Shown piece after piece: positions 1 through 64,000 of a stretch of DNA of 64,000 nucleotides. The notes beneath the pieces are model-generated. The model ran no database searches. It worked only from the letters and a program-made list of their open reading frames with translations, and was not told where the DNA came from. Positions within the stretch are counted from its first letter, which is position 1. Each line of letters opens with the position of its first letter. The stretch is from an uncultured Gammaproteobacteria bacterium. GTDB lineage: Bacteria > Patescibacteriota > Microgenomatia > Daviesbacterales > UBA10151. A program made the translations under genes and the position numbers. The stretch is from contig CAZKCV010000001.1 of NCBI GenBank assembly GCA_964551605.1, positions 61,992 to 125,991 of the forward strand, read 5' to 3'.

Positions 1-52
1 ATAATTTTTAGCGTAAAGTGTTAAGGGAGAAGGGTTAAGTTGACTTTACCCT

Positions 53-811
53 TTACGCTTCCCCCTTTACCCTAGCTAATGCTTTTTTTAAGTCCTCCGG
101 CAGGGGGCTTTCAAATTCCACCCACTCTCCGCTTACCGGGTGCTTAAAACCAATTTTGGCCGCATGTAAAAATATCCTGGGACACCATCTTTTATCTAGC
201 CTGGAAACCTTGCGGCCGGCGTATTTTTCATCAGCGACAACCGGATGGTTGATGTATTTTAAGTGTACCCTGATTTGATGCGTTCGTCCAGTTTTTGGCA
301 AACACCTTAAAAGAGTAAAGAGTTCATAGTTCATAGTTCGTAGTTTCTTAAGCTGAATCTTGTTAAAGCTTTCGAATATCTTTTCTACCAACTCTGAACT
401 CATAACTAATAACTTAATTGGCTCATACTCAGTCACTGCTTCTTTGCCTTCCGGCAAAACTATAAATTTCTCCCGGTTGCCGGGGTTTCTGCCCACGTTA
501 CCCTCCACTACTCCGGCTTCTCCAATGCTGCCGTGAACCAGGGCTAAATATTCCTTCCTGACGACTCTCTCCTGAAACTGTTTCTGCAAGCTTTCCAAAG
601 CTACGGCAGTTTTAGCTGCCAGGATTACACCTGAGGTATCCTTATCCAACCGATGTACGATCCCCCCTCTGGGAAGATTAATCTTAAATTCTTTCTGTAA
701 AATGCCGGCTAAGGTTTCTCCCTTGACGGTCTCTGCCGGATCCACTACTAATCCGGGGGGTTTATCCAAAACCAGCAACTGGTCATCTTCGTAAATTATT
801 TGAGGAATCAT
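53..811 (-). CDS. RluA-family pseudouridine synthase (RluD-like) with an in-frame ~30-aa insertion
   Basis: HRLDKDTSGVILAAKT catalytic-Asp block and TGRTHQIRVH block are present. An extra segment MSSELVEKIFESFNKIQLKKLRTMNYELF lies between the conserved blocks and is encoded by DNA carrying inverted AGTTNNT heptad arrays at 321-345 and 390-414. Confidence 0.85.
   Translation of the reverse strand: MIPQIIYEDDQLLVLDKPPGLVVDPAETVKGETLAGILQKEFKINLPRGGIVHRLDKDTSGVILAAKTAVALESLQKQFQERVVRKEYLALVHGSIGEAGVVEGNVGRNPGNREKFIVLPEGKEAVTEYEPIKLLVMSSELVEKIFESFNKIQLKKLRTMNYELFTLLRCLPKTGRTHQIRVHLKYINHPVVADEKYAGRKVSRLDKRWCPRIFLHAAKIGFKHPVSGEWVEFESPLPEDLKKALARVKGEA
321..414. mobile_element. MITE-like insertion: two inverted AGTTNNT heptad arrays (321-345; 390-414) around a ~45-bp core, in-frame inside the rluA-family CDS
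   Basis: agttcatagttcatagttcgtagtt faces its near-reverse-complement aactctgaactcataactaataact. The same array family occurs intergenically at 1215-1247, 3570-3637 and 24681-24717. Confidence 0.5.
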
Positions 812-814
812 GAA

Positions 815-1198
815 TCAACCGGCCTTCTGCAGATAGCTTCTGACTTCCGTTAACACCTGGTCAGGATTTAAGGCAGACTTTATCAGGTAGCCGTTTGCCC
901 CCAGCTCAAAACATTCCCGGATAACTGTATCCTGCCCCAAGTTTGTTAAAACAACAATTGTCTGAGGTGATTTAGGCGGAGACGCCTTCAAATCCCTTAA
1001 TATCTGGACACCATCTTTTTTAGGCAGCATCAGGTCTAAAAGAACCAGATTATAGGCGTTGTTTTGAATCTTTGTTAAACCTGTTTCACCTTCAGCTGCC
1101 GTATCAATGGTATAACCTTCAGCTACGAGCAGCTCTTCGTAAAATTCCCGTAAGAACTGATCATCTTCAACTATCAAGATCTTCTTCTGTTGATCCAT
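815..1198 (-). CDS. single-domain response regulator (CheY-like receiver)
   Basis: KILIVEDDQFLREFYEELL...LVLLDLMLPKKDG receiver motifs. It lies 47 bp downstream of the histidine kinase gene on the same strand. Confidence 0.8.
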   Translation of the reverse strand: MDQQKKILIVEDDQFLREFYEELLVAEGYTIDTAAEGETGLTKIQNNAYNLVLLDLMLPKKDGVQILRDLKASPPKSPQTIVVLTNLGQDTVIRECFELGANGYLIKSALNPDQVLTEVRSYLQKAG

Positions 1199-1214
1199 AT
1201 AACCTTTATACCAT

Positions 1215-1247
1215 AAACTACCAACTACGAACTACTAACTCATAACT
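1215..1247. repeat. AGTTNNT heptad array (reverse orientation) in the HK-RR intergenic spacer
   Basis: aaactaccaactacgaactactaactcataact has 7-bp periodicity and is the reverse complement of AGTTATG AGTTAGT AGTTCGT AGTTGGT. Confidence 0.6.
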
Positions 1248-2217
1248 AAATAGCCACCGGTTCTAAACCCTTAACTTCACCTTTTGGTTTTACCCTAAAG
1301 CTATCAATATTTTGTAAATTCTCTGCTGTTGCCACCGGCAATGATACTACAAAAGTAGAACCTTTGTTTATGCCTGCCGAATAAGCTTTAATTCTGCCGT
1401 GCATAAGCTCAATTAAGCTTTTGGAAATAAACAGCCCGAGACCGGTTCCGCCGGAAGTAGCAGTAGCTGTATAAGAATTATCCAACCGGCTGAACTTATG
1501 GAACAGCTTACCTAAATCTTCTCTTGACATGCCGACACCGGTATCAGAAACCGCAATTTCCACTGTTTTACCGTCACAGAAGAAATCGAAGCTAATTTTT
1601 CCTCCATGAGGCGTAAACTTCAAAGAATTTCCTACTAAGTTTAAGAATACCTGCCTAAGCTTCTCCGGATCGGCAAATATCTTGGGACACCGTTTTTCTA
1701 AAACCTCAAATTGTATGGTTTTTTCCTGGGACTTTGAATAATAAACCTCATCAACAATATCCTTAATCAGCAGCAGCGGGTCAATTTGTTCAGGGTTGAT
1801 CTCAATCTTATTCGCCTCAATCCGGGACACGTTTAACATATCGTTAACCAGGTTAATCAAGCGCTCGGTTGACATCAATACCCTGACTAAATACCTTTCC
1901 AGAGTCTTTGATAGCGGCACATCGCTCCGATTAAGCGCCATCCAGGCATAAGAGCGAATAGCGGTCATGGGTGTCCGCAGTTCATGGGAAGCAATGGATA
2001 CAAAATCATCCTTTAACCGGTCAAGTTCTTTTAACCTGTCATTGGCCTGCGCTAAAAGAGCCAGGGTATTGCGCAACTCCTGGTTTACTCTTTCATTTTC
2101 CTGTGTCAAGAGCGTTAGTCTCTTATTTTGTTCTTCCAGATCTTTAGTTTTTTTATTGTAGAAAAAATTAATAATTAAGATAACAACCAGGAGGCCAACG
2201 CTGATAATGATGATCAT
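1246..2217 (-). CDS. sensor histidine kinase (membrane-anchored, HisKA + HATPase_c)
   Basis: N-terminal TM helix and coiled coil. H-box FVSIASHELRTPMTAIRSY. G2 box GTGLGLFISKSLIELMHG. Confidence 0.85.
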   Translation of the reverse strand: MIIIISVGLLVVILIINFFYNKKTKDLEEQNKRLTLLTQENERVNQELRNTLALLAQANDRLKELDRLKDDFVSIASHELRTPMTAIRSYAWMALNRSDVPLSKTLERYLVRVLMSTERLINLVNDMLNVSRIEANKIEINPEQIDPLLLIKDIVDEVYYSKSQEKTIQFEVLEKRCPKIFADPEKLRQVFLNLVGNSLKFTPHGGKISFDFFCDGKTVEIAVSDTGVGMSREDLGKLFHKFSRLDNSYTATATSGGTGLGLFISKSLIELMHGRIKAYSAGINKGSTFVVSLPVATAENLQNIDSFRVKPKGEVKGLEPVAI

Positions 2218-2253
2218 TAGATCAGATTACTACAATAATGAAGGCATTGGCAA

Positions 2254-2610
2254 TTACTTAAGCTTAGAGGAGCAGGCCAGGCAATATTGGGCTGTCGGCA
2301 TAGCCCAAATCCTGCCGATTTCTATTTGTTTGTTGCATTTCTCGCATTTGCCGTAAACCCCGTTTTTGAGCTTAAACAGGGCTGCTTTAATGCTGGTCTT
2401 GGCCTTTTTAAGTTGCTGCTCCAATACTACTGTTTTAGCGTGCGTATCGGCAATGTAAGAATCAGTTCCCGGCTCGGAAGATTCTGCCAGGGAGGGACTT
2501 AGCACCGGATCGCCGTCGCTGACATCTTTGAGATTCTTATCAATCTCTTTTTCTTTTCTACGCAGTGTGTCCTTAATAAATTTAAGGGTTTTCTTGGGTA
2601 AACTTAACAT
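2254..2610 (-). CDS. DksA/TraR-family C4 zinc-finger protein
   Basis: C-x2-C-x17-C-x2-C motif (CEKCNKQIEIGRIWAMPTAQYCLAC) at the C-terminus, preceded by a coiled-coil region. Confidence 0.7.
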   Translation of the reverse strand: MLSLPKKTLKFIKDTLRRKEKEIDKNLKDVSDGDPVLSPSLAESSEPGTDSYIADTHAKTVVLEQQLKKAKTSIKAALFKLKNGVYGKCEKCNKQIEIGRIWAMPTAQYCLACSSKLK

Positions 2611-3544
2611 TTATCCTCCTTAACAGTTTTTTTATACCGCCGGAATTCTTCTTTAAACTCCTGAGCTTCCAGCCGATTATAGTTTTTTGATTATACCAGC
2701 TTTTAGATAAATTTTGCAGTACCCTTTTTCTGGTCTCGGGATCAACCGTCAGTTGTACTAAAAACCTTCTGAGAAGTTTAAGGTGGATTAAAGGATTTTG
2801 TTTCGTGACTCTATAATAAATAGTTAAGCCCAAAAGAATAAAAACCGGGGAAAACATCCTGCCTGAATGATCCTGTCTTAGGGGATCAAGGATCAGGGTA
2901 ATGATGCCCACATACAAAAACCCCAAAGCGGCAATCTTGCCCCTCTGGTGGAAATGGGTAGCTTTTGACCAGATTTTCAGTAAACCCAGAGTCAGTAGCA
3001 CAGCTTCAATTAACTGGACCGGCCACCTTTTTCCCAAGGCTCCGACTATTGAAATGCCAAAAATTGAATTGGTAGGGGTGCCAATATTACAGCCTCCTAA
3101 AAAGCAACCGAAGTCGGATAATACCATTCCGCCCAATATGCCTACGAAGGCAATATCAGCCAGCTGCCAGAAATCCAGGCGCTTCCGCCGGGCAAAGTAA
3201 TACAAGGTCAGCCAACCTCCCAAAATCCCGCCCCAAAAAGATAATCCCGTAACTTTATTAATTAACAGCAGATTAAGCGGTGAAGTTATGAAAATAGGCA
3301 GGTTTTCAATGGCAAAATAAACCCTCGCACCAACTATGGCACCAAAAACGGTCAATAAAGTCAGATCCAAAATTTTTTCCTCGTCTAAATCCCAGGCTCT
3401 GGCTAACCTCCAAACCAAAAACATTCCCAGTAAAAATCCTAATATTAAAAATATCCCGAAAGATGATACAGGCCATCCCCCGATTGAAAAAAGTACCGGT
3501 AACATGTTGCCAAATAGCCTACCATAACAGTTGGTTTGAATCAA
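2582..3544 (-). CDS. lgt: prolipoprotein diacylglyceryl transferase
   Basis: N-terminal LFSIGGWPVSSFGIFLILGFLLGMFLVWRLA and WGGILGG / GCFLGGCNIGTPTNSIFG blocks resemble the Lgt signature. Multi-TM. The ORF starts at TTG; an ATG at 3505 is an alternative start. Confidence 0.75.
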   Translation of the reverse strand: MIQTNCYGRLFGNMLPVLFSIGGWPVSSFGIFLILGFLLGMFLVWRLARAWDLDEEKILDLTLLTVFGAIVGARVYFAIENLPIFITSPLNLLLINKVTGLSFWGGILGGWLTLYYFARRKRLDFWQLADIAFVGILGGMVLSDFGCFLGGCNIGTPTNSIFGISIVGALGKRWPVQLIEAVLLTLGLLKIWSKATHFHQRGKIAALGFLYVGIITLILDPLRQDHSGRMFSPVFILLGLTIYYRVTKQNPLIHLKLLRRFLVQLTVDPETRKRVLQNLSKSWYNQKTIIGWKLRSLKKNSGGIKKLLRRINVKFTQENP

Positions 3545-3569
3545 ATGGACAAACAGGGTATACTTAAAT

Positions 3570-3637
3570 AGTTAGTAGTTATGAGTTCATAGTTCGTAGA
3601 CAAAACACTACGAACTACCAACTCCGAACTCAATACT
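3570..3637. repeat. palindromic pair of AGTTNNT heptad arrays with an 8-bp spacer (hairpin-capable) in a divergent intergenic region
   Basis: agttagtagttatgagttcatagttcgtag + acaaaaca + ctacgaactaccaactccgaactcaatact. The arms are near-perfect reverse complements. Confidence 0.65.
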
Positions 3638-3642
3638 CAATT

Positions 3643-4089
3643 ATGACTGCAACCGCACATGCATTAATAGGAGGAGCTATTGCCGCTTCCACTCCGGGAA
3701 ATCCTGCTTTGGGTTTAACACTGTCCGCGCTTTCCCATCCTCTGGTTGATTTAATCCCTCACTGGGATTTCGGGATCGGCTGGCAAAAGAAAGGTAAAAC
3801 TGTGCTCCTGCTACAATCTCTGGCTGATTTGGCTATCGGAGTCGGTCTAGCTTTTTTGATTTTTGGAAATTCCACCAATTATCTCTATCTGGCTCTTTGT
3901 ATATTAATGGCTGAATCCTTTGACATCCTGCAAATGCCTTATTTATTATTTAATTGGAAATTTCTGCCTTTTTCAGCCTTTTATCATTTCGGACACAGTA
4001 CCAATGGCCGGGCCAAAATGCCCTGGGGAATTGTCACACAGGCAGCCACTGTTTCAGGCCTTATTTTAGCCTTGCGGGTTCTGCACTAA
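3643..4089 (+). CDS. small His-rich integral membrane protein, possibly YdjM/DUF457-like metal-dependent hydrolase
   Basis: MTATAHALIGGAIAAS N-terminus, several TM segments, conserved-looking His residues. The family assignment is from memory only. Confidence 0.4.
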   Translation: MTATAHALIGGAIAASTPGNPALGLTLSALSHPLVDLIPHWDFGIGWQKKGKTVLLLQSLADLAIGVGLAFLIFGNSTNYLYLALCILMAESFDILQMPYLLFNWKFLPFSAFYHFGHSTNGRAKMPWGIVTQAATVSGLILALRVLH

Positions 4090-4956
4090 CTCATTTAAAT
4101 ACTCGGTAAATTCTTCACCTATCTCCGGATGCTTCTTGGCTAAATCAACCACGGTTTTCATGTACTCCAATTTATTGCCGGTATCATAATATTTGGCATT
4201 TTTCACCTCCACCGTATAAAGAGGAATGCCTTCATCACGCAGTAAGTTTATGGCATCAACCAGCCAGATTTCCCCGCCTTGACCCGGTTGGACCCTTTTG
4301 AGGGCCGAAAAAATTTCCGGAGGCAGGATATAAGCACCATGGGTAGCCAGGTTAGAAGGAGCTTTATCAGGATCCGGTTTTTCTACTATTGACTTAATCT
4401 TGTAGACATTGCCTTCTACCGGCTCAAGGTCTGCTATGCCGTAGCTGCTTAGATCCTCTTTTTTCTCAATTCTAACCCCGGAAATAACCATCCCCCCGTA
4501 TTTTTCATAGACATCAATCATTTGTTTTAACCGGGGCGGCTCTGCCAAAATAAACTCATCCCCCCAAACCACCGCAAAAGGCTCATCTTCAATGACCGAT
4601 TCCCCGGAAAGAACAGGTGTACCGTTGCCATAGGAACCTTTTTGGCGGATGTATATAAAATTAGCCATCTCCGAGATGTTTTTTAACTGCTCCAGGATCT
4701 TCTCTTTATTGCCGTTTACCAGGTTTTGAACCAAATCCTCGCTTGGCATATCAAAATGATCTTCAATGGCCCGCTTGGTGGCACCGGTCACCATAATAAT
4801 ATTGTCTATCCCGGAGCCGACTATTTCTTCCACCACATATTGGATAACAGGTTTATCCACAATGGGCAACATCTCCTTGGGCATGGCCTTGGTTTGGGGG
4901 AGGAAACGGGTTCCAAACCCGGCGGCAGGTATTAAAGCCTTAGTTATTTTTTTCAT
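4066..4956 (-). CDS. galU: UTP--glucose-1-phosphate uridylyltransferase
   Basis: KALIPAAGFGTRFLPQTKAMPKEMLPIVDKPVIQYVVEE is the classic GalU N-terminus. Length 296 aa. Confidence 0.9.
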   Translation of the reverse strand: MKKITKALIPAAGFGTRFLPQTKAMPKEMLPIVDKPVIQYVVEEIVGSGIDNIIMVTGATKRAIEDHFDMPSEDLVQNLVNGNKEKILEQLKNISEMANFIYIRQKGSYGNGTPVLSGESVIEDEPFAVVWGDEFILAEPPRLKQMIDVYEKYGGMVISGVRIEKKEDLSSYGIADLEPVEGNVYKIKSIVEKPDPDKAPSNLATHGAYILPPEIFSALKRVQPGQGGEIWLVDAINLLRDEGIPLYTVEVKNAKYYDTGNKLEYMKTVVDLAKKHPEIGEEFTEYLNELVQNPQG

Positions 4957-5516
4957 TTGACTCTTTCGATATATTGTCCTGACCTTGTATCTACTTTAAC
5001 ACGTTCTCCAACTTTCATAAACATAGGGACTTTAACTACTAAACCATTATCTAAAATGGCTTCCTTAAACACATTGGATACCGTATTACCCTTCTCTCCC
5101 GGTCCGGTTTCCGTGATTGTGTAGTTTAAACTTAAGGGAAGTTCTAAGCCTAATGCTTCACCGTCTGAAACAATCAAAATTACTTCCAAACCGTCTTTTA
5201 AATATTTGGCTTGGGTTAATAAAACGCTTGCAGGAATGGTAAATTGTTCAAAGCTTACAGGATCCATAAAGTTAAAACTGTCTCCCTCCCGGTAAAGAAA
5301 CTGGGCTTTTTTCTTTTCTACACTAGCCTCATCTACCCTGGCTCCGGTAATAAAAGATTTCTCAACCACTGAGCCGGTCCGGATACTTCTGACTTTAACC
5401 TTGATATTGCCGGAACCCCGGCCGGTTTTAACATGTTCATATGTCAAAACCAAAAGGATATCTTTCCCTTCCTTAAAGAAAGTACCATTCTTAAGATCAG
5501 TTACATTCAATGCCAT
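4953..5516 (-). CDS. efp: elongation factor P (start moved to the internal MALNVTDLKNG; Arg at the modified-loop tip)
   Basis: Homology runs over the full length (KOW-like N-domain + two OB domains), 187 aa from the ATG at 5516. Loop reads HVKTGRGSG where E. coli has KPGKG. Confidence 0.9.
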   Translation of the reverse strand: MALNVTDLKNGTFFKEGKDILLVLTYEHVKTGRGSGNIKVKVRSIRTGSVVEKSFITGARVDEASVEKKKAQFLYREGDSFNFMDPVSFEQFTIPASVLLTQAKYLKDGLEVILIVSDGEALGLELPLSLNYTITETGPGEKGNTVSNVFKEAILDNGLVVKVPMFMKVGERVKVDTRSGQYIERVK

Positions 5517-5564
5517 AAGTAAAAATTCTACCAGAAACATTATATGAAATCCATCAGCCCATAG

Positions 5565-5987
5565 TTGACAAAGATAGATTTTTGCCGTATACTTACCAAA
5601 CAAATGAGAAAAGAACGTCTAATATTGAGTGGTTTGGCAATATCGGGTTTAGGATTGGCCGCTGCATGCGGAAGAACTCCTGACGCAGCTGACAGCCTCC
5701 TTGTACAATGCCAGGCCAAGAATCAAGAAACAGTAAGTAAAGACTTAGAACTGTCAAATGGTCAGCGTTTTAATGCTGGAGATAGACTGGTAGAAGTTTT
5801 AGCTCATGGAAGAATACGTATCACAACCAAATCAATAGACCTTCAAGATGGATCTGCAATTCTGGCAGGGGACGGTCTTGGTTTCGGATCTTTGTTTTAC
5901 AATAAAGACTTAGCTCTAGGAGTTAAATCAGCTCAAGATAAAACTATACTCACTCTCACACTTAACTGCTTAAGCCCACAAAAATAG
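5565..5987 (+). CDS. hypothetical lipoprotein/secreted protein
   Basis: Signal-peptide-like N-terminus ending LAAACG (lipobox-like). No recognisable domain. Confidence 0.35.
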   Translation: MTKIDFCRILTKQMRKERLILSGLAISGLGLAAACGRTPDAADSLLVQCQAKNQETVSKDLELSNGQRFNAGDRLVEVLAHGRIRITTKSIDLQDGSAILAGDGLGFGSLFYNKDLALGVKSAQDKTILTLTLNCLSPQK

Positions 5988-6070
5988 TACACCCTAAATA
6001 TCACTCTCTTCCATTTCCAACCCCCGGTGTTAAATAGCTTCCAACCTAAGGTTTTAATAATACCTAATAC

Positions 6071-6104
6071 CACCCTAGGGGTGAACATAGGTTGACACCC
6101 CAGG
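6071..6104. repeat. 34-bp CTAG-palindrome dispersed repeat, copy A
   Basis: caccctaggggtgaacataggttgacaccccagg. Copies B (14668-14701) and C (27205-27238) match it at about 90%. It is built from CCCTAGGG and AACCTAGGTT palindromes. Confidence 0.7.
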
Positions 6105-6214
6105 AAAGAATCTGTCCACCCTTACATACACCCTTGGGTGCGGGTTAATTCTGGTTCAAGAATAAACTCATAGTAGTTGCAATAACACATTGCCTGTGAT
6201 AAACTTGGCAACTT

Positions 6215-6595
6215 ATGCATGAATTAGTTGATAAAGCTCTCTATTGGACTGGATTTAGAGGCAAAGAATATGCAATTCGTACCCAACAAATAGGCAACGA
6301 GCAACAAGGCAACTCAATTTCTTTTTCAGTCTACGATGGTAAAAGGTTTAAAGAAACAATAGGACCATTCTCGGCCTTTAATATGGTATCAAGGATTGAC
6401 AGAAAAAGAATCATAGGAAGATTGGAGTGGACCAGCGGGATAAGCAGCGCACTAGGAGGCTCTGCTTTGGTAATCAGCAGTGGACAATTATTACCTGGTC
6501 TAGGTTTTGTTGTATTAGGGATTTTACTTACAAAAGACGGTAAGGAAAGAAGGGATCTCGCATCATCGATCATCAATAACTTCACTAGAAAATAG
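6215..6595 (+). CDS. hypothetical protein
   Basis: ORF only; hydrophobic C-terminal segment. No recognisable motif. Confidence 0.3.
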   Translation: MHELVDKALYWTGFRGKEYAIRTQQIGNEQQGNSISFSVYDGKRFKETIGPFSAFNMVSRIDRKRIIGRLEWTSGISSALGGSALVISSGQLLPGLGFVVLGILLTKDGKERRDLASSIINNFTRK

Positions 6596-6600
6596 CTCTT

Positions 6601-9165
6601 TTACAATTTCTGTAAAAAGTCAGCAATTTTCTTTCCGTCTCTTTTTAACCATTCGGCATTGGAATAAATCTGTTCCAGGGCTTGAGCGATAGTTCTTTTG
6701 GCTTCCGGAACCGGGTTTTTCTTTACAAAGCCTTCAATATCTTTGGCATCCTCTTTTTTGGTAAACTGCCCGGCTGGACCAAATACTTTAGTAAAATAAT
6801 GTCCTCCGGCATACCTTTCTTTAAGTAATCTCCAGTTCTTTTTTACAAATTCCCAAGCTAAATATCGCCCGACAGGATTGCTCCAAACAGCAGCGATGAT
6901 TTGCAAACTATTTTGGAATCTGACATGCTTGGAAATGGAAAAATCCAGGGTTTTAGAAAGTAACTGTTTACTATTAAACTTACCTAATGCCCTTCCAATT
7001 CTATCTTTTTCCTGTTGATTATCTTTCTCTTTATACATCTTCATTAAAGTCTCAAATTCTGCTTTGCTGCCATTTTCAGCCACTAAATTGTAAACTACAG
7101 CCTTTAGATCAGGGTCAATTTTCTTACCGAATAAACTTTGGGCGGTTTTTATAGTTTCCTGATCTCCGAATCCTCCCAGCATATTCAAGACCATGCCCCG
7201 AAGCAAGGAATCAGTATGTTTCTCGCCTTTTCTAGTTTTCCAGCCCAGCTTTCCGGCTATACCTTTATAAATACTTATGCCATATTTTTTGAAATCTTTG
7301 TAAAAAGACTTTTGTGCCAACAAAGAATCAAGTTGTAACAACTTTCCTGTCAACTCAGCCCAAACCGTGTAATCTTCTTCATCCCTATAACTTTTAGCCA
7401 GCTCCAAAGACAAAGTAGTCGGGCTTTGGCCTGATTCTGCCAAAGAAAAAGAGTCCCTGATAAGGCCTAATCTGTCCGGTGCCGGGAGTTTATTTTTCTT
7501 AACAGCCTGTTCCAGGTTTTTAAGATAGGAATGAGGATAATCAATTCTGACCATGGATACTTCTCCCATGTTAAGTTTTTCTCCTTTGTCAGGGATACTC
7601 ATTTGTTTTTTCTCCATCAGAAACTGTTCGCTACCTATTCTTAGAGGTATATTCCAAATAGTGTTATCTTTCGTTTCTTTTTTAGAAATTGGACTGGAGA
7701 AAAATCTGGATTGAATTAATTCCAGCTTCCCCCTTTCCCCTTTATGCTTTACCCTTATCAACGGATGTCCCGGCTTTGAAGTCCAGTTTTTCATTACTTT
7801 AGTAACCGGCTTACCGCTTTTTTCCTCCAGCGCTTTCCATAAATCTTCTGTTCTGGTATTGGAATAAGCATGTCTTTTCAGATAATGCTGCAGGCCTTTT
7901 TGGAAATCCTTATCCCCTAAATATTGCCAAAGCATCCGCAGCACCGAGGCCCCTTTGGCATAAGAAACACTGTCAAAGATTTCGGAAATTTCCGCCGGGT
8001 GGCCAACTTCCACTTCAATCGGGTGGGTATTTTTTAGAGCATCAAGAGAAAGAGCCTCGGCCAGCTCAGTTCCCACAAACTGAGTCCAAATATCCCATTC
8101 CGGAAAAATATTATTGATAGCCAAATACTCTATAAAACAAGCAAAACCTTCATTCAGCCAAAGGTGAGTCCACCACTCCATGGTAACTAAATTGCCAAAC
8201 CACTGGTGGGCCAGCTCATGGGCAATTACCAATGCCACCCGTTGCTTGTTTTCTGTAGATGAGACTTCTTCATGAACCAAAAGAGCTGACTCCCGGTAAG
8301 TCACTGCTCCCCAGTTTTCCATAGCCCCGGCTGCAAAATCAGGAATAGCAATCATATCTAAAACAGGTAATGGGTAAGGGGTACCAAAATAATTGTCATA
8401 AAAATCTAAACATTTGCCGGCCACCTCCAGGGCAAACCTGGCCTGCTCTTTTTTGCCGGGAGAAGTAAAAACCCTGACTAAAACCCCATTCTTGGTTTTG
8501 CCTTCAATATATTCAAAATCCCCTACAATAAAGGCTAAAAGATAGGTAGACATCTTGGGAGTAGGAACAAATTCCACTATTTTGTAACCGGATTCATGCT
8601 CGGAAATATTAGACGGCACCGTGTTTGAAATAGCTGCCATCCCGGCCGGAACCATCAAAGTCACATCAAAGATGGCTTTTTGGGCCGGTTCATCAAAAGA
8701 AGGAAATGCCCTCCTCGCATCAGTTGACTCAAACTGGGTAGTTGCCAGATGCTTTGATACTCCACTCACTTCATAGCGGGAACGGTAAAAACCCCGCATC
8801 TTATCATTCAAAATTCCCTGAAAGGTAAGTTTTAACTGTCCCTTGCCTTTTTGAATGTTTTTAGGAAAGCTAAAGGTGGCAGTTTCTGCCTTTTTGTCGT
8901 AGCTGATCTTCCCAGCCCAAATTTCTTTGTTTTTATGAACAAACTCAGCACTTTCTATTTCCAGCTCCACAGCATGAAGCGTGATTTGTTTGGAGGGTTT
9001 GTCTAAAGATAAAAAAATTGTCTCTTCTCCGGTAAAAGTAAACTCATTCAAATCCGGCTTGAGCATGATCTTGTAACGCTCCGGCTTAACATGAACCGGC
9101 AGTCTAATACTAATTTTATTTTTCATAATTTGTAACTTATATCTGAATCTCCATCGCTTGTCCAT
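6601..9165 (-). CDS. pepN: aminopeptidase N (M1 family)
   Basis: GAMEN motif (AAGAMENWGAV) and HEXXH-18-E zinc site (HELAHQWFGNLVTMEWWTHLWLNEGFA). An ATG at 9126 is an alternative start. Confidence 0.9.
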   Translation of the reverse strand: MDKRWRFRYKLQIMKNKISIRLPVHVKPERYKIMLKPDLNEFTFTGEETIFLSLDKPSKQITLHAVELEIESAEFVHKNKEIWAGKISYDKKAETATFSFPKNIQKGKGQLKLTFQGILNDKMRGFYRSRYEVSGVSKHLATTQFESTDARRAFPSFDEPAQKAIFDVTLMVPAGMAAISNTVPSNISEHESGYKIVEFVPTPKMSTYLLAFIVGDFEYIEGKTKNGVLVRVFTSPGKKEQARFALEVAGKCLDFYDNYFGTPYPLPVLDMIAIPDFAAGAMENWGAVTYRESALLVHEEVSSTENKQRVALVIAHELAHQWFGNLVTMEWWTHLWLNEGFACFIEYLAINNIFPEWDIWTQFVGTELAEALSLDALKNTHPIEVEVGHPAEISEIFDSVSYAKGASVLRMLWQYLGDKDFQKGLQHYLKRHAYSNTRTEDLWKALEEKSGKPVTKVMKNWTSKPGHPLIRVKHKGERGKLELIQSRFFSSPISKKETKDNTIWNIPLRIGSEQFLMEKKQMSIPDKGEKLNMGEVSMVRIDYPHSYLKNLEQAVKKNKLPAPDRLGLIRDSFSLAESGQSPTTLSLELAKSYRDEEDYTVWAELTGKLLQLDSLLAQKSFYKDFKKYGISIYKGIAGKLGWKTRKGEKHTDSLLRGMVLNMLGGFGDQETIKTAQSLFGKKIDPDLKAVVYNLVAENGSKAEFETLMKMYKEKDNQQEKDRIGRALGKFNSKQLLSKTLDFSISKHVRFQNSLQIIAAVWSNPVGRYLAWEFVKKNWRLLKERYAGGHYFTKVFGPAGQFTKKEDAKDIEGFVKKNPVPEAKRTIAQALEQIYSNAEWLKRDGKKIADFLQKL

Positions 9166-9188
9166 AGTCCACTCTGTAATCCCTCATT

Positions 9189-9217
9189 CATTTGTACCAC
9201 GGTCGGAGGACATTTGT
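9189..9217. promoter_or_regulatory. direct-repeat copy 1 (operator-like) between the PaaX-like gene and the pepN start
   Basis: catttgtaccacggtcggaggacatttgt. A near-identical copy at 9721-9749 sits 8 nt upstream of the PaaX-like start codon. Confidence 0.5.
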
Positions 9218-9218
9218 T

Positions 9219-9713
9219 TCAACCTCTAACATTATCGGATTCAATAACCATCACCCAGTCCTCTATCCCGACTTGCTTAATAAAATCTCTTAGTAATCTC
9301 GTGCAATTGATTTTTGAAGCCCAGATGCTTTGCTGCCACTGTTTAAAGCCTAACTGTTTAAGTTTAAACCTCAAAAGATCTCTAGCTTGTCTTCTCTTCT
9401 CTGGAATATCCCACACCACCAACCTCCATTTCCCATCCCATTTTTCATCTCCACTTCTCATTTTGGCCCACAATGCTCTATCTTTACCTGAATCTGTTAA
9501 TCGCAAAAATAACTCTTCATCGCTGACAAATTCAACAAAACCCTTTTCTCTTAAGCGTTTAACCACTTGAGAAAGAACTGACTTTTTAACAGGTCTTTCC
9601 AATAAAGGATTGTAAATAAAATCTTCAAATACTACATATCCATCGATTGATTTCTCTAAAGCTAGCAGAACTAAATCCGTCAAAAACTTACGCTTGCTGG
9701 GAGGCCTTGGCAT
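9219..9713 (-). CDS. PaaX-like transcriptional regulator (short form: wHTH + PaaX middle-domain motif)
   Basis: WDGKWRLVVWDIPEKRRQARDLLRFKLKQLGFKQWQQSIWAS resembles the PaaX WDGKW...PE...R segment. A paralogue lies at 51999-52499. Confidence 0.6.
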   Translation of the reverse strand: MPRPPSKRKFLTDLVLLALEKSIDGYVVFEDFIYNPLLERPVKKSVLSQVVKRLREKGFVEFVSDEELFLRLTDSGKDRALWAKMRSGDEKWDGKWRLVVWDIPEKRRQARDLLRFKLKQLGFKQWQQSIWASKINCTRLLRDFIKQVGIEDWVMVIESDNVRG

Positions 9714-9720
9714 CTTATCA

Positions 9721-9749
9721 CAAATGTACCACGGTCGGAGGATATTTGT
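9721..9749. promoter_or_regulatory. direct-repeat copy 2 (operator-like) immediately upstream of the PaaX-like start
   Basis: caaatgtaccacggtcggaggatatttgt matches 9189-9217 at about 27 of 29 positions. Confidence 0.5.
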
Positions 9750-9795
9750 ACAGAAACCAATTACTTGTACAATTCTTTCTTCGCCAACTTTAAAT

Positions 9796-9804
9796 TGGTA
9801 TAAT
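9796..9804 (+). promoter_or_regulatory. extended -10 promoter (TGgTATAAT) for tRNA-Leu
   Basis: tggtataat lies 18 nt upstream of the tRNA 5' end. No good -35 element. Confidence 0.55.
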
Positions 9805-9821
9805 ACCCCAAGTACTTAAAA

Positions 9822-9905
9822 GCCGGGGTGGCGGAATGGCAGACGCGAAGGTCTCAAAAACCTTTGGTCCTAAAGATCATGAGGGTTCGACTCCCTCCCC
9901 CGGCA
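9822..9905 (+). tRNA. tRNA-Leu(CAA), class II with long variable arm
   Basis: Acceptor GCCGGGG/CCCCGGC. Anticodon stem AAGGT/ACCTT with loop CTCAAAA (anticodon CAA). Long variable arm. T-arm GAGGG-TTCGACT-CCCTC. Discriminator A. No encoded CCA. Confidence 0.85.
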
Positions 9906-9907
9906 CA

Positions 9908-11266
9908 CTATGCAGCTGCAGCCAATTCTTTAGATTCTTCCTTAGGTTTACCCCTGGTTTTTTCCATACCATAGAATTTAGTCCTATCAGCCCTGAAAAC
10001 CAGGTTTATCTCCCCTGTTGGACCATTTCTGTGTTTTTGAATATCTAATATCACCTGTTCCGGGTGCTCCGGATCTTCCCGCCAGATAAACATCACTACA
10101 TCAGCATCCTGTTCAATTGCTCCCGACTCCCGAAGGTCGGCCAGCTGCGGCTTTTTTATCCCTCTTTGCTCTACTGCCCGGGATAGTTGTGAAATGGCCA
10201 GGACCGGAATTTTTAACTCCCTGGCCAAATTTTTTAAATTCTGGGAGATTTCCGAAACCTCCTGAACCCTGTTATCCAAGTTTCTCCCTTTTATAAGCTG
10301 CAGATAATCTACAATTAAGAATTTCAAACCATGTTCAATTTGTAACCTTCTGGCCTTTGTCCTCATCTCGGAAATGGTAATCCCCGGGGTATCATCTATA
10401 AAAATGGGGGCCTCTGCCAGCTCTCCCATGGCCAGGGACAGCTTATCAAAATCCTTTTCATCAAGCCTCCCGGTTTTTAACTTCCAGGCATCTATGTCAG
10501 CCTGCCCCACCAATAACCTGTCTACCAGTTCTTCCTGGCTCATTTCCAGAGAAAAAATCCCCACCGGCAGTCCGGCAGTAACCGCTACATATTGGGCAAT
10601 ATTTAATGCCATGGAAGTTTTACCCTGGCCGGGGCGGGAAGCCAGGATTATCAAATTGGAATTCTGCATGCCGGCTAATTTATTATCCAAATCCCTAAAA
10701 CCTGTCGGTACACCGCGCAATTTTCCGGAAGATTTTTGTAACTCATCCAGCCTGTCGAAGGATTCAGTCAAGGCATCTTTAATCGGCAAAAAATCCCGGC
10801 TGACATGTTCCTGTGAGATAGAAAAGATACCTGCTTCAGCAGATTCCAGCAGTTCTTCAACGGATTCTCCTTCATCATACGCCCGTTGTATCAAAGCAGT
10901 GGCCTGGGCAATTAAACTCCTCCTGACGGCATGGTCTTTAACAATCCTGGCATAATGTTCAATATGGGCCGAGGTAGGAACAATATTAATTAAGGAGGTT
11001 AAATATGCGGACCCGCCGACTTTGTCATAAACGCTTTTTCTCTTAAGCTCTTCTGTTACGGTAACCAAATCTATCGGTTCCCGCCTTTCAAACAAGCTCT
11101 GAATGGCTTCATAAATAAAACCATGCTGTTCTGAGCGGTAAAAGTAAGTCGGGTGCAGTATTTCCGAAATCCGGACTATTGCATCTTTGTCAATCAGAAG
11201 CGCCCCCAAAAGGGATTGCTCAGCATCAATGTTTTGTGGAGGAAGTTTTGTTATTGGCTGCGCCAT
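9908..11266 (-). CDS. dnaB: replicative DNA helicase DnaB
   Basis: Walker A in LIILASRPGQGKTSMALNIAQ. DnaB N-terminal domain present. 452 aa with no intein. Convergent with the tRNA-Leu gene, 2-bp gap. Confidence 0.9.
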   Translation of the reverse strand: MAQPITKLPPQNIDAEQSLLGALLIDKDAIVRISEILHPTYFYRSEQHGFIYEAIQSLFERREPIDLVTVTEELKRKSVYDKVGGSAYLTSLINIVPTSAHIEHYARIVKDHAVRRSLIAQATALIQRAYDEGESVEELLESAEAGIFSISQEHVSRDFLPIKDALTESFDRLDELQKSSGKLRGVPTGFRDLDNKLAGMQNSNLIILASRPGQGKTSMALNIAQYVAVTAGLPVGIFSLEMSQEELVDRLLVGQADIDAWKLKTGRLDEKDFDKLSLAMGELAEAPIFIDDTPGITISEMRTKARRLQIEHGLKFLIVDYLQLIKGRNLDNRVQEVSEISQNLKNLARELKIPVLAISQLSRAVEQRGIKKPQLADLRESGAIEQDADVVMFIWREDPEHPEQVILDIQKHRNGPTGEINLVFRADRTKFYGMEKTRGKPKEESKELAAAA

Positions 11267-11385
11267 AATTCGGTTATCGGTTTTCTGTTTTCAGTTTTCG
11301 GATGAAAGTTGGCCGGTTTTCAGTTAACCGGTTAACAGACAACTGAAAAACCTGAATCTGATAACCGACAACTGAGAACTGATAA
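11267..11385. repeat. complex nested palindromes upstream of dnaB
   Basis: GGTTTTCAGTT-AACCGGTTAAC-AGACAACTGAAAAACC inverted repeat. ATCGGTTATCGGTT is paired with GATAACCGACAAC. gttttcag occurs three times. Confidence 0.55.
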
Positions 11386-12042
11386 CTAACTCTTCCCTAA
11401 CACCACCACCTGTGGCTCTTCCGGCAGCTTCTCTTTTGTAATCGATAACTTCGGGACCGGAACCACCCCTTCAGCTCCCATCTCTTTTAAGAAATTCTCC
11501 ACCCCTTCCAGATCAAATTTTAATCCGTCTATTTTATAGTGCATGGGGATGATAATTTTCGGTTCCAGCTGGGCGACAATTTCCGAGGCCACTTTGGCAT
11601 CAATGGTATAAACCGAGCCCACCGGAATTAAAAGAATATCTGTCTGGCCGATCTGGGCCACCTGTTCTTCTGTTAATTTTGTCTGTCCTAAATCTCCTAA
11701 ATGCACAATGTCTAATCCGTCAAAAAGTATATGAAAAATAGTATTGGCTCCGCGCTCGCTTCCCTCTGAATTATCATGGAATGAGTTAATGCCGGTTACT
11801 ACCACTCCGGCTACTTCATACTCCCCGGGCCTTGAAAAAACCATCGGCCGGCTGCCTTGGGCGCTAACAACCGGAGAACTAAAATTATGATCTTCATGCT
11901 CATGGGAAGTCAACACCATATCGGCCTGCAGATCTTTAGGGAGTTTAAGTCCGGTAAATTCCGGGCTGAATGGATCTATAATGACAGCGGCATTTTTACC
12001 CTTTATCTTAAAGCATGCTTGTCCATACCAATAAATATCCAT
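11386..12042 (-). CDS. MBL-fold metal-dependent hydrolase (UPF0173-like)
   Basis: N-terminal MDIYWYGQACFKIKGK and HEHEDH metal-binding motif. Start moved to the internal ATG at 12042. Confidence 0.8.
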   Translation of the reverse strand: MDIYWYGQACFKIKGKNAAVIIDPFSPEFTGLKLPKDLQADMVLTSHEHEDHNFSSPVVSAQGSRPMVFSRPGEYEVAGVVVTGINSFHDNSEGSERGANTIFHILFDGLDIVHLGDLGQTKLTEEQVAQIGQTDILLIPVGSVYTIDAKVASEIVAQLEPKIIIPMHYKIDGLKFDLEGVENFLKEMGAEGVVPVPKLSITKEKLPEEPQVVVLGKS

Positions 12043-12093
12043 CGCGAAAGATATTAGCAAAAACTTCAAATCCAAACAACCCCTCAAATCAAT

Positions 12094-12546
12094 ATGCTAA
12101 AATGTTGTCAGATGAAGTTAACCAGGAAATTATCCAAAAAGGTCTTTTTTATTTCCCAGCTTTTAATTCTGATTTTCGGTTTAATATTCATAGGCGGGCT
12201 TTATTATATTCTAAATATCCAGTATGAAGAGCCAAACAGGCCTTTTTTAGCCGGGCCCGTAACTACCCCTCCCAAAAGCCTGCGCTTGGATCTGGACCAG
12301 CCTGAACCGGATATTCTATCTTACAGTCCGTCAATTATTGTTTCCGGCAAAACCGGACCCTCCCGGGAAGTTTTAATTTTTACCGATACCGATGATCTGG
12401 TAATAAAATCCAAAGCCGACGGCTCCTTTTCCACTGTCTTAAACTTGGATGAAGGAGTAAATAAAATTACTGCCGTGGTTTTTGATGCAACCGGCGATTT
12501 CCGGTCAGCCGAAAGGATAGTTTATTATTCTAAGGAGAAAATATGA
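12094..12546 (+). CDS. hypothetical membrane-anchored protein (possible leaderless start at the ATG at 12112)
   Basis: N-terminal TM helix plus a beta-rich extracytoplasmic region. A TGcTAAAAT extended -10 at 12095-12103 sits immediately before the ATG at 12112. Confidence 0.4.
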   Translation: MLKCCQMKLTRKLSKKVFFISQLLILIFGLIFIGGLYYILNIQYEEPNRPFLAGPVTTPPKSLRLDLDQPEPDILSYSPSIIVSGKTGPSREVLIFTDTDDLVIKSKADGSFSTVLNLDEGVNKITAVVFDATGDFRSAERIVYYSKEKI

Positions 12547-13319
12547 AAAGCGTCAAGGGGAAAGCGTCAAGGGGAAAGGTAATAATTTTAACTATACTAT
12601 TATTATTTTTAATTCTTCACCCTTCACCCTTCACCCTTCACCCTATTTTAGCTGCCGAAGGCAGCCCATCAGCCGAGATCAAATCCAAACTCGAGGAGCT
12701 AAAGAGAGATATTGCCTCAAAGGCCGCTAAATTAAAACAAGAGGTAAACCGCAAACTAAAAGATAAAGCTTATGTCGGAACTATTCAGGCCAAGTCAGAT
12801 ACTTCCTTAACCCTGGCAACTGCATCCGGCCCGAAAATGGTCAGTTTTAATGAGGATACAATTTTTGAAAACAAGAAAGGAGTCACCTCCAAAACTCAAA
12901 GATCCATAGTCACTGCCAAATCTCTAACCCAGGATGACTATATTGCCGCTTTAGGAGACAGCGATGAAACAGGGGTGCTGCTGACCAGAAAAATTATATT
13001 ACTGCCAACTCCGGACTCTGAACTCAAAACTTATTTATGGGGCCAGGTAGTCTCGCGTTCAGATAATTTGGTGAATATAAAAGATAAGGGTTCCGAAAAC
13101 ATTGCTGCCAGCTTGCCTGAACCCCCTAAGATCAGCTTAAATGACATTGTGATATTAACCGGCAGTAAAAATGAAGAGGAAATCTTTGAAGCAGAATTTG
13201 TTCATGTCATTCCCCAAAGCGGAATGATTAAGCCAAAAAAAATTGCTACTCCCTCTGCCAGAATCGCCAGTCCCTCTGCTGAGCAAAGCTCGCGGACTTC
13301 GCCCACTAAACCCCGTTAG
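12543..13319 (+). CDS. hypothetical secreted protein with tandem-repeat-encoded N-terminus
   Basis: Signal-peptide-like N-terminus. The DNA carries (aaagcgtcaagggg)x2 at 12547-12574 and (caccctt)x4 at 12618-12645 inside the 5' end of the CDS. Confidence 0.4.
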   Translation: MKSVKGKASRGKVIILTILLLFLILHPSPFTLHPILAAEGSPSAEIKSKLEELKRDIASKAAKLKQEVNRKLKDKAYVGTIQAKSDTSLTLATASGPKMVSFNEDTIFENKKGVTSKTQRSIVTAKSLTQDDYIAALGDSDETGVLLTRKIILLPTPDSELKTYLWGQVVSRSDNLVNIKDKGSENIAASLPEPPKISLNDIVILTGSKNEEEIFEAEFVHVIPQSGMIKPKKIATPSARIASPSAEQSSRTSPTKPR

Positions 13320-14023
13320 CTAAAATCTTCTTTGCCATTGGTTAAAAATTCCTCTGCCTCTGATTTATCTTTGACAACGTCAACAGCCCGCCAAAATCCT
13401 TCATCCTTAAACCCCAAAAATTTCTCCTTGGGGATTTTGGGAAAGGTTTCCTTTTCATGATCCCCCTTCTCAGGCAAAAGAGGCTCAACATCTTTGTTAA
13501 AAAGATAAATTCCCCCGTTTATCCAATAAGGCAGTTTGGGTTTTTCTTCAAAACCGGTAATATGGTCGTCTTCGTCAACCTTTACCACACCCCATCTGGA
13601 AATATAAGGCACCAGGAGCAGGCTGACTAAGGCTTGCTGATCCAGATGTTTTTTGATCATGTCAGATAGATTTAATTTGGTGATAATGTCACCGTTACAA
13701 ACCACCACATCTGTTTCACCGATAATAAGAGGGCTCTGAAAAGCTTTCTTGATTCCCCCACCCCTACCTAAAGGGGTTTCTTCAATGGAATAATCAACTT
13801 CTATTCCGAATTTTGAGCCGTCCCCGAAATATTCCTGAACAACGTGATACATATAACTGACTGTTAAAACAAATTTGGTAATTCCGTGGGATTTAAGCCA
13901 TTCTATCTGCCAGGCTAAAATGGGCTTGCCGTTAATTTCCACCATCACCTTGGGCCTGTCATTGGTGTAAGGCCGGAGCCTCTCCCCCTTCCCCCCTGCC
14001 AAAATTATTGCCGTCTTAACCAT
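13316..14023 (-). CDS. sugar-phosphate nucleotidyltransferase (NTP_transferase family)
   Basis: MVKTAIILAGGKGERLRPYTNDRPKVMVEINGKPIL has the G-x-G-x-R-L motif. Start moved to the ATG at 14023. Confidence 0.75.
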   Translation of the reverse strand: MVKTAIILAGGKGERLRPYTNDRPKVMVEINGKPILAWQIEWLKSHGITKFVLTVSYMYHVVQEYFGDGSKFGIEVDYSIEETPLGRGGGIKKAFQSPLIIGETDVVVCNGDIITKLNLSDMIKKHLDQQALVSLLLVPYISRWGVVKVDEDDHITGFEEKPKLPYWINGGIYLFNKDVEPLLPEKGDHEKETFPKIPKEKFLGFKDEGFWRAVDVVKDKSEAEEFLTNGKEDFS

Positions 14024-14109
14024 AAGTAGATATATACCATAAACAAAAATTCTGAAAAAGTCCAGCATTTTAGTTTGCAAATAGAAGGTCCTGAGACTAA
14101 AATTCCTAT

Positions 14110-14637
14110 ATGAGTGATAGAGATGTAGCTAATTCTCCAAATGCCGGCGTAATCAATATGGCAAATACGAACTCTCGTACCCGGGCCAGGTCATTTAACA
14201 TCAGGAAAGTGCCTACCCATAATTATGCTCAATATGTCCGAACCGTAAAAGCCTATGCCCTGGCCGGCATGACTTTTGAAGATATTGCCAATGCCGGAGA
14301 TTTTCTGGAAGATGAAGTGGAAAGATTAGAAATTGATGCTCCGCTTCAACAGGACTGGAAAAATATGGCCGGAGAAGTAGCAGAAGATGAAAGCAAGATA
14401 TTAGCCTGGCAAGCCAGGGGGGAAACAGTTTCCATTACTGACCAACTATCTTCTCCGGCCGGCAATACAGGTAAAGAAGTTATGATAATCTCCAAAGACC
14501 TGGTCACTGTTGAACAAAATACAGAACAAACTATAGAGGTTATAGAAGGAATAAAAGTGTCGCTGGAGGTGGATTCACAGTTAGAAAATAATCCCTACCT
14601 TCAATCAATTGTGGGAGATCTCAAAAAAGCAGCTTAA
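14110..14637 (+). CDS. hypothetical acidic protein
   Basis: ORF only. No recognisable motif. Confidence 0.35.
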   Translation: MSDRDVANSPNAGVINMANTNSRTRARSFNIRKVPTHNYAQYVRTVKAYALAGMTFEDIANAGDFLEDEVERLEIDAPLQQDWKNMAGEVAEDESKILAWQARGETVSITDQLSSPAGNTGKEVMIISKDLVTVEQNTEQTIEVIEGIKVSLEVDSQLENNPYLQSIVGDLKKAA

Positions 14638-14667
14638 TTATGTTGGACATGCCTTGGACACCCAGGA

Positions 14668-14701
14668 CACCCTAGGGGTGGGTGTAGGTTGCCACCCCAG
14701 G
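14668..14701. repeat. 34-bp CTAG-palindrome dispersed repeat, copy B
   Basis: caccctaggggtgggtgtaggttgccaccccagg, with a partial extra ggacacccagg immediately upstream. Confidence 0.7.
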
Positions 14702-14724
14702 TAATTTATTAACCGATAGTAAAT

Positions 14725-14752
14725 TTGACAACAGAAATTTTTGTGGTATACT
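14725..14752 (+). promoter_or_regulatory. sigma-70-type promoter TTGACA-16-TGgTATACT driving the leader RNA
   Basis: ttgaca at 14725-14730. Extended -10 tggtatact at 14744-14752. Confidence 0.6.
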
Positions 14753-14758
14753 GTATTT

Positions 14759-14940
14759 ACAACTTAATAACCAAAGACGTTTGTACCGAAGTCACGACTC
14801 GGGAGTCGAGAGCCAAATACTCTACGGAAGTTTAACCGTTAAATGAAACAGACGATGTTGGAAAACCAAAGTCGCCACTAAGAGTCATGAACCGTAATGG
14901 TTCGTGGAAACAGGATGGGACCGCGGGAGGTCCTTTTTTT
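14759..14940 (+). ncRNA. candidate T-box riboswitch leader (tRNA-His type) ending in an intrinsic terminator
   Basis: GGATGGGACCGCGG at 14913-14926 matches the T-box core GGGTGGNACCGCGG at 12 of 14. The variable N is G, complementary to discriminator C73 of tRNA-His. The motif overlaps the 5' arm of the terminator hairpin. hisS lies downstream. Confidence 0.4.
14917..14940 (+). terminator. intrinsic terminator (GGGACC-gcgggag-GGTCC + T7)
   Basis: A 5-6 bp GC stem followed by a run of 7 T. Confidence 0.55.
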
Positions 14941-15090
14941 GAGCTCATGAGTATGAGCGCAGTCGAATACCTTCCGTTCCTTGTTCACTATTTGTCATCC
15001 CGGACTTGATCACACGTGTCAAGAGCCAACGGGATCCATACAGATAATGGGCAAAGAACGGGAGGTTTTTTTGTGGTTAGAAAGGAAGAT

Positions 15091-15756
15091 ATGAAATTAA
15101 ATAAATATTTAATAGCAGATGGTAATTCTACCCTTCTAGTTAAGAGTTATAAGTCTTGTGAGAAAGAAACAATCATTAGAAAATACCTGGGAGAGGTTGA
15201 ACAAATAGGATTTATTTCCTATCCAAGGGGAATCCCCAAACTTTTGATGATGGGGAACGAATTAAGTATTAATGCAACTCTTGCTCTGGCTGCAATGCTA
15301 TCCAATAAATCCGGAAGACTACTATCAAGTGGTTATAAAGGATTTGTACAATATGAGAACCAGAAACAATACACGAAAATACGACTAAGCATTGCATACG
15401 AAAAATTCGACAATACCGCGCTCTTAAATGGCATTGGATATGTATTTCTAAAGAGAAATAAACAAATAAACAAAAATTATTTATCCGGCTTATGTTCCAA
15501 ATATAATCTTCCTGCTTTTGGGGCAATTTTCTATAAGAAAAATCGACTAATTCCCTATGTGTATGTCAAACAAACAAATTCCTTATTTAAAGAAACTGCT
15601 TGTGGTTCAGCTAGCATTGTCCTAAACATCTTGACTGGAAAAAAATTTATCACTCAACCAACTGGAGAAATCATTACTGTAGAAAAAAACGGAAATGATT
15701 TTACAATTTCAGCAGAAATAACCAAAAAAATAACGGGAGGTTTTTTAAAACTATGA
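15091..15756 (+). CDS. DapF/PhzF-fold protein (diaminopimelate-epimerase-like) lacking the first catalytic Cys
   Basis: YLIADGNSTLLVK resembles the DapF GNDFVVV start. ELSINATLALAAML occupies the EMCGNGxRCxA site but with Ser in place of Cys. KETACGSASIV matches the second-Cys block GETLACGTGA. SD aaaggaag precedes the ATG at 15091. Confidence 0.4.
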   Translation: MKLNKYLIADGNSTLLVKSYKSCEKETIIRKYLGEVEQIGFISYPRGIPKLLMMGNELSINATLALAAMLSNKSGRLLSSGYKGFVQYENQKQYTKIRLSIAYEKFDNTALLNGIGYVFLKRNKQINKNYLSGLCSKYNLPAFGAIFYKKNRLIPYVYVKQTNSLFKETACGSASIVLNILTGKKFITQPTGEIITVEKNGNDFTISAEITKKITGGFLKL

Positions 15757-16124
15757 CAGAAAGACAGTTTGATATTGCAAAAGTAAATTTCGAATCATTC
15801 AGAAACCTGACTGAAGATATCGTCACAGCCATTATCTTTGATGATGACACCAAAGAGCATTTAATGGTGGGATTTATGAATAGAACAGCTTTAGAAATGA
15901 CTTTGGAACGGAGAAAAGTTGTATTCTACTCGCGTAGTCGCAAAGCATTATGGTTCAAAGGTGATACTTCTGGGAACCGATTCTTATTAAGAAGAATTGT
16001 ACCAGATTGTGACGGGGATGCTTTAGATATATACGTAGAACCATTAGGCCCAGCCTGTCATACAGGTATGAGAACATGCTTTATTGAACCACCTTCTATT
16101 GAAGAAGGTAAAGAAAGGATATAA
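15753..16124 (+). CDS. hisI: phosphoribosyl-AMP cyclohydrolase (HisI, PRA-CH domain only)
   Basis: LMVGFMNRTALEMTLERRKVVFYSRSRKALWFKGDTSGN, DCDGDALD and GPACHTG..TCF align closely with E. coli HisI. ATGA overlap with the upstream gene. SD gggagg. Confidence 0.85.
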   Translation: MTERQFDIAKVNFESFRNLTEDIVTAIIFDDDTKEHLMVGFMNRTALEMTLERRKVVFYSRSRKALWFKGDTSGNRFLLRRIVPDCDGDALDIYVEPLGPACHTGMRTCFIEPPSIEEGKERI

Positions 16125-16131
16125 TAAATAA

Positions 16132-17376
16132 ATGATTAAAGCACAAACATTAAAAGGATTTCGGGATTTTTTACCGGGTGAAGCCCGCAAGCGTCAGTAT
16201 GTCATAAATAAGTTAAAAGGAGTTTTTGAGTCCTTTGGGTTTGAACCTCTGGAAACTCCGGCTCTGGAATATGAAGAAGTGCTTCTCGGAAAATACGGAG
16301 AAGAAGGCGATAAACTAATGTACCGTTTTACAGATAACGGTGGTCGTAAAGTGGCTTTAAGATACGACCAAACTGTACCTTTAGCCAGAGTGGCAGCCCA
16401 GTATCAAAACGAGTTGCCAATGCCTTTTAAAAGATATCAAATCCAGCCTGTCTGGAGGGCTGAGAATACCCAAAAAGGCCGATTTAGGGAATTTTTGCAG
16501 TGTGATATTGATACAGTTGGCACCACTTCTCCCCTTGCAGATGCAGAAATAATTGCTGCTGCCGCAAAATCTCTACAGGAATTGGGATTTAAGAATTTTA
16601 AGATTATTATTAATGACCGTAATATCTTTGCTCTTCTTTTAAAACGTAAGGCTTTCAGTGAAAAGTCCTTACAAATTATCATAAAAACCATGGATAAATT
16701 GAAAAAGATTGGCCGGGAAGCGGTTTTAGATGAAATGATTGAGAAAGGCATCCCTTCTGAGCAGGCCACTTATGCTATCCAAACTATTGAACAAATGCAG
16801 CCGACTGATAATTTACGGCAGATTTTTGATTTACTGGTAAACCTGGGTGTTGATAAATCCAGATTCGAATTTTCCCCCACTTTAGCCAGAGGCCTGGACT
16901 ATTACACCGGCATGATTTTTGAACTGGAAGTTGAAGGTTATACAGCCGGTTCAGTAGCAGGTGGCGGGAGATTTGATAATCTGATTGGTTTATTTACCGG
17001 CAAGAGTCTTCCGGCAGTAGGTGTAGCTTTTGGATTTGATCGCTTAATCGAGGCCATGGACCAACTTAATCTGTTCCCAAATGATTTAGCCACATCCAAG
17101 GTTCTAATAACGATATTTTCTTCTGAGTTAGAAGAAAAATCTATAGAAATTAGTTCTCGCTTGCGCTCGAACAATATAAACTCTGAACTCTGGCTGGATC
17201 CGGAAACTAAACTGGAAAAACAATTAAAATATGCCGACCAAAAAGGCATCCCTTATGTAATTATCATTGGCCCGGAGGAGGCTGAAGCAAACAAAGTAAC
17301 ATTAAAAAATCTGGAAAGCCAAACCCAGGATAAACTGATTACACTTGACGAAGCTATCCGAAAACTGACATCATAA
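16132..17376 (+). CDS. hisS: histidine--tRNA ligase
   Basis: Class II aaRS motifs in FRDFLPGEARKRQYVINKL, RYDQTVPLARV and GGGRFDNLIG. C-terminal anticodon-binding domain present. Confidence 0.9.
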   Translation: MIKAQTLKGFRDFLPGEARKRQYVINKLKGVFESFGFEPLETPALEYEEVLLGKYGEEGDKLMYRFTDNGGRKVALRYDQTVPLARVAAQYQNELPMPFKRYQIQPVWRAENTQKGRFREFLQCDIDTVGTTSPLADAEIIAAAAKSLQELGFKNFKIIINDRNIFALLLKRKAFSEKSLQIIIKTMDKLKKIGREAVLDEMIEKGIPSEQATYAIQTIEQMQPTDNLRQIFDLLVNLGVDKSRFEFSPTLARGLDYYTGMIFELEVEGYTAGSVAGGGRFDNLIGLFTGKSLPAVGVAFGFDRLIEAMDQLNLFPNDLATSKVLITIFSSELEEKSIEISSRLRSNNINSELWLDPETKLEKQLKYADQKGIPYVIIIGPEEAEANKVTLKNLESQTQDKLITLDEAIRKLTS

Positions 17377-17380
17377 TAGT

Positions 17381-18319
17381 GTGAGTTCACAAATTCTTAA
17401 AAGTCCCCTTCCGTATATTGCCCTGATTGTTGCGCATCTCATCTGGGGAGGTAATGTGGTAGTAGCAAAAATTACCTTACAGGAATTTCCGCCGATGACA
17501 CTGGCACTTCTCCGCTTTGCCTTTGCTTCCCTGCTGTTAGCTCCTTTTTTCCTGGCAGAAACGAAAAAAGTAAAAATTGACAAAAAAGATCTGCCTAAGC
17601 TGATTGCCATTGGGGTTTTTATCATCACCTTAAACATAACTTTCTTTTTTGAAGGCATCAAAAGAACTACCGCTATAGATGCCTCTATTTTGGGCCTAAT
17701 CGTCCCCATACTTTCAGTACTCCTGGGCTGGTGGTTTTTGAAGGAGAAAATTTACCTGATCAATCTTGGCGGCATTAGCTTAGGTTTAATCGGAGCTCTG
17801 ATCATCTTAGGTTTGCCTAATTTATTTTCCGGGAGTGCTTCACTGGAAAAAGTCACCGGCAATATACTGATTATTATGGCCTCAATCAGTTGGGTAATTG
17901 GGGCAGTTATATCCCGGAAAATTTTATCTAAATACTCCTCTTTGGTAGTGACCGCTGTAGCCTTCTTAGTTGGGACAATAACCTTTTTTATCCCGGCAGC
18001 TCTGGAATATATTCAAAATCCGGGCTGGATTAGCCAGATTACTACCCTGGGAATTTTGGGCTTAATCTATATGACACTGCTTTCTTCCATTTCTGCATTC
18101 TTCCTGTTAGAGTGGGGCTTGTCTAAAACATCCGTAATTACTGCTGACCTGTTTAAATATATAGAGCCTTTTGTGACTACAACATTAGCTGTCCTTATTT
18201 TAGCTGAGAAGCTATCCAGCCAATTCTGGATAGGAGCTTTGCTGATCGCCATCGGAGCCTACTTGGGAACCCTAGCTAAAGAAGCCCACCATAGACACCA
18301 TAAGGCTCACAGGGTGTGA
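17381..18319 (+). CDS. DMT-superfamily (EamA) transporter, 10 TM
   Basis: Two EamA-like halves with multiple TM helices. 4-bp gap after hisS. Confidence 0.75.
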   Translation: MSSQILKSPLPYIALIVAHLIWGGNVVVAKITLQEFPPMTLALLRFAFASLLLAPFFLAETKKVKIDKKDLPKLIAIGVFIITLNITFFFEGIKRTTAIDASILGLIVPILSVLLGWWFLKEKIYLINLGGISLGLIGALIILGLPNLFSGSASLEKVTGNILIIMASISWVIGAVISRKILSKYSSLVVTAVAFLVGTITFFIPAALEYIQNPGWISQITTLGILGLIYMTLLSSISAFFLLEWGLSKTSVITADLFKYIEPFVTTTLAVLILAEKLSSQFWIGALLIAIGAYLGTLAKEAHHRHHKAHRV

Positions 18320-18402
18320 GCCTTGCGATAGTTCCACCACCTTCGGTGGTGTAATAACTATCTAAAGGCCCACAGAGTCTAGGTATTTTAAGCCTAGACT
18401 CT
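18304..18402. repeat. cluster of three perfect stem-loops after the transporter gene
   Basis: ggctcacagggtgtgagcc; ccaccaccttcggtggtg; agagtctagg-tattttaag-cctagactct (10-bp stem with CTAG cores). No trailing U-run. Confidence 0.5.
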
Positions 18403-18428
18403 TGACTCTCGACTCTAGCCACTATTTT

Positions 18429-18437
18429 TGCTATACT
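18429..18437 (+). promoter_or_regulatory. extended -10 promoter (TGcTATACT) placing the TSS at or next to the rpmE ATG (leaderless candidate)
   Basis: -10 ends at 18437 and the ATG is at 18445. No SD sequence. Confidence 0.45.
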
Positions 18438-18444
18438 ACTCTCC

Positions 18445-18771
18445 ATGAAAGCTAATATTCACCCGCAATGGCATCCGGAGGCTACAGTTACTTGTGCCTG
18501 CGGCAATACTTTTGTAACCGGCTCGACAGTGCCGGCAATTCGCGTGGAAATTTGCAGCGCCTGCCATCCGTTTTTTACCGGCCAGCAAAAATTTGTAGAT
18601 ACCCTAGGCCAGGTTGACAGATTCATCAAGAAAACAGAAACCTCTAAAGTAAAACAGATCGAGCGAAAGAAAATTTTAGAAGCCAGAAAGTCCAAAGTAG
18701 AAGAGAAGAAGAAAGACCGGCCGACATTAAAAGACCTGCTCCTGCAAGCCAGAAAACAAGTCTCTTCTTAG
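18445..18771 (+). CDS. rpmE: 50S ribosomal protein L31 (Zn-ribbon type) with Lys-rich C-terminal extension
   Basis: [23 protein letters not shown]...[14 protein letters not shown]. Confidence 0.85.
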
Positions 18772-18882
18772 ATACCTCCCACTGTCATTCCAGACTTGAT
18801 CTGGAATCTATATAGATTCCTGCTTTCGCAGGAATGACAAGGTATAATAATCCTAAGAGCGATTAGCTCGCAAGATTTTCTT

Positions 18883-19818
18883 ATGAATCAAGATTACCTA
18901 AAAGAACAAATTGATCAGATAAACAGACGCATCCAGGACATCAAGTCTTTGCTGGAAGATCCGGAAATGGCTGAACTGGCAGCAGAGGAAATTACCGAGC
19001 TGGAAAGACAAAAAGAGGAATTGCAGTCATCAGTCGTCAGTCATCAGTCGTCAGATGATTCAAACAGTCTGACAGCTGACAGCGAAGCGATACTGAAATC
19101 TGACAGCTGTATATTAGAAATCCGCTCAGCAGCCGGCGGAGATGAAGCCGGGCTTTTTGCCGGAGATTTGCTGCGGATGTATACCAAGTTTGCTCTAAAT
19201 AAAAAGTGGAAGATTGAGGAACTGGACAGATCAGAGGGAAAATTAGGGCAAATTAAGGAAATTGTACTCAAAATAGTCGGAAAAGGCTGTTTTGACTTAT
19301 TAAAATATGAATCCGGTGTACACCGGGTACAAAGGGTACCCACCACTGAATCTTCCGGCCGGATTCACACTTCAACTTCCACCGTAGCAGTACTCCCCCA
19401 TGTCACGGAAGCACAGGTTGCTATTAATCCGGGAGATATAGAATTTGAGGCTTTCAGAAGCGGAGGCGCAGGAGGACAAAATGTTAATAAAGTCTCCACA
19501 GCCGTCAGACTAAAACACATCCCCACAGGAATCACAGTCACTGCCCAAACCGAGCGTTCACAGTTACAAAACAGGGGAAATGCCCTTTCGCTCCTTAGAG
19601 CCAAGCTCTGGGAAATGGAGCAGCAAAAAACTGTCGGAGATATTGAAACACAAAGATCTACTCAAGTGGGAACCGGTGAAAGATCGGAAAAAATCAGGAC
19701 ATATAATTTTCCCCAAAACCGGGTGACTGACCACCGGATCAACAAATCCTGGCATAATTTAGACAGGATCTTAGAAGGAGACCTGGATGATATCATCCAA
19801 ACCCTCTCAGTACATTAA
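18883..19818 (+). CDS. prfA: peptide chain release factor 1
   Basis: GGQ motif ([18 protein letters not shown]). Codon-recognition tripeptide region [17 protein letters not shown] is PxT-type. Contains the 7-bp tandem (cagtcrt)x4 at 19024-19054. Confidence 0.85.
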
Positions 19819-20500
19819 GGGCTGGGTAGAATTTTACAAGTTAAAGTTTAAAGTTACCCCTGATGTTTTAATCCCCCGCCCGGAAACAGAATTATTAGTA
19901 GATGAGGTTTTACGGTACTGTAACCTGTACCCTGAAACCTGTAACCTGATTCTGGACCTTGGTACCGGCTCCGGAAATATTGCCATTTCCATTGCCAAAA
20001 ACTTACGTTTACACCCTTGGGGTGTAAACGTAACAATTGTTGCTACCGATATTTCCCAAAAAGCCCTTAAAGTAGCCAAACAAAATGCGAAGGTGTATGG
20101 AGTCTCCGACCGGATTATCTTTCTCCAGTCTGATCTGCTTAATTATTCAAAAAGTCGACGATCGTCAGATTTTTGTCAACTTGTTCCTGATATTATTGTT
20201 ACGAATCTGCCTTATATCCCGTCCGCCCGGATTCCCTACCTGGACTCTTCAGTCAAGGATTTTGAACCGCATGTCGCGTTGGATGGTGGTGAAAACGGCT
20301 TTAAGCTTTATAGAAAGCTTTTTCAACAGCTTAAATATAGGAACTGGACACCCAAATTACTCATTGGCGAAATCGACTACACTCATGGGGAACTGGCAGC
20401 AAATGAGGCACAAAAGTATTTTCCTGAAGCCTTAATTGAAGTTAAAAAAGACCTGGCTCACTTACAAAGGATCTTAACAATCGAGCATTTCACTGATTAG
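19787..20500 (+). CDS. prmC: release-factor glutamine N5-methyltransferase PrmC/HemK (short N-terminus)
   Basis: NPPY-type motif [12 protein letters not shown]-binding [12 protein letters not shown]. Overlaps the prfA 3' end by 32 bp. Confidence 0.75.
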
Positions 20501-21614
20501 GTAACTCCTGCAGTGCAGCGGTTAGTTCCCTTTCCCGACCATCATTCCAAACAGTCAAACTTAACCTGTCACCAATTTTCTTGCTGGCTATCGTATCCGA
20601 GATTTTTTTCTCTGAATCCACCGCCTGGCCATCGATTTTGGTAATAATGTCGCCTTCCCGTAAACCAGCCTCATCTGCCGATGAATCTGCCACCACTTCC
20701 TGAATAAATGCTCCCTGGGGCACTTCATTTAAGATTGCTACGTCTTTGGAGATAAACCTGTATCTTATCCCTAAGAAGGGCCGGGACACCGAACCTGTTT
20801 GAATGAATTCTTCCGTGATTTTCTTGACAGCATTAATCGGAATGGCAAAGCCGATATTTTGGGCCCCTTCAGTAGTAGCCACACTTACTCCGATAACCTG
20901 CCCGGCGGAATTCAAAAGCGGCCCGCCTGAATTGCCCGGATTAATGGCTGCATCTGTTTGAACCAAATCATCCAGACTTTCTGCTGTCCCTGAAAACGGG
21001 TCGCCTGCCACTACCCTCCTGCCCATCCCTGATACCACGCCGGTGGTCACTGTATTGGTAAACCGGCCCAAGGCATTACCGATGGCAATGACTGTCTGAC
21101 CAACCTTAAGCTTTGAAGAATCTCCCAGCTCTACTGCCTTTAAGCCACTGGCATCTATTTGAACAATGGCTAAATCCAAAATCGGATCCCGGTAAACCTT
21201 CCTGATCTCATACTTCGTACCCTCTTTTGTAACCACGTTATATTTAATATTCTGATCATCTATTACATGTTTATTGGTCACAATGATTCCCTTATCGGAA
21301 ACCACAAAACCCGTGCCGATGGTGCTGCTTTGGCTGCGGGGGACAGAAAAGGGGTCAAAGGGATTAAAAGTCCTGGTGGTAGCGCCAATAGCCACTACTG
21401 AAGGTGAAACTTTGTCAGCTGCGGAGATAACCGCATTTTCTTCGGAAACAACCCTCCTGGTTTCCTGGGTTTGCAGGTTGGGTAGCTTCACACCCGTAAA
21501 AGGCAGCCACCCCCTGACTTGTGCCTGATAGACTAAAGCGGCTGCCAATACACCTAAGCCGATGGCTATGGCAATCCCGCTTAAATTTGGCCTTGGTAGT
21601 TTTGAATAATCCAT
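20490..21614 (-). CDS. HtrA/DegP-family serine protease (trypsin-like + PDZ)
   Basis: GNSGGPLLNSAGQVIGV catalytic-Ser block, His/Asp blocks, C-terminal PDZ. N-terminal TM anchor. Confidence 0.85.
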   Translation of the reverse strand: MDYSKLPRPNLSGIAIAIGLGVLAAALVYQAQVRGWLPFTGVKLPNLQTQETRRVVSEENAVISAADKVSPSVVAIGATTRTFNPFDPFSVPRSQSSTIGTGFVVSDKGIIVTNKHVIDDQNIKYNVVTKEGTKYEIRKVYRDPILDLAIVQIDASGLKAVELGDSSKLKVGQTVIAIGNALGRFTNTVTTGVVSGMGRRVVAGDPFSGTAESLDDLVQTDAAINPGNSGGPLLNSAGQVIGVSVATTEGAQNIGFAIPINAVKKITEEFIQTGSVSRPFLGIRYRFISKDVAILNEVPQGAFIQEVVADSSADEAGLREGDIITKIDGQAVDSEKKISDTIASKKIGDRLSLTVWNDGRERELTAALQELPNQ

Positions 21615-21616
21615 TA

Positions 21617-22861
21617 TTACAACAGTTCCAGCGCTTTTTCCAGCTGCAAATCCTTGGCCGGCTCTGCTGTCTCTTCTGCCGGTACTAAACTTTGTTTCTC
21701 ATTTTCTATTTTAACATCAGGTTCAAGGCCCTGGGTATCATTCACCCACCTGCCATCAGGGGTTAACCATTTGGCTACCGTAATATGAATCCCTGTCCCC
21801 TCAGCCAATTCCTGGGCCTCCTGGATAGTGCCTTTGCCAAAAGATTTTTCTCCCACTAACTGAGCCCTTTTCCGATCCTGCAAGGCACCGGCAACGATCT
21901 CCGAAGCAGAAGCAGAACCTTTGTTAATCAGCGCGATTAGCGGAAGCTTTGTCAATCTGCCTGTTCTGTTAACCTTAAATGACGTCCTGACTTTATCTTT
22001 GTTCTCCTGCAAAACCACATCCCCTCCTTCTAAAAACTCCGAGCCGATAAAGACTGCGCCTTCCAAAAACCCGCCGGGATTATTCCTGAGGTCAAGGATA
22101 ATTGCCTCTGCATTAGCTGTTAGCAACCCTGAAACCCCTTCATTCCATTCCTCTTCCGTCCTCTCTCCAAACCGGGACAGCTTAACAATTGCCACCTTCT
22201 TACCTGAGCTTGTTTCCTTAAATGAAACCTCAACGCTTTTGACGATGATGGTATCCCTGGTCAAATTAAATTCCCTGGTATCAGAATCCCCCTCCCTAAA
22301 AATGGTCAGCTTAACTTCGCTGCCTTTAGGACCACGGATCAGGTTTACTGCTTCCGGAAGCGTCATATTGGCAGTATCTTTGTCATCAATTTTGACAATT
22401 TGGTCCTGGGGCAAGAGGCCGGCCTTTTGGGCGGGAGTACCGGAAAGCGGTGCCATTACCACTAATCTTTTGTCCTTATCAAACCCCAGCTGAATCCCCA
22501 CCCCTTCGAAACTTCCGTTTAATTCATCCTTGGAGAACTTTTGTTGCTCCGGCGGTAAAAAGACGGTATAGGGATCACCCAAAGCAGCCACCATCCCGGA
22601 AATCGCTCCGTAAAATAATTTTTTGGCATCGATGGCCTGCTTATCATAGTAGGAACGTGATAATAAATCCCAGGTGTCCCAGAAAAGTTGAAAATCCAAA
22701 TCAATTTTCTCAGGAGGAACTTTATTTTTTATGGTAACAGTCGGCCGGTAAGCTGCCCATTTAATCTCTACATCCCGATGGCCTGCCTGCCAACCTAATA
22801 AAAAGGCCAGTACCACTATTAAAACCAACTTGGTATTGATATTACGGAAGAAAGATTTCAC
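21617..22861 (-). CDS. C-terminal processing peptidase (S41, Ctp/Prc-like) with PDZ
   Basis: KGSASASEIVAGALQDRKRAQLVGEKSFGKGTIQ is the S41 catalytic Ser/Lys region. N-terminal TM anchor. Confidence 0.85.
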   Translation of the reverse strand: MKSFFRNINTKLVLIVVLAFLLGWQAGHRDVEIKWAAYRPTVTIKNKVPPEKIDLDFQLFWDTWDLLSRSYYDKQAIDAKKLFYGAISGMVAALGDPYTVFLPPEQQKFSKDELNGSFEGVGIQLGFDKDKRLVVMAPLSGTPAQKAGLLPQDQIVKIDDKDTANMTLPEAVNLIRGPKGSEVKLTIFREGDSDTREFNLTRDTIIVKSVEVSFKETSSGKKVAIVKLSRFGERTEEEWNEGVSGLLTANAEAIILDLRNNPGGFLEGAVFIGSEFLEGGDVVLQENKDKVRTSFKVNRTGRLTKLPLIALINKGSASASEIVAGALQDRKRAQLVGEKSFGKGTIQEAQELAEGTGIHITVAKWLTPDGRWVNDTQGLEPDVKIENEKQSLVPAEETAEPAKDLQLEKALELL

Positions 22862-22872
22862 AAATACAAACT

Positions 22873-23997
22873 CTACCCTATTACCTCAAGATTCGCAACT
22901 GGTACCTGCAGTTTTCGCCTCTTGGTTTCCACTGTGGCCAGGGAAATTCGCAGTCCGGAAGGCAAAAGGGTCGGCGACTGGTCAATGGCAACAAGTTTCC
23001 CCTGCTCTCCGGGATAAGAATTGCCAATAATCCTAACCTTTAAGCCAATCCTTAATTCCGTTTTATCCGCAGGCAGAGATTCTTCTGAATTGGATAATTT
23101 AGTCCCCTTTACTTTTTCCAAGCTGGAAGAATAGGGTGAAGGAAGGCTGATCATACCCTTATTCCCGTCAATGAAAACAAATTTCCCCTCATATTCGGAT
23201 AAAACTTCAAATATATCCTCACCCAAAGGGATTGAACCAAATCCTTCGCAAACCACCACTGAAATACCGATGTCGTTATCTAATTTTTTGGGAAACATTA
23301 AGTGGCCGCCTGCCATTGACCGGTAATCTTTTGCCTCTATGCCTCCGGTAATAATGCCGCTAACCCCGTTGGAGATAGCGGCAGCAATAGTCTCCTTAAA
23401 AAATAAACTGCCGCCCACCAGTATATAGCCGTCATAATCTTTTTGTACCTCACTTTTAGCAATCAAATTATCCTGCTTGCTTAAGATATGCAGGGTACCG
23501 TCGCGGAAGTGTCCGGACCCGAACATGCCATATATGCGGCTGACCAGGGTCTTAATCTTTACCTGCCCTTTTTCTTTATCCACCTCTTCCACTAAGCCGT
23601 GGACGCCGGCCGGCAGTTTTGATTTTTTCGGCAGAAAAGCAATCCGGACTTCGCCGGTTTCCTGATTAAAAAAGTCCAACACTCCGTCAGTAGGAGAGGT
23701 AATTACCTTTTTACCAAACAGCCAATCCTTTTTATAGGCCAACAGTTCGCCCTTAAATATCCTTTTGTTTAATTTACCAACCAGGTATTTTTCCACCTGA
23801 TGCGGCGTGACTGCCAATAAGTGAGCCAAATTGATGATCCGAAACCCGGAAGAAATACTGGCTTCACCAATAATTTCATCAGGTGAAACCTGTTGCCCCT
23901 CCTTAACAAAGAGCACGCCTTTTCCTTTTAATACCCTGGTAACTAAAGTGACCGCGTCTTTCTCCACCCTTTTCCTGAGACTAACCAAATTATTCAC
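22873..23997 (-). CDS. hypothetical protein (barrel-sandwich-hybrid-like N-region, KOW/SH3-like C-terminus)
   Basis: VKEGQQVSPDEIIGE lipoyl/hybrid-like motif; LKVRIIGNSYPGEQGKLVAI KOW-like. No family call possible. 11-bp gap to ctp. Confidence 0.35.
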   Translation of the reverse strand: MNNLVSLRKRVEKDAVTLVTRVLKGKGVLFVKEGQQVSPDEIIGEASISSGFRIINLAHLLAVTPHQVEKYLVGKLNKRIFKGELLAYKKDWLFGKKVITSPTDGVLDFFNQETGEVRIAFLPKKSKLPAGVHGLVEEVDKEKGQVKIKTLVSRIYGMFGSGHFRDGTLHILSKQDNLIAKSEVQKDYDGYILVGGSLFFKETIAAAISNGVSGIITGGIEAKDYRSMAGGHLMFPKKLDNDIGISVVVCEGFGSIPLGEDIFEVLSEYEGKFVFIDGNKGMISLPSPYSSSLEKVKGTKLSNSEESLPADKTELRIGLKVRIIGNSYPGEQGKLVAIDQSPTLLPSGLRISLATVETKRRKLQVPVANLEVIG

Positions 23998-24659
23998 AAA
24001 GACCTCCCGTCAATGATCAGGCCCAGTTTTCCGCCGTATACTTCAACCGCACTTTCTTGTTTGCCCAAAAACTTGCCGTTTCGCAAAGAATATTCTATCT
24101 CACACCGCTCTTTCGGACAGCGGATTACCCGGAAACTACCCTGTTTAACCTCGTATTTTTCACTCTTAAACTTTAGCCTGATCTTACCGCTGCTGTCTTC
24201 AAACTGCGGCAGTAAAACAGAGCCGACTATTTCATCAACATCATTGGTTAGCACAATTGTCCAGACATCCTCAAAAAAATCCTGCCTGGCCCGGCCCAAC
24301 AGCAAGCCGTCAATAAAGCTCAGGGTCAAACTTTCCAAATCAGGCACAAATTCCAAAAATCGCTTCGGTATTAAGATTTTCCGCAGGGTGATGTTTAAGA
24401 AAGGGTTGCTACCAAGCAAAGTATTGTTGTTCTTGCCTGTATCTTCTGGCCCGTTAAGTTTAAGAGCCTCACGGAGTATAGCCAGGTCAATCTGCATATC
24501 ATATTCTGTAAGAGGCAAGGCAGCCGGGTATAAGATTTTATTTGCCAAATAATTTTCCAACCTGTTGGCAGCCGGGATTGGCTTAAGCCAGAGGGCTATA
24601 GCTTCAGGGGAGATTTGATCTAAATTATCAAAGCTGTCAAAAAGTCCGGCAGTGGGCAT
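23994..24659 (-). CDS. hypothetical protein
   Basis: ORF with 4-bp overlap (ATGA) to the downstream gene. No motif recognised. Confidence 0.35.
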   Translation of the reverse strand: MPTAGLFDSFDNLDQISPEAIALWLKPIPAANRLENYLANKILYPAALPLTEYDMQIDLAILREALKLNGPEDTGKNNNTLLGSNPFLNITLRKILIPKRFLEFVPDLESLTLSFIDGLLLGRARQDFFEDVWTIVLTNDVDEIVGSVLLPQFEDSSGKIRLKFKSEKYEVKQGSFRVIRCPKERCEIEYSLRNGKFLGKQESAVEVYGGKLGLIIDGRSL

Positions 24660-24662
24660 GAA

Positions 24663-24717
24663 TCTAGTGTACCACTAGATAGTTATGAGTTGGTAGTTAT
24701 TAGTTCGTAGTAATTTC
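24663..24717. repeat. perfect CTAG hairpin (tctagtg-tac-cactaga) plus AGTTNNT heptad array directly upstream of the 24659 start
   Basis: agttatg agttggt agttatt agttcgt agtaatt at 24681-24717. Confidence 0.6.
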
Positions 24718-24718
24718 T

Positions 24719-25048
24719 CTACAACTTAGGAACAAAGGGAAGCAGGGCTAAATGACGGGCGTATTTTATGTTCCTGGCCACTGCCCGCTGGTGTTTGCTG
24801 CAGAGACTGCTCTTGGCGCGGGCCACGATCTTAACCCGGTCTGTAGTGAAACGGCGAAGAACCGCCATATCAGTATAGGAAGGCTCTGTTTTACCTTTGC
24901 AAAATAAACAAACCCTTTTTGTTCTGCCTGTATCCTTAGAGTCTGTTTCCTCAACTTCTGATACTTTTGATACCTCTTCTTCCTTTGATACTTTTTCCTT
25001 CACAGCAATCTTGGATATAACTTTTCTGGTAATTTTCTTTTCTGCCAT
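24719..25048 (-). CDS. rpsR: 30S ribosomal protein S18 (N-terminally extended)
   Basis: RVCLFCKGKTEPSYTDMAVLRRFTTDRVKIVARAKSSLCSKHQRAVARNIKYARHLALLPF. Confidence 0.85.
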   Translation of the reverse strand: MAEKKITRKVISKIAVKEKVSKEEEVSKVSEVEETDSKDTGRTKRVCLFCKGKTEPSYTDMAVLRRFTTDRVKIVARAKSSLCSKHQRAVARNIKYARHLALLPFVPKL

Positions 25049-25072
25049 TGGGGAATTATATATTAAATCTTA

Positions 25073-25564
25073 CTAGAATGGAAGATCGTCTTCTACTTCT
25101 TCTTTAGGGGCTGTTTTTTCTTTCTTTTCTTTCTCCGGCTCTTCCTCTACTGCTGAAACATCTTCTTTTGGCTCATCTTTTTTAACCGGCTCTACATCCA
25201 AATCACCAGGAGCCGCATAATCACTATTTCCCTTCGGAGTAAGCAAAATCATGTCTTCTATGACTATTTCCGTTACCTGCCTGGTCTGGCCATCCTGTCC
25301 TTCCCAGGACCTGGTCTGCAATCTTCCGGATACAAAAACGCGGTTTCCTTTTTTAAGAAGTTGGTTACAAAGTTCAGCCAGTTTATTCCAGGCCACTAAA
25401 CGGTGAAAATCTGCTTCTTCTTTTCTCTCGCCCTCTGTGACGTAAGTCCGGTTGGTAGCCATGCCAAAAGTACAAACAGCAGCGCCATTAGGGGTATATC
25501 GAAGTTCTGGGTCCCGGGTCAGATTACCTATTAGTTCAACTCTATTCCAAGATCTCGATGCCAT
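25073..25564 (-). CDS. ssb: single-stranded DNA-binding protein
   Basis: OB-fold N-domain RVELIGNLTRDPELRYTPNGAAVCTFGMATNRTY. Acidic C-terminal tail ending DDLPF. Confidence 0.9.
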   Translation of the reverse strand: MASRSWNRVELIGNLTRDPELRYTPNGAAVCTFGMATNRTYVTEGERKEEADFHRLVAWNKLAELCNQLLKKGNRVFVSGRLQTRSWEGQDGQTRQVTEIVIEDMILLTPKGNSDYAAPGDLDVEPVKKDEPKEDVSAVEEEPEKEKKEKTAPKEEVEDDLPF

Positions 25565-25570
25565 TTTTGT

Positions 25571-25598
25571 TTAGAAATTAGAAATTAAAAATTAAAAA
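25571..25598. repeat. 7-bp tandem array (ttagaaa)2(ttaaaaa)2 in the ssb-rpsF spacer
   Basis: The same array type is found at 56010-56037. Confidence 0.6.
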
Positions 25599-25604
25599 TT
25601 TCCG

Positions 25605-25886
25605 TTATCTTCTGATTAAGAGATAACGGAGAATATCTTCTTCTACTTTCAAAGTTTTGTCAAGGCCTTTTACATCCTTAGGGTCAGCGGAAATTTCAAT
25701 ATGGGCATAGTAGCCGGAAGTGTTCCTTTTGATGGTATAAGCTAAAGAACGGACCCCCCAAAGGTCTTCTTTCACAATCTTCCCTTCACTGCCGACTATT
25801 TTCTTGGTCATAGAATCAAGAAGAGTTTTCCTTTCTTTCTCTTCCAGCTCTGGTTTTAAGACTAAAGTTAAATAATATGAATTCAT
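25605..25886 (-). CDS. rpsF: 30S ribosomal protein S6
   Basis: MNSYYLTLVLKPELEEKERKTLLDSMTKKIVGSEGKIVKEDLWGVRSLAY. Start moved to the internal ATG at 25886. Confidence 0.8.
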   Translation of the reverse strand: MNSYYLTLVLKPELEEKERKTLLDSMTKKIVGSEGKIVKEDLWGVRSLAYTIKRNTSGYYAHIEISADPKDVKGLDKTLKVEEDILRYLLIRR

Positions 25887-25953
25887 GCTGGAAGGTATTG
25901 TACTAGGAAGCGGAAGATAATTCAATAGCTTAAGAATGTCAACTCCTGATTAA

Positions 25954-27087
25954 TTACCATCTGCTGCGCTGAGAAGCAAATCTTTCCATAAGGTCACGGT
26001 AATAACGTCGCTCTCCCAGACGTACATATGATGGGTCAAGGTTGGCAATGTTTGCGATTACCCAATCCATCGGATTTATCTTAACTTTCTGCCCACATGC
26101 AGCTTCCTGAGCCTCTCTTGTTCTTACTTTCCAAACTTCCCAAACCTCAGAAGATGGGTAACATTCCCCGACTACCATACTAACTAAATGCCTAAATCCT
26201 GGTATTAATTCTTTCCTTAGAAGAGGAGGATCCTGACCGGGTGGATTGAATTCTTTTGTTCCATACATTCTGTATGGAACAACTATGTCATCCCCGTTGC
26301 GTGAAAAAAACCAGGAAAACTCTTTTTTGGGTTCACTCAAAAAACCATCAGAATCGTAAGTCCGGCCACCCTCCACGTAAACCACCAAATGTCTCCTACC
26401 TTCAGACGTAATTTCTAACACCTTCCTCTTAGACTCTTCCCGCATCTCATTAAATACCTTCTTGATGTGTTCTAATGTTTCTTTTTTCTCTTCATCAAGA
26501 TTGTATTTGTGATCCTTATCTTCCAACAATTCCTCTAAATGATTCATATCGCGAGGGGTAACATTATAGAGCAGGTCTTCTGCGCGCATGTACCTCTCAA
26601 TAGGGGGCCTCCTCAACATATTAACGCCTGCTACCCATACTAATTCATCTTCTATTCCCAAACCTCTTCCGTCTTGCTGCAGAAGATATACTGCTCCTGG
26701 GTGATCAGCATCTGCCAAATGGGCCGGGGTAAACTTTAGTCTTTTATTTCCCTCACGGGCGGTCATTATGGCACTTTGTAAATTACCCAGGCCCTCAATT
26801 CCTCCATCCGACAAAACGTTGCTAATATAAAATCGAAACCACCTCCGTATTTTATCAATATGAGGCTGTTCAACTAAACCATCATCAATCTGCCCGCGCA
26901 TAATGCCGGCCTTAATTTTAAGACTAGCAATGGTTGCTATTGGGTCAACAATCTCATCAGATTCTTTATCTAGCTGTTTGATTGGAACGGCCACATCTCT
27001 TCCAATGAAAGGTATAATTATTCCCTGACCTGCAAGTCTTTCTCCAATCTCTCTAATAGGTGCTAGTGGATCTCTTTCAATTGCCAT
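25954..27087 (-). CDS. conserved-looking hypothetical protein (377 aa)
   Basis: No confident family. A short stretch AVYLLQQDGRGLGIEDEL resembles the GTP cyclohydrolase II YLRQ-EGRGIGL block, but the flanks do not match. Confidence 0.35.
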   Translation of the reverse strand: MAIERDPLAPIREIGERLAGQGIIIPFIGRDVAVPIKQLDKESDEIVDPIATIASLKIKAGIMRGQIDDGLVEQPHIDKIRRWFRFYISNVLSDGGIEGLGNLQSAIMTAREGNKRLKFTPAHLADADHPGAVYLLQQDGRGLGIEDELVWVAGVNMLRRPPIERYMRAEDLLYNVTPRDMNHLEELLEDKDHKYNLDEEKKETLEHIKKVFNEMREESKRKVLEITSEGRRHLVVYVEGGRTYDSDGFLSEPKKEFSWFFSRNGDDIVVPYRMYGTKEFNPPGQDPPLLRKELIPGFRHLVSMVVGECYPSSEVWEVWKVRTREAQEAACGQKVKINPMDWVIANIANLDPSYVRLGERRYYRDLMERFASQRSRW

Positions 27088-27204
27088 ATGTAAAGTATTA
27101 TTCTACTATATACCCATAGTAATATCAACCTAACTGCTCCTTTTTGGGAAATATTTTTTGGGAAATATTATTATACAGCAAATTTCAATACCCTGAAAAC
27201 CCGC

Positions 27205-27238
27205 CACCCTAGGGGTGAACCTAGGTTGCCACCCCAGG
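27205..27238. repeat. 34-bp CTAG-palindrome dispersed repeat, copy C
   Basis: caccctaggggtgaacctaggttgccaccccagg. Preceded by the direct repeat (ttttgggaaatatt)x2 at 27142-27169. Confidence 0.7.
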
Positions 27239-27296
27239 AGTTTTGAAATTTGACAAATGTTGTGTGCAGGCATAAACTGCATGAGTAATGGAATGC

Positions 27297-28400
27297 TTAA
27301 GAACCCACCAAAAACTCAACTACATCTCCGTCCTTAACCTCATAATCCTTCCCCTCAGTCCTGATCCAACCTTTTTGCTTGGCTGCTCCGTATGACCCGG
27401 CTTCAAGTAATTTCTTATATTCAATTACTTCTGCCCTGATGAACTTTTTCTCAAAATCCGTATGGATTACCCCGGCAGCCTGAGGGGCCTTAGTACCCTT
27501 TTTGATAGTCCAGGCCCTGACTTCTTTCTTACCGGCAGTTAAAAATGAAATAAGTCCCAAAAGAGCATAGGCTTTGACAATTAATCTTTCTAACCCTGTC
27601 TGCTCTATTCCCAGCTCTTTCAAATATTCCAGTCGTTCAGCCTCTGATAAATCAACCAACTCTTCTTCCAGTTTTGCACAGATAGCCATCTCATTTTCGG
27701 TTACATTAAGTCGCGATAGCGACTGGTTGTAACCATTTTCAGAAACGTTATATATATACAAAACCGGCTTGATAGTAAGCAATGGTAGCGTCTCAAACCA
27801 TTTTTTAAGGTCTCGGTCTTCCAATTCAAGTTTACTGGTTATCTTCCCTTGCTCAAGATTTCGTTTAATCTCTTCCAAAACCAGTACCATTTTTTCGCTA
27901 TTGCGTAAATTTGGTACCGCCTTTGTTTCCTTCTTCAAATTATCAATCAGTTTGTCTATTACTTGTAAATCCGCCAACCCCAGCTCTGTTTCAGTGGTTA
28001 GCTTATCCGCATCCGGGTTTTCAGAACCTTCCCTGATAATATTGGCATCCTCAAAATCCCTTAAAACATGCACAATCGCATCGACTTCCCGGATATGGGA
28101 TAAAAACTGGTTGCCCAACCCGGCTCCTGTTGAAGCACCCTTAACCAACCCGGCAATATCCACAAATTCTACCACTGCCGGCACAAGCGGCGGCAGATTT
28201 GTCATTTTCTCCTCTTCGCTGACCAGCTGACTTAGCTGATTCAACCGATCATCCGGCACAGCCACCACCCCCACATTCGGTTCAACAGTGGCAAAAGGAT
28301 AATTAGCACTCAAAGCCACTCTCTTTTTCAAAAGGGCATTAAAAAGTGTACTCTTACCCACATTGGGAAGTCCTACTATTCCACATTTTATAGATGACAT
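27297..28400 (-). CDS. ychF: ribosome-binding ATPase YchF (Obg-like)
   Basis: GIVGLPNVGKSTLFNAL P-loop. TGS domain at the C-terminus. Start moved to the ATG at 28400 (the ORF track starts at an upstream TTG). Confidence 0.9.
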   Translation of the reverse strand: MSSIKCGIVGLPNVGKSTLFNALLKKRVALSANYPFATVEPNVGVVAVPDDRLNQLSQLVSEEEKMTNLPPLVPAVVEFVDIAGLVKGASTGAGLGNQFLSHIREVDAIVHVLRDFEDANIIREGSENPDADKLTTETELGLADLQVIDKLIDNLKKETKAVPNLRNSEKMVLVLEEIKRNLEQGKITSKLELEDRDLKKWFETLPLLTIKPVLYIYNVSENGYNQSLSRLNVTENEMAICAKLEEELVDLSEAERLEYLKELGIEQTGLERLIVKAYALLGLISFLTAGKKEVRAWTIKKGTKAPQAAGVIHTDFEKKFIRAEVIEYKKLLEAGSYGAAKQKGWIRTEGKDYEVKDGDVVEFLVGS

Positions 28401-28427
28401 GGAAAGATTATAGATCAATATCTGCTC

Positions 28428-28455
28428 TAATTCCTAATTCCTAATTCCTAATTCC
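28428..28455. repeat. (taattcc)x4 perfect 7-bp tandem repeat upstream of ychF
   Basis: ctaattcctaattcctaattcctaattcc. Confidence 0.7.
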
Positions 28456-28516
28456 AGTAAAACTTTAATATGCGGCATGGTTGTACAACAAGGGTTAGTC
28501 CCCAAATGGTCGATAT

Positions 28517-29044
28517 TCATACAAATTTCTTTTCTCCTGCATAAATTGCCACTGACAAAACATTTTCTTCCGGAGTTATTGGGCAATCCCACCTGTCGTT
28601 ATAAGAACTGTATGGATTATAGGCATAATTAAAGTCAACAATTAGCTTACCTCCTTTTTTAGGAATTTGCAGCATCCTGCCATTTTCATAAGTATCCTTT
28701 CCAGTTGTTTGGTCTCTGAATAATAAATAATATTGAAATTGCTCTTGCTCGGGATCTTCAAAAACTAATGCCTCTATTTCTTTCCCCTCGACTGTAAATG
28801 TAATTTTTCCAGCTCTTAAATAAATCTGTTCCTCTCCACCTGTAGTTTTAATTACCACTTTCTCACCGACACCAGAGATATTTTTATCAAGTTCTAATTC
28901 AAAACTTAAACTTGGATTAGGCGGAAAATAATTTAGACCTTTAAACTGTTTCCTTTGCTCTTTGGTTAAAGGAGACTGCTCATCATTTTTCCAAGCCTCA
29001 TCCTTTTGTTTTCTAAATTCTAAAAGTTTCTTTTCGTCGTACAT
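28517..29044 (-). CDS. DUF1684-family protein
   Basis: C-terminal FNYAYNPYSSYNDRWDCPITPEENVLSVAIYAGEKK matches the DUF1684 hallmark as recalled. Confidence 0.65.
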   Translation of the reverse strand: MYDEKKLLEFRKQKDEAWKNDEQSPLTKEQRKQFKGLNYFPPNPSLSFELELDKNISGVGEKVVIKTTGGEEQIYLRAGKITFTVEGKEIEALVFEDPEQEQFQYYLLFRDQTTGKDTYENGRMLQIPKKGGKLIVDFNYAYNPYSSYNDRWDCPITPEENVLSVAIYAGEKKFV

Positions 29045-29055
29045 AATTATTTTTG

Positions 29056-30402
29056 TTATCCAATATCAAAAAATGCTCTTTGTAGCCATTCTGGTAAAGC
29101 AGGGTGGATATAAACTGAATTTGTAATTGCCTCCACTTTTCCATTTGCCTTCATAGCAACTATGGCCTCATGGATTAAAATGGAAGCATTAGGCCCAATA
29201 ATATGAACGCCTAAAATATTATTCTGCTCCGAAACTAACACTTTCGCTAAACCATTTTCCTGCAAAGCTCCACCCATACCTGTATCTTTAAGTTCTGCTT
29301 TACCAACTTTATAAGATATACCTTCTCTCTTAAGCTCTTGTTCTGTTTTTCCAACCCCTCCAACTTGAGGGGAGGAAAAAACTGCATGGCCAATGGCAAA
29401 GGGGTCAAATGGTACTTTTTTATCGGTAAAAGCGTTTCTGATTGCAAAACCTACCTGATCATTGGCTGCATGTCTGAAAGGTAAAATACCAATTATGTCT
29501 CCAAATGCCCATATCCCATCTACATTTGTTTCTAAATACTCGTTTACTTTAATATATCCTTTATCATCTACTTCTACTCCTGTAGTTTTAACGTCCAGTA
29601 TATCTGTATTGGGTGTTCTTCCTGTAGCAACAAGCAGTTGATCTGCTTCTAATTTATCCCCCTCACCTTTAAGTTTTATTGTAAACTTACTATTTTGATA
29701 TGAAACAGCTTCTGCCTGCACATTAAATAAAATTTCGTACTTCTTAGCAAATCCTTTTGTAAACCAAGCCGCAATCTCCTCATCTTCATTAGAAAGCATG
29801 AGATTTCCCCGGACAAGAATTGTTACTTTAGTTCCTAGTGATCCAAAAAAATGAGCGAGCTCTGCAGCGATATAACCTCCACCTATAACTACTAAATGTT
29901 CAGGCTGTTTTTCTAACCTCAAAGCTTTGGTACTATCAAGATATGGTGTAGTACCTAAACCTGGAAGAGGTGGTATTGAGGGTCTAGTCCCACCCACTAT
30001 AAATACTTTACCTGCCTCAATAGTTTCATTACCAACCTGCATCTGTTTTTGACCGATAAATTTACCATGCACTTTGTAAAGAGTCGGATTGCCACTTTTT
30101 CTTACTGCTTGCTCAATTCCGTTTGAATCCGTATCCACTACTTCTGACACTCTTTTAACAATAGATGCAAAATCAATATTTTCAATCTTACTCTTAATGC
30201 CAAATTTCTCACTGTTTTTAATTGTTTCAGCAATATCCGCTGAGTGAATTAGCATCTTTGATGGAATACAACCACGATTTAGACATGTTCCACCCAGCGG
30301 ACCCTCTTCCACTATTGCCACAGACAAACCTTTTTCAGCGGCAAATGAAGCCACCTCTAAACCTGCTCCCGAACCTACAACAATTACATCAAACTTTTTC
30401 AT
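29056..30402 (-). CDS. class I pyridine-nucleotide-disulfide oxidoreductase (dihydrolipoyl dehydrogenase/glutathione-reductase-like)
   Basis: FAD site DVIVVGSGAGL. Redox-active CxxxxC in GGTCLNRGCIPSK. NAD(P) site VVIGGGYIAAE. C-terminal HP...E dyad (IHPALPE). No C-terminal Cys pair, so not MerA. Confidence 0.8.
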   Translation of the reverse strand: MKKFDVIVVGSGAGLEVASFAAEKGLSVAIVEEGPLGGTCLNRGCIPSKMLIHSADIAETIKNSEKFGIKSKIENIDFASIVKRVSEVVDTDSNGIEQAVRKSGNPTLYKVHGKFIGQKQMQVGNETIEAGKVFIVGGTRPSIPPLPGLGTTPYLDSTKALRLEKQPEHLVVIGGGYIAAELAHFFGSLGTKVTILVRGNLMLSNEDEEIAAWFTKGFAKKYEILFNVQAEAVSYQNSKFTIKLKGEGDKLEADQLLVATGRTPNTDILDVKTTGVEVDDKGYIKVNEYLETNVDGIWAFGDIIGILPFRHAANDQVGFAIRNAFTDKKVPFDPFAIGHAVFSSPQVGGVGKTEQELKREGISYKVGKAELKDTGMGGALQENGLAKVLVSEQNNILGVHIIGPNASILIHEAIVAMKANGKVEAITNSVYIHPALPEWLQRAFFDIG

Positions 30403-30418
30403 AGTAGATAACTAAATT

Positions 30419-30601
30419 TTAGCATATCTCACAGCTATGCTCCTGCATCTTATCAGCTGTTTTTGCTTTTAAGCCACACTTTGAGCAGATCATTGAATGT
30501 TCTTGTTGTTGAACCGCTTGTTGAGTTGGATGATTATGCTCTTTATGTATTTCACAAGGGCATGAACATGTCATACAAGTATTTGTATTTTGATCGTTCA
30601 T
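30419..30601 (-). CDS. small Cys/His-rich protein (8 Cys in 60 aa; putative metal- or redox-active)
   Basis: CMTCSCPC ... CSKCG ... CEIC. Strong SD aaaggagg 9 nt upstream. Confidence 0.45.
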   Translation of the reverse strand: MNDQNTNTCMTCSCPCEIHKEHNHPTQQAVQQQEHSMICSKCGLKAKTADKMQEHSCEIC

Positions 30602-30814
30602 TGTTTTAATATACCTCCTTTCTATTTATATAAATCTGTGTCTGGATGAAATGCGGCCCAGGCAAACCAGAATAATCTAATAGGTTTGTTGATTAAGCTG
30701 ATTATCAACTTTAAATCTACTCTCAAAGGTAGTTGCAATTACAATTAAAGATACAGCAATGAAAATATTAAATGGTTTCATAATTTTGCAAAAAATTTCA
30801 GGCTCTGCTTATGA

Positions 30815-31183
30815 TTACTTAAATCTTTCAAGAAAGCTTGAAAATTTGTTTTTCTTCTTACCGTTACTTAAGGAGTAACAAATTAATTGCCCACAGCGGT
30901 AACTTTCCACCAGTCCTAATTTTTTTAGATCAGCTAGCGCATGGGATACAGCAGATTGGGAAAGGCCTAAAATTTGAGTCATATCTGTTACAGGCATTGC
31001 TTTAACTTTTGCGAGCAGCAGGTAGATCTTAGATTTAGTAGGATCAGAAAGATTATGTATGATTCTTAAAAAGCCTTCTTCTTCAACAGAAAATTTTATT
31101 CTTTTTTGTAAGGATAAAATCTTGGAGTCTATTATATAATGAGGATGCCCCTTATGCGGTTGTACATATGAACGATTGAGCAT
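30815..31183 (-). CDS. ArsR/SmtB-family metalloregulatory transcriptional repressor
   Basis: wHTH region IYLLLAKVKAMPVTDMTQILGLSQSAVSHALADLKKLGLVESYRCGQLICYSL. Confidence 0.75.
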   Translation of the reverse strand: MLNRSYVQPHKGHPHYIIDSKILSLQKRIKFSVEEEGFLRIIHNLSDPTKSKIYLLLAKVKAMPVTDMTQILGLSQSAVSHALADLKKLGLVESYRCGQLICYSLSNGKKKNKFSSFLERFK

Positions 31184-31348
31184 ATATTAAAGTTTATCAT
31201 AGCCTGGTGTGCTGTCAAGATCTAAATGGTCTACAGGTTAAAATTTACTGATGGTAGTTTTGAGGTGTGTTGTGTTTCCCTACTCTCATGAATCATAGTG
31301 TACCAAAAACCTTCCTTTTTTGCCTGATCATGTTTATCCAAGGCAACC

Positions 31349-31678
31349 TTGTTTTCTCTTAAGGTTTTTGGTATACTTCATTGCACAAAGATGATCATTG
31401 GCCCCTCAAAAACAACAGATGACAGGAAGCTAGCTCTCTTAAAAGCTCAGGCAGCAAAAGATAAATTATTTAAGCTGGTGGTTAAAATTATCAGCTGGGA
31501 ATCAGGTTCTTTAGACAGTGCCGTAGTTAAATCATTAAATAAAATTACCGAGACAGAGTGGTTAAATTATCGAAAGTATACTTTAAATATTTCCACTTCT
31601 CAAAGCCTGGATAAGGTTAAGGAAAAATTATCCCAAACTTACAAAAACATCCAAGCCCACGGCGGCTTCGCTAAATAG
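31349..31678 (+). CDS. hypothetical protein
   Basis: ORF only. Confidence 0.25.
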   Translation: MFSLKVFGILHCTKMIIGPSKTTDDRKLALLKAQAAKDKLFKLVVKIISWESGSLDSAVVKSLNKITETEWLNYRKYTLNISTSQSLDKVKEKLSQTYKNIQAHGGFAK

Positions 31679-31687
31679 TTACTCCTG

Positions 31688-32155
31688 CTAATTTAGCATG
31701 ACAATTGCCAAGTTTAAAACAGCAGCAAAACTGACCCAAAGAAGATACGGTATTAATAAATTACCGGCTGATCTGTTTATCCTGTAGAAAGATTTTATTG
31801 TCAAAAAAATTGCCAGCCATAAAGCTACAATATCCACTAAAGCTAAGATGGGATTCTTCATCCCAAAAAAGAAGATGGACCATAAAACATTAAGTCCTAA
31901 CTGAACAAAGAATAAATTAAAAGCATTTTGTTTTAACTTAAATCTAGAAGTCCAAACTAAATATAAAGAAATTCCCATCAAGATATAAAGAATGGTCCAG
32001 GCTGGCCCGAAGACCCAATTCGGCGGAGAAAAGACAGGTTTATTTAAAGTAGCATACCAGGTAGGAATGGAGGAAACCGTAAAGAATGACCCTAAAACTC
32101 CTGCTCCTAAACAAAGGCCTATGGATAAAATTAACTGCGGAATCTTAATGGGCAT
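31688..32155 (-). CDS. tspO: TspO/MBR-family tryptophan-rich sensory protein
   Basis: TWYATLNKPVFSPPNWVFGPAWTILYILMGISLYLVW. Five TM helices. Confidence 0.8.
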   Translation of the reverse strand: MPIKIPQLILSIGLCLGAGVLGSFFTVSSIPTWYATLNKPVFSPPNWVFGPAWTILYILMGISLYLVWTSRFKLKQNAFNLFFVQLGLNVLWSIFFFGMKNPILALVDIVALWLAIFLTIKSFYRINRSAGNLLIPYLLWVSFAAVLNLAIVMLN

Positions 32156-32180
32156 TACAATCAGTATAGCAAATTCTAGA

Positions 32181-32942
32181 CTACTTTAGCTCTACCCAAT
32201 TGCCAGGAACTCCGCTGTTTTCAAAATATGGCCCATTATCTCTGTATGTACAGGGGTTTTTATCCCTCTCTTCTTTGCTTAAAATTATATTTTCTTTGGT
32301 AATACCTCTTTTCTCAAACTGGGCTAAAACCTCATCCGACATATGGTTAAAAATAGAATCCAAGTTTCCAAATGGAGAATTCCAGTTATCCAAAGTCTTC
32401 ATTGGCAACCCCATTGTCCCGTAAATTACATCAAAAGTAGGATCAGATCTTTCTGCTACCAGAAAAGAAGCATAACCAATCAACTCTCCGGCTTTCACTT
32501 TAGACCCCATCCTCAAATCCTTTCTTGGCTGCATATGTTCAAAACTAAACATCCAGAGGTTAAAAGGCGGAAGTATGGTCAGTATTCCTCTATCCGGCGC
32601 AATCCAAATCTCCCCCTCCAATTTCTCTGCCATATCCGCCCGGATAACCGATATGTATCCGTCATAAGGAGAATATAGCTCTACTGTATCTTCCTTTTTA
32701 TATTCAGGGTATACCTCAATATAGTGCTTCATGTTTCTTTTCATCTCCCGGCCGTCTTGCGGTACAACTGTGTGCCCGGCACAGGACCGGTATTTGGAAA
32801 GCTGTTTTATCTTACTTATATCCATAAAATTAGCCACCAGCTCTGGAGGAGGCTGGCTTTGATTTAATTTAAGAGAAAGAAAAAATGCTGATATCAAAAT
32901 CAAAATGAAAACTCCAATACCAATAAGAATTTTTCCTACCAT
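32181..32942 (-). CDS. hypothetical membrane-anchored exported protein
   Basis: N-terminal TM helix. No confident motif; M23-peptidase-like features are not convincing. Confidence 0.35.
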   Translation of the reverse strand: MVGKILIGIGVFILILISAFFLSLKLNQSQPPPELVANFMDISKIKQLSKYRSCAGHTVVPQDGREMKRNMKHYIEVYPEYKKEDTVELYSPYDGYISVIRADMAEKLEGEIWIAPDRGILTILPPFNLWMFSFEHMQPRKDLRMGSKVKAGELIGYASFLVAERSDPTFDVIYGTMGLPMKTLDNWNSPFGNLDSIFNHMSDEVLAQFEKRGITKENIILSKEERDKNPCTYRDNGPYFENSGVPGNWVELK

Positions 32943-33021
32943 ACTTTAAGTTAAACAGTTCTTATCGGTAGTTGTCAAATAATATAGGCGGACTTCAGGC
33001 CTTTTGGGAAATTTAAATTAT

Positions 33022-34341
33022 TTAAAAGCCGACTAAAGCTTCAGTAATGGGATGCTCTGAAGAATAGATTCCCGGAGCAGCTTGTTTTCTCTTTAGCAGT
33101 TTATCAAACAGTTTGAGGAATTTTAATGTAGCATGCGGCAGCAAAAATCTGTTTCTGACAGACTCATGAGCATTTTCACCCATATTTTCCCGAAGCTGAG
33201 GATTATTTAGTACATGAATAATTTTTTCAGCCGTTTCTTCAATAGAGTTAACCAGAAAACCGTTCTTACCATCCTGGATTTGAGCTTTTATGCCGCCCAC
33301 ATCCCCCCCTATTACTACTGTCCCTTTCCACATTGCCTCTGTCACAGTTAAACTAAACCCTTCCCTGATTGATTTTTGCAGGATAATGTCAGAGCCTGTC
33401 TGAAAAGCGTTAACTGCTCTGTCATTTTCCGGCAGATTAACCAGCAGGAAAATTCCTTTTTCTCCCTTGATATGTTTTTCTGCTTCAATGCGTAGTCTTT
33501 CTCCTTCCGGATCATCAGCAGCTGATTGGGCTACCATAGCTAATTGCAAATCCGATACTCTTAACTTTGCCGACCGGTAAGCATCAATAACACCCAGCGG
33601 ATCCTTCCAGGGATCCAGCCGGGAAACTTGGGTAATTAAAGGTTTATTAGTGTCTATCCCGAACCTACGAATATAACCTTTAGCCTCATCTTTACTTATT
33701 AAGGTATTTTTTGGAGAAAGCGGGTCAATCACCGGAGTAAAAATACTTAAATCCTCCTCCGAGAAGCCGCTATGCATATATTCGGGCATGGTAAAAATAT
33801 GATGATCATAGAAGTTAAGAAAAGGAGACAAAAATTCCCACATGGCCTGATTGGGAGAAGTAGTATCAATATGACAACGCCATAAAGCAAATTCCGGTCT
33901 GTTTAATCCCAAGAAACTAACTACCGGTGCTGACTGAGGATCATGCACTATTAATATATCCGACTGCGGTTTTAAGTCTAACAGAGAATGAGCTATGGAT
34001 CTGTTTACCTGCAGATAAATTTCTTTTTCTTCTGTTTCCAGCTCACCCGGCTGCCCTTGTAGCAGATTATGAATCTTCTTGGTAACTTCAAAAAAATCTT
34101 GGTTAGGAGAAATTACATACCAGCGGGAATCCAATCCGATATTATTCTGTAGAGATACTTCTGACCGAAGCATCTCGGCTACACCTCCACCCACTGCAGT
34201 AGCATTAAGGTGCACAACCCTTAGACCCTGCAGACTTAAAGGCATATCCTGGATCTCTTTTACCACATCCCGCGCAAACACCCGATAATCCTCGAGCGAT
34301 TTAGGAGAAGTCGCAACTTGTTGCAGATCCTTAGCACCCAT
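33022..34341 (-). CDS. GT4-family glycosyltransferase (TreT/trehalose-synthase-like)
   Basis: C-terminal EGFSLTVTEAMWKGTVVIGGDVGGI...GKNGFLV is a typical GT-B/GT4 E-x7-E region. Confidence 0.7.
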   Translation of the reverse strand: MGAKDLQQVATSPKSLEDYRVFARDVVKEIQDMPLSLQGLRVVHLNATAVGGGVAEMLRSEVSLQNNIGLDSRWYVISPNQDFFEVTKKIHNLLQGQPGELETEEKEIYLQVNRSIAHSLLDLKPQSDILIVHDPQSAPVVSFLGLNRPEFALWRCHIDTTSPNQAMWEFLSPFLNFYDHHIFTMPEYMHSGFSEEDLSIFTPVIDPLSPKNTLISKDEAKGYIRRFGIDTNKPLITQVSRLDPWKDPLGVIDAYRSAKLRVSDLQLAMVAQSAADDPEGERLRIEAEKHIKGEKGIFLLVNLPENDRAVNAFQTGSDIILQKSIREGFSLTVTEAMWKGTVVIGGDVGGIKAQIQDGKNGFLVNSIEETAEKIIHVLNNPQLRENMGENAHESVRNRFLLPHATLKFLKLFDKLLKRKQAAPGIYSSEHPITEALVGF

Positions 34342-34495
34342 TTGTTGTAGTATTTTATTAATTAAATCCTAGAACTATGTTAAGAAAAGGCAAGAAAACA
34401 TTAAGAGTCTCAGTTAAATTTTGAAGAGCAGTAATACCTGTACGTTTCCCGTTAAGATTCTTTATGATTAGAATAAATTATGATTAGAATAAATA

Positions 34496-34717
34496 ATGAA
34501 GCTTGAAGTGATCGTTCATCCTAATTCTAAAAAAGAAAAAGTAGAAAAAGATCTGTTGGGAACATTACATGTCTATGTTCACGAACCGCCTTTGGAAGGA
34601 AAGGCCAACCGGGCCACGATTTCTTCTTTAGCAGACTATTTTAATATCAGTAAATCAAATATTAATTTAATTTCCGGAGTTAAATCGAAATATAAGTCTT
34701 TTGAGATTTCTCAGTAA
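34496..34717 (+). CDS. DUF167 (YggU-like) family protein
   Basis: KLEVIVHPNSKKEKVE...LHVYVHEPPLEGKANRATISSLADYF. Preceded by the direct repeat (tatgattagaataaat)x2. Confidence 0.6.
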   Translation: MKLEVIVHPNSKKEKVEKDLLGTLHVYVHEPPLEGKANRATISSLADYFNISKSNINLISGVKSKYKSFEISQ

Positions 34718-34958
34718 TTTATTAGGAAAAAATAAATAAGGCCATATAATATTCCTCCTATTATCAAATAAATTAATACCCACTGCCAAAGCGGCCTTTT
34801 ACTATAACTTTTTTTATTATCTTCTTCCATAAACCTGGCATAATAATAAATCTTATTTGTAAAAGAAAAAAATGAAACCGGTAAGAAACTCAATAGAAAT
34901 TGCTGCTTGTTTTTAGCTTGACAAAGTTCTATTTTTACATTATTCTGACTGCTCTTAA

Positions 34959-36947
34959 ATGAAAACCTGCCTTAAATTTTTATCATTCATCCTTGTTTTC
35001 ATTACCCTACTGCCTTTTGGTCCTACTTTTGCACAATCTTCCCAAGCTTTACCACTCTCTTCTGAATATGTCCCCGGAGAATTAATTGTTAAGTTTAAGA
35101 CTACTACTCCGGCAGAAAATGAATTGGTCAGCAAATATCAGCTTCGTTCTGCCAGAAAAGTCTTGCGTGAGCTGGAACGGGCAGAGAAACACCAAGACAG
35201 AATCCAGGTTTTTAGGAATAAGGGGTTAGATAAGCTTTTTGTAGCTTCCACTGAACAAGAAAAGCTGCCCGAGCTTTTACAAAAGCTGAAAAACGACCCG
35301 GAAGTGGAATATGCCGAACCCAATTTTATTCTCCGTACCAGCCAGCTGCCCAATGACCCTCTTTTTGTTAATTTATGGGGACTTCATAATAGCGGACAGA
35401 CCGGTGGCACTACTGATGCGGATATTGACGCACCTGAGGCATGGGATACTCCATACGGCAGCAGTATGACAGTGGGAATAATTGATACCGGCATTGACTA
35501 TAACCACGAAGACTTAAGAGCCAATATGTGGACCAATAGCCCGGAAGCTGCCGGACAGCCGGGAGTTGATGACGACGGCAATGGTTTTATTGATGATGTT
35601 TATGGCTATGACTTTATTAATAATGATCCTGACCCGATGGATGACCACGGCCATGGTACTCATGTGGCAGGTACTATAGCTGCAGTGGGCGAAAACGGGG
35701 TAGGTGTAGCCGGTATAAATTACCACGGTAAAGTAGCGGCCCTGAAATTCCTAAGCGGCAGCGGCTCCGGCACTACTGACGGCGCTATTCGGGCAATTCA
35801 ATATGCCACCATGATGGGCTTTAAGATCACTAACAATAGTTGGGGCGGCGGAAGTTTTTCCCAATCTTTATACAATGCTATCTCTGCTGCAAATGATGCC
35901 GGGAATTTATTTGTAGCAGCAGCGGGTAATAACGGCAGAAATACGGATACTACTCCCTCCTATCCTGCCTCTTATAATCTGCCTAATATAATCTCCGTTG
36001 CCGCCACGGATAAATATGACAACCTGGCCTCTTTCTCAAACTTTGGCACCAGCTCTGTTGATTTAGGAGCACCCGGAGTCAGTATTTTCTCTACCGTACC
36101 AAAAGGCAGCTGCGGCAGCTGTGACCCCAGTGGTTACCGAGTCATGAGCGGCACTTCTATGGCCAGCCCGCATGCAGCCGGCGCGGCAGCCTACCTTTGG
36201 GGAGTGTCAAATTCCTTGTCTTACCTTCAGATCAAAGATAAACTGCTTACCTCATCCGATCCGACAGCAGCTTTATCAGGTAAAACCTTAAGTGGGAAAA
36301 GATTAAACTTAAAAAATACCATGCCAACTCCTGTCCCTACGCCAACCCCGGAACCGACGCCGGTGCCGATTCCTGAGCCTACCCCTACCCCGACTCCGAC
36401 ACCTGTCCCTGTCCCTGTCCCATCTCCTACCCCGGCCCCAACCCCGGTACCTGGTACACCTCTGACGGCTAATGCCGGAGCAGACAGGACGGAATTCTTA
36501 AATACTTCAGTTACTTTCCAGGGAATAGCCGGCGGAGGCCAAAGCCCTTACACCTATAACTGGAATTTTGGTGACGGCACCTCCGGAACCGGACAAACAA
36601 TAAATAAAACTTACAGCAAAACCGGCACTTTCACAGTCACTTTAACAGTCAAAGATGCAGGTTTAGCCAGTGTTCAGGATACAGCCGTAGTTAAGATAAT
36701 TAAAGATACTGTCAAAATCACTTCTGCCACCTACTCCACTTCCAAAAGACAACTAATAGTAAAGGCCACCAGTACCACCAACGGCAAAGCCACCTTAACT
36801 GTCAGAAATTACGGGACTATGACTTATAATTCTGGTTCTTTGTCTTATGAGCTGACTAAAGATGGGGTATTTACCAAACCAAGTTATGTAATAATTTCCT
36901 CTACTTCCGGGAGCCAAGTCCTCCGGACAGTCGCCCGTATCCCTTAA
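34959..36947 (+). CDS. secreted subtilisin-like serine protease (S8) with Pro/Thr linker and C-terminal PKD domain
   Basis: Signal peptide. Catalytic D (VGIIDTGID), H (HGTHVAGTIAA) and S (GTSMASPHAAGAAA). PTPVPTPTPEPTPVP linker. PKD-like YTYNWNFGDGTSG. Confidence 0.9.
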   Translation: MKTCLKFLSFILVFITLLPFGPTFAQSSQALPLSSEYVPGELIVKFKTTTPAENELVSKYQLRSARKVLRELERAEKHQDRIQVFRNKGLDKLFVASTEQEKLPELLQKLKNDPEVEYAEPNFILRTSQLPNDPLFVNLWGLHNSGQTGGTTDADIDAPEAWDTPYGSSMTVGIIDTGIDYNHEDLRANMWTNSPEAAGQPGVDDDGNGFIDDVYGYDFINNDPDPMDDHGHGTHVAGTIAAVGENGVGVAGINYHGKVAALKFLSGSGSGTTDGAIRAIQYATMMGFKITNNSWGGGSFSQSLYNAISAANDAGNLFVAAAGNNGRNTDTTPSYPASYNLPNIISVAATDKYDNLASFSNFGTSSVDLGAPGVSIFSTVPKGSCGSCDPSGYRVMSGTSMASPHAAGAAAYLWGVSNSLSYLQIKDKLLTSSDPTAALSGKTLSGKRLNLKNTMPTPVPTPTPEPTPVPIPEPTPTPTPTPVPVPVPSPTPAPTPVPGTPLTANAGADRTEFLNTSVTFQGIAGGGQSPYTYNWNFGDGTSGTGQTINKTYSKTGTFTVTLTVKDAGLASVQDTAVVKIIKDTVKITSATYSTSKRQLIVKATSTTNGKATLTVRNYGTMTYNSGSLSYELTKDGVFTKPSYVIISSTSGSQVLRTVARIP

Positions 36948-39550
36948 GTTAGGTGCGTTAAGAACTTTCCGGATTTTAGGCTGTAATCTTTCAAGATGTC
37001 ATAAATTAAGAGGATAAGTAACACCGGGCCCAATAATACCCCCCAGCTATAAATATCCAAAGGCGCTGTCTCAAAGATTAGTCGGGCACTGGTATAGAGA
37101 ATAATCAAGGTGGCAATTATAGAAATAAATGAGGCAAAAAATAAGTATTTATTAACAAATGGCGACCTGGATAAACTCTTTTTCCTAAAGGATCGGAAAT
37201 TAAAAGCACTGGCAATTTCCAAAAGTATTAACCCGACCAAAGCGGCTGTCCTTGAAATCTCCAAACTTTGACTTAAGATATTGAAGAAAACAAAGTAAAT
37301 AGACAAAGTAAATAAAGCCATTAAAGCTCCATTGAATAAAACGAGTAAAATCAGTTCTCTGCTTAAAATTCTGGTATCCTTCCGGGGTTTTTCCTGCATG
37401 ATATCTTTTGAAGCCGGATTAAATCCTAACGTGACAGCCGGCAGGTTATCCGTTATCAAATTCATAAATAAGATATGCAAGGCCAAAAGCAGCGGCACTG
37501 CCCAACCCAAAAGCGGTGACAGCAAAACGCCGAAAAACAGGATTGCCAGTTCTGCCAAGTTACAAGACAGTTGGTAACTGACAAATTTGCGGATATTGTT
37601 AAAAATGGTCCTGCCTTCCTTGACTGCTTCGACAATGGTAGCAAAATTGTCGTCCTTAAGCGTTAGATCAGCCACCGAGCGGGAAACATCCGTACCGCTT
37701 TTGCCCATGGCCACTCCGATATGGGCTTCCTTTAGCGCCGGGGCATCATTAACCCCGTCCCCTGTCATGGTCACTACCTCTCCCTTTTGCTTTAATAATT
37801 TAACTATCCTTAATTTGTGTTCCGGGTTAACACGCGCAAAGACAACAGTTTTATCTAAAGCTGCTGATAATTCCTGATCGCTTAGACCATTCAGCTCGGC
37901 ACCGTCCAGGACCTGTCCTTCCAGACCGATTTGGGATGCAATTGATTGAGCTGTCTGCTTGTTATCTCCTGTAATCATCACCACCTTAATATTGGCCTTT
38001 TTGCAAAGCCCGATAGCCTCCGGCACTTCCTCCCGAGGCGGATCTTCCATACCCGCTAACCCCAGGAAAATCAGATCATTTTCATCCAACTTCTCGCTGC
38101 TTACCTTCTTATAGGCAAAAGCTAAAGTACGTAAAGCTTCGGAATTCATTTGATGGTTTGTTTTCAGGATTATTTGTTTTTCTTCACCGGTCAGTTTACA
38201 TTTTTCTAAAATTACTTCCGGTGCCCCTTTGCTGAAAACGAAAAGGTCCTTGTCTTTAATCAACACAGACATCATTTTTCTTTCGGAATTAAACGGCATC
38301 TCCTCCAGTCTTTTTTCCTTTAAGTCTTCCTGAAAAAAATTTGCCTTTGCAGCCAGTATCAACAAGGCTCCCTCTGTCGGACTACCGCTGACCTTATATT
38401 CCATGTCCTCACCGGTCCGTTCAATCCTGCCGTCATTGCAGGATAATGCAGTTGTTAAAAGCAATTTTAAGTTTTCATCCAGCAAGGGGTCCACTTGTTT
38501 GCCACCCTTTAGAAAATCACCTTTTCCTTCAAACCCTGACCCGCTGACATCTAAGAAGCCTCCATTTACGAATACCCTTTTTACCGTCATTTCTCCTTTC
38601 GTTAAGGTACCTGTTTTATCGGAACAAATAATGGTAGTTTCTCCTAAAGTCTCAATAATAGACATCCGGTTTACAATCGCATTCTTTTTCGCCATATTGG
38701 CTACCCCGGCTGCCAGGGTGGCAACCAAAACTACCGGAAAGCCTTCCGGGAAAGCCGAGACGGAAAGTGCGATCACCAAGATTAGGATATTTGTAATTAC
38801 TTCAGGTGTTATAGCCTCCGCTTTGGTAAACATTAAAAACCCTGTCAGGACTGAAACAATTACGGCAATGGCGGCCATGTATTTTGAAATCTGGTTAACT
38901 TTATTTTGCAGTGGCAGTTCCTTTTCCGCAGTGGAAATCATGCCGGCAATCTGACCAAACTTCGTTCTCATTCCCGTCTGCATTATCTTTGCCACAGCCC
39001 GGCCATTAACAATAAATGTTCCCATAAAAAGCATATTCTCTTCATTTACATTTTTTTCTGATTTTGCCTCTTCCTTTTTTATTTCTTTTGACTCACCGGT
39101 TAGGACTGATTCATTTATTCTCAATTCACTTTCTTCTAAGATAAGGCAATCTGCCGGGATCTTTTCCCCATTTCCTAATATCACCACATCCCCTGGAACC
39201 AGCTCTTTTGAAAGAATTTCTTGCCTCTTTCCGTCCCGGATGACAATCGATACCGGCATGATCATCTTTTTTAAGGAACTAATAGCTTTTTCCGCCCGGT
39301 ATTCCTGAATAAAGCCAACCACGACAACCATAAAAATAACTGCGGAAATGGTATAACCGGTCACCGGTTTGCCTACAAAAAAAGAAATTAACGTTGCTAC
39401 AATCAGCAGATAGATAATAAAATTCTTCTTTACCTGCCGAAAAAGAATTGTTAAAAATGAAATACGATGAAGATCCCTAATCTCATTAGACCCATACTCT
39501 TTGAGTCTCTCGACAGCCTCCGTATCTGTAATACCGGTTAATTCAGTCAT
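36944..39550 (-). CDS. P-type cation-transporting ATPase (P2-type, Ca2+/Mg2+-like)
   Basis: DKTGTLT phosphorylation site, MITGDN, GDGVNDAPALKEAHIGVAMG. 10 TM helices. Confidence 0.9.
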   Translation of the reverse strand: MTELTGITDTEAVERLKEYGSNEIRDLHRISFLTILFRQVKKNFIIYLLIVATLISFFVGKPVTGYTISAVIFMVVVVGFIQEYRAEKAISSLKKMIMPVSIVIRDGKRQEILSKELVPGDVVILGNGEKIPADCLILEESELRINESVLTGESKEIKKEEAKSEKNVNEENMLFMGTFIVNGRAVAKIMQTGMRTKFGQIAGMISTAEKELPLQNKVNQISKYMAAIAVIVSVLTGFLMFTKAEAITPEVITNILILVIALSVSAFPEGFPVVLVATLAAGVANMAKKNAIVNRMSIIETLGETTIICSDKTGTLTKGEMTVKRVFVNGGFLDVSGSGFEGKGDFLKGGKQVDPLLDENLKLLLTTALSCNDGRIERTGEDMEYKVSGSPTEGALLILAAKANFFQEDLKEKRLEEMPFNSERKMMSVLIKDKDLFVFSKGAPEVILEKCKLTGEEKQIILKTNHQMNSEALRTLAFAYKKVSSEKLDENDLIFLGLAGMEDPPREEVPEAIGLCKKANIKVVMITGDNKQTAQSIASQIGLEGQVLDGAELNGLSDQELSAALDKTVVFARVNPEHKLRIVKLLKQKGEVVTMTGDGVNDAPALKEAHIGVAMGKSGTDVSRSVADLTLKDDNFATIVEAVKEGRTIFNNIRKFVSYQLSCNLAELAILFFGVLLSPLLGWAVPLLLALHILFMNLITDNLPAVTLGFNPASKDIMQEKPRKDTRILSRELILLVLFNGALMALFTLSIYFVFFNILSQSLEISRTAALVGLILLEIASAFNFRSFRKKSLSRSPFVNKYLFFASFISIIATLIILYTSARLIFETAPLDIYSWGVLLGPVLLILLIYDILKDYSLKSGKFLTHLT

Positions 39551-39608
39551 AATGCGGGTATTAACTTATGGTAGCATAATAGAGACAAACTATTGAGAGT
39601 ATCTTATC

Positions 39609-40520
39609 CTAAGGATACTTCATTCTAGCCTCCTCGGGGCTCAAAACTTCCCTTATAGAATGATCGTCATTAATTACTGCCACCTGCTGGGTATGGACAC
39701 TGTCATGGGCTAAATTTTTAATCTGGATGGCCGGGTGAACAGACCGCCAGAAATAATAGACAAATTCTTTAATTTGCCCTTTGCTCATCCCCTTTCCCTG
39801 TGCCCGCAAAACTTCCTCGGCCTGGTCTCTCCATTTCAAAGATATCCGGTAGTCAGGCACATATAATACATTCATAAAATCGATCATCTCCCACAGGGGT
39901 AAGTATTCATCTAATTTCCGATTAATATCCTGGGCAAACTGGATGTGTTCAGGTGTATCCAAAGCCGGCAAACCGCTTTCAAAAACAGACTCATCCTCCA
40001 CCCTTCTGGCACCCAGCATCCACCCGTCATAAAGAATAAAATCCGGTTTTTTTGAAATGGTTTTCCATCCTACCCGATCCCCATCTCCCTGCTGTGCTCC
40101 CTTATCATATATGGGAATTTTCACTTCCATGCCGTCTGTCATTGTCTGCAAATCTTCTAAGTTTTGTATAGCCAACGGGATATCGTGGGTAGCACCCCTT
40201 CGTATAAATCTGGGGTCTTTTTCCCTTAATCTATTGAGTTCCTGATGGGTAACATAGTGGTCATCAATAGACAAAGAAATTGAGGAGTAACCAAAATGCG
40301 AAAGCAGAATTTCCATAACCTCACCCTGCGTGGTTTTACCCGCCCCCTGAATGGCTGAAACCCCTACAATTAGACCATTTGAACTAACCCTTTGCCGTTT
40401 GATAGCGATTAATTTCTCAACATATGGATAGTAATATAGGTCCAAATCACGTTCTAAACCCTCCCGTGATATTTCCGGCCGTTTGGCAAAAAAAGCATCA
40501 AAATTAATACCTTCAATCAT
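39609..40520 (-). CDS. P-loop kinase of the uridine-kinase/PRK superfamily resembling D-glycerate 3-kinase (GLYK/TDA10-like)
   Basis: Walker A GVSAIQGAGKTTQ. RRGATHDIPL and IPIYDKGAQQGDGDR blocks recall the GLYK RG-PGTHD / YDKS...GDR motifs (from memory). Confidence 0.5.
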   Translation of the reverse strand: MIEGINFDAFFAKRPEISREGLERDLDLYYYPYVEKLIAIKRQRVSSNGLIVGVSAIQGAGKTTQGEVMEILLSHFGYSSISLSIDDHYVTHQELNRLREKDPRFIRRGATHDIPLAIQNLEDLQTMTDGMEVKIPIYDKGAQQGDGDRVGWKTISKKPDFILYDGWMLGARRVEDESVFESGLPALDTPEHIQFAQDINRKLDEYLPLWEMIDFMNVLYVPDYRISLKWRDQAEEVLRAQGKGMSKGQIKEFVYYFWRSVHPAIQIKNLAHDSVHTQQVAVINDDHSIREVLSPEEARMKYP

Positions 40521-41293
40521 AGTTTTTGATTAATTTGGCTGGCAACTTTTTTACTCAGCACTAATACCTTGTTTAAGGGAATATTCAATTCTGTTATAAA
40601 TTCTCCGGCCACCATTTTATTTAAAGGATAGGTTAAAACCAGTTTTATCTTTGGCAGCATTTCTTTGTGGCTACCGATAATAATAAAATGAATACCCTTC
40701 CCTTTTATAAATTCCTTTGTTTTTTCCACAATCAGCTTAAGATGACTTCGTAAATCATCTTCTATATGGCGGAAGATTTTGTCATCTCTGCCATAATCTA
40801 TTTTTTTTGCTTTTACCTTTTGGGGGACAAGACCTACAAAAATATCCTTGTGTTCTTCAATTTCCCCTAAATGAACCGTGAAAAACCTGGCTTTTGACCG
40901 GTCTGCCAAGAGTACCAGGTATTTGCGGTATGTGTTTAAGGCTTTCTCTATCGGTTGCAAATATGGTGAATGCGAAATCACAGCTTTAGGGGCAAGGAAA
41001 AATTCAAACCTTAACACTTCCCATAAATTCTTGCCTGCAGAAAAGAATGCGGTTGTCCGGATATTTGACCGGTCAAATGATTCATGTAAATACTTTTCAA
41101 TACGGGCAATATCTTTTTGCCAAAACCTTTGCTCCTCTTCTGATAAATTCTGGTGGATTAAAGAATGTAACTGGGAAAGACAAAAGGAAAGTTGCGGCGG
41201 CCTTTTTTCAGCACAACCTAAGGAAACTGTCAAAATGGGAAAGGTTGCGTTTCTATAAGCCTTAAGTCTTGCTACCACATTAACTTCTTCCAT
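40517..41293 (-). CDS. hypothetical protein, possibly eRF1/Pelota-like (baeRF-type) fold
   Basis: No GGQ motif. Weak architectural resemblance only. Start moved to the ATG at 41293, preceded by GAGGA. 4-bp overlap with the kinase gene and 1-bp gap to hpf. Confidence 0.3.
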   Translation of the reverse strand: MEEVNVVARLKAYRNATFPILTVSLGCAEKRPPQLSFCLSQLHSLIHQNLSEEEQRFWQKDIARIEKYLHESFDRSNIRTTAFFSAGKNLWEVLRFEFFLAPKAVISHSPYLQPIEKALNTYRKYLVLLADRSKARFFTVHLGEIEEHKDIFVGLVPQKVKAKKIDYGRDDKIFRHIEDDLRSHLKLIVEKTKEFIKGKGIHFIIIGSHKEMLPKIKLVLTYPLNKMVAGEFITELNIPLNKVLVLSKKVASQINQKL

Positions 41294-41294
41294 A

Positions 41295-41702
41295 TTACCA
41301 TCCTCTGACAGAACTGTGATCCGGATATTCGCTCTCATCGGGAAAATGCAAGTCTTTATATTTTTCCAGTTTCTCAAAAAGACGTTCAAAACCTAAATTA
41401 ATGCACTCATCAATGGTCATCCCTTTAAAATGTGCATAAAAACTGTTTTTATTAAGCCGGAAAGCCATTGAGCCTTCAAAAAAGGCAAGCTCGGGTTTCA
41501 GATCAGCATAACTTCTATGCGGGTGGGGGTGGACTCTCGGGGGGTGGTATTTGTCAATATTTTTTTTGATAGTTAACCTAAGTACAATCAAGTCGCTTGC
41601 TACATTAGGAAGTGCCTGCGTAATCTTTGTTAAATGCTTATTTATGTGGTTACTTAACTTATCTGAAACCCGGCAATTTTTAGCAGTCAGTTGAAAAATC
41701 AT
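41295..41702 (-). CDS. hpf: ribosome hibernation promoting factor (HPF/YfiA family) with His/Pro-rich insertion
   Basis: MIFQLTAKNCRVSDKLSNHINKHLTKI...VLRLTIKK and FEGSMAFRL...FYAHFKGMTIDECINLGFERLFEKLEKYKD match the HPF beta-alpha-beta-beta-beta-alpha fold. Insertion YHPPRVHPHPH. Confidence 0.65.
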   Translation of the reverse strand: MIFQLTAKNCRVSDKLSNHINKHLTKITQALPNVASDLIVLRLTIKKNIDKYHPPRVHPHPHRSYADLKPELAFFEGSMAFRLNKNSFYAHFKGMTIDECINLGFERLFEKLEKYKDLHFPDESEYPDHSSVRGW

Positions 41703-41807
41703 AAATTCACTAATTTCATTCTAAAATCAGACAATCATAAATCCTTGAGAAAACAGTAAGAGGATGGCAAGGTTTTTACCTAAACCTTACATTTTTCATA
41801 TTTTATT

Positions 41808-42272
41808 TTGTTTCAATTGAGGCATACTAAACTTTTAACAGGAATGATGAGAAAAATTATTGTTGGGACTAATAAATTAAAACAAGTGGTAAATATCACT
41901 CCCCAGGTGGAAAATATGCTTAAAAGATATCCGGCCAGAGACGGTATGATCCACCTTTACCTAAGGCATGCTACAGCAGCATTAACCACGGCTTTTATAG
42001 AAGAGGGTTTGGATTTAGAGATGATCGGCGCATTTGAAGTTATGCTTCCCACCTTGGCCCTCCCGAGATCCGAAAGTGCACATACCCACCATATCGGACA
42101 CTTACCTGCTCACATTGTGGCATCGCTTCTGGGACCACATTTGGCAATTCCTGTTACGAAAAACAAACTAATGCTTGGGGTATTTCAAAGCGTAGTTTTA
42201 GTTGAATTAAATGGCCCCAGGAAAAGGGAGATACTGGTTGACTACAGAGAAAAACCAAGGTGGGAAAAATGA
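41808..42272 (+). CDS. YjbQ-family protein (UPF0047, secondary thiamine-phosphate synthase-like)
   Basis: HLYLRHATAALTTAFIEEGLD...HIGHLPAHIVASLLGPHLAIPVTKNKLMLGVFQSVVLVELNGPRKREI. Confidence 0.7.
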   Translation: MFQLRHTKLLTGMMRKIIVGTNKLKQVVNITPQVENMLKRYPARDGMIHLYLRHATAALTTAFIEEGLDLEMIGAFEVMLPTLALPRSESAHTHHIGHLPAHIVASLLGPHLAIPVTKNKLMLGVFQSVVLVELNGPRKREILVDYREKPRWEK

Positions 42273-42367
42273 CGTTTAAAGATCGAGTCGATGTTGAGGT
42301 GCCTACTATTCTAGCAACCAGGGAATTTTGTCGAAGATAAAGATGTGATTACAAAGGTAAACATAAG

Positions 42368-43063
42368 ATGAAAAACTTGGACGTCCCAAAGGATAACCGG
42401 GACAAGAAATTTACTGTCACTATACCCATGAACGGCATTTCTGTTGAAGGGCTGCTCCGGGTTCCCCATACTCCCAGGGGAATTGTCCTTTTTGCCCACG
42501 GCAGCGGCAGCGGCAGATACAGTCCCAGAAATAACTTCGTGGCAGGGGTTTTAAGAAAAGCCAGGATTGCCACCTTGCTTTTTGATTCATTAACTGAAGA
42601 GGAGGATTTGGTATATGAGAATAGGTTTGACATCAAACTTTTAACAAACAGGTTGATGGCTGCCACAAATTGGGTAAAAAAACAGGATCAGCTGAAAAAT
42701 TTGAAAATCGGCTATTTTGGAGCATCTACCGGTACCGCTTCAGCCCTAAAAGCAGCGGCTAAAATAGGTTCTGATGTCAGGGCAGTTGTCTCAAGAGGAG
42801 GCAGGCCGGATCTGGCAATGGATGAAATAAAGAAAGTTAAATCACCCGTACTTTTAATAGTCGGGGGAAATGATCCGGAAGTAATTGAACTCAACCGTCT
42901 GGCGTATGCGGCTTTAAATACCACAAAAAAGCTGGAAATTGTGGAAGATGCGAGCCATTTATTTGAAGAACCGGGCACTTTGGAAAAGGCAGCCGAACTG
43001 GCCTCAGATTGGTTTAAAAAATATTTAACCCACAATTTTAAGGAGGGATTCAGACACCCATGA
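42368..43063 (+). CDS. dienelactone-hydrolase-like alpha/beta hydrolase
   Basis: VLFAHGSGSGRYSPRNNFVAGVL and catalytic-Ser region GYFGASTGTASAL. Confidence 0.7.
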   Translation: MKNLDVPKDNRDKKFTVTIPMNGISVEGLLRVPHTPRGIVLFAHGSGSGRYSPRNNFVAGVLRKARIATLLFDSLTEEEDLVYENRFDIKLLTNRLMAATNWVKKQDQLKNLKIGYFGASTGTASALKAAAKIGSDVRAVVSRGGRPDLAMDEIKKVKSPVLLIVGGNDPEVIELNRLAYAALNTTKKLEIVEDASHLFEEPGTLEKAAELASDWFKKYLTHNFKEGFRHP

Positions 43064-44031
43064 AACTTATCTTTGTGGGAGACGTCATGATAGGCAGAGG
43101 AGTCAATGCTATTTTAAGACATAACCCGCCTTCCTATCCTTGGGGTAACACCTTAAGTTTTTTCCATGATGCTGATTTAAAGGTTTGCAACCTGGAGTGT
43201 GTTATCGCGGATACCGGAAAACCATGGCCCGGCAAAACTTTTCATTTTCAGACAGATCCAAAAAATGTTGAAGTTCTAAAAATTGCCCGCTTTTCTCCCA
43301 TATCCATAGCTAATAATCATACATTGGATTTTGATGCGGAAGCCTTGGAACAGATGACAAATATCCTCAAATCAAACTCGGTAAATTTTGCCGGTGCCGG
43401 AGAGAATATTGTTGAAGCTTCGATGCCGGTCTTAGAAGATGGTGAGAGAAATTACGTCGGGATGGTTGCTTTTACTGACAACGAACCTGATTGGGAAGCA
43501 GGCAACGAAACACCGGGAATTTTTTATGTACCCATTAATTTAGAAAACAGCAGAGCCAAAATGCTTTTTAATATCATCAAAAAAACCCGTGATGATGTCA
43601 AAGTTTTAATAGTTTCCGCTCACTGGGGCCCTAACTGGGGCTATGAAGTACCAAAAGAACATATCAGTTTCGCCCATGCTCTGGTTGATGCGGGAGTTGA
43701 TATTATCTACGGTCATTCACCCCATGTCTTCAGAGGTATTGAGATTTACCGGGGAAAACCAATACTTTATTCCGCCGGGAATTTTATTGACGATTATGCT
43801 ATAGATGAAAGGGAACGAAACGACCAGTCCTTTATTTTCATTGTAGAAATCGAACCGCCCAATTTTAAAAAGCTGACGCTCTTCCCCACAATCATTAGGG
43901 ATTATCAAGCAAGACTGGCAGAAGAATCTGAAGCGGAAGAGATCGCATCTAAGATGAAAAATCTTTGTGAGTCACTTCATACAAAATCAATCTGGAATCC
44001 GGACTTAAAATGTCTCGAGATTGGAGTCTAG
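43060..44031 (+). CDS. CapA/PgsA-like metallophosphatase (poly-gamma-glutamate/capsule synthesis family)
   Basis: MKLIFVGDVMIGRGVN N-terminus, GNHTLDF, SAHWGPNWGYE. Confidence 0.7.
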   Translation: MKLIFVGDVMIGRGVNAILRHNPPSYPWGNTLSFFHDADLKVCNLECVIADTGKPWPGKTFHFQTDPKNVEVLKIARFSPISIANNHTLDFDAEALEQMTNILKSNSVNFAGAGENIVEASMPVLEDGERNYVGMVAFTDNEPDWEAGNETPGIFYVPINLENSRAKMLFNIIKKTRDDVKVLIVSAHWGPNWGYEVPKEHISFAHALVDAGVDIIYGHSPHVFRGIEIYRGKPILYSAGNFIDDYAIDERERNDQSFIFIVEIEPPNFKKLTLFPTIIRDYQARLAEESEAEEIASKMKNLCESLHTKSIWNPDLKCLEIGV

Positions 44032-44644
44032 AATGGATGTTTGGACAATTATTACTATTTTAATTTTTGCTTCTTTTACCTGGCCACTAATAAAAAATCG
44101 GTTAGACCTTTATAAAAGGCTTTCCATTATTAAGCAAATTGAGTCAGAACGCAAATCCCGGGTCATCACTATGATTCACCGCCAAGAAACCTTAAGTTTG
44201 TTAGGCATACAAGATGCAGTCTTGGGTTCGCTGGATCCGATTATCACCAGTGCCGGAGGCAGTTTTTATCCGGCCGTCTCGATTTTAAGTGCCTTATCAA
44301 TACCAAACAGAAACAGGGATGATACTACTTTGATTTTAGGAGATGTTGCTCAAAAGGCCATGAAACAAATCAAAGAAATCGTCTATTCTCTCTTATTAAG
44401 ACACCAAAGCACAAAAAGGGCTTCCCGGATGGCCAGCTTTTTGGTCAGCGGAGAGCGCACTCATGATTTTCCTCTAACCTTTGAAAATATTAAAGGCCTG
44501 GGGCTATCTGTTTCCGATTATCTACCAAAAGCCGTCAGTCAATTAATGGCTCTTTATCCTCAACCTTCTATGAAACAACAGTCTGTGGAATTTATACCTA
44601 CGCCATACTTTCCGCAGATTCCAAAGAGGGGTAAACAGATGTGA
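44021..44644 (+). CDS. hypothetical membrane-anchored protein
   Basis: N-terminal TM helix. Weak resemblance to membrane-bound ClpP-fold (SDH-type) proteins; not confident. Confidence 0.35.
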   Translation: MESRMDVWTIITILIFASFTWPLIKNRLDLYKRLSIIKQIESERKSRVITMIHRQETLSLLGIQDAVLGSLDPIITSAGGSFYPAVSILSALSIPNRNRDDTTLILGDVAQKAMKQIKEIVYSLLLRHQSTKRASRMASFLVSGERTHDFPLTFENIKGLGLSVSDYLPKAVSQLMALYPQPSMKQQSVEFIPTPYFPQIPKRGKQM

Positions 44645-44762
44645 AACAAATTATTCTTACTCAAATTGGCAAGTCCGCGCCACATCACGAGCAGTTTCAA
44701 AAAGAAGTCACCAAAATCTGTCCTAAAACTGTAGTTGCTTATGATAAACTCAAATTATCCAT

Positions 44763-45791
44763 ATGAATTTAAGTGTAATATTATTTTTAGGTTACCTGAT
44801 AGGTTCCCTTTCACCAGGTTATTTTTTCGGACAACTTGTCAAACATATCGATATCCGCCGGTTTGGCAATAAGAATACCGGAGCCACCAATACTTATCAT
44901 GTAGTAGGCCCTGTCTTTGGCATCCTGACAGGAATTTTTGATTTTGCCAAAGCACCTTTGGCCTATTATCTGACAGCTTCCGGCAGCTTGCCCTTCCTGC
45001 CCAGGATTGAACCGGATCTGGCCATCTTGGCCGGCCTGGCAGTAGTAGTCGGGCATATTAAACCTTTCTATCTTAACTTCAAGGGTGGTATGGGAGTGGC
45101 ACCTCTTTGGGGGCTTTGTATGGTTACTATTCTCTATACCCGCTCCATTTTTGCTTTACTGCTTATTTCCGGAACCGTTATTTATACTATTCACGTTTCC
45201 AGAAGCTTAAAGTTTACCCATCCTCTTCGCCAAGTTCTAAAGCTTGGTATGTTGGTTATACCCCTCGCCGCAATCTGGGTTCCTAAAGACTTTATCCTCC
45301 TCATAATCCTGTTGCTTTTTTTGCTCTTTGCGCTCCTTGATGTTATTCGCGTTATTAACCCAAATATTAACAAGCGTTATCTTAACCTGAAAATCTTTGC
45401 CAAAGAGAAAGAAAGATTCCGGCCATCCGGTTCAACCCTACTTTTCTTAAGTGCCTTATTGGTATTTTGGTTATTCTCTGAAGATATAGCCGTTATCTCT
45501 TTGGCCTGTTTCCTGGTAGGAGACTCTCTTGCTCCGATGGGTCAACGGTTTCTTTCCGTTCAATTGCTTGGCAGCAAAACCCTGGGTGGTGCCCTGGTGG
45601 TCTTCTTCGCTTCCCTTCTTACAGGTTTATTCCTCCAATCACTAACTCCGCTTAGCTTGTCTTTTACCTTAATTATCACTGCTGCAGTATCAATAGCCAC
45701 ATTGGACCAATTTTCCTTTCTTATAGACGATAATTTGTTGGTGCCATTCGGCACTGCCGTGGCCTTAACAATTTTACGGATTCCGGCTTAA
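44763..45791 (+). CDS. membrane fusion protein: PlsY-like acyltransferase N-domain + CTP_transf_1-like (CdsA/dolichol-kinase-family) C-domain
   Basis: PlsY motif FGNKNTGATNTYHVVG near the N-terminus. C-terminal LVGDSLAPMGQRFLSVQLLGSKTLGGALVVF resembles the CdsA-family GD..A..iG..fG....KT.EG block. Confidence 0.5.
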   Translation: MNLSVILFLGYLIGSLSPGYFFGQLVKHIDIRRFGNKNTGATNTYHVVGPVFGILTGIFDFAKAPLAYYLTASGSLPFLPRIEPDLAILAGLAVVVGHIKPFYLNFKGGMGVAPLWGLCMVTILYTRSIFALLLISGTVIYTIHVSRSLKFTHPLRQVLKLGMLVIPLAAIWVPKDFILLIILLLFLLFALLDVIRVINPNINKRYLNLKIFAKEKERFRPSGSTLLFLSALLVFWLFSEDIAVISLACFLVGDSLAPMGQRFLSVQLLGSKTLGGALVVFFASLLTGLFLQSLTPLSLSFTLIITAAVSIATLDQFSFLIDDNLLVPFGTAVALTILRIPA

Positions 45792-45923
45792 ATTTTTCAC
45801 CTAATTCTTACAAGATTTTTACCCTTTTCTAATAAAATTTATCTAGAATAGATTTTCGTCTCCCTGTGGCTTGATCTTATGGGTTAAATTTGCTAAAATT
45901 CGCATTCAAGAAAAATTTTTACT

Positions 45924-46526
45924 ATGATAGCACAAAAAGAACGAAATACCCGTGAAGGGAATGTAATATTTTTAGTGCCTTCAGCAAAGATAGTAGTAAG
46001 GGAAATTTTCCCTGGTGAAACTACTGCCTTAGATCCGGGTAAGGATGTAGGCTATTGGCTTGGCCAGTGGCCGGCCGAGTCTGCGTTAAGTCAGTTCGAT
46101 CACCTCAGACTTAAAATGGGTCTTGAGCTTCCAAAATATCACCCCCGCAGGGTTGACCGACTACTCAATGGGTACAGTGCTACCCTGCTGCCCCAAACTG
46201 AAACTCAAGCCAGGAAAATCCTGGAGGAAGATCCACATGCGCTTATCCTGTTGGCCGGCGCCTCGTATACTTTCACACCCGAATTAAGGCAACTTCATAG
46301 AGGACTAATCAATATTCGTCCTTATCAACTCGATAAATATGGAGAAATTATGCTGGATGAAAATGGCAACCCGATAGAAACACCTAAGACAGAAGTTTGG
46401 TATATACCCGGCATCGACCGATCTAACATCTTATTAGGGCGATCATGTGAAGCTGGCGTAGTCAGTTTAATAACGAGAGCCAAGCAGGATCCACATTTCG
46501 ACCCTGGCCTCCCCCCAGCAGCTTAA
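45924..46526 (+). CDS. hypothetical protein
   Basis: ORF only. TGcTAAAAT extended -10-like element about 30 nt upstream. Confidence 0.35.
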   Translation: MIAQKERNTREGNVIFLVPSAKIVVREIFPGETTALDPGKDVGYWLGQWPAESALSQFDHLRLKMGLELPKYHPRRVDRLLNGYSATLLPQTETQARKILEEDPHALILLAGASYTFTPELRQLHRGLINIRPYQLDKYGEIMLDENGNPIETPKTEVWYIPGIDRSNILLGRSCEAGVVSLITRAKQDPHFDPGLPPAA

Positions 46527-46580
46527 GCCTTTGTAAACCCTTCCAGACGGTAGCTTAAGCAAGTATAATGGGAACACAAA

Positions 46581-48110
46581 GTGTATAAATACCTCATACT
46601 AACCTGTATTTTACTTTTCGGGCTTTTTTTAAGATTCGAAAATATTAAAGGGGCCAATATTGTTTTTGATTACGATCAAACAGAGGACCTTTTCTATACC
46701 TACAAAATAGCAGTGGACCTGGATTTCCCGATCATCGGCCGGGCCATCTACGGTGACCCCCGGCTTCACCATGGGGTATTTTATTATTACTACAATACCT
46801 TTCCTTTCTTAATTTCCGGCGGTAATCTTTTCACCAGTGCCTATTGGAACAGCCTCTTTAATGTAGCCACTTTATTTATCCTTTTTTTCTTAAGCCGGGC
46901 TATGTTTAAGAGTATCCGGCCCGGAATACTGACGGCAATTATTGTGGCTTCTTCTTTTGAATTTATTAAATTCTCCAATTGGTTAACTATTGATACGGTT
47001 ACAATTTTTACAGTCCCCCTATTTTACCTGGGGCTCTGGCTTCTTTTCCAAAAAAAGGGCTGGGGATTAATGCTTTCAGCCACTAGCTTAGGACTTTCCA
47101 TACAGGCAGACCTTACATTTTTATATCTTATCCCGGTCTTTATCATTTATTTACTTATATTCAAGCCGGGGTTTCCAAATTTGAAATTATTTTTATATTC
47201 TTTGATGGCGTTTATTGCCACAACCGCTACCCTAATCTTAACCGAAATCAAATTAAATTTTATCGGTGTTAAAACTTTATTAAATTTCTCAAATACATTC
47301 AGCGACACTAAGTTGCCGATTATGCAAAGACTGCAGCTTTTTTGGCAGGATTTTGGAATAAACTTTTCCCGCAATTTACTGCCTGACAGACCTGAGCTGG
47401 GTATCTATCTGGCCGCTATAGTAACTTTAGGGGCATTGTATTTTCTGCTTAAGCCTGATACTGCAAAACAGGAAAGATTTGCCATTTACTTTTTACTGTT
47501 ATATCTTTTCTCACCTGCTATTACCCTCTTGCTGGGATACCATCAAAAACCTTGGTTTTTAATCGGCTTGCCTCCTGCTATTGCGCTTATTTCCGGGTAT
47601 GTTATTTCCAAACTAAAATATTTACCTTTAATCCTATTGGTCATTTTAGTTATTATCTTCACTAATACCAATGTCGTCCTGAACAGGCCGCAGAAAGCCT
47701 ACCAGTTATTCGATTCAATATATGACTCTACTTCTTACCTTGACTACCAACTGGAGGTAATTGACTATACTTATAAAAACTCCGGCGGAAAGCCGTTTGA
47801 CATTAATGCCGTAACCTACCCGCTTTATTATAACGGGATGTGGGCATATCTTTATAACTGGTATGGCAGGAGTAAATTTGGTTATGTACCGGGTTGGCTG
47901 GGCGGAGACCAACTTCATCCTTATGATCTATTACCAAAGGCAAAACAAGAGTCTGAAATTTTCTATGTCCTGATTTCTGAAACCAGCAGGATACCGGAGG
48001 TTTTCAAAAATCAGGGTAAAAGCTGGGGAGACGACAAAGGTAGACTTATTGAAGAAAAAAATTTCCCTGGCTTTACTGTCAGAAAATATGCAAAATCACA
48101 GGCTATATAA
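46581..48110 (+). CDS. polytopic membrane glycosyltransferase (GT39/GT83, ArnT/PMT-like)
   Basis: More than 10 TM helices. N-terminal loop ...DYDQTEDLFYTYKIAVDLDFP... resembles the DE-motif loop of PMT/ArnT-family enzymes. Confidence 0.5.
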   Translation: MYKYLILTCILLFGLFLRFENIKGANIVFDYDQTEDLFYTYKIAVDLDFPIIGRAIYGDPRLHHGVFYYYYNTFPFLISGGNLFTSAYWNSLFNVATLFILFFLSRAMFKSIRPGILTAIIVASSFEFIKFSNWLTIDTVTIFTVPLFYLGLWLLFQKKGWGLMLSATSLGLSIQADLTFLYLIPVFIIYLLIFKPGFPNLKLFLYSLMAFIATTATLILTEIKLNFIGVKTLLNFSNTFSDTKLPIMQRLQLFWQDFGINFSRNLLPDRPELGIYLAAIVTLGALYFLLKPDTAKQERFAIYFLLLYLFSPAITLLLGYHQKPWFLIGLPPAIALISGYVISKLKYLPLILLVILVIIFTNTNVVLNRPQKAYQLFDSIYDSTSYLDYQLEVIDYTYKNSGGKPFDINAVTYPLYYNGMWAYLYNWYGRSKFGYVPGWLGGDQLHPYDLLPKAKQESEIFYVLISETSRIPEVFKNQGKSWGDDKGRLIEEKNFPGFTVRKYAKSQAI

Positions 48111-48726
48111 AACTTGGAGCAAAGTTCCGGTAAATTATTATCAAAGCGGGGTTAAAGATAATTTCTTCCAGTGGCTCTGGCATACCTCAAAACTTAAGCT
48201 GGCAAAAAGAATCATTAATGGCCTTAAGTTTACCAATTGTCTTGATGTAGGATGCGCTTCAGGCTTTATGATTTCGGAGATTGCTAAATCTTATCCCCAG
48301 GCAAGCTACTTCGGGATAGATGTTTACGATAAGGCAATAGCCTCCGCTAAAAAAAGTTATCCTAAAATAAAGTTTGAAGTTGCATCAGCTGATAAACTGC
48401 CTTACCGGAAAGACTTTTTTGACTTGATCACTTTCTATGAAACAATCGAACATGTAGAGGATCCTACCGGGTGCTTAAAGGAAGTTAAGAGGGTGCTTAA
48501 AAAAAATGGTACTTTAATTTTAACTATGGATTCAGGCAGTTTACTTTTTCGGATTGTCTGGTTTATCTGGGAAAATACCAAAGGTAAAGTCTGGCAAGAA
48601 GCTCATCTGCACCCTTTTAATCATAATCAATTAGAAGATCTTATTAAAGATTCCGGTTTTATTGTTAAGGATAAAATATTTTCTTTTCTCGGTATGGAAG
48701 TAACTTTCATACTGAGCAGGGCCTGA
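48088..48726 (+). CDS. class I SAM-dependent methyltransferase
   Basis: Motif I LDVGCASGFM, motif post-I FGIDVYD, motif II region. Start moved to an internal ATG; the ORF-track start overlaps the upstream gene. Confidence 0.7.
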   Translation: MQNHRLYKTWSKVPVNYYQSGVKDNFFQWLWHTSKLKLAKRIINGLKFTNCLDVGCASGFMISEIAKSYPQASYFGIDVYDKAIASAKKSYPKIKFEVASADKLPYRKDFFDLITFYETIEHVEDPTGCLKEVKRVLKKNGTLILTMDSGSLLFRIVWFIWENTKGKVWQEAHLHPFNHNQLEDLIKDSGFIVKDKIFSFLGMEVTFILSRA

Positions 48727-48729
48727 TTT

Positions 48730-49608
48730 CTAATATTTGGCCAGATTAGTTTGCTCCAATAATTCCAAAAGGTCAGGGCCCACTTTCCCACCCGGCCTAA
48801 GCCTGTAGAAGAAAAACCTGTTAATATCCTGGGCAAAGATACCGGGCACAATTGTAACAGCAGCAGTAAAACCGGATTTTTTAACTATATCTAGAGTAAC
48901 ATTATCAAAAGCTCCATATGGATAGGCAAAAGAGGTTACCCGGATGTTAAAAGTTTTTTCCAGGTATTTTTTACTTTGCTCTACTTCATATTGGACTTTT
49001 TCCAAAGGTAATCCGCTTAAATAAGTATGGTTCATGGTATGTGCACCTATTTCTACTAAACCGCTTTTGATAATTTCAGAAATCATCCAGCCGGTTAAAT
49101 TATCCGGCCTGTCTATAAAATTAGGAATTACAAAAACCACCGCCTTAGCCTGGTATTTTTTAAGAATGGGATAGACATCCGTATAAAAGTCCCTGTAGCC
49201 GTCATCAAAAGTTAAAATAACTGATTTGGGATTCAAGTTATTTTTGTTATCCAAAGCCTCTGCCAACTCAGATAAAGTAATAAAGCTGTAACCGGCTTCC
49301 TTTAAAGTCTTTATCTCCAATTCAAAAACATGAGGCTCCAGATTAAGGGATTTCCTGATAGTATCACCCTGATCTTTAACATATTCAACATAGTGATACA
49401 TCAGTATCGGTACCCTAAAAGTTTTCTGCGGTTTAACATTTTTAATTGATTCCTGCACTTCTTTAGGTATTTCGACAACATCAGGAATTGGTTTGTTAAA
49501 ACCTGATCCTTTAACGATCAGGAACACCGCACTAAATAACAAAATTACTATAACAAGCAAAGATACACCGGATTGCTTCAATGAACTGCGCTTTTTTCTT
49601 TTCTTCAT
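48730..49608 (-). CDS. polysaccharide deacetylase (NodB/CE4 domain), membrane-anchored
   Basis: ILTFDDGYRDFYTDVYPILKKYQAKAVVFVI, HTMNH, N-terminal TM helix. Confidence 0.8.
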   Translation of the reverse strand: MKKRKKRSSLKQSGVSLLVIVILLFSAVFLIVKGSGFNKPIPDVVEIPKEVQESIKNVKPQKTFRVPILMYHYVEYVKDQGDTIRKSLNLEPHVFELEIKTLKEAGYSFITLSELAEALDNKNNLNPKSVILTFDDGYRDFYTDVYPILKKYQAKAVVFVIPNFIDRPDNLTGWMISEIIKSGLVEIGAHTMNHTYLSGLPLEKVQYEVEQSKKYLEKTFNIRVTSFAYPYGAFDNVTLDIVKKSGFTAAVTIVPGIFAQDINRFFFYRLRPGGKVGPDLLELLEQTNLAKY

Positions 49609-49663
49609 TTCTTCTAGTTTAAGTTGATACTGTATAGTTTATAATGGTATATTAAACAAATCC

Positions 49664-50779
49664 ATGGCCGATAACAAACAATCTATTACTTATTCAGAGG
49701 TTGGAGATGATTATGACACTAAGGATCCGATTAAAAAATTAGCCCAAACTGCTGCTGCCCAGACTGCGAAAAATTTAGCAAAACTTAATTATAAAGAAAT
49801 ATCAGACAGTCGCGGAGAATCGGCATTTGTTTGGCAAATCACCGAGAATACATTTATGGCCTCAGTCATTGAAGGCTTAGGAACAAAAAACCTCATTGCT
49901 GATGAGATGAGAGCAGTTACCGGGAAGACTTATTATGACATTATCGCCCACGATACCGTGGCTTCCATCATAAATGATCTTTCCTCCTCAGGCGCCAAAC
50001 CATTTGCCCTGTATGCATACTGGGCGATTGAGGATAATAGTTGGCTGCAAGACGAGCAGCGCATGAAGGATTTGATCCGAGGTTGGAAAGCTGCTTGTGA
50101 TCTCTCAGGAGTAACTTGGGGTGGCGGTGAAACGCCTACGCTCAAAGGAATTATTGAACCGGGGACCGTAGACCTGGCCGGATCAGCAATAGGAATTATA
50201 AACCAGGATAAAAGAAGAATAAGGGCAGAGAGACTGAAAAAGGGAGATCGAATTATTTTCTTAAAAAGCAACGGCATTAATGCAAACGGTGTTTCACTTG
50301 CCAGAGCGGTTTCTAAAGAATTACCAGAAGGATATGCAACAAAACTATCCGACAACACAATGTTTGGAGATGCCCTTCTGACAAAAACCAATATCTATGC
50401 AAACTTAATTCAAGACTTATTAGATCAGGATGTAGATATCCACTATATCTCCAACATTACAGGTCACGGACTCCGCAAGTTGATGCGTGCGCCGCAAAAT
50501 TTTATTTACGCAGTAGAAAAAGTGTACCCTGTATCAGAACTATTTTTGTTTATTCAAAAACAGGCAAATTTATCAGATAGTGAAATGTATGGAACATATA
50601 ACATGGGACAAGATTATGCCCTATTTTTACCGGCAGAAGATGTAAGAAAAGCAGAGGAAATTATTAAAGAAAATGGCTTTGAAAGTTTAGATGCAGGATA
50701 TTTAGAAGAGGGTGAAAGGAAAGTGGTTATTGAACCAAAAAATATTACCTTCGGGGGCGAAACTCTTTCACTGCGTTAA
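49664..50779 (+). CDS. purM: AIR-synthase-family protein, PurM-like (phosphoribosylformylglycinamidine cyclo-ligase candidate)
   Basis: SVIEGLGTKNLIAD resembles DGVGTK. IAHDTVASIINDLSSSGAKPFALYAYWA resembles GiDLVAMcVNDl..GAePLfFLDY. GGGETPTLKG resembles GGETAEMPG. Confidence 0.6.
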   Translation: MADNKQSITYSEVGDDYDTKDPIKKLAQTAAAQTAKNLAKLNYKEISDSRGESAFVWQITENTFMASVIEGLGTKNLIADEMRAVTGKTYYDIIAHDTVASIINDLSSSGAKPFALYAYWAIEDNSWLQDEQRMKDLIRGWKAACDLSGVTWGGGETPTLKGIIEPGTVDLAGSAIGIINQDKRRIRAERLKKGDRIIFLKSNGINANGVSLARAVSKELPEGYATKLSDNTMFGDALLTKTNIYANLIQDLLDQDVDIHYISNITGHGLRKLMRAPQNFIYAVEKVYPVSELFLFIQKQANLSDSEMYGTYNMGQDYALFLPAEDVRKAEEIIKENGFESLDAGYLEEGERKVVIEPKNITFGGETLSLR

Positions 50780-50799
50780 TCCTGAGCGGAGCCGAAGGG

Positions 50800-51780
50800 T
50801 TAGTTTCTTTCTTCTTTGTGGGACTTAGGAATTAATTTCTCAGATATTGAATCACCTTTATAAATACAATTTATAGCTTCTGCTAAAAGTTTAGCAACAG
50901 AAATTACAACAAACTTAGGATTTTCCAAAACTTCTTTTCTAAGCGGCACTGTATCTGTAATAAAAATTTTTTCAAGAGGCGAATCATTAATCCTTTTTAA
51001 TGCCGGGTCAGAAAAAAGTCCATGTGTCGCAGCAGCCGAAACACTTTTGGCTCCCCTCTTCTTAATTAATCTGGCTGCTTCACAGATGGTTCCGGCAGTA
51101 TCAATCATATCATCTACCAATAATACATCTTTGCCTTTGACATCACCGATCATGTCCAAAACCTTGCTTTCATTTTTCTTCATCACATCCCTTTCCTTAA
51201 AAACAATGGCTACCCCTTCTGCATTTAGTAAATCTGCATAAAATGCAGCCTTTAATACACCGCCTTTATCTGGTGAGGCTATGACTAAATTTGAACTAAA
51301 GACTTTTTTAAGTTCCGGGAGAAAAGAATAACTACTGTAGAGATTATCCCAGGGGATTTCCACAAAGCCCGGTTCCTGTTCGCTGTGGATATCCACAGTC
51401 AAAATTCTATCAGCTCCGGAAAATTCAATTAGTCTGGCAATTAAAGAAGCTGAGATTGGCACCCGGGGCCTGTCTTTACGGTCCTGCCGGGAATAACCAA
51501 AATAAGGAATGATGGCTGAAACCTCCGAAGCGGAAGACCTTTTTGCTGCATCTATAATTAAAAGCAATTCCATTATATTAGCATCTACCGGCGGACAAGT
51601 TGGTTGGATAATAAAAACATCTCTTTTCCTTAAATTCTCGGGGATAACAATTCTTTTCTCGCCGTCTGCAAAAACAGTGACAGTTTCATCCGCATCTTTA
51701 CCTAAATTTTTGGCAATTTCTTTGGCTAATTTTAAGTTGGCAGTTCCTGTCAGTAGTACAAAACCGTTATCGTTAGCCAT
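50800..51780 (-). CDS. prs: ribose-phosphate pyrophosphokinase
   Basis: PRPP-binding loop VLLVDDMIDTAGTICEAARLI. N-terminal FVLLTGTANLKLAKEIAKNLG. Confidence 0.9.
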   Translation of the reverse strand: MANDNGFVLLTGTANLKLAKEIAKNLGKDADETVTVFADGEKRIVIPENLRKRDVFIIQPTCPPVDANIMELLLIIDAAKRSSASEVSAIIPYFGYSRQDRKDRPRVPISASLIARLIEFSGADRILTVDIHSEQEPGFVEIPWDNLYSSYSFLPELKKVFSSNLVIASPDKGGVLKAAFYADLLNAEGVAIVFKERDVMKKNESKVLDMIGDVKGKDVLLVDDMIDTAGTICEAARLIKKRGAKSVSAAATHGLFSDPALKRINDSPLEKIFITDTVPLRKEVLENPKFVVISVAKLLAEAINCIYKGDSISEKLIPKSHKEERN

Positions 51781-51961
51781 AGAGATTAGATTAAACCATT
51801 ATACCATGAGTTCAATACACACCCTCAAGCTTACTTAAAGTTTCTCTCCTTTATTGAAAAATTGATTTTCTCAACCATATAGCAAATAATACTATATCTT
51901 ATAGTTATCGTCAAGTACCGATACTCAGGTTTTATTATTCTGATAACACAACTTTACTCGT

Positions 51962-51999
51962 TTAGGCCGATCGGTCTATTTGTCTAAAGTTAGAGATTC
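51962..51999. promoter_or_regulatory. direct-repeat copy (operator-like) between the PaaX-like paralogue and the prs start
   Basis: ttaggccgatcggtctatttgtctaaagttagagattc. Partner at 52525-52562 (ttgggccgatcgtcaagtttgactaaagtcagatattc) contains palindromes GTCAAnnTTGAC and TGACTnnAGTCA. Confidence 0.5.
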
Positions 52000-52499
52000 T
52001 AAGCTACATCAGTACCAACCACTACCCTCACCCAATCAGACAAACCAACCTCTTTAATAAAATTCCGCAAGGGACTTGTTACATCCTTTTTACCGGCCCA
52101 GACACTTTTCTGCCAAGGCTCAAACTCCCACTCCCTAAATTTACTCCGCAAGATTTTTCTTAATTTCCGGTGCTTTTCCGGGATATCAAAAATGACAATC
52201 CTCCACTTCCCATCCCATTTATCCTCTGCTAAAAGCTTTTTTATTATTGCTTCCTCCCTACCTCTATCTGTTAATTTCAACATAATTTTCCCACCGTCTT
52301 TTTTGGTTTCAATAAAACCTTTTTCACGCAAATCCCTAACCGCTTGATAAAGAGCTCCGTAATTTATTTCTCTTGGATCTCGTCCCGGATAAACATACCA
52401 GTGGGAGTTGTAGGCAAAATCAATTAGCAAAACACCACTCTGAATCGATTTCTCCAAACCAAGAAGCAAAAAATAACTTAATGAATTTTTCTTAATCAT
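51999..52499 (-). CDS. PaaX-like transcriptional regulator (paralogue of 9219-9713)
   Basis: WDGKWRIVIFDIPEKHRKLRKILRSKFREWEFEPWQKSVWAG. N-terminal wHTH. Confidence 0.6.
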   Translation of the reverse strand: MIKKNSLSYFLLLGLEKSIQSGVLLIDFAYNSHWYVYPGRDPREINYGALYQAVRDLREKGFIETKKDGGKIMLKLTDRGREEAIIKKLLAEDKWDGKWRIVIFDIPEKHRKLRKILRSKFREWEFEPWQKSVWAGKKDVTSPLRNFIKEVGLSDWVRVVVGTDVA

Positions 52500-52524
52500 G
52501 AGTACATTCTCAAACTATACTTAT

Positions 52525-52562
52525 TTGGGCCGATCGTCAAGTTTGACTAAAGTCAGATATTC
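52525..52562. promoter_or_regulatory. direct-repeat copy (operator-like) in the divergent region between the PaaX-like paralogue and the GNAT gene
   Basis: Matches 51962-51999 at about 31 of 38 positions. Starts 26 nt upstream of the regulator start codon. Confidence 0.5.
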
Positions 52563-52588
52563 CTTATCTCCTATGGTAAAATGAACAT

Positions 52589-53143
52589 ATGAAACCAGGA
52601 ACAATTGTTTATACAGGTAAATCAAAGTCAAGAAAAGAGATAGTTTTCCGCTATCCTAATAAAAATGACCTAAGATCTTTATGGGAATACATTAATAAGA
52701 TCTCTAAAGAGAAAACCTTTATTACTTTTCAGGGGGAAGAAATGACTTTGGAAGGAGAAAATAAGTGGCTGGAAGGAGAACTTAAAAAAATTGCTGAGGG
52801 AAAAGCTGTTCAACTATTGGTTTTTTCTGATAATAAACTAATTGGTGTTTCCGGAATTACTATGAAAGAAAGAGCGGAAAAGCATGTTGGCATTTTTGGC
52901 ATTACTATAGCAAAGAGGTTCCGAGATGACGGCATTGGAGCGCTTCTAATGGAAACTGTTTTAAAAGAGGCAAAGAAAAATCTCAAAGACTTAAAGATTG
53001 TTACCTTAGGAGTTTTTGGCAACAACGCTGTTGCTCAGAAATTATATAAGAAAATGGGTTTTATTGAATATGGGAACTTACCAAAAGGAGCTATCCACAA
53101 TGGCGTCCCTGTTGATCATGTCTACATGTACAAAGAAGTTTAG
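52589..53143 (+). CDS. GNAT-family N-acetyltransferase
   Basis: Acetyl-CoA motif A region RFRDDGIGALLMETVLKEAKK ... LYKKMGF. Confidence 0.7.
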   Translation: MKPGTIVYTGKSKSRKEIVFRYPNKNDLRSLWEYINKISKEKTFITFQGEEMTLEGENKWLEGELKKIAEGKAVQLLVFSDNKLIGVSGITMKERAEKHVGIFGITIAKRFRDDGIGALLMETVLKEAKKNLKDLKIVTLGVFGNNAVAQKLYKKMGFIEYGNLPKGAIHNGVPVDHVYMYKEV

Positions 53144-54132
53144 ACTACCTCTTTCAGATTATTTTTAATTCTAAGATCTACATTTTTTAATAGATCCGGC
53201 ACAAATTTTTTGCCGGTGATTTTTTCGTAAATCCCCATATAAAGCATACTCATTTTAGCAATAAATTCAGGCGGCATTTTGGGAATCTTACCCTTTCCGG
53301 TGAATCCATGTTCTTTGAACCAAATTCTTAAAGGTTCTTTATCATAGCTTTCCGGTTCTTTGCCGGATAAGAATCTTTTATAGTAGGTTTTTTTAATCCA
53401 GTATCTGGAGGAGTCTGGAGTGTGAATTTCATCAACTAAAATTAGTTTTCCATTAAGACCGTTAGGTCGCAAGCTCTGCTTATCATCCAAACCAAATTCA
53501 TACTTGGTATCTACTAAAATAATTCCTGCTTTATCACAAATTTTTTGCCCTCTTTCAAAAAGAGCTAAAGCTGCTTTTTTCATCTGCTTCCAGATTAAGG
53601 GTGACGCAATCTTTTTTTTAATAATATCTTCTTCCGTTAATCTTTCATCATGTCCGGCTTCTGCCTTGGTGGTAGGCGTAATCACCGGCTTAGGCAGCTT
53701 TTGATTTTTCTTTAAACCTTCCGGAAATTTAATACCATAAATTATTCTCTCCCCTTTTTCATACGAACCCCAGATCGACGTATCCGTCACCCCAGTAATA
53801 TAACCCCTCACAACCATTTCAATCGGAATAACCTTACAGTTTTTAACCACCATCACATTGGGATCCGGGACAGACAGCAGATGATTTTGAATAATATCTG
53901 AAGTTTGCTTAAACCAAAACTCTGAAAGACGCGTCAATACCTGGCCTTTAAAGGGAATCAGTCCCAAAACTCTGTCAAAAGCAGACTGGCGATCTGTAGT
54001 AATTATTATCCGTTTTTCTTTTAAGGCATAACTGTCACGCACTTTACCCTGGTGCTTTTTTTCAAGATTGGGAAGGTTTACGGTTTTAAGGGCAAGGGGA
54101 ATATTTTCAATAACTTTTTGCTTACTGATCAT
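53140..54132 (-). CDS. purC: phosphoribosylaminoimidazole-succinocarboxamide synthase (long form)
   Basis: GKVRDSY, IPIEMVVRGYITGV, LVDTKYEFG blocks. Confidence 0.85.
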   Translation of the reverse strand: MISKQKVIENIPLALKTVNLPNLEKKHQGKVRDSYALKEKRIIITTDRQSAFDRVLGLIPFKGQVLTRLSEFWFKQTSDIIQNHLLSVPDPNVMVVKNCKVIPIEMVVRGYITGVTDTSIWGSYEKGERIIYGIKFPEGLKKNQKLPKPVITPTTKAEAGHDERLTEEDIIKKKIASPLIWKQMKKAALALFERGQKICDKAGIILVDTKYEFGLDDKQSLRPNGLNGKLILVDEIHTPDSSRYWIKKTYYKRFLSGKEPESYDKEPLRIWFKEHGFTGKGKIPKMPPEFIAKMSMLYMGIYEKITGKKFVPDLLKNVDLRIKNNLKEVV

Positions 54133-54610
54133 TTTCTATCTTTTGGGCTTTTTCTTCGACACCAGCTGCTAAATTATTTTTATATTCCGCTAACTTTTCT
54201 TCCAAACTTTTATCGGAAGTCGCCAAAATCTGCACTGCCAAAAGACCGGCGTTTTTAGCACCATTTATAGCAACTGTGGCTACCGGAATTCCCGGAGGCA
54301 TCTGCATAGTAGAAGCTAATGCATCTACTCCACTTAAGACCCCACTTTCCAACGGCACCCCGATAACCGGTAGCGGGAAACGGGCTGCAATTACACCGGC
54401 CAAATGGGCTGCCATTCCAGCTCCGGCAATTATTACTTTTATGCCACGGGTACTGGCATCTATTACTAACTCCTCTGTCCTATCAGGTGACCTATGGGCA
54501 GAAGAGATTGTCAGGTCATATTCCACACCGAAATCTTCCAGCACTTTTGCAGCTTCTTTCATTACCGGCAAATCAGAATCTGAACCAGTAATAATTAGAA
54601 CTTTTTTCAT
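54122..54610 (-). CDS. purE: AIR carboxylase catalytic subunit / N5-CAIR mutase (PurE)
   Basis: VLIITGSDSDLPVMKEAAKVLEDFGVEYDLTISSAHRSP ... IIAGAGMAAHLAG. No purK nearby, so the class is undetermined. Confidence 0.9.
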   Translation of the reverse strand: MKKVLIITGSDSDLPVMKEAAKVLEDFGVEYDLTISSAHRSPDRTEELVIDASTRGIKVIIAGAGMAAHLAGVIAARFPLPVIGVPLESGVLSGVDALASTMQMPPGIPVATVAINGAKNAGLLAVQILATSDKSLEEKLAEYKNNLAAGVEEKAQKIENDQ

Positions 54611-56001
54611 AATGTTATTTTCTTAATTTGTTCTGCTAATGTCAACGCTTTTTCGCTGGCACAACCAATATGATTTTTGGCATCCAGCAGCTGCACTATT
54701 TCAATTGGCTTTAAGTATTGCCCGATGACAGGATTTTCCGACATTAAATCTTCCATGGGATTTACATTACCTTCCTGAATGGATTCCCAGGCTTTCATGG
54801 AAATCTCCCTTAATTCCTCATGCATTTTTTGCCTGTCTGCTCCCCTTTTAACTGCTTCTAAAATCACACTTTCTGTAGCCGAAAAAGGCCAGTAAGTTTC
54901 CAGATTCTTCTTAATTTTTCTCTCATTAATAATGAGGCCATCCAGAATATTAATAGAAGAATTTAGTATCTCATCAACAGCCAGAAATATTTCCGGAAGC
55001 ATTACTCTTCTACTGGCTGAATCATCTAATGTTCTTTCCAGCAATATATAGGCGGCATTATCCCAACTAATCTTCGATAAATGAGCTACCAATCTGGCCA
55101 ATGAACAGATCTGTTCAGATTTTACGGGATTTTTCTTAAACGGCATAGCTGAGGAGCCGACTTGGGATTTTCCGAAAGGTTCCTGCCACTCACCAAATCC
55201 CGGTGATTGCATAATCCTTAGATCAAAAGCAAATTTATTTAAAGATTGGGCTATTCCTGCCAGCACATTACCAACTAACACTTCAATTTTCCGGGGAGCA
55301 GTTTGGTTGGTAATTTCAAATGCTTCTATGCTTAATTCCTTAAGTACCGAAGCCTCCATTTCGTTTGCCTTTTTATTATCCGATAACTTTACATAACTTG
55401 CTGCTGTTCCCACGGCCCCCTTTAAACCCTTACTTTTTAAGTTCTTTTTTACAAATCGCAGGAGTTCCAAATCCAGCAGTAAATCCTGGGCATAAAAGGC
55501 AAATCTATAGCCTAAAGTTGTAGGCTCTGCCGGCTGAAGGTGCGTATAACCCATACACACAAAATCTGCATATTGGTTAATCTTTTTCCCAAATATTTTT
55601 AGCAAGTTTATCAGTTGCTTCTCTATAATGGAAAGCGCTTCAGTAATCCTGATGGTTTCAGCATTGTCTGAAACATCCATACTGGTAGCACCTAAGTGAA
55701 TTTTCCCTCCGCCTACTTTAGCTTTTTCAGCAAACTCTTTTATAGCTGCTACCACATCATGTCGGGTATCTTTTTCAATCTCCCAAATTCTTTCAATGTC
55801 TATTTCATCCTGATGCTTTTTTAAATCTGCTAACTCTTCCTCTGAAACTAAGCCTTCTTTAGCCTGCGCTTCTGCTAAAGCTACCCAGACTTTTCTCCAT
55901 AATCTGTATTTGTTTTCTTCAGAAAAAATCTGCCGCATCTTTTCGGACCCGTAACGCCAGGAAAATGGTGATTGGTAGGTTGAAAAATTAATGTTTTTCA
56001 T
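54607..56001 (-). CDS. purB: adenylosuccinate lyase
   Basis: Fumarate-lyase signature GSSAMPFKKNPVKSE. Confidence 0.85.
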   Translation of the reverse strand: MKNINFSTYQSPFSWRYGSEKMRQIFSEENKYRLWRKVWVALAEAQAKEGLVSEEELADLKKHQDEIDIERIWEIEKDTRHDVVAAIKEFAEKAKVGGGKIHLGATSMDVSDNAETIRITEALSIIEKQLINLLKIFGKKINQYADFVCMGYTHLQPAEPTTLGYRFAFYAQDLLLDLELLRFVKKNLKSKGLKGAVGTAASYVKLSDNKKANEMEASVLKELSIEAFEITNQTAPRKIEVLVGNVLAGIAQSLNKFAFDLRIMQSPGFGEWQEPFGKSQVGSSAMPFKKNPVKSEQICSLARLVAHLSKISWDNAAYILLERTLDDSASRRVMLPEIFLAVDEILNSSINILDGLIINERKIKKNLETYWPFSATESVILEAVKRGADRQKMHEELREISMKAWESIQEGNVNPMEDLMSENPVIGQYLKPIEIVQLLDAKNHIGCASEKALTLAEQIKKITL

Positions 56002-56009
56002 TTTTTTGA

Positions 56010-56037
56010 TTAGAAATTAAAAATTAGAAATTAGAAA
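56010..56037. repeat. 7-bp tandem array ttagaaa-ttaaaaa-ttagaaa-ttagaaa between the purH stop and the purB start
   Basis: Same array type as 25571-25598. Confidence 0.6.
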
Positions 56038-56040
56038 TTT

Positions 56041-57576
56041 TTAATGTCTAAAAGCCCTCCTGCCGGTAAAGACCATTGGTATACCGGCTTTATCAGCTGC
56101 GTCAATTGAGGCCTGATCATTTACAGAACCCCCCTGCTCCAGTATATCTCCGATCCCGCATTTTGCCGACATCTCCACGGAATCTTCAAAAGGAAAGAAA
56201 CTATCACTTACTAATATACCACCCCTTGCTGATTTTCCTGCTTGTTCCAATGCGATTTTAGTAGCACCTACCCGGGATGTTTGACCGGAACCAATTCCCC
56301 GGGTCATCGGGATATCTTTATCAATTACAATGACAGCATTGGATCTGACTGCCTTAACTGCCTTAAAACCAAATTTCATCTGTTCCAGTTGTTTCGCAGT
56401 CGGTTTTTTCTTGGTTACAACTTTCCAATCCTTAAAACTCTTTTCTACATCGTCATCAAAATCCTGAAGCAGAACTGCTCCGGCAAAGTATTTCAAATCC
56501 CAGTTTTCGCTTCTTCTAATTTCTATCGGTCCGAAGGTGTAAACTCCCATGCTCTTTCTGACTTTCTTCAAAAGCTCTAAAGCATCTTCAGAAATTGAAG
56601 GTACTGCCACTATATCAGTATTTCCCTCCCGTTCATTTTTAAAAGTGGCAATATTTTTTGCAGCTTTTAAATCCATGTGTTTATTTAATACGACTACTCC
56701 GCCAAAGGCTGAAACCGGATCTGCTTCAGTAGCCCGGTACAATGCTTCATATGCATCTTTGCCGGTTGCAATCCCACAAGGGCTTAAATGTTTTATTACA
56801 GCAGCAGCCGGTTCCTTAAATTGCCTGACTGTTTCCAGTCCGGCATGAATATCACCAATGTTAGTGCCACTTAGCTCCCTGCCCCAGAGATGTTTTAATT
56901 TAGAAAAAGGAGAATTTGTTTTTGGCATCAGGTATAAAGCTCCCTCCTGATGTGGATTTTCACCGTAACGGAGGACATTAGTCTTCCGAAGAGGAACTGT
57001 TAACTCTTTCGGAAACTTCTCTTCCGAGAAAAAGTTACCGATTTGGGAATCATAAAATGACAGATGATAAAACGCTTTAGCTGCCATCTTTTGTCTTAAT
57101 TCCTTTGATACTTTTGATACCTTAACTGCCTTTGATACTTCTTCATAATCTTTGGGGGTTACTACCACTAAGACATTCTCATAATTTTTAGCCGCTGCCC
57201 TAATCATGGTTGGCCCCCCGACATCTATTGTTTCGATACCGGGTTTTTCTTCAAAAGGGTAAAGATTACAAACCACGATATCAATTTGCGGCATCCCCAA
57301 TTTCCGGGCCTCTTTTACATGCTTGGGGTTTTTTCTGTCAAACAAAATTCCTGACTCAATCTGGAAACTGATGGTTTTCATCCGGCCGTCAAATGCGTCC
57401 CGGGGGTTTCCGGTGATTTCATCAATGGGAATAACTTTTATGCCTTCTTTTTTTAATAACTCGAAAGTCCCGCCGGTAGAAATAATTGCATAACCTGCTT
57501 TTTCCAAAACTTTTGCAAAATCAGCTATTCCGCTTTTATCATAAACGCTAACTAATGCAAATTTTTGAGAGCTCAT
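56041..57576 (-). CDS. purH: bifunctional AICAR transformylase / IMP cyclohydrolase
   Basis: MGS-like N-domain ALVSVYDKSGIADFAKVLEKAGYAIISTGGT and AICARFT C-domain, 511 aa. Confidence 0.9.
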   Translation of the reverse strand: MSSQKFALVSVYDKSGIADFAKVLEKAGYAIISTGGTFELLKKEGIKVIPIDEITGNPRDAFDGRMKTISFQIESGILFDRKNPKHVKEARKLGMPQIDIVVCNLYPFEEKPGIETIDVGGPTMIRAAAKNYENVLVVVTPKDYEEVSKAVKVSKVSKELRQKMAAKAFYHLSFYDSQIGNFFSEEKFPKELTVPLRKTNVLRYGENPHQEGALYLMPKTNSPFSKLKHLWGRELSGTNIGDIHAGLETVRQFKEPAAAVIKHLSPCGIATGKDAYEALYRATEADPVSAFGGVVVLNKHMDLKAAKNIATFKNEREGNTDIVAVPSISEDALELLKKVRKSMGVYTFGPIEIRRSENWDLKYFAGAVLLQDFDDDVEKSFKDWKVVTKKKPTAKQLEQMKFGFKAVKAVRSNAVIVIDKDIPMTRGIGSGQTSRVGATKIALEQAGKSARGGILVSDSFFPFEDSVEMSAKCGIGDILEQGGSVNDQASIDAADKAGIPMVFTGRRAFRH

Positions 57577-58664
57577 GTTAGTATTTTATTTAATTTCCCC
57601 TTTTCTATTGCTTCTTTTATTTCCAAAGCTACCCGTTTTCCCATTGAGATATTTTCTCCATATAAATACATACCATAAGGGGTGGCAAAAATACCAGGGG
57701 ATCCGGGCATCCGGGGAGATACATCAAAAACAATGATCTCCTTTTTAGGTGGGCCGGCAGTAATCATAGTTTGCAGACCAAAGGGGCCAATCACACCAGG
57801 AGCAACCATTTTCTGAGAAGCCTGTACAAATCTTTCTCCCATTGCAAATGCATCTTCAAGTAAAGATTCCAGAACAGTCACTGCAATATGTCCGGCTTCT
57901 TCATACTTTATTCTTCCACCCATGTCCCGGAATTGCTGCTGGTATTCTGGAGATAATTTCGAAAGTCCTTCATGGTTAGTCTGGCGCCGTGTATCGGTAC
58001 CAATTAATTCCAGTCGCTGATTAATTGGATCATAAAAGAAATTAAAGTTAACTTGCACTCCAACGATAAACTCTTCAATAACAGCGTGTTTTAAATGTTC
58101 CTCTGTAATTTCCCCTTTTCCAATTCTTTCCTCTATTTTTTTCTCATATTCCTTAAAATTATTAACTAAGAAAAATGCCCTTTCAAAACCTCTTTCTTTT
58201 TCCAGAACTTTTACAATACAAAGCCTGTCTATATCTTTAGGATCTTTAAATTGTTTGGGGTAGCGGATTTTGGCAGCATCCAATAAATCATATTGATTTG
58301 GTTTTACACCCCGCTCTTCAGCTTTAAGCAAAAACCTGTTTCCAAACATCGGCACTTTAAATTTTTTCTCAATGGCGTTGTAATCATTAATGTAAACTTC
58401 AAATGACCTGTGGGGAATAAAAATAGAATTTCTCTTCAATAATTCTTGTTGGACTTTTTCACTGAGTATCTCTTTGAATTCATCCAATATAATTACTTCA
58501 TCTACACAACCTAATTGGCCTTCAGACGCGTAATATTTTTTGTATGTTTTCTCTCTGCCCTTTTTACAAATAACTAATGTCTTAAATCCTAAATCCTTTG
58601 CGCCGCGGCACACATCTAAGGCAGAATGACTTCCTAAAACGGCAATTGTATACTGTTTGCCCAT
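57573..58664 (-). CDS. purP: PurP-family ATP-grasp protein (archaeal-type FAICAR synthetase paralogue)
   Basis: YTIAVLGSHSALDVCRGAKDLGF, PHRSFEVY, NFFYDPI. Paralogue of the adjacent gene. Confidence 0.75.
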   Translation of the reverse strand: MGKQYTIAVLGSHSALDVCRGAKDLGFKTLVICKKGREKTYKKYYASEGQLGCVDEVIILDEFKEILSEKVQQELLKRNSIFIPHRSFEVYINDYNAIEKKFKVPMFGNRFLLKAEERGVKPNQYDLLDAAKIRYPKQFKDPKDIDRLCIVKVLEKERGFERAFFLVNNFKEYEKKIEERIGKGEITEEHLKHAVIEEFIVGVQVNFNFFYDPINQRLELIGTDTRRQTNHEGLSKLSPEYQQQFRDMGGRIKYEEAGHIAVTVLESLLEDAFAMGERFVQASQKMVAPGVIGPFGLQTMITAGPPKKEIIVFDVSPRMPGSPGIFATPYGMYLYGENISMGKRVALEIKEAIEKGKLNKILT

Positions 58665-59683
58665 TAGTCCAGCACCTCTTTTAGTTTATTCATTTTTATC
58701 GCATCCTTAATCTCTTTTGCAATACGTCTTCCGGTTGACATTGGTTCATCATAATTTAAATAAGTATAAGGCGAGCCATTAATAAAACAATTAGTTCCTG
58801 CTACAATTCTGGCAGAAATTTCTATCACATAAATTTCTTCAGTTGAGGTAATAATGGCTTCTAAACAAAAAGGGCCAAAAAGACCCTTAGTTGATATAAG
58901 CTTTTGGGAACTCTTAACTACCCGTTCAGCCATAGCCACAGCTTCTGCTAAAAGGGATTCCCTGATAGCCATTGGGATATTAGCTACCACTTCAAAAGAA
59001 GGCTCTATATTTAAACCTCTCTGGTTTTTGGCAGGAATCCTGCCAAGGGAATCAACATTTGTTTCATAGCGTTTATCAATACTCATGATCTCCACTCTTT
59101 TGGTTAAAGGAGAATAGAAGAAATGAAAATATACCGGCACTCCGATGACATATTCCTGGACGATAAATCTTTCTTCACTGTAGTTTTTTAACTTCTCATC
59201 AAACTCTTTTTGGTTTCTGGCAGTAAAATAACCCTTACCCCCGGAAGCACCATAAGACTTTACAATTACCGGGCGGTCAATCTTATCGCCTCTTTTAAAG
59301 CGATGCGGCACTTTAATCCCTGATTCCTCCATCCAGGTCCTCTGCATCTTGCGGTTTTCCTCCCAATCCAAAACTTTCTTGTTGCCAAAATACAAAGCAT
59401 TCATATTTTTATTTTGGTCCAGCCCTAAGTAAGCTACAAATGAGCCATGAGGAATAATAATTGCATTTTTCTTGATAAGTTGTTTTTCAAGAGATGGAAA
59501 ATTTTTCCAGGAGTCGATTTCTAAAACTTCATCAATAAAATTACTGTAGGAATTGTAAAGAGTGAATCGATCCGGTGTGGCTACTACTGCAGTTTTAAAA
59601 CCCTCGTCTTTTGCCCCTTTAAGAATTTGCAGGGCGGAGTGAGAACCTAAAGTGACAATGGTATAGTCTTTTATAATTCCCAT
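58664..59683 (-). CDS. purP: 5-formaminoimidazole-4-carboxamide ribonucleotide synthetase PurP (archaeal-type, formate/ATP-dependent)
   Basis: YTIVTLGSHSALQILKGAKDEGF, PHGSFVAYLG, FHFFYSPL, MSIDKRYETNVDSLGRIPAKNQ and GPFCLEAI align along the full length with the M. jannaschii PurP sequence as recalled. Confidence 0.85.
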   Translation of the reverse strand: MGIIKDYTIVTLGSHSALQILKGAKDEGFKTAVVATPDRFTLYNSYSNFIDEVLEIDSWKNFPSLEKQLIKKNAIIIPHGSFVAYLGLDQNKNMNALYFGNKKVLDWEENRKMQRTWMEESGIKVPHRFKRGDKIDRPVIVKSYGASGGKGYFTARNQKEFDEKLKNYSEERFIVQEYVIGVPVYFHFFYSPLTKRVEIMSIDKRYETNVDSLGRIPAKNQRGLNIEPSFEVVANIPMAIRESLLAEAVAMAERVVKSSQKLISTKGLFGPFCLEAIITSTEEIYVIEISARIVAGTNCFINGSPYTYLNYDEPMSTGRRIAKEIKDAIKMNKLKEVLD

Positions 59684-59685
59684 AA

Positions 59686-61014
<1,329 letters not shown>

Positions 61015-61016
61015 GC

Positions 61017-62549
61017 TTATTCCCACTCCATAGTGGCTGGGGGTTTGTTGGTAATGTCGTAAACTACCCTGTTAACTTCTTTTACCTCATTTACAATTCT
61101 GGTTGATATTTTTTCCAAAACATCATATGGCAACTTGGCAAAATTGGCAGACATGGCATCAGTTGCTTCAATAGCCCTAATTGCAATGGTCTCTCCATAA
61201 AACCGCTGGTCACCTCTTACTCCGGTGGTTTTAATGCCGGTAAAGACTGCAAAGAATTGCCAGAGTTTTTTATCTAATCCGGCTTTTTCAATTTCTTCCA
61301 GGACAATTTTATCCGCTCTTCTTAAGATGCTTAATTTTTCTTCCGTTACCTCACCTATAATTCTAACTGCAAGGGCCGGGCCGGGAAAAGGCTGCCGGGC
61401 TATAATCTCATCAGGCAATCCTAAGATGCTGCCAATTTTCCTGACTTCATCTTTATAGAAATTTCGCAGTGGTTCAACCAGCACTAAATTCATATCTTCC
61501 GGGAGTCCTCCGACATTATGATGTGATTTTATCTTCTGTGAATGTTTGCTGCCGGCAGACTCTATCACATCCGGATAAATGGTTCCCTGCACCAAAAATT
61601 TGGCATTAATTTTTTTTGCTTCTTTCTCAAACACTTCTATAAAAGTTTTACCGATTACTTTTCTCTTTTCCTCCGGGTCCACAACTCCTTTTAAGGCTTT
61701 CAAAAAATCTTGTCTGGCATCGACAATATCCACATTCATTTTGTATTTGTTTCGGAAAACTTCCCGCAAAGTTTCTGTCTCACCTTCACGCATTAACCCG
61801 GAGTCAACATAAACAGAAGTTAAATTTTTGCCAATAGCTTTGTGTACCAACAATGCGGCCACTGAGGAATCTACTCCGCCGGACAGGGCACATACAGCTT
61901 TTTCATTCCCTACAGAATCCTTGATATCTTTGATAAGATTTTCTACAAACGCGTTGTTAATTTCCTGTTTCGTAATTTCAATACCACAAATCTCTAAAAA
62001 GTTTTTTAAAAGCTGCTCACCAAACTCGGTATGTACCACTTCCGGATGAAATTGAATACCAAAAAGTTTTTTATTTTTATTTTCAATAATGGCATGTGGG
62101 ATTGTTTCAGTTTTACCTAAAGTTTCAAATCCTTCCGGAATTTTTATTACCTGATCTCCATGACTCATCCATGCAGTAAATTTTTCTGGAATATCTTTCA
62201 ACAACTGTACCCTGTACCCTGTACCCTGTACCCTAACTTCTGCTGGTCCGTATTCTCTTTTTCGTCCGGCTACCACTTCTCCTTCTAACAAATGACACAT
62301 CAATTGTTGTCCGTAACAAATTCCTAAAACCGGAATTCCTAACTTAAATATTTCCGGATCTATTGTAGGTGACTCTTTTTCAAAAACAGCCGCCGGCCCG
62401 CCTGATAAAATTATTCCCTGTGGTTTTACTTCGCTAACCTTCTGCATGGCAGATTCCGGAATGGTAATTACCACATCGGATCCCAATTCTCGGAGTCTCC
62501 TGAATATCAGATGTGTTGTTTGTGACCCAAAATCAATTAATAAAATCAT
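61017..62549 (-). CDS. guaA: GMP synthase (glutamine-hydrolysing)
   Basis: GATase domain GICYGQQLM. PP-loop SGGVDSSV. Contains (gtaccct)x4 at 62207-62234 encoding VRVQGTGYRVQ. Convergent with purA, 2-bp gap. Confidence 0.9.
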   Translation of the reverse strand: MILLIDFGSQTTHLIFRRLRELGSDVVITIPESAMQKVSEVKPQGIILSGGPAAVFEKESPTIDPEIFKLGIPVLGICYGQQLMCHLLEGEVVAGRKREYGPAEVRVQGTGYRVQLLKDIPEKFTAWMSHGDQVIKIPEGFETLGKTETIPHAIIENKNKKLFGIQFHPEVVHTEFGEQLLKNFLEICGIEITKQEINNAFVENLIKDIKDSVGNEKAVCALSGGVDSSVAALLVHKAIGKNLTSVYVDSGLMREGETETLREVFRNKYKMNVDIVDARQDFLKALKGVVDPEEKRKVIGKTFIEVFEKEAKKINAKFLVQGTIYPDVIESAGSKHSQKIKSHHNVGGLPEDMNLVLVEPLRNFYKDEVRKIGSILGLPDEIIARQPFPGPALAVRIIGEVTEEKLSILRRADKIVLEEIEKAGLDKKLWQFFAVFTGIKTTGVRGDQRFYGETIAIRAIEATDAMSANFAKLPYDVLEKISTRIVNEVKEVNRVVYDITNKPPATMEWE

Positions 62550-63328
62550 CTACTATTCTCCTTCGCGAATTTCACTATGTTTTCAAATAACGGCAAACCA
62601 TCCACTTTCACTGTACCACGTCTCCAGTTAGGATGCTGCTGTTTTCTGATAAAACATTCCGGATGCGGCATCATCCCTAAAATCCTGCCGGTAGTATCAG
62701 TAATTCCGACTATGGCATTTGAGGAACCGTTCGGATTATCCGGATAACTTTGAGTGGAATTTCCCTTTTCATCAACATACCTAAAAGCAACCAGATTTTG
62801 ATCTTCAACTTCTTTTAATGTCTTCTCATCCGTCAGGAATTTTCCTTCACCATGTGCTATAGGCAACCACATTAAACTATCCATACCATTTAGGAATTTG
62901 CTGTTGTTTTTTTTGTTAACTTTAACTTTTATCCACCGACATTCAAAATGTCCGGAATCATTATTGGTTAAAGTGACATCCATTTCGCCGATCTTCCTAA
63001 AAGGCAAAAGCCCAGTTCTGACTAAAACCTGAAACCCATTACAAACCCCGATAATGGCCGTATCTTTTCTTTCAATAAACTTTCTCATTTCCTGACCCAG
63101 GAAGGAGGTTAATTCTATGGCCAGGATCTTTCCGGAAACAATGTCATCTCCGTAAGCAAATCCGCCCGGTAATGCCAGAATCTGATAATCACTCATTTTT
63201 TCTGATCCATTTCTAAGTTCGTTTACATGAACTATCTTCGGATCAGCCCCGGCAACCTTAAAAGCATAAGCCATCTCGGCATCCCGGTTTGTCCCATCAG
63301 CTTTTAATACCAACACCTTAGGCTTCAT
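62546..63328 (-). CDS. purQ: phosphoribosylformylglycinamidine synthase, glutaminase subunit PurQ
   Basis: ILALPGGFAYGDD, GVCNGFQVL, MPHPE class-I GATase motifs. Confidence 0.8.
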   Translation of the reverse strand: MKPKVLVLKADGTNRDAEMAYAFKVAGADPKIVHVNELRNGSEKMSDYQILALPGGFAYGDDIVSGKILAIELTSFLGQEMRKFIERKDTAIIGVCNGFQVLVRTGLLPFRKIGEMDVTLTNNDSGHFECRWIKVKVNKKNNSKFLNGMDSLMWLPIAHGEGKFLTDEKTLKEVEDQNLVAFRYVDEKGNSTQSYPDNPNGSSNAIVGITDTTGRILGMMPHPECFIRKQQHPNWRRGTVKVDGLPLFENIVKFAKENSR

Positions 63329-64000
63329 GAAAATAACCTCCTCATTGGCTCCTGCCAGGCTTTCTTTAAATTACTTATATCTGCACTAAATATTTTCTTT
63401 ACTTCAATAATTTGATTTATTTGAGTATTTCCTAAAATCTTAAACGGAATATTCTTGAAAAGTTGTTTTGCCGTACTTTCATTTTCTACTTCCGCAATAA
63501 AGCAGCCGGCTGTTTCATTAAACAAGAATAAATCCGGACGTTCCACCTCGAAGGAGTCAAAGCCCACCTTCGAGGTGTCTAAGACTACCCCCATTCCCCC
63601 GCCTACACACATCTCAAAAATAGCCCCGATTACTCCGCCTTCTGAAACATCATGACATGACATAATTTTTCCACTCTGAATCCCTTTGTAGATTACATCA
63701 AAAGTTTTCGGCAAAATTTTCAAATCAACTTTCGGAACACTGGATCCCAAAATTCCGTTAATATCATAATAAGTTGACCCACCTAAACTTTTATCCATTT
63801 TTCCGACCAAAACAATTGTTGAACTATTACTTTTAAAATCTGCGGTAACTGTTTTTGTAGCATCCGGAATTCTTCCTAAAACCGATATACAAAGTACCGG
63901 CGGGATTTTAATTACTTGTCCGCTTTTACTCCTGTAAGTGGAAGACAGACTGTCTTTACCGGAAATCACCGGAAGTTTAAAAACTCTCATGAAATCCACC
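63325..64000 (-). CDS. purL: phosphoribosylformylglycinamidine synthase PurL, 3' portion (gene runs past the window end)
   Basis: C-terminal PurM-like half with HDVSEGGVIGAIFEM. The ORF is open at the window edge. Confidence 0.7.
   Translation of the reverse strand, partial: VDFMRVFKLPVISGKDSLSSTYRSKSGQVIKIPPVLCISVLGRIPDATKTVTADFKSNSSTIVLVGKMDKSLGGSTYYDINGILGSSVPKVDLKILPKTFDVIYKGIQSGKIMSCHDVSEGGVIGAIFEMCVGGGMGVVLDTSKVGFDSFEVERPDLFLFNETAGCFIAEVENESTAKQLFKNIPFKILGNTQINQIIEVKKIFSADISNLKKAWQEPMRRLFS

What the first reader, a model, noticed from the sequence alone, without database searches (positions are those of the whole stretch)
321..414. MITE-like element made of inverted AGTTNNT heptad arrays inserted in-frame into a pseudouridine synthase gene
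The RluA-family protein carries about 30 extra residues (MSSELVEKIFESFNKIQLKKLRTMNYELF) between conserved blocks. The encoding DNA (about 314-417) begins with agttcatagttcatagttcgtagtt and ends with its near-reverse-complement aactctgaactcataactaataact. The same heptad arrays occur intergenically as an almost perfect palindrome at 3570-3637 (arms separated by 8 bp) and as single arrays at 1215-1247 and 24681-24717. This looks like a small non-autonomous repeat element, comparable to Correia, BIME or RUP elements, that can land in-frame in a tolerant surface loop of an essential enzyme.
Basis: seen in the sequence. Interest (0 to 1): 0.7.

Follow-up and report, generated by a model that had tools for sequence, protein, structure and literature searches.

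The report
Heptanucleotide repeat arrays inside rluA
The extra 30 residues of this pseudouridine synthase are flanked by two inverted arrays of a 7-base repeat, but they are an old, conserved feature of all Daviesbacteria, and the arrays belong to a clade-wide class of about 30-base heptanucleotide repeats that keep being remodelled at fixed sites, not to a recently inserted transposon-like element.

Summary
AGTTNNT arrays lie at 321-345 and 390-414 inside an RluA/RluD-type gene (53..811, minus strand). More lie at 1213-1247, 3570-3637 and 24681-24712: 13 pattern matches against 0.03 expected. The protein has 30 residues where solved RluD has 3.

The MITE reading is only partly supported. All 36 Daviesbacteria orthologues examined carry the extra segment, with a nearly invariant centre (FNKIQxRKL). 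It is predicted, with high confidence, to form a two-helix hairpin. It is absent from other Microgenomates.

At the same site, other genomes carry arrays of the same length but different units (GGTTACA, AATTTTC, AAGTATC, AAATGTC and others). The closest relative is 86% identical in the rest of the gene but 47% in the segment.

AGTT is one of about ten heptad units in this window. Period-7 arrays are the only enriched period, cluster at 30-33 nt, sit mainly in the roughly 8% non-coding DNA, often starting at a stop codon, and also lie in frame in prfA, prmC and guaA. Array codons are conserved at synonymous sites (0.81 against 0.51).

Best reading: heptanucleotide tandem repeats of the kind known in cyanobacteria, Xanthomonas and Beggiatoaceae, here as a coding-region variant in the candidate phyla radiation (CPR). 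The generating mechanism is inferred, not shown.

The parts
53..811 (-). RluA/RluD-family pseudouridine synthase gene, 252 aa, catalytic domain only
   Evidence: ORF; PF00849; Foldseek top hits RluD, RluC and RluA, TMq 0.83; 100% match to Candidatus Daviesbacteria metagenome contigs
326..415 (-). Daviesbacteria-specific extra segment, residues 133-162, predicted two-helix hairpin (H139-145, H151-159) between strands E126-136 and E164-172
   Evidence: Gap against solved RluD; AlphaFold2 mean pLDDT 94.4, about 95 across the insert; present in all 36 Daviesbacteria orthologues, absent in Gottesman-, Levy- and Woesebacteria
390..414 (-). Arm 1: heptad array, on the coding strand AGTTATT AGTTATG AGTTCAG AGTT, encoding about LLVMSSEL
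   Evidence: period-7 self-match 0.76 against at most 0.40 for other periods
346..389 (-). Centre of the segment (VEKIFESFNKIQLK), ordinary coding sequence under protein-level conservation
   Evidence: F146, I152, Q153, K156 and L157 invariant in 22 sequences; Q153 still invariant and the others at least 90% conserved in 104 sequences; third-position identity 0.27-0.73 between same-type pairs (0.27-0.64 in all but two), like the rest of the gene
319..345 (+). Arm 2: heptad array AGTTCAT AGTTCAT AGTTCGT AGTT on the + strand (coding strand AACTACG AACTATG AACTATG AACT), encoding about KLRTMNYEL
   Evidence: period-7 self-match 0.86
11..73 (.). Palindromic pair of CTTTACC/GGTAAAG-type arrays spanning the rluA stop codon; it encodes the C-terminal RVKGEA
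   Evidence: RNA hairpin z = -3.98, 0 of 200 shuffles; public short-read contigs L001-L004 end inside it
1213..1247 (-). Single AGTT-family array that starts at the histidine-kinase stop codon and fills the spacer before the response-regulator gene
   Evidence: absent in closest relative L085 (32-bp indel); orthologous spacers hold other heptad units
3570..3637 (.). Intergenic inverted pair of AGTT-family arrays between divergent lgt and ORF148, downstream of a promoter-like site at 3536-3564
   Evidence: clean 67-bp presence/absence against L085, where the empty site reads CATTAGTTAATTTAAG
24681..24712 (+). Single AGTT-family array between the rpsR stop and the next gene's start
   Evidence: absent in closest relative L088
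11269..11387 (.). Inverted pair of other heptad units (TTCGGTT / NAACTGA-like) filling the spacer between the metallo-beta-lactamase-fold gene (MBL) and dnaB
   Evidence: RNA z = -3.74; spacer is 25 nt in L088
12547..12644 (+). In-frame pair of arrays (AAAGCGTCAAGGGG x2.3; CTTCACC x4.3) in the N-terminus of ORF 12543..13319
   Evidence: RNA z = -2.67; diverged from L088
19024..19109 (+). In-frame inverted pair (CAGTCRT x4.4 / CTGACAG-type) in the linker of release factor 1 (residues 48-76)
   Evidence: RNA z = -2.35; linker hypervariable among 120 homologues, with recurring peptide types
19918..19948 (+). In-frame CTGTAAC-family array in PrmC (residues 44-54)
   Evidence: replaces diverged sequence, +9 nt against L088
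25571..25600 (+). TTAGAAA-family array filling the rpsF-ssb spacer
   Evidence: absent in L088
28427..28455 (+). Perfect CTAATTC x4.1 array upstream of ychF
56009..56039 (+). ATTAGAA-family array filling the purH-purB spacer
62205..62234 (-). Perfect CTGTACC x4.3 array in frame in GMP synthase (residues 106-115, VRVQGTGYRVQ)
   Evidence: same site is a hot spot with other 7-aa-periodic peptides in homologues

Best explanation
The rluA segment is an ancient insertion of about 27 extra residues (a 30-residue stretch where RluD has 3), specific to Daviesbacteria, in a beta-hairpin turn of the catalytic domain. Its two ends are encoded by inverted heptanucleotide tandem arrays. These arrays are local instances of a clade-wide class of about 30-nt (4.3-unit) heptanucleotide repeats. 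The class is of the kind described as heptamer long simple-sequence repeats, STRR, TAACTGA or GGGAATC repeats in other phyla.

Shown: the arrays crowd into the few permissive places of a genome that is about 92% coding. These places are stop-to-start spacers and a few tolerant protein loops. The same sites hold different units in different genomes. Close relatives differ by presence or absence of arrays. Within a unit type, the array DNA is conserved even at synonymous sites, while the centre of the insert evolves as ordinary coding sequence under protein selection.

Inferred: arrays are generated and kept homogeneous by misaligned replication or repair in a 7-nt register. The inverted partner is made or corrected by intrastrand template switching on the hairpin. 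In genes, only in-frame, stop-free outcomes of constant length survive. Each unit position is read in all three codon positions, so homogenisation plus selection on the peptide would freeze synonymous sites.

The insert most likely began as an arm-spacer-arm array pair, like those still seen at the same turn in other Microgenomates. Its centre was then retained as a helical hairpin. The arrays need have no function in rluA.
For: Segment in all orthologues with invariant centre. Absent from other Microgenomates. Those genes have arrays at the same turn without the centre (L044, an arm-arm pair; L046; L049).

Different units of the same length at the same site: arm 1 has at least 70% period-7 self-match in 24 of 36 orthologues, arm 2 in 9 of 36.

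Distinct complementary arm pairs in at least five sequence versions: cognate duplex energy -19 to -30 kcal/mol against a non-cognate mean of -10.5.

Closest relative: 0.86 identity in the rest of the gene, 0.47 in the segment.

Codon identity given identical amino acid: arm 1 0.81, centre 0.60, rest of gene 0.51 (by part).

Period 7 alone is enriched: 12 arrays against 0-5 for periods 5-10 in the window; 38 against at most 7, and 32 against at most 8, in relatives.

Length mode is 30-33 nt. 46 of 110 arrays lie in the 9% non-ORF DNA, and 18 of 32 codirectional arrays start within -23 to +9 nt of the upstream stop.

The same hot-spot behaviour appears in the kinase-regulator spacer, the RF1 linker and GuaA.

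Known parallels: PMC4692102 and PMC4679880.
Against: A sharp length mode near 30 nt, rather than a decaying distribution, is not what simple slippage predicts.

The AGTT arrays keep a fixed 4-nt core with variable triplets, and a few triplets recur (CGT, ATG, GGT, CAT). That looks like copies of a template or a selected motif, not fresh slippage products.

Exact unit sharing between loci is four times the composition null (0.0118 against 0.0028), which hints at dispersal or selection.

Array density differs sharply between close relatives: 12 arrays in 64 kb here against 1 in 41.7 kb. That would fit the gain or loss of a dedicated activity.

No copy-number polymorphism was seen; four independent assemblies have identical arrays.

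The gene tree used to call the distribution of types patchy is a weak neighbour-joining tree on about 210 residues. The pairs are not independent.
Confidence: 0.55

Rival explanations
1. Mobile module: pre-formed arrays of about 30 nt, or palindromic array pairs of about 70 nt, are inserted or replaced at preferred sites by an unidentified enzyme. The rluA arms are copies of such a family.
For: Clean presence/absence of the 67-bp palindrome and of other arrays against the closest relative. W's AGTT arrays share multi-unit strings and the same terminal AGTTCGTAG or AGTTGGTAG. Characteristic length of about 30 nt. Units are shared between genes and genomes above the null. Array-rich and array-poor sister genomes exist.
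Against: No target-site duplication or defined termini at the polymorphic sites. The rluA copy shares only its arms with the intergenic copies. The centre is conserved coding sequence present in all orthologues. The rluA AGTT arms are older than the intergenic copies: they are shared with L005-L007 and L014 at 64-70% nucleotide identity in the rest of the gene. Arrays within one genome are no more alike than arrays in different genomes (0.107 against 0.088). No candidate enzyme was found, but only 64 kb was available.
Confidence: 0.17
2. Functional nucleic-acid element: the arrays are binding sites or structures acting on mRNA or DNA. Possible roles are translation coupling or initiation at stop-start junctions that lack Shine-Dalgarno sequences, stops in all three frames, or RNA stability. 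The in-gene copies are either collateral or act on the mRNA.
For: Synonymous-site conservation is confined to the arrays. Arrays start at stop codons and end a median of 18 nt before the next start. AGTTNNT, TTTCTAA and GAATTAG units put a stop codon in all three frames (read directly from the sequence). Paired arrays fold better than shuffles, z = -2.4 to -4.4. The same proposal was made for TAACTGA repeats (PMC4679880).
Against: Units differ completely between orthologous sites, so no single sequence-specific factor fits. Close relatives do without the arrays at the same junctions. Arrays occur in both orientations relative to transcription. The rluA hairpin is weak, z = -1.72. No Rfam family matches and no terminator-like tails were found.
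Confidence: 0.15
3. Cassette exchange by homologous recombination between Daviesbacteria lineages: whole variable segments are swapped using the conserved flanks, which gives the patchy distribution of types.
For: Segment types are patchy on a tree built from the rest of the protein. W resembles L005-L007 in the segment (0.84-0.86) but L085 in the flanks (0.86). The RF1 linker shows the same pattern.
Against: Between same-type pairs, only the arrays are unusually similar. The centre has ordinary third-position identity, 0.36-0.45 for W against L005, L006 and L014. A recent transfer of the whole cassette would not produce that. The flanks are only about 70% identical between the supposed donors and recipients.
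Confidence: 0.08
4. Chance, or protein-level selection for 7-residue periodic peptides, with no DNA-level repeat process.
For: The arm peptides show 7-aa periodicity (for example KCQMSNVKCQM, LQVTGNRLQ).
Against: The periodicity is 7 nt, not 21 nt. There are perfect 4-copy arrays (L011, L017, L028, L042) and identical kinds of arrays in non-coding spacers. The pattern count is 13 against 0.03 expected.
Confidence: 0.02

Closest known systems
Heptanucleotide long simple-sequence repeats: cyanobacterial STRR, Xanthomonas/Nostoc GGGAATC-type repeats (Rehm et al. 2015, PMC4692102), TAACTGA repeats of Beggiatoaceae, cyanobacteria and Bacteroidetes (MacGregor 2015, PMC4679880); over-representation of 7-nt units reported by Mrazek et al. 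2007 (as cited in both papers)
   Same: Tandem 7-nt units, typically about 4 copies. A conserved core with variable positions. Mostly intergenic. Often overlapping the upstream stop codon and close to the next start. Stop codons in all three frames in one orientation. Occasional inverted pairs. Length and sequence variation between close relatives at the same intergenic site. Mechanism unknown, with polymerase slippage proposed.
   Different: Here the host is a CPR bacterium (Microgenomates). No paper in the library combines heptamer repeats with CPR terms. Many unrelated units coexist in one genome. Arrays sit in frame inside conserved housekeeping enzymes (rluA, prfA, prmC, guaA). Orthologous coding sites keep array length while the unit changes. 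Array codons are conserved at synonymous sites.
Rickettsia palindromic elements (RPE; Ogata et al. 2000, my own knowledge; mentioned in PMC1779305 and PMC10969869)
   Same: Palindromic repeat DNA found in frame inside protein-coding genes, adding a peptide segment that the enzyme tolerates.
   Different: RPEs are dispersed copies of 100-150 bp that are similar over their whole length, and they are not built of heptads. Here only the arms are repetitive, the centre is unique and conserved, and the arm sequence differs between orthologues.
   Same: Small, non-coding, hairpin-forming, dispersed, and polymorphic between relatives.
   Different: No terminal inverted repeats bounding a conserved body, no target-site duplication, no full-length family, no cognate transposase seen. 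The repeats are tandem heptads.
Small dispersed repeats (SDR) nested in heptamer arrays of Nostoc (Elhai et al. 2008; my own knowledge, paper not held)
   Same: In some orthologues, short GC-rich hairpins with tetraloop-like loops sit inside the arm-1 heptad array: L021 CTGCCTTCGGCAG, L023 CCCCCGAAGGGG, L027 GTAGCGGAGCTAC.
   Different: Seen here only in relatives, in frame within a gene. Not compared with the SDR sequences.

Membership tests
Heptanucleotide tandem repeats (LSSR / STRR-like) | Head-to-tail copies of a 7-nt unit, three or more copies | tested here: met
   TRF and period-7 run scans: 3.4-4.7 copies at every listed array
Heptanucleotide tandem repeats (LSSR / STRR-like) | Period 7 over-represented relative to neighbouring periods in the genome | tested here: met
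   Window: 12 arrays at period 7 against 0, 5, 1, 2 and 1 for periods 5, 6, 8, 9 and 10. Relatives: 38 against at most 7, and 32 against at most 8
Heptanucleotide tandem repeats (LSSR / STRR-like) | Preferentially intergenic, near gene ends | tested here: met
   6 of 12 arrays in the window lie in 7.5% non-coding DNA. 46 of 110 lie in 9% non-ORF DNA, and half of the codirectional ones start at the stop codon. The loci are centred on rluA, which inflates the in-gene count
Heptanucleotide tandem repeats (LSSR / STRR-like) | Copy-number polymorphism from slippage | not testable with these tools
   Only assembled contigs are available; four assemblies are identical. Read-level data are needed
MITE (Correia, RUP and similar) | Terminal inverted repeats bounding a conserved internal sequence, in many near-identical copies | tested here: not met
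   The rluA copy and 3570-3637 share only the heptad arms. The spacers are 44 nt of coding sequence against 8-11 nt
MITE (Correia, RUP and similar) | Target-site duplication at insertion sites | tested here: not met
   Filled and empty sites compared at two loci. The empty site CATTAGTTAATTTAAG holds one AGTT-like unit but no duplication flanks the insert. About 14% divergence limits resolution
MITE (Correia, RUP and similar) | Cognate transposase in the genome | not tested
   Only 64 kb of the genome was available, and its proteins were not all scanned
REP/BIME | Extragenic imperfect palindromes of 20-40 bp with a conserved GTAG or CGTC head, mobilised by a RAYT transposase | tested here: inconclusive
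   The arrays do end in ...CGTAG or GGTAG at the inner stem. However, they are heptad arrays, they occur inside genes, and no RAYT was sought
Rickettsia palindromic elements | Dispersed family similar over the full 100-150 bp, inserted in frame in many genes | tested here: not met
   In-frame palindromic pairs exist in rluA, prfA and ORF 12543, but each has different units and a unique centre
RluA/RluD pseudouridine synthase family (host gene) | PseudoU_synth_2 domain with the HRLD catalytic-aspartate motif and the RluD fold | tested here: met
   PF00849 102 bits; HRLDKDTSG conserved; Foldseek against RluD E=5e-26, TMq 0.83

The most novel reading that the evidence does not exclude
Heptad arrays in Microgenomates are actively maintained modules of about 30 nt. 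On this reading an unrecognised activity writes, homogenises or swaps 4-unit heptanucleotide arrays, often as inverted pairs, at fixed sites, including inside essential genes. It would be present in array-rich genomes and lost from array-poor sisters. Alternatively, the arrays serve translation at Shine-Dalgarno-less stop-start junctions. Either would explain the sharp length mode, the synonymous-site conservation, the all-or-none replacement between close relatives and the shared repertoire of units.
Probability: 0.2. Interest if true: 0.8.

Novelty: new variant of a known kind. Interest (0 to 1): 0.55.

Why it matters
Heptanucleotide repeats have been known since 1990 in cyanobacteria, and since 2007 as the most over-represented repeat period in many bacteria, yet neither their origin nor their function is understood.

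These CPR genomes offer a natural experiment. The genomes are tiny and almost fully coding, so arrays are forced into a handful of sites that can be aligned across hundreds of metagenomic relatives. That exposes properties that are hard to see elsewhere:
- array length stays constant while the unit is replaced;
- inverted arms change together;
- synonymous sites are conserved within arrays;
- sister genomes can be array-rich or array-poor.

The case also shows that repeat DNA can supply new protein sequence to conserved enzymes. In rluA the insert has acquired an invariant core. There is a practical side too: such arrays break short-read assemblies and distort protein alignments of CPR housekeeping genes.

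Tried and rejected
- Rfam scan of the whole window: only a tRNA at 9822-9905, nothing at any array.
- Promoter and terminator scan of 1-4200: no terminator-like site at the arrays. Counts did not exceed shuffles. One promoter-like site lies just upstream of the 3570 palindrome.
- Genome-specific repeat families: arrays within a locus are no more alike than arrays from different loci (0.107 against 0.088 of pairs within one mismatch). The idea that each genome has its own family was dropped.
- Recent horizontal transfer of the whole rluA cassette: rejected as the main cause, because only the arrays, not the centre, are unusually similar between same-type pairs.
- Hairpin covariation as evidence for a selected RNA structure: cognate arms pair better than non-cognate arms only in subsets. 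Many orthologues are at background, and the window's own hairpin is weak.
- Target-site duplications at filled and empty sites: none found.
They show the motif is widespread (GC 0.21-0.68; an inverted partner within 150 nt in 12 of 80 and 4 of 80 loci) but give no frequency and no control.
- Elhai et al. 2008 could not be read. The comparison with SDR elements rests on memory.
- The window's proteins were not all scanned for transposase-like genes.
Full report
**What is there**

The window is from a Candidatus Daviesbacteria genome (Microgenomates, candidate phyla radiation). The best relatives of the gene are all Daviesbacteria metagenome-assembled genomes.

ORF 53..811 on the minus strand encodes a 252-residue RluA/RluD-type pseudouridine synthase. 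It hits PF00849, and its best structural matches are RluD, RluC and RluA (TMq 0.83).

- 321-345 reads AGTTCAT AGTTCAT AGTTCGT AGTT.
- On the coding strand, 414-390 reads AGTTATT AGTTATG AGTTCAG AGTT.
- The pattern occurs 13 times in the window against 0.03 expected. The sites are the two arms in rluA, 1213-1247, the inverted pair 3570-3594 / 3606-3637, and 24681-24712.

Against solved RluD, the protein has 30 residues (133-162, window 326-415) where RluD has three.

**The segment is old and conserved, not a recent insertion**

I recovered the orthologous region from 36 Daviesbacteria loci.
- All 36 have the extra segment. Its length is the same apart from a few secondary insertions.
- The centre is nearly invariant. 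F146, I152, Q153, K156, L157 and Y162 are identical in 22 sequences; in 104 sequences Q153 and Y162 stay identical and the others are at least 90% conserved.
- Orthologues from Gottesman-, Levy- and Woesebacteria lack the segment and have a short turn there.

AlphaFold2 on a 104-sequence alignment gives mean pLDDT 94.4. The insert is modelled as two helices (139-145, 151-159) between strands 126-136 and 164-172, at pLDDT about 95.

So the insert replaces a beta-turn with a helical hairpin. Its core is under purifying selection. It is not merely tolerated.

**The arms are a hot spot for heptad arrays of changing sequence**

At the arm-1 position, other genomes carry arrays of the same length (about 30 nt) but with different units:
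- GGTTACA (L008, L019, L085)
- AGTCTTC (L009, L015)
- AATTTTC, four perfect copies (L011, L025, L029)
- AAGTATC, four perfect copies (L017)
- AAATGTC (L028)
- AATTTAC (L027, L042)
- GCGTTTA (L020)
- ACAATTG (L022)

These are shown. Period-7 self-match is at least 0.7 in arm 1 of 24 of 36 orthologues and in arm 2 of 9 of 36. Three or four orthologues show no heptad periodicity at all.

Arm 2 is complementary to arm 1 only in some lineages, but in at least five different sequence versions. Cognate duplex energies are -19 to -30 kcal/mol against a non-cognate mean of -10.5.

The closest relative (L085, the genome of P0002) is 86% identical in the rest of the gene but 47% in the segment (33% at third positions, which is random level), with the same length. 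More distant genomes (L005-L007, L014) share the window's AGTT arms at 79-86% identity while the rest of the gene is 64-70% identical.

This excess similarity lies in the arrays, not the centre. Between same-type pairs, third-position identity is 0.7-1.0 in arm 1 and 0.27-0.73 in the centre. Over 48 diverged pairs with the same arm-1 peptide, codons for identical amino acids are identical in 81% of cases in arm 1, 60% in the centre and 51% in the rest of the gene. These pairs are not independent.

That pattern argues against recent transfer of the whole cassette. It points to maintenance of the repeat itself at the nucleotide level.

**The AGTT arrays are one case of a general phenomenon**

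The window holds twelve period-7 arrays against 0-5 for periods 5-10. Their units are unrelated: CTTTACC, TTCGGTT, NAACTGA, CTTCACC, CAGTCRT, CTGTAAC, TTAGAAA, CTAATTC, ATTAGAA and CTGTACC.
- Six lie in the 7.5% of the window that is non-coding.
- They usually fill stop-to-start spacers (rpsF-ssb, purH-purB, MBL-dnaB, rpsR-next gene, kinase-regulator).
- The others are in frame in release factor 1 (an inverted pair), PrmC, GMP synthase and a secreted protein.
- A further inverted pair (11-73) spans the rluA stop codon and encodes its last six residues.

Paired arrays fold better than shuffles, z = -2.4 to -4.4. The rluA pair is the weakest, z = -1.72.

Period 7 is also the only enriched period in 0.64 Mb of Daviesbacteria loci and in 0.73 Mb of other Microgenomates loci. 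Over 110 arrays:
- length peaks at 30-33 nt;
- 42% lie in the 9% of DNA outside ORFs;
- 18 of 32 arrays between codirectional genes begin within -23 to +9 nt of the upstream stop codon.

**Other sites behave like rluA**
- The kinase-regulator spacer carries arrays that start at the stop codon, with different units in different genomes. Examples are TAGTNNG in W, L005 and L008; TAGCGTA in six copies in L014; AAATGTA in four copies in L027; CAATTGA in L019; and full palindromes in L011, L017 and L023. Several genomes have none, including the closest relative.
- The RF1 linker and the GuaA site show recurring 7-residue-periodic peptide types. Examples are VRVQGTGYRVQ, LNFQFSIFNFQ, ISIKYQVSSIK and LQLTIDNGQLT. 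Some match the types seen in rluA arm 1.
- Non-Daviesbacteria rluA genes have arrays at the same beta-turn, and at a second site near residue 45, without the conserved centre. L044 has a bare arm-arm pair.

**Turnover between close relatives**

In 41.7 kb of the closest relative there is one period-7 array, the rluA arm 1. The window has twelve in 64 kb.
- Every intergenic array of the window that could be compared is absent from the relative.
- The kinase-regulator array is shared with more distant genomes, so that one was lost in the relative.
- The in-gene arrays correspond to stretches that are far more diverged than their flanks.

**Interpretation**

The element is not MITE-like in the defining respects:
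- It has no bounded body repeated elsewhere.
- It has no target-site duplication.
- Its centre is unique conserved coding sequence.
- It predates the intergenic copies.

It fits the class of heptanucleotide tandem repeats known from cyanobacteria, Xanthomonas and Beggiatoaceae. In those groups the same traits are described: about four units, a conserved core with variable positions, inverted pairs, overlap with stop codons, proximity to start codons, and variation between close relatives. Slippage over a polymerase footprint has been proposed as the cause (PMC4692102; PMC4679880). I found no paper linking such repeats to the candidate phyla radiation.

I think the most likely mechanism has three parts:
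- slippage or misaligned repair in a 7-nt register, which generates and homogenises arrays;
- hairpin template switching, which creates and corrects the inverted partner;
- selection that passes only in-frame, stop-free arrays of constant length.

Because each unit position is read in all three codon phases, homogenisation plus peptide selection would explain the frozen synonymous sites. These steps are inferred, not shown.

Several observations are not well explained by plain slippage and keep a dedicated-activity or functional reading alive. These are the sharp 30-nt length mode, the fixed-core-plus-variable-triplet structure, unit sharing above the composition null, and the contrast between array-rich and array-poor sister genomes.

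**Limits**
- Only 64 kb of the genome was available.
- The loci are centred on rluA, which biases the count of in-gene arrays.
- ORF calls are crude.
- The tree is weak.
- One key paper (Elhai 2008) could not be read.

Noticed in passing
window 19024-19109, 19918-19948, 62205-62234, 12547-12644: In-frame heptad arrays sit inside release factor 1 (an inverted pair in the linker), PrmC, GMP synthase (perfect CTGTACC x4.3) and the N-terminus of a secreted protein. The RF1 and GuaA sites are hypervariable hot spots, with recurring 7-aa-periodic peptide types across 120 homologues each.
   Followed up: partly
window 11-73: A palindromic pair of CTTTACC/GGTAAAG arrays spans the rluA stop codon and encodes the C-terminal RVKGEA. 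Similar C-termini (RVKGQA, RVKGKA) recur patchily in orthologues. Four public short-read contigs (L001-L004) end inside this palindrome, so such arrays appear to break assemblies.
   Followed up: partly
L021, L023, L026, L027 (rluA arm 1); proteins P0113, P0115, P0056, P0076, P0105, P0033, P0035: Short GC-rich hairpins with tetraloop-like loops (CTGCCTTCGGCAG, CCCCCGAAGGGG, GTAGCGGAGCTAC) are inserted in frame inside the heptad array of some orthologues. This is reminiscent of the small dispersed repeats nested in Nostoc heptamer arrays.
   Followed up: no
rluA orthologues L006, L007, L014, L021, L023, L024, L026, L037, L041, L042; P0102, P0109, P0114: There is a second variable in-frame insertion site just after the conserved REKFxV. 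It holds peptides of 5-50 residues such as SPGRSQGPPSRWS and VSPGRRARPLEQSTPPRWPNGLLGGGR, which look like translated GC-rich palindromes. The window's gene has no insert there.
   Followed up: no
L046 10114-10147, L049 10112-10150, L057, L048, L055 (rluA near residues 40-55): In non-Daviesbacteria Microgenomates there is a further heptad-array hot spot in rluA, for example (AATTTTC)4 encoding KFSIFNFQFSI. L049 has the same unit family at both hot spots of one gene.
   Followed up: partly
window 3536-3643 against L085 7260-7340: A promoter-like site, TTGAAT-17-TATACT, lies about 12 nt before the ORF148 start codon in the closest relative (a near-leaderless arrangement). In the window the 67-bp heptad palindrome separates it from the start codon, giving a structured leader without an evident Shine-Dalgarno sequence.
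   Followed up: partly
window 1199-1245 and orthologous spacers: A conserved TGGTATAAA (extended -10-like) motif lies 12-15 nt upstream of the response-regulator start codon in several genomes, immediately downstream of the heptad array. This suggests an internal promoter with a very short leader.
   Followed up: no
window 9908-11266 against L085 1-602 / L088 987-3818: DnaB is 452 aa here. In the closest relative it is 943 aa, with an intein and LAGLIDADG endonuclease domain.
   Followed up: no
window 11333-11387: The arm CAACTGA GAACTGA TAACTAA resembles the TAACTGA heptamer repeats described in Beggiatoaceae, cyanobacteria and Bacteroidetes. TAACTGA arrays are also AGTT/AACT-core heptads (reverse complement AGTTATC).
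   Followed up: no
L090-L169 (metagenomes) and L210-L289 (viral contigs): (AGTTNNT)n arrays of 4-6 copies occur in contigs of GC content 0.21-0.68 and in viral contigs. An inverted AACT array lies within 150 nt in 12 of 80 and 4 of 80 loci.
   Followed up: partly

Follow-up and report, generated by a model that had tools for sequence, protein, structure and literature searches.

Insertion sequences of the IS200/IS605 type are multi-copy, move as a unit and have the hairpins of their left and right ends on one strand, and classical REPs number in the hundreds per genome. The features that define REP/RAYT systems were taken from two published studies (PMC3479197; PMC5581495). The E. coli REP has a conserved, unpaired GTAG 5' of the foot of its hairpin (PMC3479197). 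RAYT genes are single-copy, vertically inherited and housekeeping-like rather than IS-like; the 16-mers that flank Groups 2 and 3 RAYTs occur 57-140 times per replicon, and low-abundance RAYT groups have 12-14 occurrences (PMC5581495). REP/RAYT work has so far been carried out mostly on Proteobacteria with large repeat populations, and a full-text literature search returned no relevant RAYT or REPIN description for CPR/Patescibacteria.

The 34-bp element analyzed here is very probably a REP (repetitive extragenic palindrome) of a Candidatus Daviesbacteria (CPR/Microgenomates) genome, and its partner a single-copy RAYT (REP-associated tyrosine transposase) that is flanked by inverted copies of the element in related genomes. 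Repeats of this kind are already known in bacteria, and this is apparently their first description in this group of tiny genomes. The element is a short, imperfect, bulged palindrome with dispersed, mainly extragenic repetition, and the relatives supply the inverted flanking REPs, the catalytic motifs and fold of the protein, and its vertical inheritance at a fixed locus. The preliminary description had been right to propose a REP-like structural element, given that the cognate RAYT of the relatives is bracketed by inverted copies.

The pattern CACCCTAGGGGTG-N12-CACCCCAGG was matched exactly three times in the window (the whole 64-kb stretch of DNA that was analyzed), at 6071, 14668 and 27205 and always on the + strand. 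Essentially no match to a 34-bp pattern is expected by chance, and none was found in 100 shuffles of the window. The three 34-bp copies reported earlier at 6071-6104, 14668-14701 and 27205-27238 were thus borne out, with a pairwise identity of 85-94%. The formula first given for them, 13 + N8 + 17, has parts that do not total 34; the element in fact consists of CACCCTAGGGGTG (13), a stretch of 12 bases that are variable or semi-conserved, and CACCCCAGG (9). The copies are 8.6 and 12.5 kb apart, a density of 3 per 64 kb, and all three lie between ORFs of at least 80 aa. The statement that the element is always intergenic is therefore true of the window, but the family as a whole departs from it: in relatives, copies occur within the coding sequences of prmC-like and murD genes.

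Copy A (6071-6104, +; CACCCTAGGGGTG-AACATAGGTTGA-CACCCCAGG; covariance model score 59.1 bits) is located between the genes for EF-P (4953-5603, -) and peptidase M1 (6601-9165, -) and is also upstream of an ORF at 6215-6595 (+). Copy B (14668-14701, +; CACCCTAGGGGTG-GGTGTAGGTTGC-CACCCCAGG; 58.3 bits) begins 31 nt past the stop of the ORF at 14110-14637 (+) and ends 23 nt before a promoter, TTGACA-16-TATACT at 14725-14752, that belongs to a weak T-box-like leader preceding hisI/hisS. Copy C (27205-27238, +; CACCCTAGGGGTG-AACCTAGGTTGC-CACCCCAGG; 65.0 bits) has on one side the start of the ORF at 25954-27087 (-) and on the other, 59 nt away, the YchF stop (27297-28418, -); its orientation is opposite to that of YchF. 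A promoter-like TTGACA-17-TAAACT is present near copy C at 27250-27278 (+). The best non-copy in the window scored 11.3 bits, compared to 58-65 bits for the three copies, and the covariance model detected neither degraded copies anywhere in the window nor an inverted partner within hundreds of bases of any copy. All three copies are singletons, and the inverted REP doublet that makes up a REPIN is absent from the window. The lack of degraded copies is unusual for a selfish repeat.

Degenerate partial copies had been described next to copies A and B; the strings are real (CACCCTTGGGTG at 6129-6140 and CACCCAGGA at 14659-14667), but neither is a copy according to the covariance model. The former, a short palindrome assigned to neither strand, is 24 nt downstream of copy A and resembles the 5' arm (CACCC-TAG-GGGTG). 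It is uncertain whether this string, which falls below covariance-model detection, is a decayed inverted partner (a REPIN remnant) or a product of chance. The two perfect CTAG palindromes proposed to build the element fared unequally: CCCTAGGG is present in all three copies, but AACCTAGGTT is perfect in copy C only, the same position being occupied by AACATAGGTT in copy A and GGTGTAGGTT in copy B, neither of them perfect. The hairpins at 18375-18402 and 24663-24679, noted earlier for their CTAG cores, have only a CTAG in common with it and are unrelated. CTAG, whose depletion in the genome the preliminary description proposed to test, is depleted in the window (observed/expected 0.39).

The motif is best described as a single hairpin, CCT(A)GGGGTG / CACCCCAGG, which is imperfect: its 9-bp stem has one bulged A and closes a 12-nt loop. 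The stem of copy A is formed by 6074-6083 and 6096-6104, with the bulged A at 6077 and the loop at 6084-6095. For each of the three + strands, this bulged hairpin was the DNA fold of lowest predicted energy (copy A, z = -2.8). A conserved, unpaired CAC stands 5' of the stem, an invariance that is partly imposed by the search pattern. The loop is partly conserved, and its base T22 is invariant in 42 copies. Ninety-two percent of cells were paired, with compensatory change at 2 stem pairs across variant families. The invariance of the stem across the family is partly a product of the search patterns used. The motif contains three CACCC/GGGTG units at fixed spacing, all of which co-vary between families, and is followed downstream by the consensus A(T/A)TTT.

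Beyond the window, the motif was detected at 13 loci in a scan of public genomes, most of them titled Candidatus Daviesbacteria MAGs (CPR), and at 27 loci in a scan of metagenomes; in the two collections together it is almost confined to Candidatus Daviesbacteria. Two metagenome matches (L034 and L038) were treated as chance because their loops are unrelated and they depart from the consensus at both free pattern positions. A phage attachment site was rejected, as the scan of viral contigs gave 0 matches. Exact copies number 1-4 per species-representative genome, compared to the tens to hundreds per genome that characterize REPs. Relatives have 2-3 dispersed copies apart from those that flank the RAYT, and the sole exact match returned from a 594-kb metagenome contig is the copy beside its RAYT.

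Some sites are shared between species. The EF-P/peptidase M1 interval that holds copy A has a REP in the same orientation in one relative (L013), and in another (L007) a REP, also in the same orientation, abuts the 3' end of the peptidase gene; the surrounding intergenic DNA is no longer alignable. A rearrangement junction was observed at L007. Daviesbacteria JACPDA01 (L009) has an identical copy at the place orthologous to copy B, within a block of ~245 nt that is ~99% identical while the neighboring coding sequences are ~77% identical. All 22 bases of the stem and 5' arm are intact in orthologous copies whose flanking genes are only 70-77% identical between species. The copies within coding sequences are in frame, in a prmC-like gene (L004) and in murD (L003), and the window's orthologue of the prmC-like gene lacks the REP.

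The partner gene is indicated by its genomic association with the REPs. The arrangement REP(+)-gene-REP(-) occurs in 8 distinct loci (L010/L024, L011, L014/L015, L017, L020, L036/L041, L039 and L042) and is partial in three others (L016/L019, L026 and L035). The gene product of ~223 aa has invariant HUH and tyrosine motifs (MPNHxH and SRYIHLNPV), with H89, H91 and Y149 invariant in 22 diverse homologues; homologues number ~1,700 in all. It matched Pfam PF01797 (Y1_Tnp) with 28.5 bits (cutoff 23) and NCBIfam NF047646 (REP-associated tyrosine transposase) with E = 4e-13 and 49.5 bits, the latter below the equivalog cutoff of 80. A phmmer search of the PDB with a single RAYT sequence gave no match, and a profile of the 22 homologues had 4ER8 as its best, weak match (E = 0.047). 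When the AF2 model (pLDDT 83.5) was searched against the PDB with Foldseek, the top match, with E = 4e-6 and a TM(target) of 0.67, was again 4ER8, the structure of a RAYT in complex with a REP hairpin; IS200/IS605 TnpA structures came next. RAYT paralogues at a greater distance (44% and 37% identity) have inverted hairpin variants of their own on either side, CACCCTCCAGGTG..CACCT and CACCTCCGAGGTG..CACCTAGGG, in which 2 stem pairs show compensatory changes. Neither tblastn nor a profile search (best E = 1.2) detected a RAYT in the 64-kb window, and the REP-RAYT link for this genome therefore rests on its relatives.

The genomic setting of the gene bears on whether it is a RAYT or part of an insertion sequence. 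A neighborhood of TPR protein, RAYT and YebC is kept in L010, L011, L014, L017 and L042, and the TPR neighbor alone is also beside the RAYT in L020, L024, L035, L036, L039 and L041, even though the TPR proteins at the locus are only 42-80% identical between genomes. A locus conserved despite such divergence is what one would expect if a single-copy RAYT is passed on vertically, and not what one would expect of an insertion sequence. If REP(+)-Y1 gene-REP(-) were instead an autonomous insertion sequence of the IS200/IS605 type, with the dispersed 34-mers as solo ends or MITE-like derivatives, the identity of the protein as a Y1 HUH transposase, the hairpins adjoining both ends of its gene, a copy number as low as in many IS families and the one presence/absence difference, in the prmC-like gene, would fit. 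The flanking hairpins, though, are inverted, where the end hairpins of a multi-copy IS200/IS605 unit are on the same strand, the locus is syntenic, the JACOXH01 protein (P0001) is recorded on one contig, and in both the structural and the NCBIfam searches RAYT came out ahead of IS TnpA, making an insertion sequence highly unlikely.

The placement of the copies relative to genes is relevant to two further readings. In the relatives and in the window, copies adjoin the 3' end of a gene, separate two convergent genes or fall within a coding sequence, and many are 5-66 nt from a stop codon. Most of those next to a 3' end are oriented antisense to the adjoining gene, whose transcript would therefore lack a U-tract. 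Neighboring gene families vary by locus, and the sole recurrent neighbor is the Y1 transposase. Strand bias was considered as well, since it could betray targeting of ssDNA or of the lagging strand. On the strand with CACCCTAGG, the local GC skew of the 29 dispersed copies was negative 18 times and positive 10 times, and flanking ORFs were split 15/14; the counts are confounded by gene orientation and show no clear strand preference. The skew was zero or negative in all 15 of the copies that came from the window or the genome collection, and not so in the metagenome copies.

The motif could in principle be the operator of a sequence-specific regulator with three CACC(C) half-sites, marking a small regulon. 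The co-varying units at fixed spacing, the TTGACA promoter-like sites that follow copies B and C at a distance of 23 and 11 nt and the retention of orthologous copies while their flanks diverge are in line with an operator, but the inconsistent position and orientation of the copies with respect to genes, the different neighbor families at each locus and the lack of any regulator gene associated with the motif leave it scarcely credible. The earlier suggestion of a binding site for an unknown global regulator is not supported, for like reasons: the protein indicated by the genomic association is an HUH/Y1 nuclease-transposase and no transcription factor, and copies have no fixed place or orientation with respect to promoters or gene ends. 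It is just as improbable that the copies are plain intrinsic terminators or mRNA-stabilizing hairpins, alike by descent or convergence and without mobile-element biology: a GC-rich stem, the downstream A(T/A)TTT and the proximity of many copies to stop codons agree with this, but a simple terminator scan (GC hairpin with a loop of at most 8 nt, then a T-run) called no copy, the 12-nt loop being too long and the T-run too short, most 3' copies are in the antisense orientation, and identical stems at unrelated loci and in unrelated species, as well as the pairing with a transposase gene, are left unexplained. At the gathering threshold, Rfam matched only a tRNA-Leu in the window and had no family for the REP; together with the terminator scan and the orientation of the copies, this argues against a small RNA or terminator module, as had been proposed, as the primary identity of the element. 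A secondary role of copies as mRNA 3' hairpins is possible, and effects on neighboring genes may include a 3' hairpin on the transcript of the ORF at 14110-14637 and insulation of the hisS-leader promoter.

As a REP, the element would act as single-stranded DNA, in which it is predicted to form the imperfect hairpin with its 9-bp stem, bulged A, 12-nt loop and unpaired 5' CAC. If it works like its homologues, E. coli TnpA-REP and the transposases of IS200/IS605, the RAYT would bind single-stranded DNA at the hairpin and the 5' flank of the hairpin and would cut and rejoin nearby DNA through a 5'-phosphotyrosine intermediate. The same homology suggests that REPs may occasionally be copied to new sites in trans by the RAYT. 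The window copies would then be dispersed singletons, with their RAYT encoded elsewhere in the genome.

The Daviesbacteria family is a minimal version of a REP/RAYT system, with a single RAYT whose locus is fixed and a handful of hairpins that hardly vary. It therefore lends itself to the question whether the host benefits from keeping RAYTs and REPs or whether these are merely slow parasites, and it is relevant to the persistence of repeats where there is next to no intergenic space. Intact stems at orthologous sites, the lack of decayed copies and the tolerance of in-frame copies in essential genes (prmC-like and murD) point toward domestication, but we consider it rather doubtful that REP/RAYT in these very small CPR genomes is host-maintained, with individual hairpins held by selection. 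If it were, the RAYT would be a site-specific ssDNA nuclease/ligase that acts at a handful of fixed chromosomal hairpins, with roles such as the processing of replication forks or recombination intermediates or the marking of rearrangement junctions as in L007. For annotation, the REP reading explains three puzzling conserved 34-mers and cautions against interpreting such elements as operators or small RNAs.

Compared to the known systems, the Daviesbacteria element resembles the REP/BIME of E. coli in being an imperfect palindrome of ~30-35 nt with an extrahelical or mismatched stem base and, apparently, conserved unpaired bases at the 5' foot, and in having dispersed, mostly intergenic copies and a cognate HUH/Y1 gene flanked by REPs. 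The predicted fold of the protein, which has the HUH and Tyr motifs, is best matched by E. coli TnpA-REP (PDB 4ER8; PMC3479197), but the Daviesbacteria protein is ~223 aa rather than 165 aa and the two are 17% identical. The 5' bases are CAC(C) and not GTAG, the stem sequence is unrelated to that of the E. coli REP, and the 12-nt loop is partly conserved. There are also few copies per genome, as singletons, whereas E. coli has hundreds in BIME clusters. The subterminal hairpins of IS200/IS605 elements (IS608 and ISDra2) are likewise imperfect ssDNA hairpins for a Y1 HUH transposase, in keeping with the next-best structural matches, but the ends of those elements are in direct orientation, whereas in Daviesbacteria an inverted pair of hairpins flanks the gene, which keeps its synteny from species to species. 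As in the REPIN/RAYT systems of Pseudomonas (Bertels & Rainey; PMC3116915, PMC5581495), the RAYT is apparently single-copy, vertically inherited and at a fixed locus flanked by its own repeat, and each RAYT paralogue has its own cognate REP variant. Pseudomonas REPINs are abundant inverted doublets; the Daviesbacteria copies, in contrast, are single and sparse, in abundance closer to the low-abundance RAYT groups.

Direct reading and pattern search located three 34-bp repeats in the window, all on the + strand: copy A at 6071-6104 (CACCCTAGGGGTGAACATAGGTTGACACCCCAGG), copy B at 14668-14701 (CACCCTAGGGGTGGGTGTAGGTTGCCACCCCAGG) and copy C at 27205-27238 (CACCCTAGGGGTGAACCTAGGTTGCCACCCCAGG). The 34-mer pattern had no matches in 100 dinucleotide-preserving shuffles and all three copies lie between ORFs, which bears out the positions and the intergenic placing given in the preliminary description. 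Positions 1-13 and 26-34 are conserved among copies A-C and the 12 bases between them are variable. Each copy had been described as two perfect CTAG-centred palindromes, which fails for the second, perfect in copy C only; the simplest description is one imperfect hairpin, in which CCT(A)GGGGTG pairs with CACCCCAGG over 9 bp, with one bulged A, a 12-nt loop and an unpaired CAC preceding the stem. This hairpin is the predicted minimum-energy DNA fold for the + strand of all three copies. When scored with a covariance model based on 15 copies, copies A-C reached 58-65 bits and everything else in the window 11.3 bits or less; thus, the window family comprises three sharp copies without decayed relatives. 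The supposed degenerate partial copies beside A and B are short CACCC-containing strings that the model does not detect as copies, and the CTAG-bearing hairpins at 18375 and 24663 are unrelated to the 34-mer. CTAG is depleted in the window (observed/expected 0.39). CpG was also under-represented (observed/expected 0.70); CCGG holds a quarter of the window CpGs (464 of 1,843), counts of the remaining CpG palindromes are low (CGCG 33, ACGT 40, GCGC 57, TCGA 68), and the CCGG share is weaker in related loci (8-19%).

A genome scan for exact CACCCTAGGGGTG-N12-CACCCC, using one genome per species, detected 13 loci with 1-4 exact matches per genome. Seven loci are titled Candidatus Daviesbacteria and the remaining six belong to two MAGs with the titles "bacterium" and "Gammaproteobacteria". 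The AGG at the 3' end, left unspecified in the pattern, was kept in 13 of 13 loci. A looser metagenome scan added 27 loci, and a scan of a viral collection gave 0 matches. Loop positions were unspecified in every search; over the 42 distinct copies aligned, T22 is invariant, T18, A19 and T23 are near-invariant, and the 3' flank consensus is A(T/A)TTT. The window shares gene order and 68-78% nucleotide identity over long gene alignments with several of these loci, which indicates that it comes from a related Daviesbacterium. The MAG CAZDEH01, titled "uncultured Gammaproteobacteria", carries the same repeat (L008, L010, and L012), and its contig L010 also has a Daviesbacteria-type TPR / RAYT / YebC arrangement; this title, and the title "Armatimonadetes" of one homologue of the REP-associated tyrosine transposase (RAYT; P0108), are probably wrong.

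The covariance model detected second, slightly variant copies in loci L010 and L011, and in both a gene of ~224 aa sits between two inverted copies. The gene product matches Pfam Y1_Tnp (IS200-like transposase; 28.5 bits vs. a cutoff of 23) and NCBIfam "REP-associated tyrosine transposase" (E = 4e-13, under the equivalog cutoff). A database search detected 1,704 homologues of ~221-224 aa, and across 22 aligned, diverse homologues the HUH motif (MPNHxH) and tyrosine motif (SRYIHLNPV) were invariant. The top match in a profile search of PDB sequences was E. coli TnpA-REP (4ER8), at a weak E = 0.047. Foldseek with the AlphaFold2 model (pLDDT 83.5) gave the same best match, "REP associated tyrosine transposase bound to a REP hairpin" (E = 4e-6, TM 0.67 on the target), followed by IS200/IS605 TnpA structures. 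On the contigs of three more homologues (58-75% identical), a REP(+) precedes the start codon by 15-25 nt and an inverted one follows right past the stop; both flanking REPs were present at eight distinct RAYT loci, and three more loci were partial (contig ends or one degenerate copy). A TPR protein is encoded divergently upstream and YebC/TACO1 downstream. Genomes share this arrangement even though identity between their TPR proteins is only 42-80%, a pattern characteristic of single-copy RAYTs passed on vertically and not of an IS that hops (criteria in PMC5581495). Neither tblastn nor a profile search detected a RAYT in the window, so copies A-C are dispersed singleton REPs.

Two more distant RAYT paralogs have their own inverted flanking hairpins, CACCCTCCAGGTG-N11-CACCT... 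at L001 (44% identical) and CACCTCCGAGGTG-N12-CACCTAGGG at L037 (37% identical). Relative to the main family, compensatory changes in these variants affect two long-stem pairs (G-C to A-T; T-A to C-G) plus a single pair of the short 5' palindrome. The changes represent few independent events and support, but do not prove, the hairpin and co-evolution of protein and repeat. The REPs flanking the RAYT differ systematically at L010, L011, L014, L017, L036, L039, and L042: the 5' REP usually has a ...TATATTGA loop and the 3' inverted REP a ...TAGGTT(T/G) loop, often with CACACCAGG, which gives a stem mismatch. Copies A, B, and C all have the 3'-type TAGGTTG loop.

Copies inside genes were also detected. 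The clearest presence/absence difference is a REP in L004 (1282-1315, -), sense and in frame in a prmC-like methyltransferase gene (ORF 1147-1887), where it encodes STLGVTLGWHPR; the window ortholog (19787-20500) is without it, with a net difference of +12 nt. The window ORF has a perfect hairpin with a 12-bp stem, ACGTTTACACCC-TTG-GGGTGTAAACGT (20003-20029, +), at four residues (LHPW) that are extra relative to L004. Its core, CACCCTTGGGGTG, is one base off the REP 5' arm, and the hairpin may be left over from a different insertion or have arisen by chance. A REP antisense and in frame in murD (L003 2686-2719, +, within murD 2352-3698, -; L018 2754-2787) encodes TWGGNLQTPLGC at a loop of differing length among solved MurD structures.

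Copy A has an equally oriented ortholog in L013, between EF-P and peptidase M1, and another in L007, beside the peptidase 3' end; intergenic alignment with these two loci is limited to the REP plus a few neighboring bases. The cargo beside this conserved REP is variable: toward the peptidase M1 3' end, L013 has a HicB antitoxin gene (464-808, +), the window an unrelated ORF (6215-6595) with no Pfam match, and L007 nothing. Synteny between L007 (2471-8000) and the window (4658-8868 and 28525-30402) breaks at the REP. The order in L007 is peptidase M1 3' end, REP, homolog of window 28525-30402, and EF-P; the window has a different REP-adjacent segment, and 28525-30402 is 22 kb off, beside copy C and ychF. 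REPs may be markers of rearrangement junctions. Copy C lies 59 nt past the ychF stop, antisense to ychF.

Copy B is identical in L009 (Daviesbacteria JACPDA01), within a shared non-coding block of ~245 nt. The block (window 14625-14870; L009 about 1215-970, -) is ~99% identical vs. ~77% for adjacent coding sequence, which may reflect extreme constraint or recent exchange, and comprises the end of ORF 14110-14637, the REP, a promoter, and the initial ~110 nt of a leader. Beyond it, the window has ORF 15016-15756 (no Pfam match) and hisI, and L009 only ~92 bp before hisS. The reported promoter of a T-box-like leader was located just 3' of copy B and is near-consensus (TTGACA-16-TATACT, extended TG), promoter and leader together occupying window 14725-14940 (+); the T-box match itself (14771-14937) is weak (E = 0.075, 17.9 bits where the gathering score is 93) and covers T-box-like AAACAGGAUGGGACCGCG and terminator GGGACC..GGUCCUUUUUUU. 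The genes past the leader are hisI (PRA-CH, 15753-16124) and hisS (histidyl-tRNA synthetase, 16132-17376), which fits a divergent His T-box.

Among the readings offered in the preliminary description, the REP-like one is correct, as inverted REPs flank a RAYT in relatives, and the link is established as a genomic association, catalytic motifs, fold and one polymorphic insertion. By homology with TnpA-REP and IS200/IS605 TnpA (PMC3479197), the RAYT would act on single-stranded DNA: it would recognize the folded hairpin, bulge included, along with the unpaired bases 5' of it, and cleave nearby via a phosphotyrosine intermediate, with REPs occasionally copied in trans as a result. At orthologous sites the stems have stayed intact while the flanks diverged, and decayed copies are missing; both observations point to host-level selection keeping few, nearly invariant hairpins in a domesticated system, a reading that we consider improbable. 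Alternatives are ongoing RAYT-mediated homogenization and ascertainment through searching with exact patterns. In a check of strand bias on 29 dispersed copies, local GC skew was negative for 18 and positive for 10, a split confounded by gene orientation. Taken over all copies, placement and orientation with respect to genes are mixed, which argues against an operator or dedicated terminator and leaves a binding site for a global regulator unsupported. A small RNA or terminator module is likewise unsupported, since orientation is mixed and a simple terminator scan calls none of the copies.

As a REP/RAYT system, the 34-mer family differs from those known in its low copy number (a handful, not hundreds), in being without GTAG and REPIN doublets, and in tolerating in-frame intragenic copies. 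It resembles them in its imperfect palindrome, dispersed and mostly extragenic copies, inverted REPs either side of the RAYT in relatives, single syntenic RAYT locus, and HUH and Tyr motifs; most defining features of REP/RAYT systems are thus present. Full-text literature searches turned up no account of RAYTs or REPINs from CPR/Patescibacteria, and the family therefore represents a known kind of system that is apparently new for this group.

What the first reader, a model, noticed from the sequence alone, without database searches (positions are those of the whole stretch)
9183..9760. PaaX-like regulator bracketed by 29-bp direct repeats that overlap its own start and the pepN promoter, next to tRNA-Leu
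The repeat cATTTGTACCACGGTCGGAGGAcATTTGT at 9189-9217 ends 1 nt before the regulator stop and lies 24-52 bp upstream of the pepN start. Its near-identical copy at 9721-9749 lies 8 nt upstream of the regulator ATG. The paralogue at 51999-52499 shows the same arrangement with a different repeat sequence; both repeat types share a CGGTC...ATTTGT core. The simplest reading is an autoregulated repressor that also controls the downstream gene (pepN here, prs at the second locus) through duplicated operators. An alternative is a very small DR-flanked cassette inserted beside a tRNA gene.
Basis: partly seen in the sequence, partly recalled or inferred. Interest (0 to 1): 0.6.

Follow-up and report, generated by a model that had tools for sequence, protein, structure and literature searches.

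The report
Small regulator gene bracketed by operators
A small PaaX-type DNA-binding protein gene in a Candidatus Daviesbacteria (CPR) genome lies between two copies of its own roughly 30-bp palindromic binding site, and most relatives of this very large, uncharacterised protein family share that layout, which points to a compact self-regulating switch rather than a recently inserted mobile cassette.

Summary
Gene A (9219-9713, minus strand) is flanked by a direct repeat, 24/25 identical, with none expected by chance. Paralogue B (51999-52499) is flanked by a different ~50-nt repeat.

Both proteins consist of a winged helix plus the Cas2-like PaaX middle domain. They lack the PaaX C-terminal domain.

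Of 80 homologous loci from CPR genomes, 51 have flanking repeats scoring above the 95% null. One copy typically ends ~2 nt before the ATG and the other starts ~1 nt after the stop. Each copy is an imperfect palindrome around a CGRYCG core.

The upstream copy usually embeds TTGACA-N16-19-TAnnAT ending 6-8 nt before the ATG. That geometry suggests a near-leaderless promoter inside an operator. The window's own locus A matches only 8/12.

The downstream copy looks less like a promoter. In 13 of 47 loci it faces a convergent gene, so it cannot generally be the neighbour's operator.

Five of six relatives sampled through DnaB have tRNA-Leu directly next to pepN, with no regulator and no repeat copy. 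A DnaB tree suggests the module is old and was lost repeatedly.

Single copies of the same palindrome also occur as in-frame insertions inside housekeeping genes (tatD). This is unexplained.

Verdict: autoregulated mini-PaaX repressor with paired operators; a new variant of a known kind.

The parts
9219..9713 (-). Gene A: 164-aa mini-PaaX protein. It has an N-terminal winged helix and a Cas2-like PaaX_M domain, and lacks PaaX_C.
   Evidence: ORF. Pfam PF20803 at E 2.5e-21 with weak MarR/HTH hits. The AlphaFold2 model shows wHTH plus beta-alpha-beta-beta-alpha-beta. Best Foldseek hit is PaaX 8a39.
9721..9749 (-). Upstream copy of the A-type palindromic site, with core CGGTCG at 9732-9737. In gene sense it reads TGTACA-N18-TGG-TACATT-N9-ATG. 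Proposed operator overlapping the gene's own promoter.
   Evidence: The promoter match is only 8/12 in this window, and the consensus scan found none. The inference rests on the family-wide pattern.
9189..9217 (-). Downstream copy of the A-type site, with core CGGTCG at 9200-9205. It starts 1 nt after the stop codon and lies about 63-91 nt upstream of the pepN start at 9126. Proposed auxiliary operator.
9822..9906 (+). tRNA-Leu(CAA), transcribed divergently from gene A. It is a conserved neighbour and is not part of the repeat.
6601..9126 (-). pepN (M1 aminopeptidase), the co-oriented downstream neighbour. Its start is revised to 9126.
51999..52499 (-). Gene B: 166-aa paralogue, 44% identical to A, with the same two-domain architecture.
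52513..52562 (-). Upstream copy of the B-type repeat, with core CGATCG at 52531-52536. It ends 13 nt before the ATG.
51950..51999 (-). Downstream copy of the B-type repeat, with core CGATCG at 51968-51973. It begins at the stop codon. Outer arms AACTTTA/TAAAGTT make it a palindrome of about 42 bp. prs has its own sigma-70-like promoter further downstream (51914 to 51886).
20143..20180 (.). Solo palindrome of the same general design (GTTGACAAAAATCTGACGATCGTCGACTTTTTGAATAA on the minus strand), inside the prmC/hemK ORF 19787-20500. Possibly a site for a paralogue encoded outside the window. Its membership in this system is uncertain.
   Evidence: and analogy with the tatD solo site.

Best explanation
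Genes A and B encode minimal PaaX-type transcription factors: a winged helix joined to a Cas2-like domain. This middle region is the dimerisation motif in solved PaaX-like structures (PMC9493321).

Proposed mechanism. Each protein binds, probably as a dimer, its own long dyad-symmetric site of about 30-36 bp. The site has CA...TG outer anchors at about +/-13-15 bp, variable inner arms that probably set specificity, and an invariant CGRYCG centre.

One copy of the site sits on the gene's own promoter. The core lies in the -35/-10 spacer, and the -10 element ends 6-8 nt before the ATG, so the mRNA would be leaderless or nearly so. Binding there would shut off the gene's own transcription.

The second copy lies right after the stop codon. 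It would act as an auxiliary operator. Bridging the two sites about 530 bp apart, or simply blocking transcription at the 3' site, would tighten autorepression. It would also gate transcription leaving or entering the gene. Where the next gene is co-oriented (pepN, prs, dprA elsewhere), this would couple that gene to the regulator.

Shown here: the repeats, their dyad symmetry, their fixed positions, their specificity to each paralogue, the protein fold, and the family-wide generality.

Inferred: DNA binding to these sites, repression rather than activation, looping or roadblock, and leaderless transcription.
For: 1. Protein identity. PF20803 PaaX_M at E 2.5e-21 and 1.5e-17, plus weak wHTH hits. 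The model is wHTH plus a ferredoxin-like domain. The best structural match is E. coli PaaX 8a39 at E 6.7e-5, followed by PaaX-like 3l09 and 3kfw; Cas2 chains match the C-terminal domain.

2. PaaX precedent. PaaX binds widely spaced inverted repeats, TGATTC-N27-GAATCA, and represses its own Px promoter (PMC9493321).

3. Generality. Of 80 loci, 51 have a flanking direct repeat above the 95% null and 30 are above the 99% null. The repeat ends a median of 2 nt before the ATG and starts a median of 1 nt after the stop.

4. Site anatomy. Forty-nine loci have CGRYCG at the dyad centre of both copies. Dyad symmetry exceeds the null at positions 5-16 and reaches 92-96% at positions 13-14. Identity between the two copies of one locus far exceeds identity between loci across +/-16 bp, so each paralogue has its own site.

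5. Promoter overlap. In 38 of 46 upstream copies the match to TTGACA/TATAAT is at least 9/12, and 31 have an exact TTGACA. The -10 ends 6 or 8 nt before the ATG in 28 of those 38.

6. Use at another gene. The same type of site, with TTGACA and TATAAT, directly precedes dprA in L017. In L010 and L016 it doubles as the regulator's downstream copy.

7. Low copy number. There are only three core-pattern matches in a 1.02-Mb contig: two flanking the gene and one in tatD. That fits a transcription-factor regulon rather than a proliferating repeat.

8. Not RNA hairpins here. The window's A-type copies do not fold better than shuffles as RNA (z = 1.0 and 0.12), and no Rfam family matches.
Against: - No binding or expression data exist; every functional step is inferred.
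- In the window itself the locus A promoter match is weak (8/12), and the consensus scan finds none.
- Locus B has a different geometry, with the core about 35 nt from the ATG.
- Spacers of 18-19 bp are common. These would be poor sigma-70 promoters in E. coli, and they leave room for MerR-like activation instead of repression.
- The centre-to-centre distances (516-561 bp) show no helical phasing that I could see.
- The auxiliary-operator role is not demonstrated.
- Some homologues lack a detectable downstream copy (L006, L018, L020, L032).
- In-frame copies of the site inside tatD and other ORFs are not predicted by a plain repressor model.
- The two copies at one locus share even the degenerate R/Y core bases (44/49, against 52% expected), whereas the distant tatD copy in the JACPDA genome does not. 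This suggests local gene conversion, so part of the similarity between copies may not reflect selection.
Confidence: 0.6

Rival explanations
1. Mobile or selfish module. The repeat-gene-repeat unit is a tiny mobile element whose ends are the palindromes. The wHTH/Cas2-like protein recognises, and perhaps cuts or joins, those ends. Solo palindromes inside ORFs would be footprints or miniature non-autonomous derivatives, analogous to REP/RAYT, PATEs of IS200/IS605, or Rickettsia palindromic elements.
For: - Module boundaries coincide with the palindromes, which abut the start and stop codons.
- The whole module is present or absent at the same tRNA-Leu/pepN site among related genomes.
- There are several paralogues per small genome, each with its own palindrome.
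- A full A-type palindrome occurs as an in-frame insertion of about 33 nt in tatD, present in some orthologues and absent in others. Others lie in Mur-ligase-like, signal-peptidase-like and prmC ORFs.
- The Cas2-like domain keeps the conserved Asp (D102) that aligns with the Cas2 motif.
Against: - Empty sites carry no repeat copy and no recognisable target.
- Gene A keeps the same position next to tRNA-Leu down to 61-62% protein identity. Its divergence tracks that of DnaB, and the DnaB tree favours old presence with several losses.
- Copy number is very low: three core-pattern matches per 1.02-Mb contig.
- There is no transposase, integrase or HUH motif, and no hit to phage or transposase families for A.
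- PaaX relatives are regulators, and no catalytic activity is known for PaaX_M.
Confidence: 0.12
2. Passive duplicate. The downstream copy is a historical by-product, for example of tandem duplication of a promoter-gene unit or of how paralogues arise. Gene conversion keeps it similar to the upstream operator, and it has no function of its own. Only the upstream copy would be an operator.
For: - Both copies at a locus share even the degenerate core bases: 44/49 against 52% expected. A distant copy in the same genome differs (L146 versus L004). This pattern looks like distance-dependent gene conversion.
- Several loci have lost the downstream copy (L006, L018, L020, L032).
- Downstream copies are not better promoters when a co-oriented gene follows.
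Against: - The arrangement persists across very deep divergence: Daviesbacteria, Curtissbacteria, Nealsonbacteria, Tagabacteria, Giovannonibacteria and a contig labelled Nanoarchaeota. These genomes are under strong deletion pressure.
- The downstream copy's position relative to the stop codon is tightly conserved (5 or 14-16 nt to the dyad centre in 34 of 49 loci).
- Dyad symmetry is maintained in the downstream copy. In some clades its outer arms are more symmetric than those of the upstream copy (L053-L057).
Confidence: 0.12
3. RNA-level element. The palindromes act as hairpins in the transcript, as a terminator, a stabiliser, or a processing site for a Cas2/VapD-like ribonuclease domain.
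For: - Cas2 and VapD relatives have reported RNase activity, and weak Cas2 profile hits were found.
- Some family members' sites fold well as RNA (L014 z = -2.9, L053 z = -3.7).
- The downstream copy lies at the 3' end of the gene.
Against: - The window's own sites do not fold better than shuffled sequence (z = 1.0, 0.12, -0.48, 0.04).
- No T-run follows the sites. Only one terminator-like call touches a repeat, in locus B on the antisense (+) strand.
- If the promoter reading is right, the upstream copy is not transcribed at all.
- The conserved centre plus outer anchors, with variable arms, fits a protein-DNA dyad. The protein has a wHTH domain.
Confidence: 0.06
4. Recombination sites. Each palindrome (two arms of about 12-15 bp around a 6-bp centre, like lox, FRT or dif) is a target for a host tyrosine recombinase. 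The direct repeats would allow excision or inversion control of the gene.
For: - The architecture and length resemble recombinase core sites.
- The centres of the two copies at a locus are usually identical (44/49), as strand exchange would require.
- One contig (L118) shows an apparently truncated signal-peptidase ORF at a palindrome.
Against: - No recombinase gene is linked to the loci in the window.
- Excision between direct repeats would leave one copy, but the five empty sites examined have none.
- Each paralogue has different arms, which would need many recombinase specificities.
- The co-variation is with the adjacent wHTH protein.
Confidence: 0.04

Closest known systems
PaaX, the phenylacetyl-CoA-responsive repressor of E. 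coli and Pseudomonas (PDB 8a39; PaaX-like 3l09, 3kfw)
   Same: - N-terminal winged helix followed by the Cas2-like middle domain.
- Recognition of a long site made of widely spaced inverted repeats, and repression of its own promoter (PMC9493321).
   Different: - It lacks the C-terminal helical domain thought to bind the CoA effector: 164-166 aa against about 316 aa.
- It scores far below the PaaX equivalog cut-off (29.8 against 264.55 bits).
- No paa genes are nearby. There are many paralogues per genome.
- Two site copies bracket the gene. The core is CGRYCG instead of TGATTC arms.
- It is found in CPR bacteria.
Repressors with auxiliary operators and DNA looping (LacI O1/O2, GalR OE/OI, DeoR). 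This comparison draws on established knowledge.
   Same: A primary operator lies at the promoter, and a second cognate operator lies a few hundred bp downstream. This would allow cooperative binding.
   Different: - Here the second site sits exactly at the 3' end of the regulator's own gene, not inside a target gene.
- The looped segment would be the regulator gene itself.
- The protein family is unrelated, and looping has not been tested.
MarR/PadR-type small winged-helix autoregulators
   Same: - A small dimeric wHTH protein with a palindromic operator overlapping its own promoter.
- Weak profile hits to MarR, PadR and HTH_27.
   Different: - Dimerisation would go through a ferredoxin-like Cas2-type domain instead of helical bundles.
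- The site is much longer (about 30-36 bp) and has three conserved blocks.
REP/RAYT and IS200/IS605-derived palindrome systems
   Same: - A small gene is flanked by copies of an imperfect palindrome in the same orientation.
- Different paralogues are paired with different palindromes.
- Extra solo copies occur elsewhere in the genome.
   Different: - There is no HUH/Y1 transposase.
- Solo copies are very few rather than tens to hundreds.
- Some solo copies are in frame inside ORFs.
- The flanking copies coincide with promoter geometry.
Cas2 (CRISPR adaptation protein)
   Same: - The C-terminal domain has the Cas2 fold and the 'vvyDIp...Q.Svw' motif.
- Profile scores sit at the edge of the Cas2 cut-off (24.4 against 24.5 bits).
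   Different: - No cas1 and no CRISPR array are present in the window.
- The domain is fused to a wHTH.
- The two 'repeats' are 530 bp apart and enclose the gene itself.

Membership tests
PaaX family (Pfam PaaX / PaaX_M / PaaX_C; NCBIfam TIGR02277) | Central Cas2-like PaaX_M domain | tested here: met
   PF20803 at E 2.5e-21 (A) and 1.5e-17 (B), both above the gathering score. Foldseek top hit is PaaX 8a39.
PaaX family (Pfam PaaX / PaaX_M / PaaX_C; NCBIfam TIGR02277) | N-terminal winged-helix DNA-binding domain | tested here: met
   The model has H-strand-H-H plus a beta hairpin at residues 7-72. Sub-threshold MarR_2, PadR and HTH_27 hits were found. The TIGR02277 alignment starts at residue 47 (A) or 45 (B) and runs into the Cas2-like domain. 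The Pfam PaaX N-terminal model itself did not hit.
PaaX family (Pfam PaaX / PaaX_M / PaaX_C; NCBIfam TIGR02277) | C-terminal helical (effector-binding) domain PaaX_C | tested here: not met
   The proteins end at residues 164 and 166, directly after the Cas2-like domain. There is no PaaX_C hit. Most of the best family representatives listed are 160-200 aa.
PaaX family (Pfam PaaX / PaaX_M / PaaX_C; NCBIfam TIGR02277) | Reaches the equivalog cut-off of TIGR02277 (true PaaX) | tested here: not met
   29.8 and 28.6 bits against a cut-off of 264.55.
PaaX family (Pfam PaaX / PaaX_M / PaaX_C; NCBIfam TIGR02277) | Linked to phenylacetate (paa) catabolic genes and responds to phenylacetyl-CoA | tested here: not met
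   Neighbours are pepN, tRNA-Leu and dnaB (A) and prs, a GNAT gene and purC (B). Ligand response cannot be tested here.
PaaX family (Pfam PaaX / PaaX_M / PaaX_C; NCBIfam TIGR02277) | Binds a long operator of widely spaced inverted repeats overlapping its own promoter | tested here: inconclusive
   In silico, sites with dyad symmetry out to +/-16 bp overlap promoter-like hexamers. Binding itself was not tested.
CRISPR Cas2 | Stand-alone protein of about 90-110 aa encoded next to cas1 and a CRISPR array | tested here: not met
   The domain is fused to a wHTH. Flanking genes are pepN and dnaB. No arrays are present in the window. The TIGR01573 score is 24.4 against a cut-off of 24.5.
REP/RAYT or IS200/IS605-type palindrome elements | HUH/Y1 transposase encoded between the palindromes | tested here: not met
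   Only PaaX_M and wHTH profiles hit. The Cas2-like domain of protein A contains no histidine, so it has no His-hydrophobic-His motif (sequence).
REP/RAYT or IS200/IS605-type palindrome elements | Many dispersed copies of the palindrome per genome | tested here: not met
   The A-type core pattern occurs 3 times in a 1.02-Mb contig and 2 times in the 64-kb window. Only a handful of solo sites were found in 770 kb of related loci.
REP/RAYT or IS200/IS605-type palindrome elements | Gene flanked by copies of its cognate imperfect palindrome | tested here: met
Integron gene cassette | attC recombination site downstream of a promoterless ORF, within an array next to an intI integrase | tested here: not met
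   The units are single and are not in arrays. No integrase is adjacent. The upstream copy carries promoter-like hexamers. No formal attC model search was run.

The most novel reading that the evidence does not exclude
The palindrome-gene-palindrome units are a previously unrecognised kind of minimal mobile or selfish element of CPR bacteria. A winged-helix/Cas2-fold protein recognises, and helps move or copy, its own roughly 30-bp palindrome. This would account for modules that come and go as a whole at a given site. It would also account for single palindromes inserted in frame into housekeeping genes (tatD, a Mur ligase, prmC). The palindrome would double as a portable promoter-operator.
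Probability: 0.12. Interest if true: 0.8.

Novelty: new variant of a known kind. Interest (0 to 1): 0.5.

Why it matters
CPR (Patescibacteria) genomes are tiny, and almost nothing is known about how they regulate genes. This two-domain mini-PaaX family is large: 3,018 clusters at 50% identity score E<=1e-10. It occurs in several copies per genome.

If each member is a self-contained switch, then regulator-operator pairs could be read straight from sequence. The switch would consist of the regulator gene, its promoter-operator, and a second operator at its 3' end, with a private recognition sequence. That would give a first map of transcription-factor specificities, of promoters (apparently TTGACA/TATAAT with leaderless starts), and of small regulons in an uncultivated phylum. 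It would also provide a set of orthogonal repressor/operator parts.

The in-frame operator copies inside essential genes raise a further open question: how do such sites spread?

Tried and rejected
- Chance repeat. Rejected: no matches in 100 shuffles, and the pattern is family-wide against a mismatched-flank null.
- Repeat derived from the tRNA (an att-like site). Rejected: the tRNA is at 9822-9906 and the repeat lies 73 nt upstream of its 5' end.
- Known RNA family. No Rfam match other than the tRNA.
- Terminator or RNA hairpin. The window's sites fold no better than shuffles.
- CRISPR-like array. No arrays are present in the window.
- Defence or phage protein. There are only weak Cas2 and wHTH hits in PADLOC and PHROGs.
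- Downstream copy as the promoter of a co-oriented neighbour. Promoter-likeness of downstream copies is no higher for co-oriented neighbours than for convergent ones.
- Single repeat copy at empty sites. None was found in L149-L153.
- Helical phasing of the two sites. No pattern was seen in the 516-561 bp distances.
- Literature. Full-text searches for PaaX with 'Cas2-like', with CPR/Patescibacteria terms, and with operator or structure terms found nothing on this family in CPR.
- prmC insertion.
- L118 and L128. Both contigs are too short to interpret.
Full report
**1. What is in the window**

The window comes from a Candidatus Daviesbacteria genome (Microgenomates, CPR). Its GC content is 41%. 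The closest homologues of the flagged gene, where named, are from Daviesbacteria or Patescibacteria MAGs.

The flagged ORF is at 9219-9713 on the minus strand and encodes 164 aa.

The repeat finder and the DNA search confirm a direct repeat. TGTACCACGGTCGGAGGACATTTGT lies at 9193-9217 and TGTACCACGGTCGGAGGATATTTGT at 9725-9749. They are 24/25 identical and 532 nt apart. These are the only two matches in the window allowing up to 3 mismatches, and none occurred in 100 shuffles.

In gene orientation, one copy ends 8-11 nt before the ATG. The other begins 1 nt after the stop codon.

tRNA-Leu(CAA) is at 9822-9906 and is transcribed divergently. dnaB lies beyond it, and pepN follows the gene.

Alignment with orthologues places the pepN start at 9126 rather than 9165. 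The downstream copy is therefore about 63-91 nt upstream of pepN.

The paralogue is at 51999-52499 (166 aa, 44% identical). It is flanked in the same way by a different repeat of about 50 nt, roughly 80% identical, at 52513-52562 and 51950-51999. No other paralogue lies in the window.

**2. The protein**

- Both proteins match Pfam PaaX_M ('PaaX protein central Cas2-like domain') at E 2.5e-21 and 1.5e-17.
- Their N-terminal halves give only sub-threshold winged-helix hits (MarR_2, PadR, HTH_27).
- There is no PaaX_C hit.
- They fall far below the PaaX equivalog cut-off and sit at or below the Cas2 cut-off.
- An AlphaFold2 model (mean pLDDT 71) shows a winged helix, a linker helix, and a beta-alpha-beta-beta-alpha-beta domain.
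- Its best PDB match is E. coli PaaX 8a39 (E 6.7e-5), followed by PaaX-like 3l09 and 3kfw. Cas2 chains match the C-terminal domain.

PaaX is a repressor that binds TGATTC-N27-GAATCA and represses its own promoter. Its middle region is described as the dimerisation motif (PMC9493321).

The family is large. A profile search finds 3,018 clusters at 50% identity with E<=1e-10, and most of the best hits are 160-200 aa.

**3. The repeats are a family rule and are palindromic sites**

I fetched 80 homologous loci from species-representative genomes. For each I compared the 150 nt upstream of the start with the 150 nt downstream of the stop.

The null was mismatched flank pairs (mean score 17.6; 95th percentile 24; 99th percentile 37).
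- 51 of 80 loci exceed the 95% level.
- 30 of 80 exceed the 99% level.
- Inverted matches are far weaker, with only 4 above the 99% level.
- The repeat ends a median of 2 nt before the ATG and starts a median of 1 nt after the stop.

The arrangement occurs in Daviesbacteria, Curtissbacteria, Nealsonbacteria, Tagabacteria and Giovannonibacteria. It also occurs on a short contig labelled Nanoarchaeota.

When aligned on their dyad centres, 49 loci have CGRYCG at the centre of both copies.
- Dyad symmetry exceeds a permutation null from positions 5 to 16 and reaches 92-96% at positions 13-14.
- The two copies of one locus resemble each other far more than copies from different loci across +/-16 bp.
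- Paralogues in one genome differ mainly in the inner arms, for example TTCA|CGATCG|TGAA, GTGA|CGATCG|TCAC and TTCT|CGACCG|AGAA.

This is what cognate operators of diverged dimeric regulators should look like. The span of about 30 bp matches what is known for PaaX.

**4. The upstream copy looks like a promoter**

- In 38 of 46 upstream copies the best TTGACA/TATAAT pair matches at least 9/12.
- TTGACA is exact in 31.
- Spacers are 16, 18 or 19 bp.
- The -10 element ends 6 or 8 nt before the ATG in 28 of those 38 copies.
- The dyad centre lies 17-19 nt from the ATG in 38 of 49 loci.

This implies leaderless or nearly leaderless mRNAs, with the CGRYCG core in the promoter spacer. A bound protein would then occlude RNA polymerase. 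A MerR-like activating role at the long spacers cannot be excluded.

For the window's locus A the match is weaker: TGTACA-N18-TGG-TACATT, 8/12. The generic scan reports no promoter there. For this locus the promoter reading rests on homology of position.

Locus B has a different geometry. Its core is about 35 nt from the ATG. prs has a good promoter of its own downstream of the repeat.

**5. What the downstream copy is not**

Among loci with a clear repeat, the next gene is co-oriented in 34 and convergent in 13. The convergent neighbours are real genes, such as rplA, pyrE, murA and an RseP-like protease by my reading of the translations.

Downstream copies are less promoter-like than upstream ones. 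Mean -35 match is 3.9-4.5 against 5.3-5.4. They are no better when the neighbour is co-oriented.

The downstream copy is therefore not, in general, the operator or promoter of the next gene. It behaves as part of the regulator unit.

It can still be used by a neighbour. In L010 and L016 it precedes dprA. In L017 a site of the same type, with perfect TTGACA and TATAAT, is fused in leaderless geometry to dprA with no regulator gene in between.

**6. Cassette or resident?**

Loci chosen by homology to the regulator are biased towards having it. I therefore sampled the neighbourhood through DnaB orthologues and looked up six contigs.

In five of them (L149-L153; DnaB 85-90% identical to the window's), tRNA-Leu(CAA) is followed directly by pepN. 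The gaps are about 44-121 nt. There is no regulator and no copy of the palindrome. The sixth contig has a different neighbourhood.

The whole module of about 600 bp is an indel, and empty sites hold zero copies.

Evidence that the module is old at this site:
- The regulator sits next to tRNA-Leu in genomes whose orthologue is only 61-62% identical (L014, L018).
- The surrounding region is collinear at about 70-77% nucleotide identity in L002-L006 and L008.
- Divergence of the regulator tracks that of DnaB.
- In a neighbour-joining DnaB tree (no support values), module-bearing genomes occupy basal as well as derived positions. Module-less genomes are scattered among them.

The simplest reading is an old resident module that was lost several times. 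Repeated site-specific gain is not excluded.

**7. Unexplained: operator copies inside genes**

I scanned metagenomes for the A-type core TCCTCCGRYCGTGGTAYA. It found flanking pairs around orthologues. It also found solo, full-length palindromes with no regulator nearby.

One lies inside tatD on the same 1.02-Mb contig that carries an orthologue of gene A, about 373 kb away.
- tatD orthologues either carry this in-frame segment of about 33 nt (...SQMSSDRGT[NF]VQ...), carry a decayed version, or lack it.
- In one genome the tatD copy has drifted by three bases, while the two gene-flanking copies stay matched (L146 against L004).

Together with the 44/49 identity of the degenerate core bases within loci, this suggests local gene conversion between flanking copies.

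Similar solo sites lie in a Mur-ligase-like ORF (L106) and at an apparently truncated signal-peptidase ORF (L118). In this window, one lies inside prmC at 20143-20180.

These sites may be intragenic operators, internal promoters, or traces of some way in which the palindrome spreads. Copy number is low (three per 1.02 Mb), unlike REP-type repeats.

**8. Alternatives weighed**

- RNA hairpin or terminator. The window's sites fold no better than shuffles, and there is no Rfam match.
- CRISPR relationship. There is no array and no cas1.
- Recombinase sites. No recombinase is linked, and empty sites lack a residual copy.
- Mobile module. This remains possible (about 0.12). It is weakened by the synteny and by the low copy number.
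- Passive duplicate kept by gene conversion. Also possible (about 0.12). It is weakened by the deep conservation of the position and symmetry of the downstream copy.

**9. Verdict**

The best explanation (confidence about 0.6) is a minimal PaaX-type autoregulator with two cognate operators bracketing its own gene. The upstream operator coincides with a near-leaderless promoter.

It works like PaaX and like other looped or auxiliary-operator repressors. It is not a true PaaX: there is no C-terminal domain, no paa context, and the score is far below the equivalog cut-off.

I rate it a new variant of a known kind, of moderate interest. The open question is how operator copies come to sit in frame inside housekeeping genes.

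Noticed in passing
window 20143-20180 (inside the prmC/hemK ORF 19787-20500, + strand): A solo palindrome of the family's design, CAAAAAGTCGA-CGATCG-TCAGATTTTTG, lies within a coding region and encodes ...[11 protein letters not shown]... No cognate regulator gene is in the window. I could not test whether it is an insertion relative to prmC orthologues.
   Followed up: partly
L126 6959-6990 (tatD ORF 6722-7618). Orthologues P0121-P0140; loci L145-L148.: A full A-type palindrome sits as an in-frame segment of about 33 nt in tatD, about 373 kb from the regulator on the same 1.02-Mb contig. It is present, decayed or absent in different Daviesbacteria tatD orthologues.
   Followed up: yes
L118 about 755-790; L106 about 1865-1900; L128 about 165-205: Further solo A-type palindromes. 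One is at the point where a signal-peptidase-like ORF stops resembling its family (L118). One is inside a Mur-ligase-like ORF (L106). One is near a contig end (L128). The contigs are too short to interpret.
   Followed up: partly
TatD orthologues P0143, P0147, P0155, P0157, P0181, P0199, P0201, P0227: Many other short lineage-specific insertions interrupt these otherwise conserved proteins, for example ...LRLRSGHS......AQGKL/P......RQAGRGAF... This suggests that small insertions into coding regions are common in these genomes.
   Followed up: no
window 12615-12644, 28427-28455, 56009-56039, 62205-62234 (7-nt units); 12547-12578, 19024-19054, 19918-19949, 27141-27169 (14-nt units): These are short tandem repeats, most of them perfect, with units of 7 or 14 nt and 2-4 copies. 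12547-12578 and 12615-12644 fall within the ORF at 12543-13319, 19024-19054 within the ORF at 18883-19818, and 19918-19949 within prmC. The others were not placed.
   Followed up: no
window 9126 versus 9165: The longest pepN ORF starts at 9165. Alignment with orthologues supports the ATG at 9126 (MKNKISIRLP...).
   Followed up: yes
L017 about 4540-4800 (minus strand); L016 4575-4660: Between the regulator and dprA, L017 appears to carry a small HTH-like ORF (about 57 aa by manual translation) on the opposite strand. L016 carries a run of AAGATGAAAATA-like tandem repeats.
   Followed up: no
L075 (JBBSXW010000046.1, 1.4 kb, labelled Nanoarchaeota): A homologue of the regulator with a 37-nt flanking repeat and a different core (GCTATAGC) sits on a contig binned as a DPANN archaeon. 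This is either cross-domain spread or misbinning.
   Followed up: no
L002 3040-4000: In this orthologous locus an extra opposite-strand ORF of 237 aa lies between tRNA-Leu and the regulator. The tRNA adjacency is therefore not strict.
   Followed up: no
window 51886-51914 (minus strand): prs has its own good sigma-70-like promoter (TTGACG-17-TATTAT, 10/12) about 40 nt downstream of the B-type downstream repeat. That repeat therefore lies upstream of the prs core promoter and does not overlap it.
   Followed up: partly
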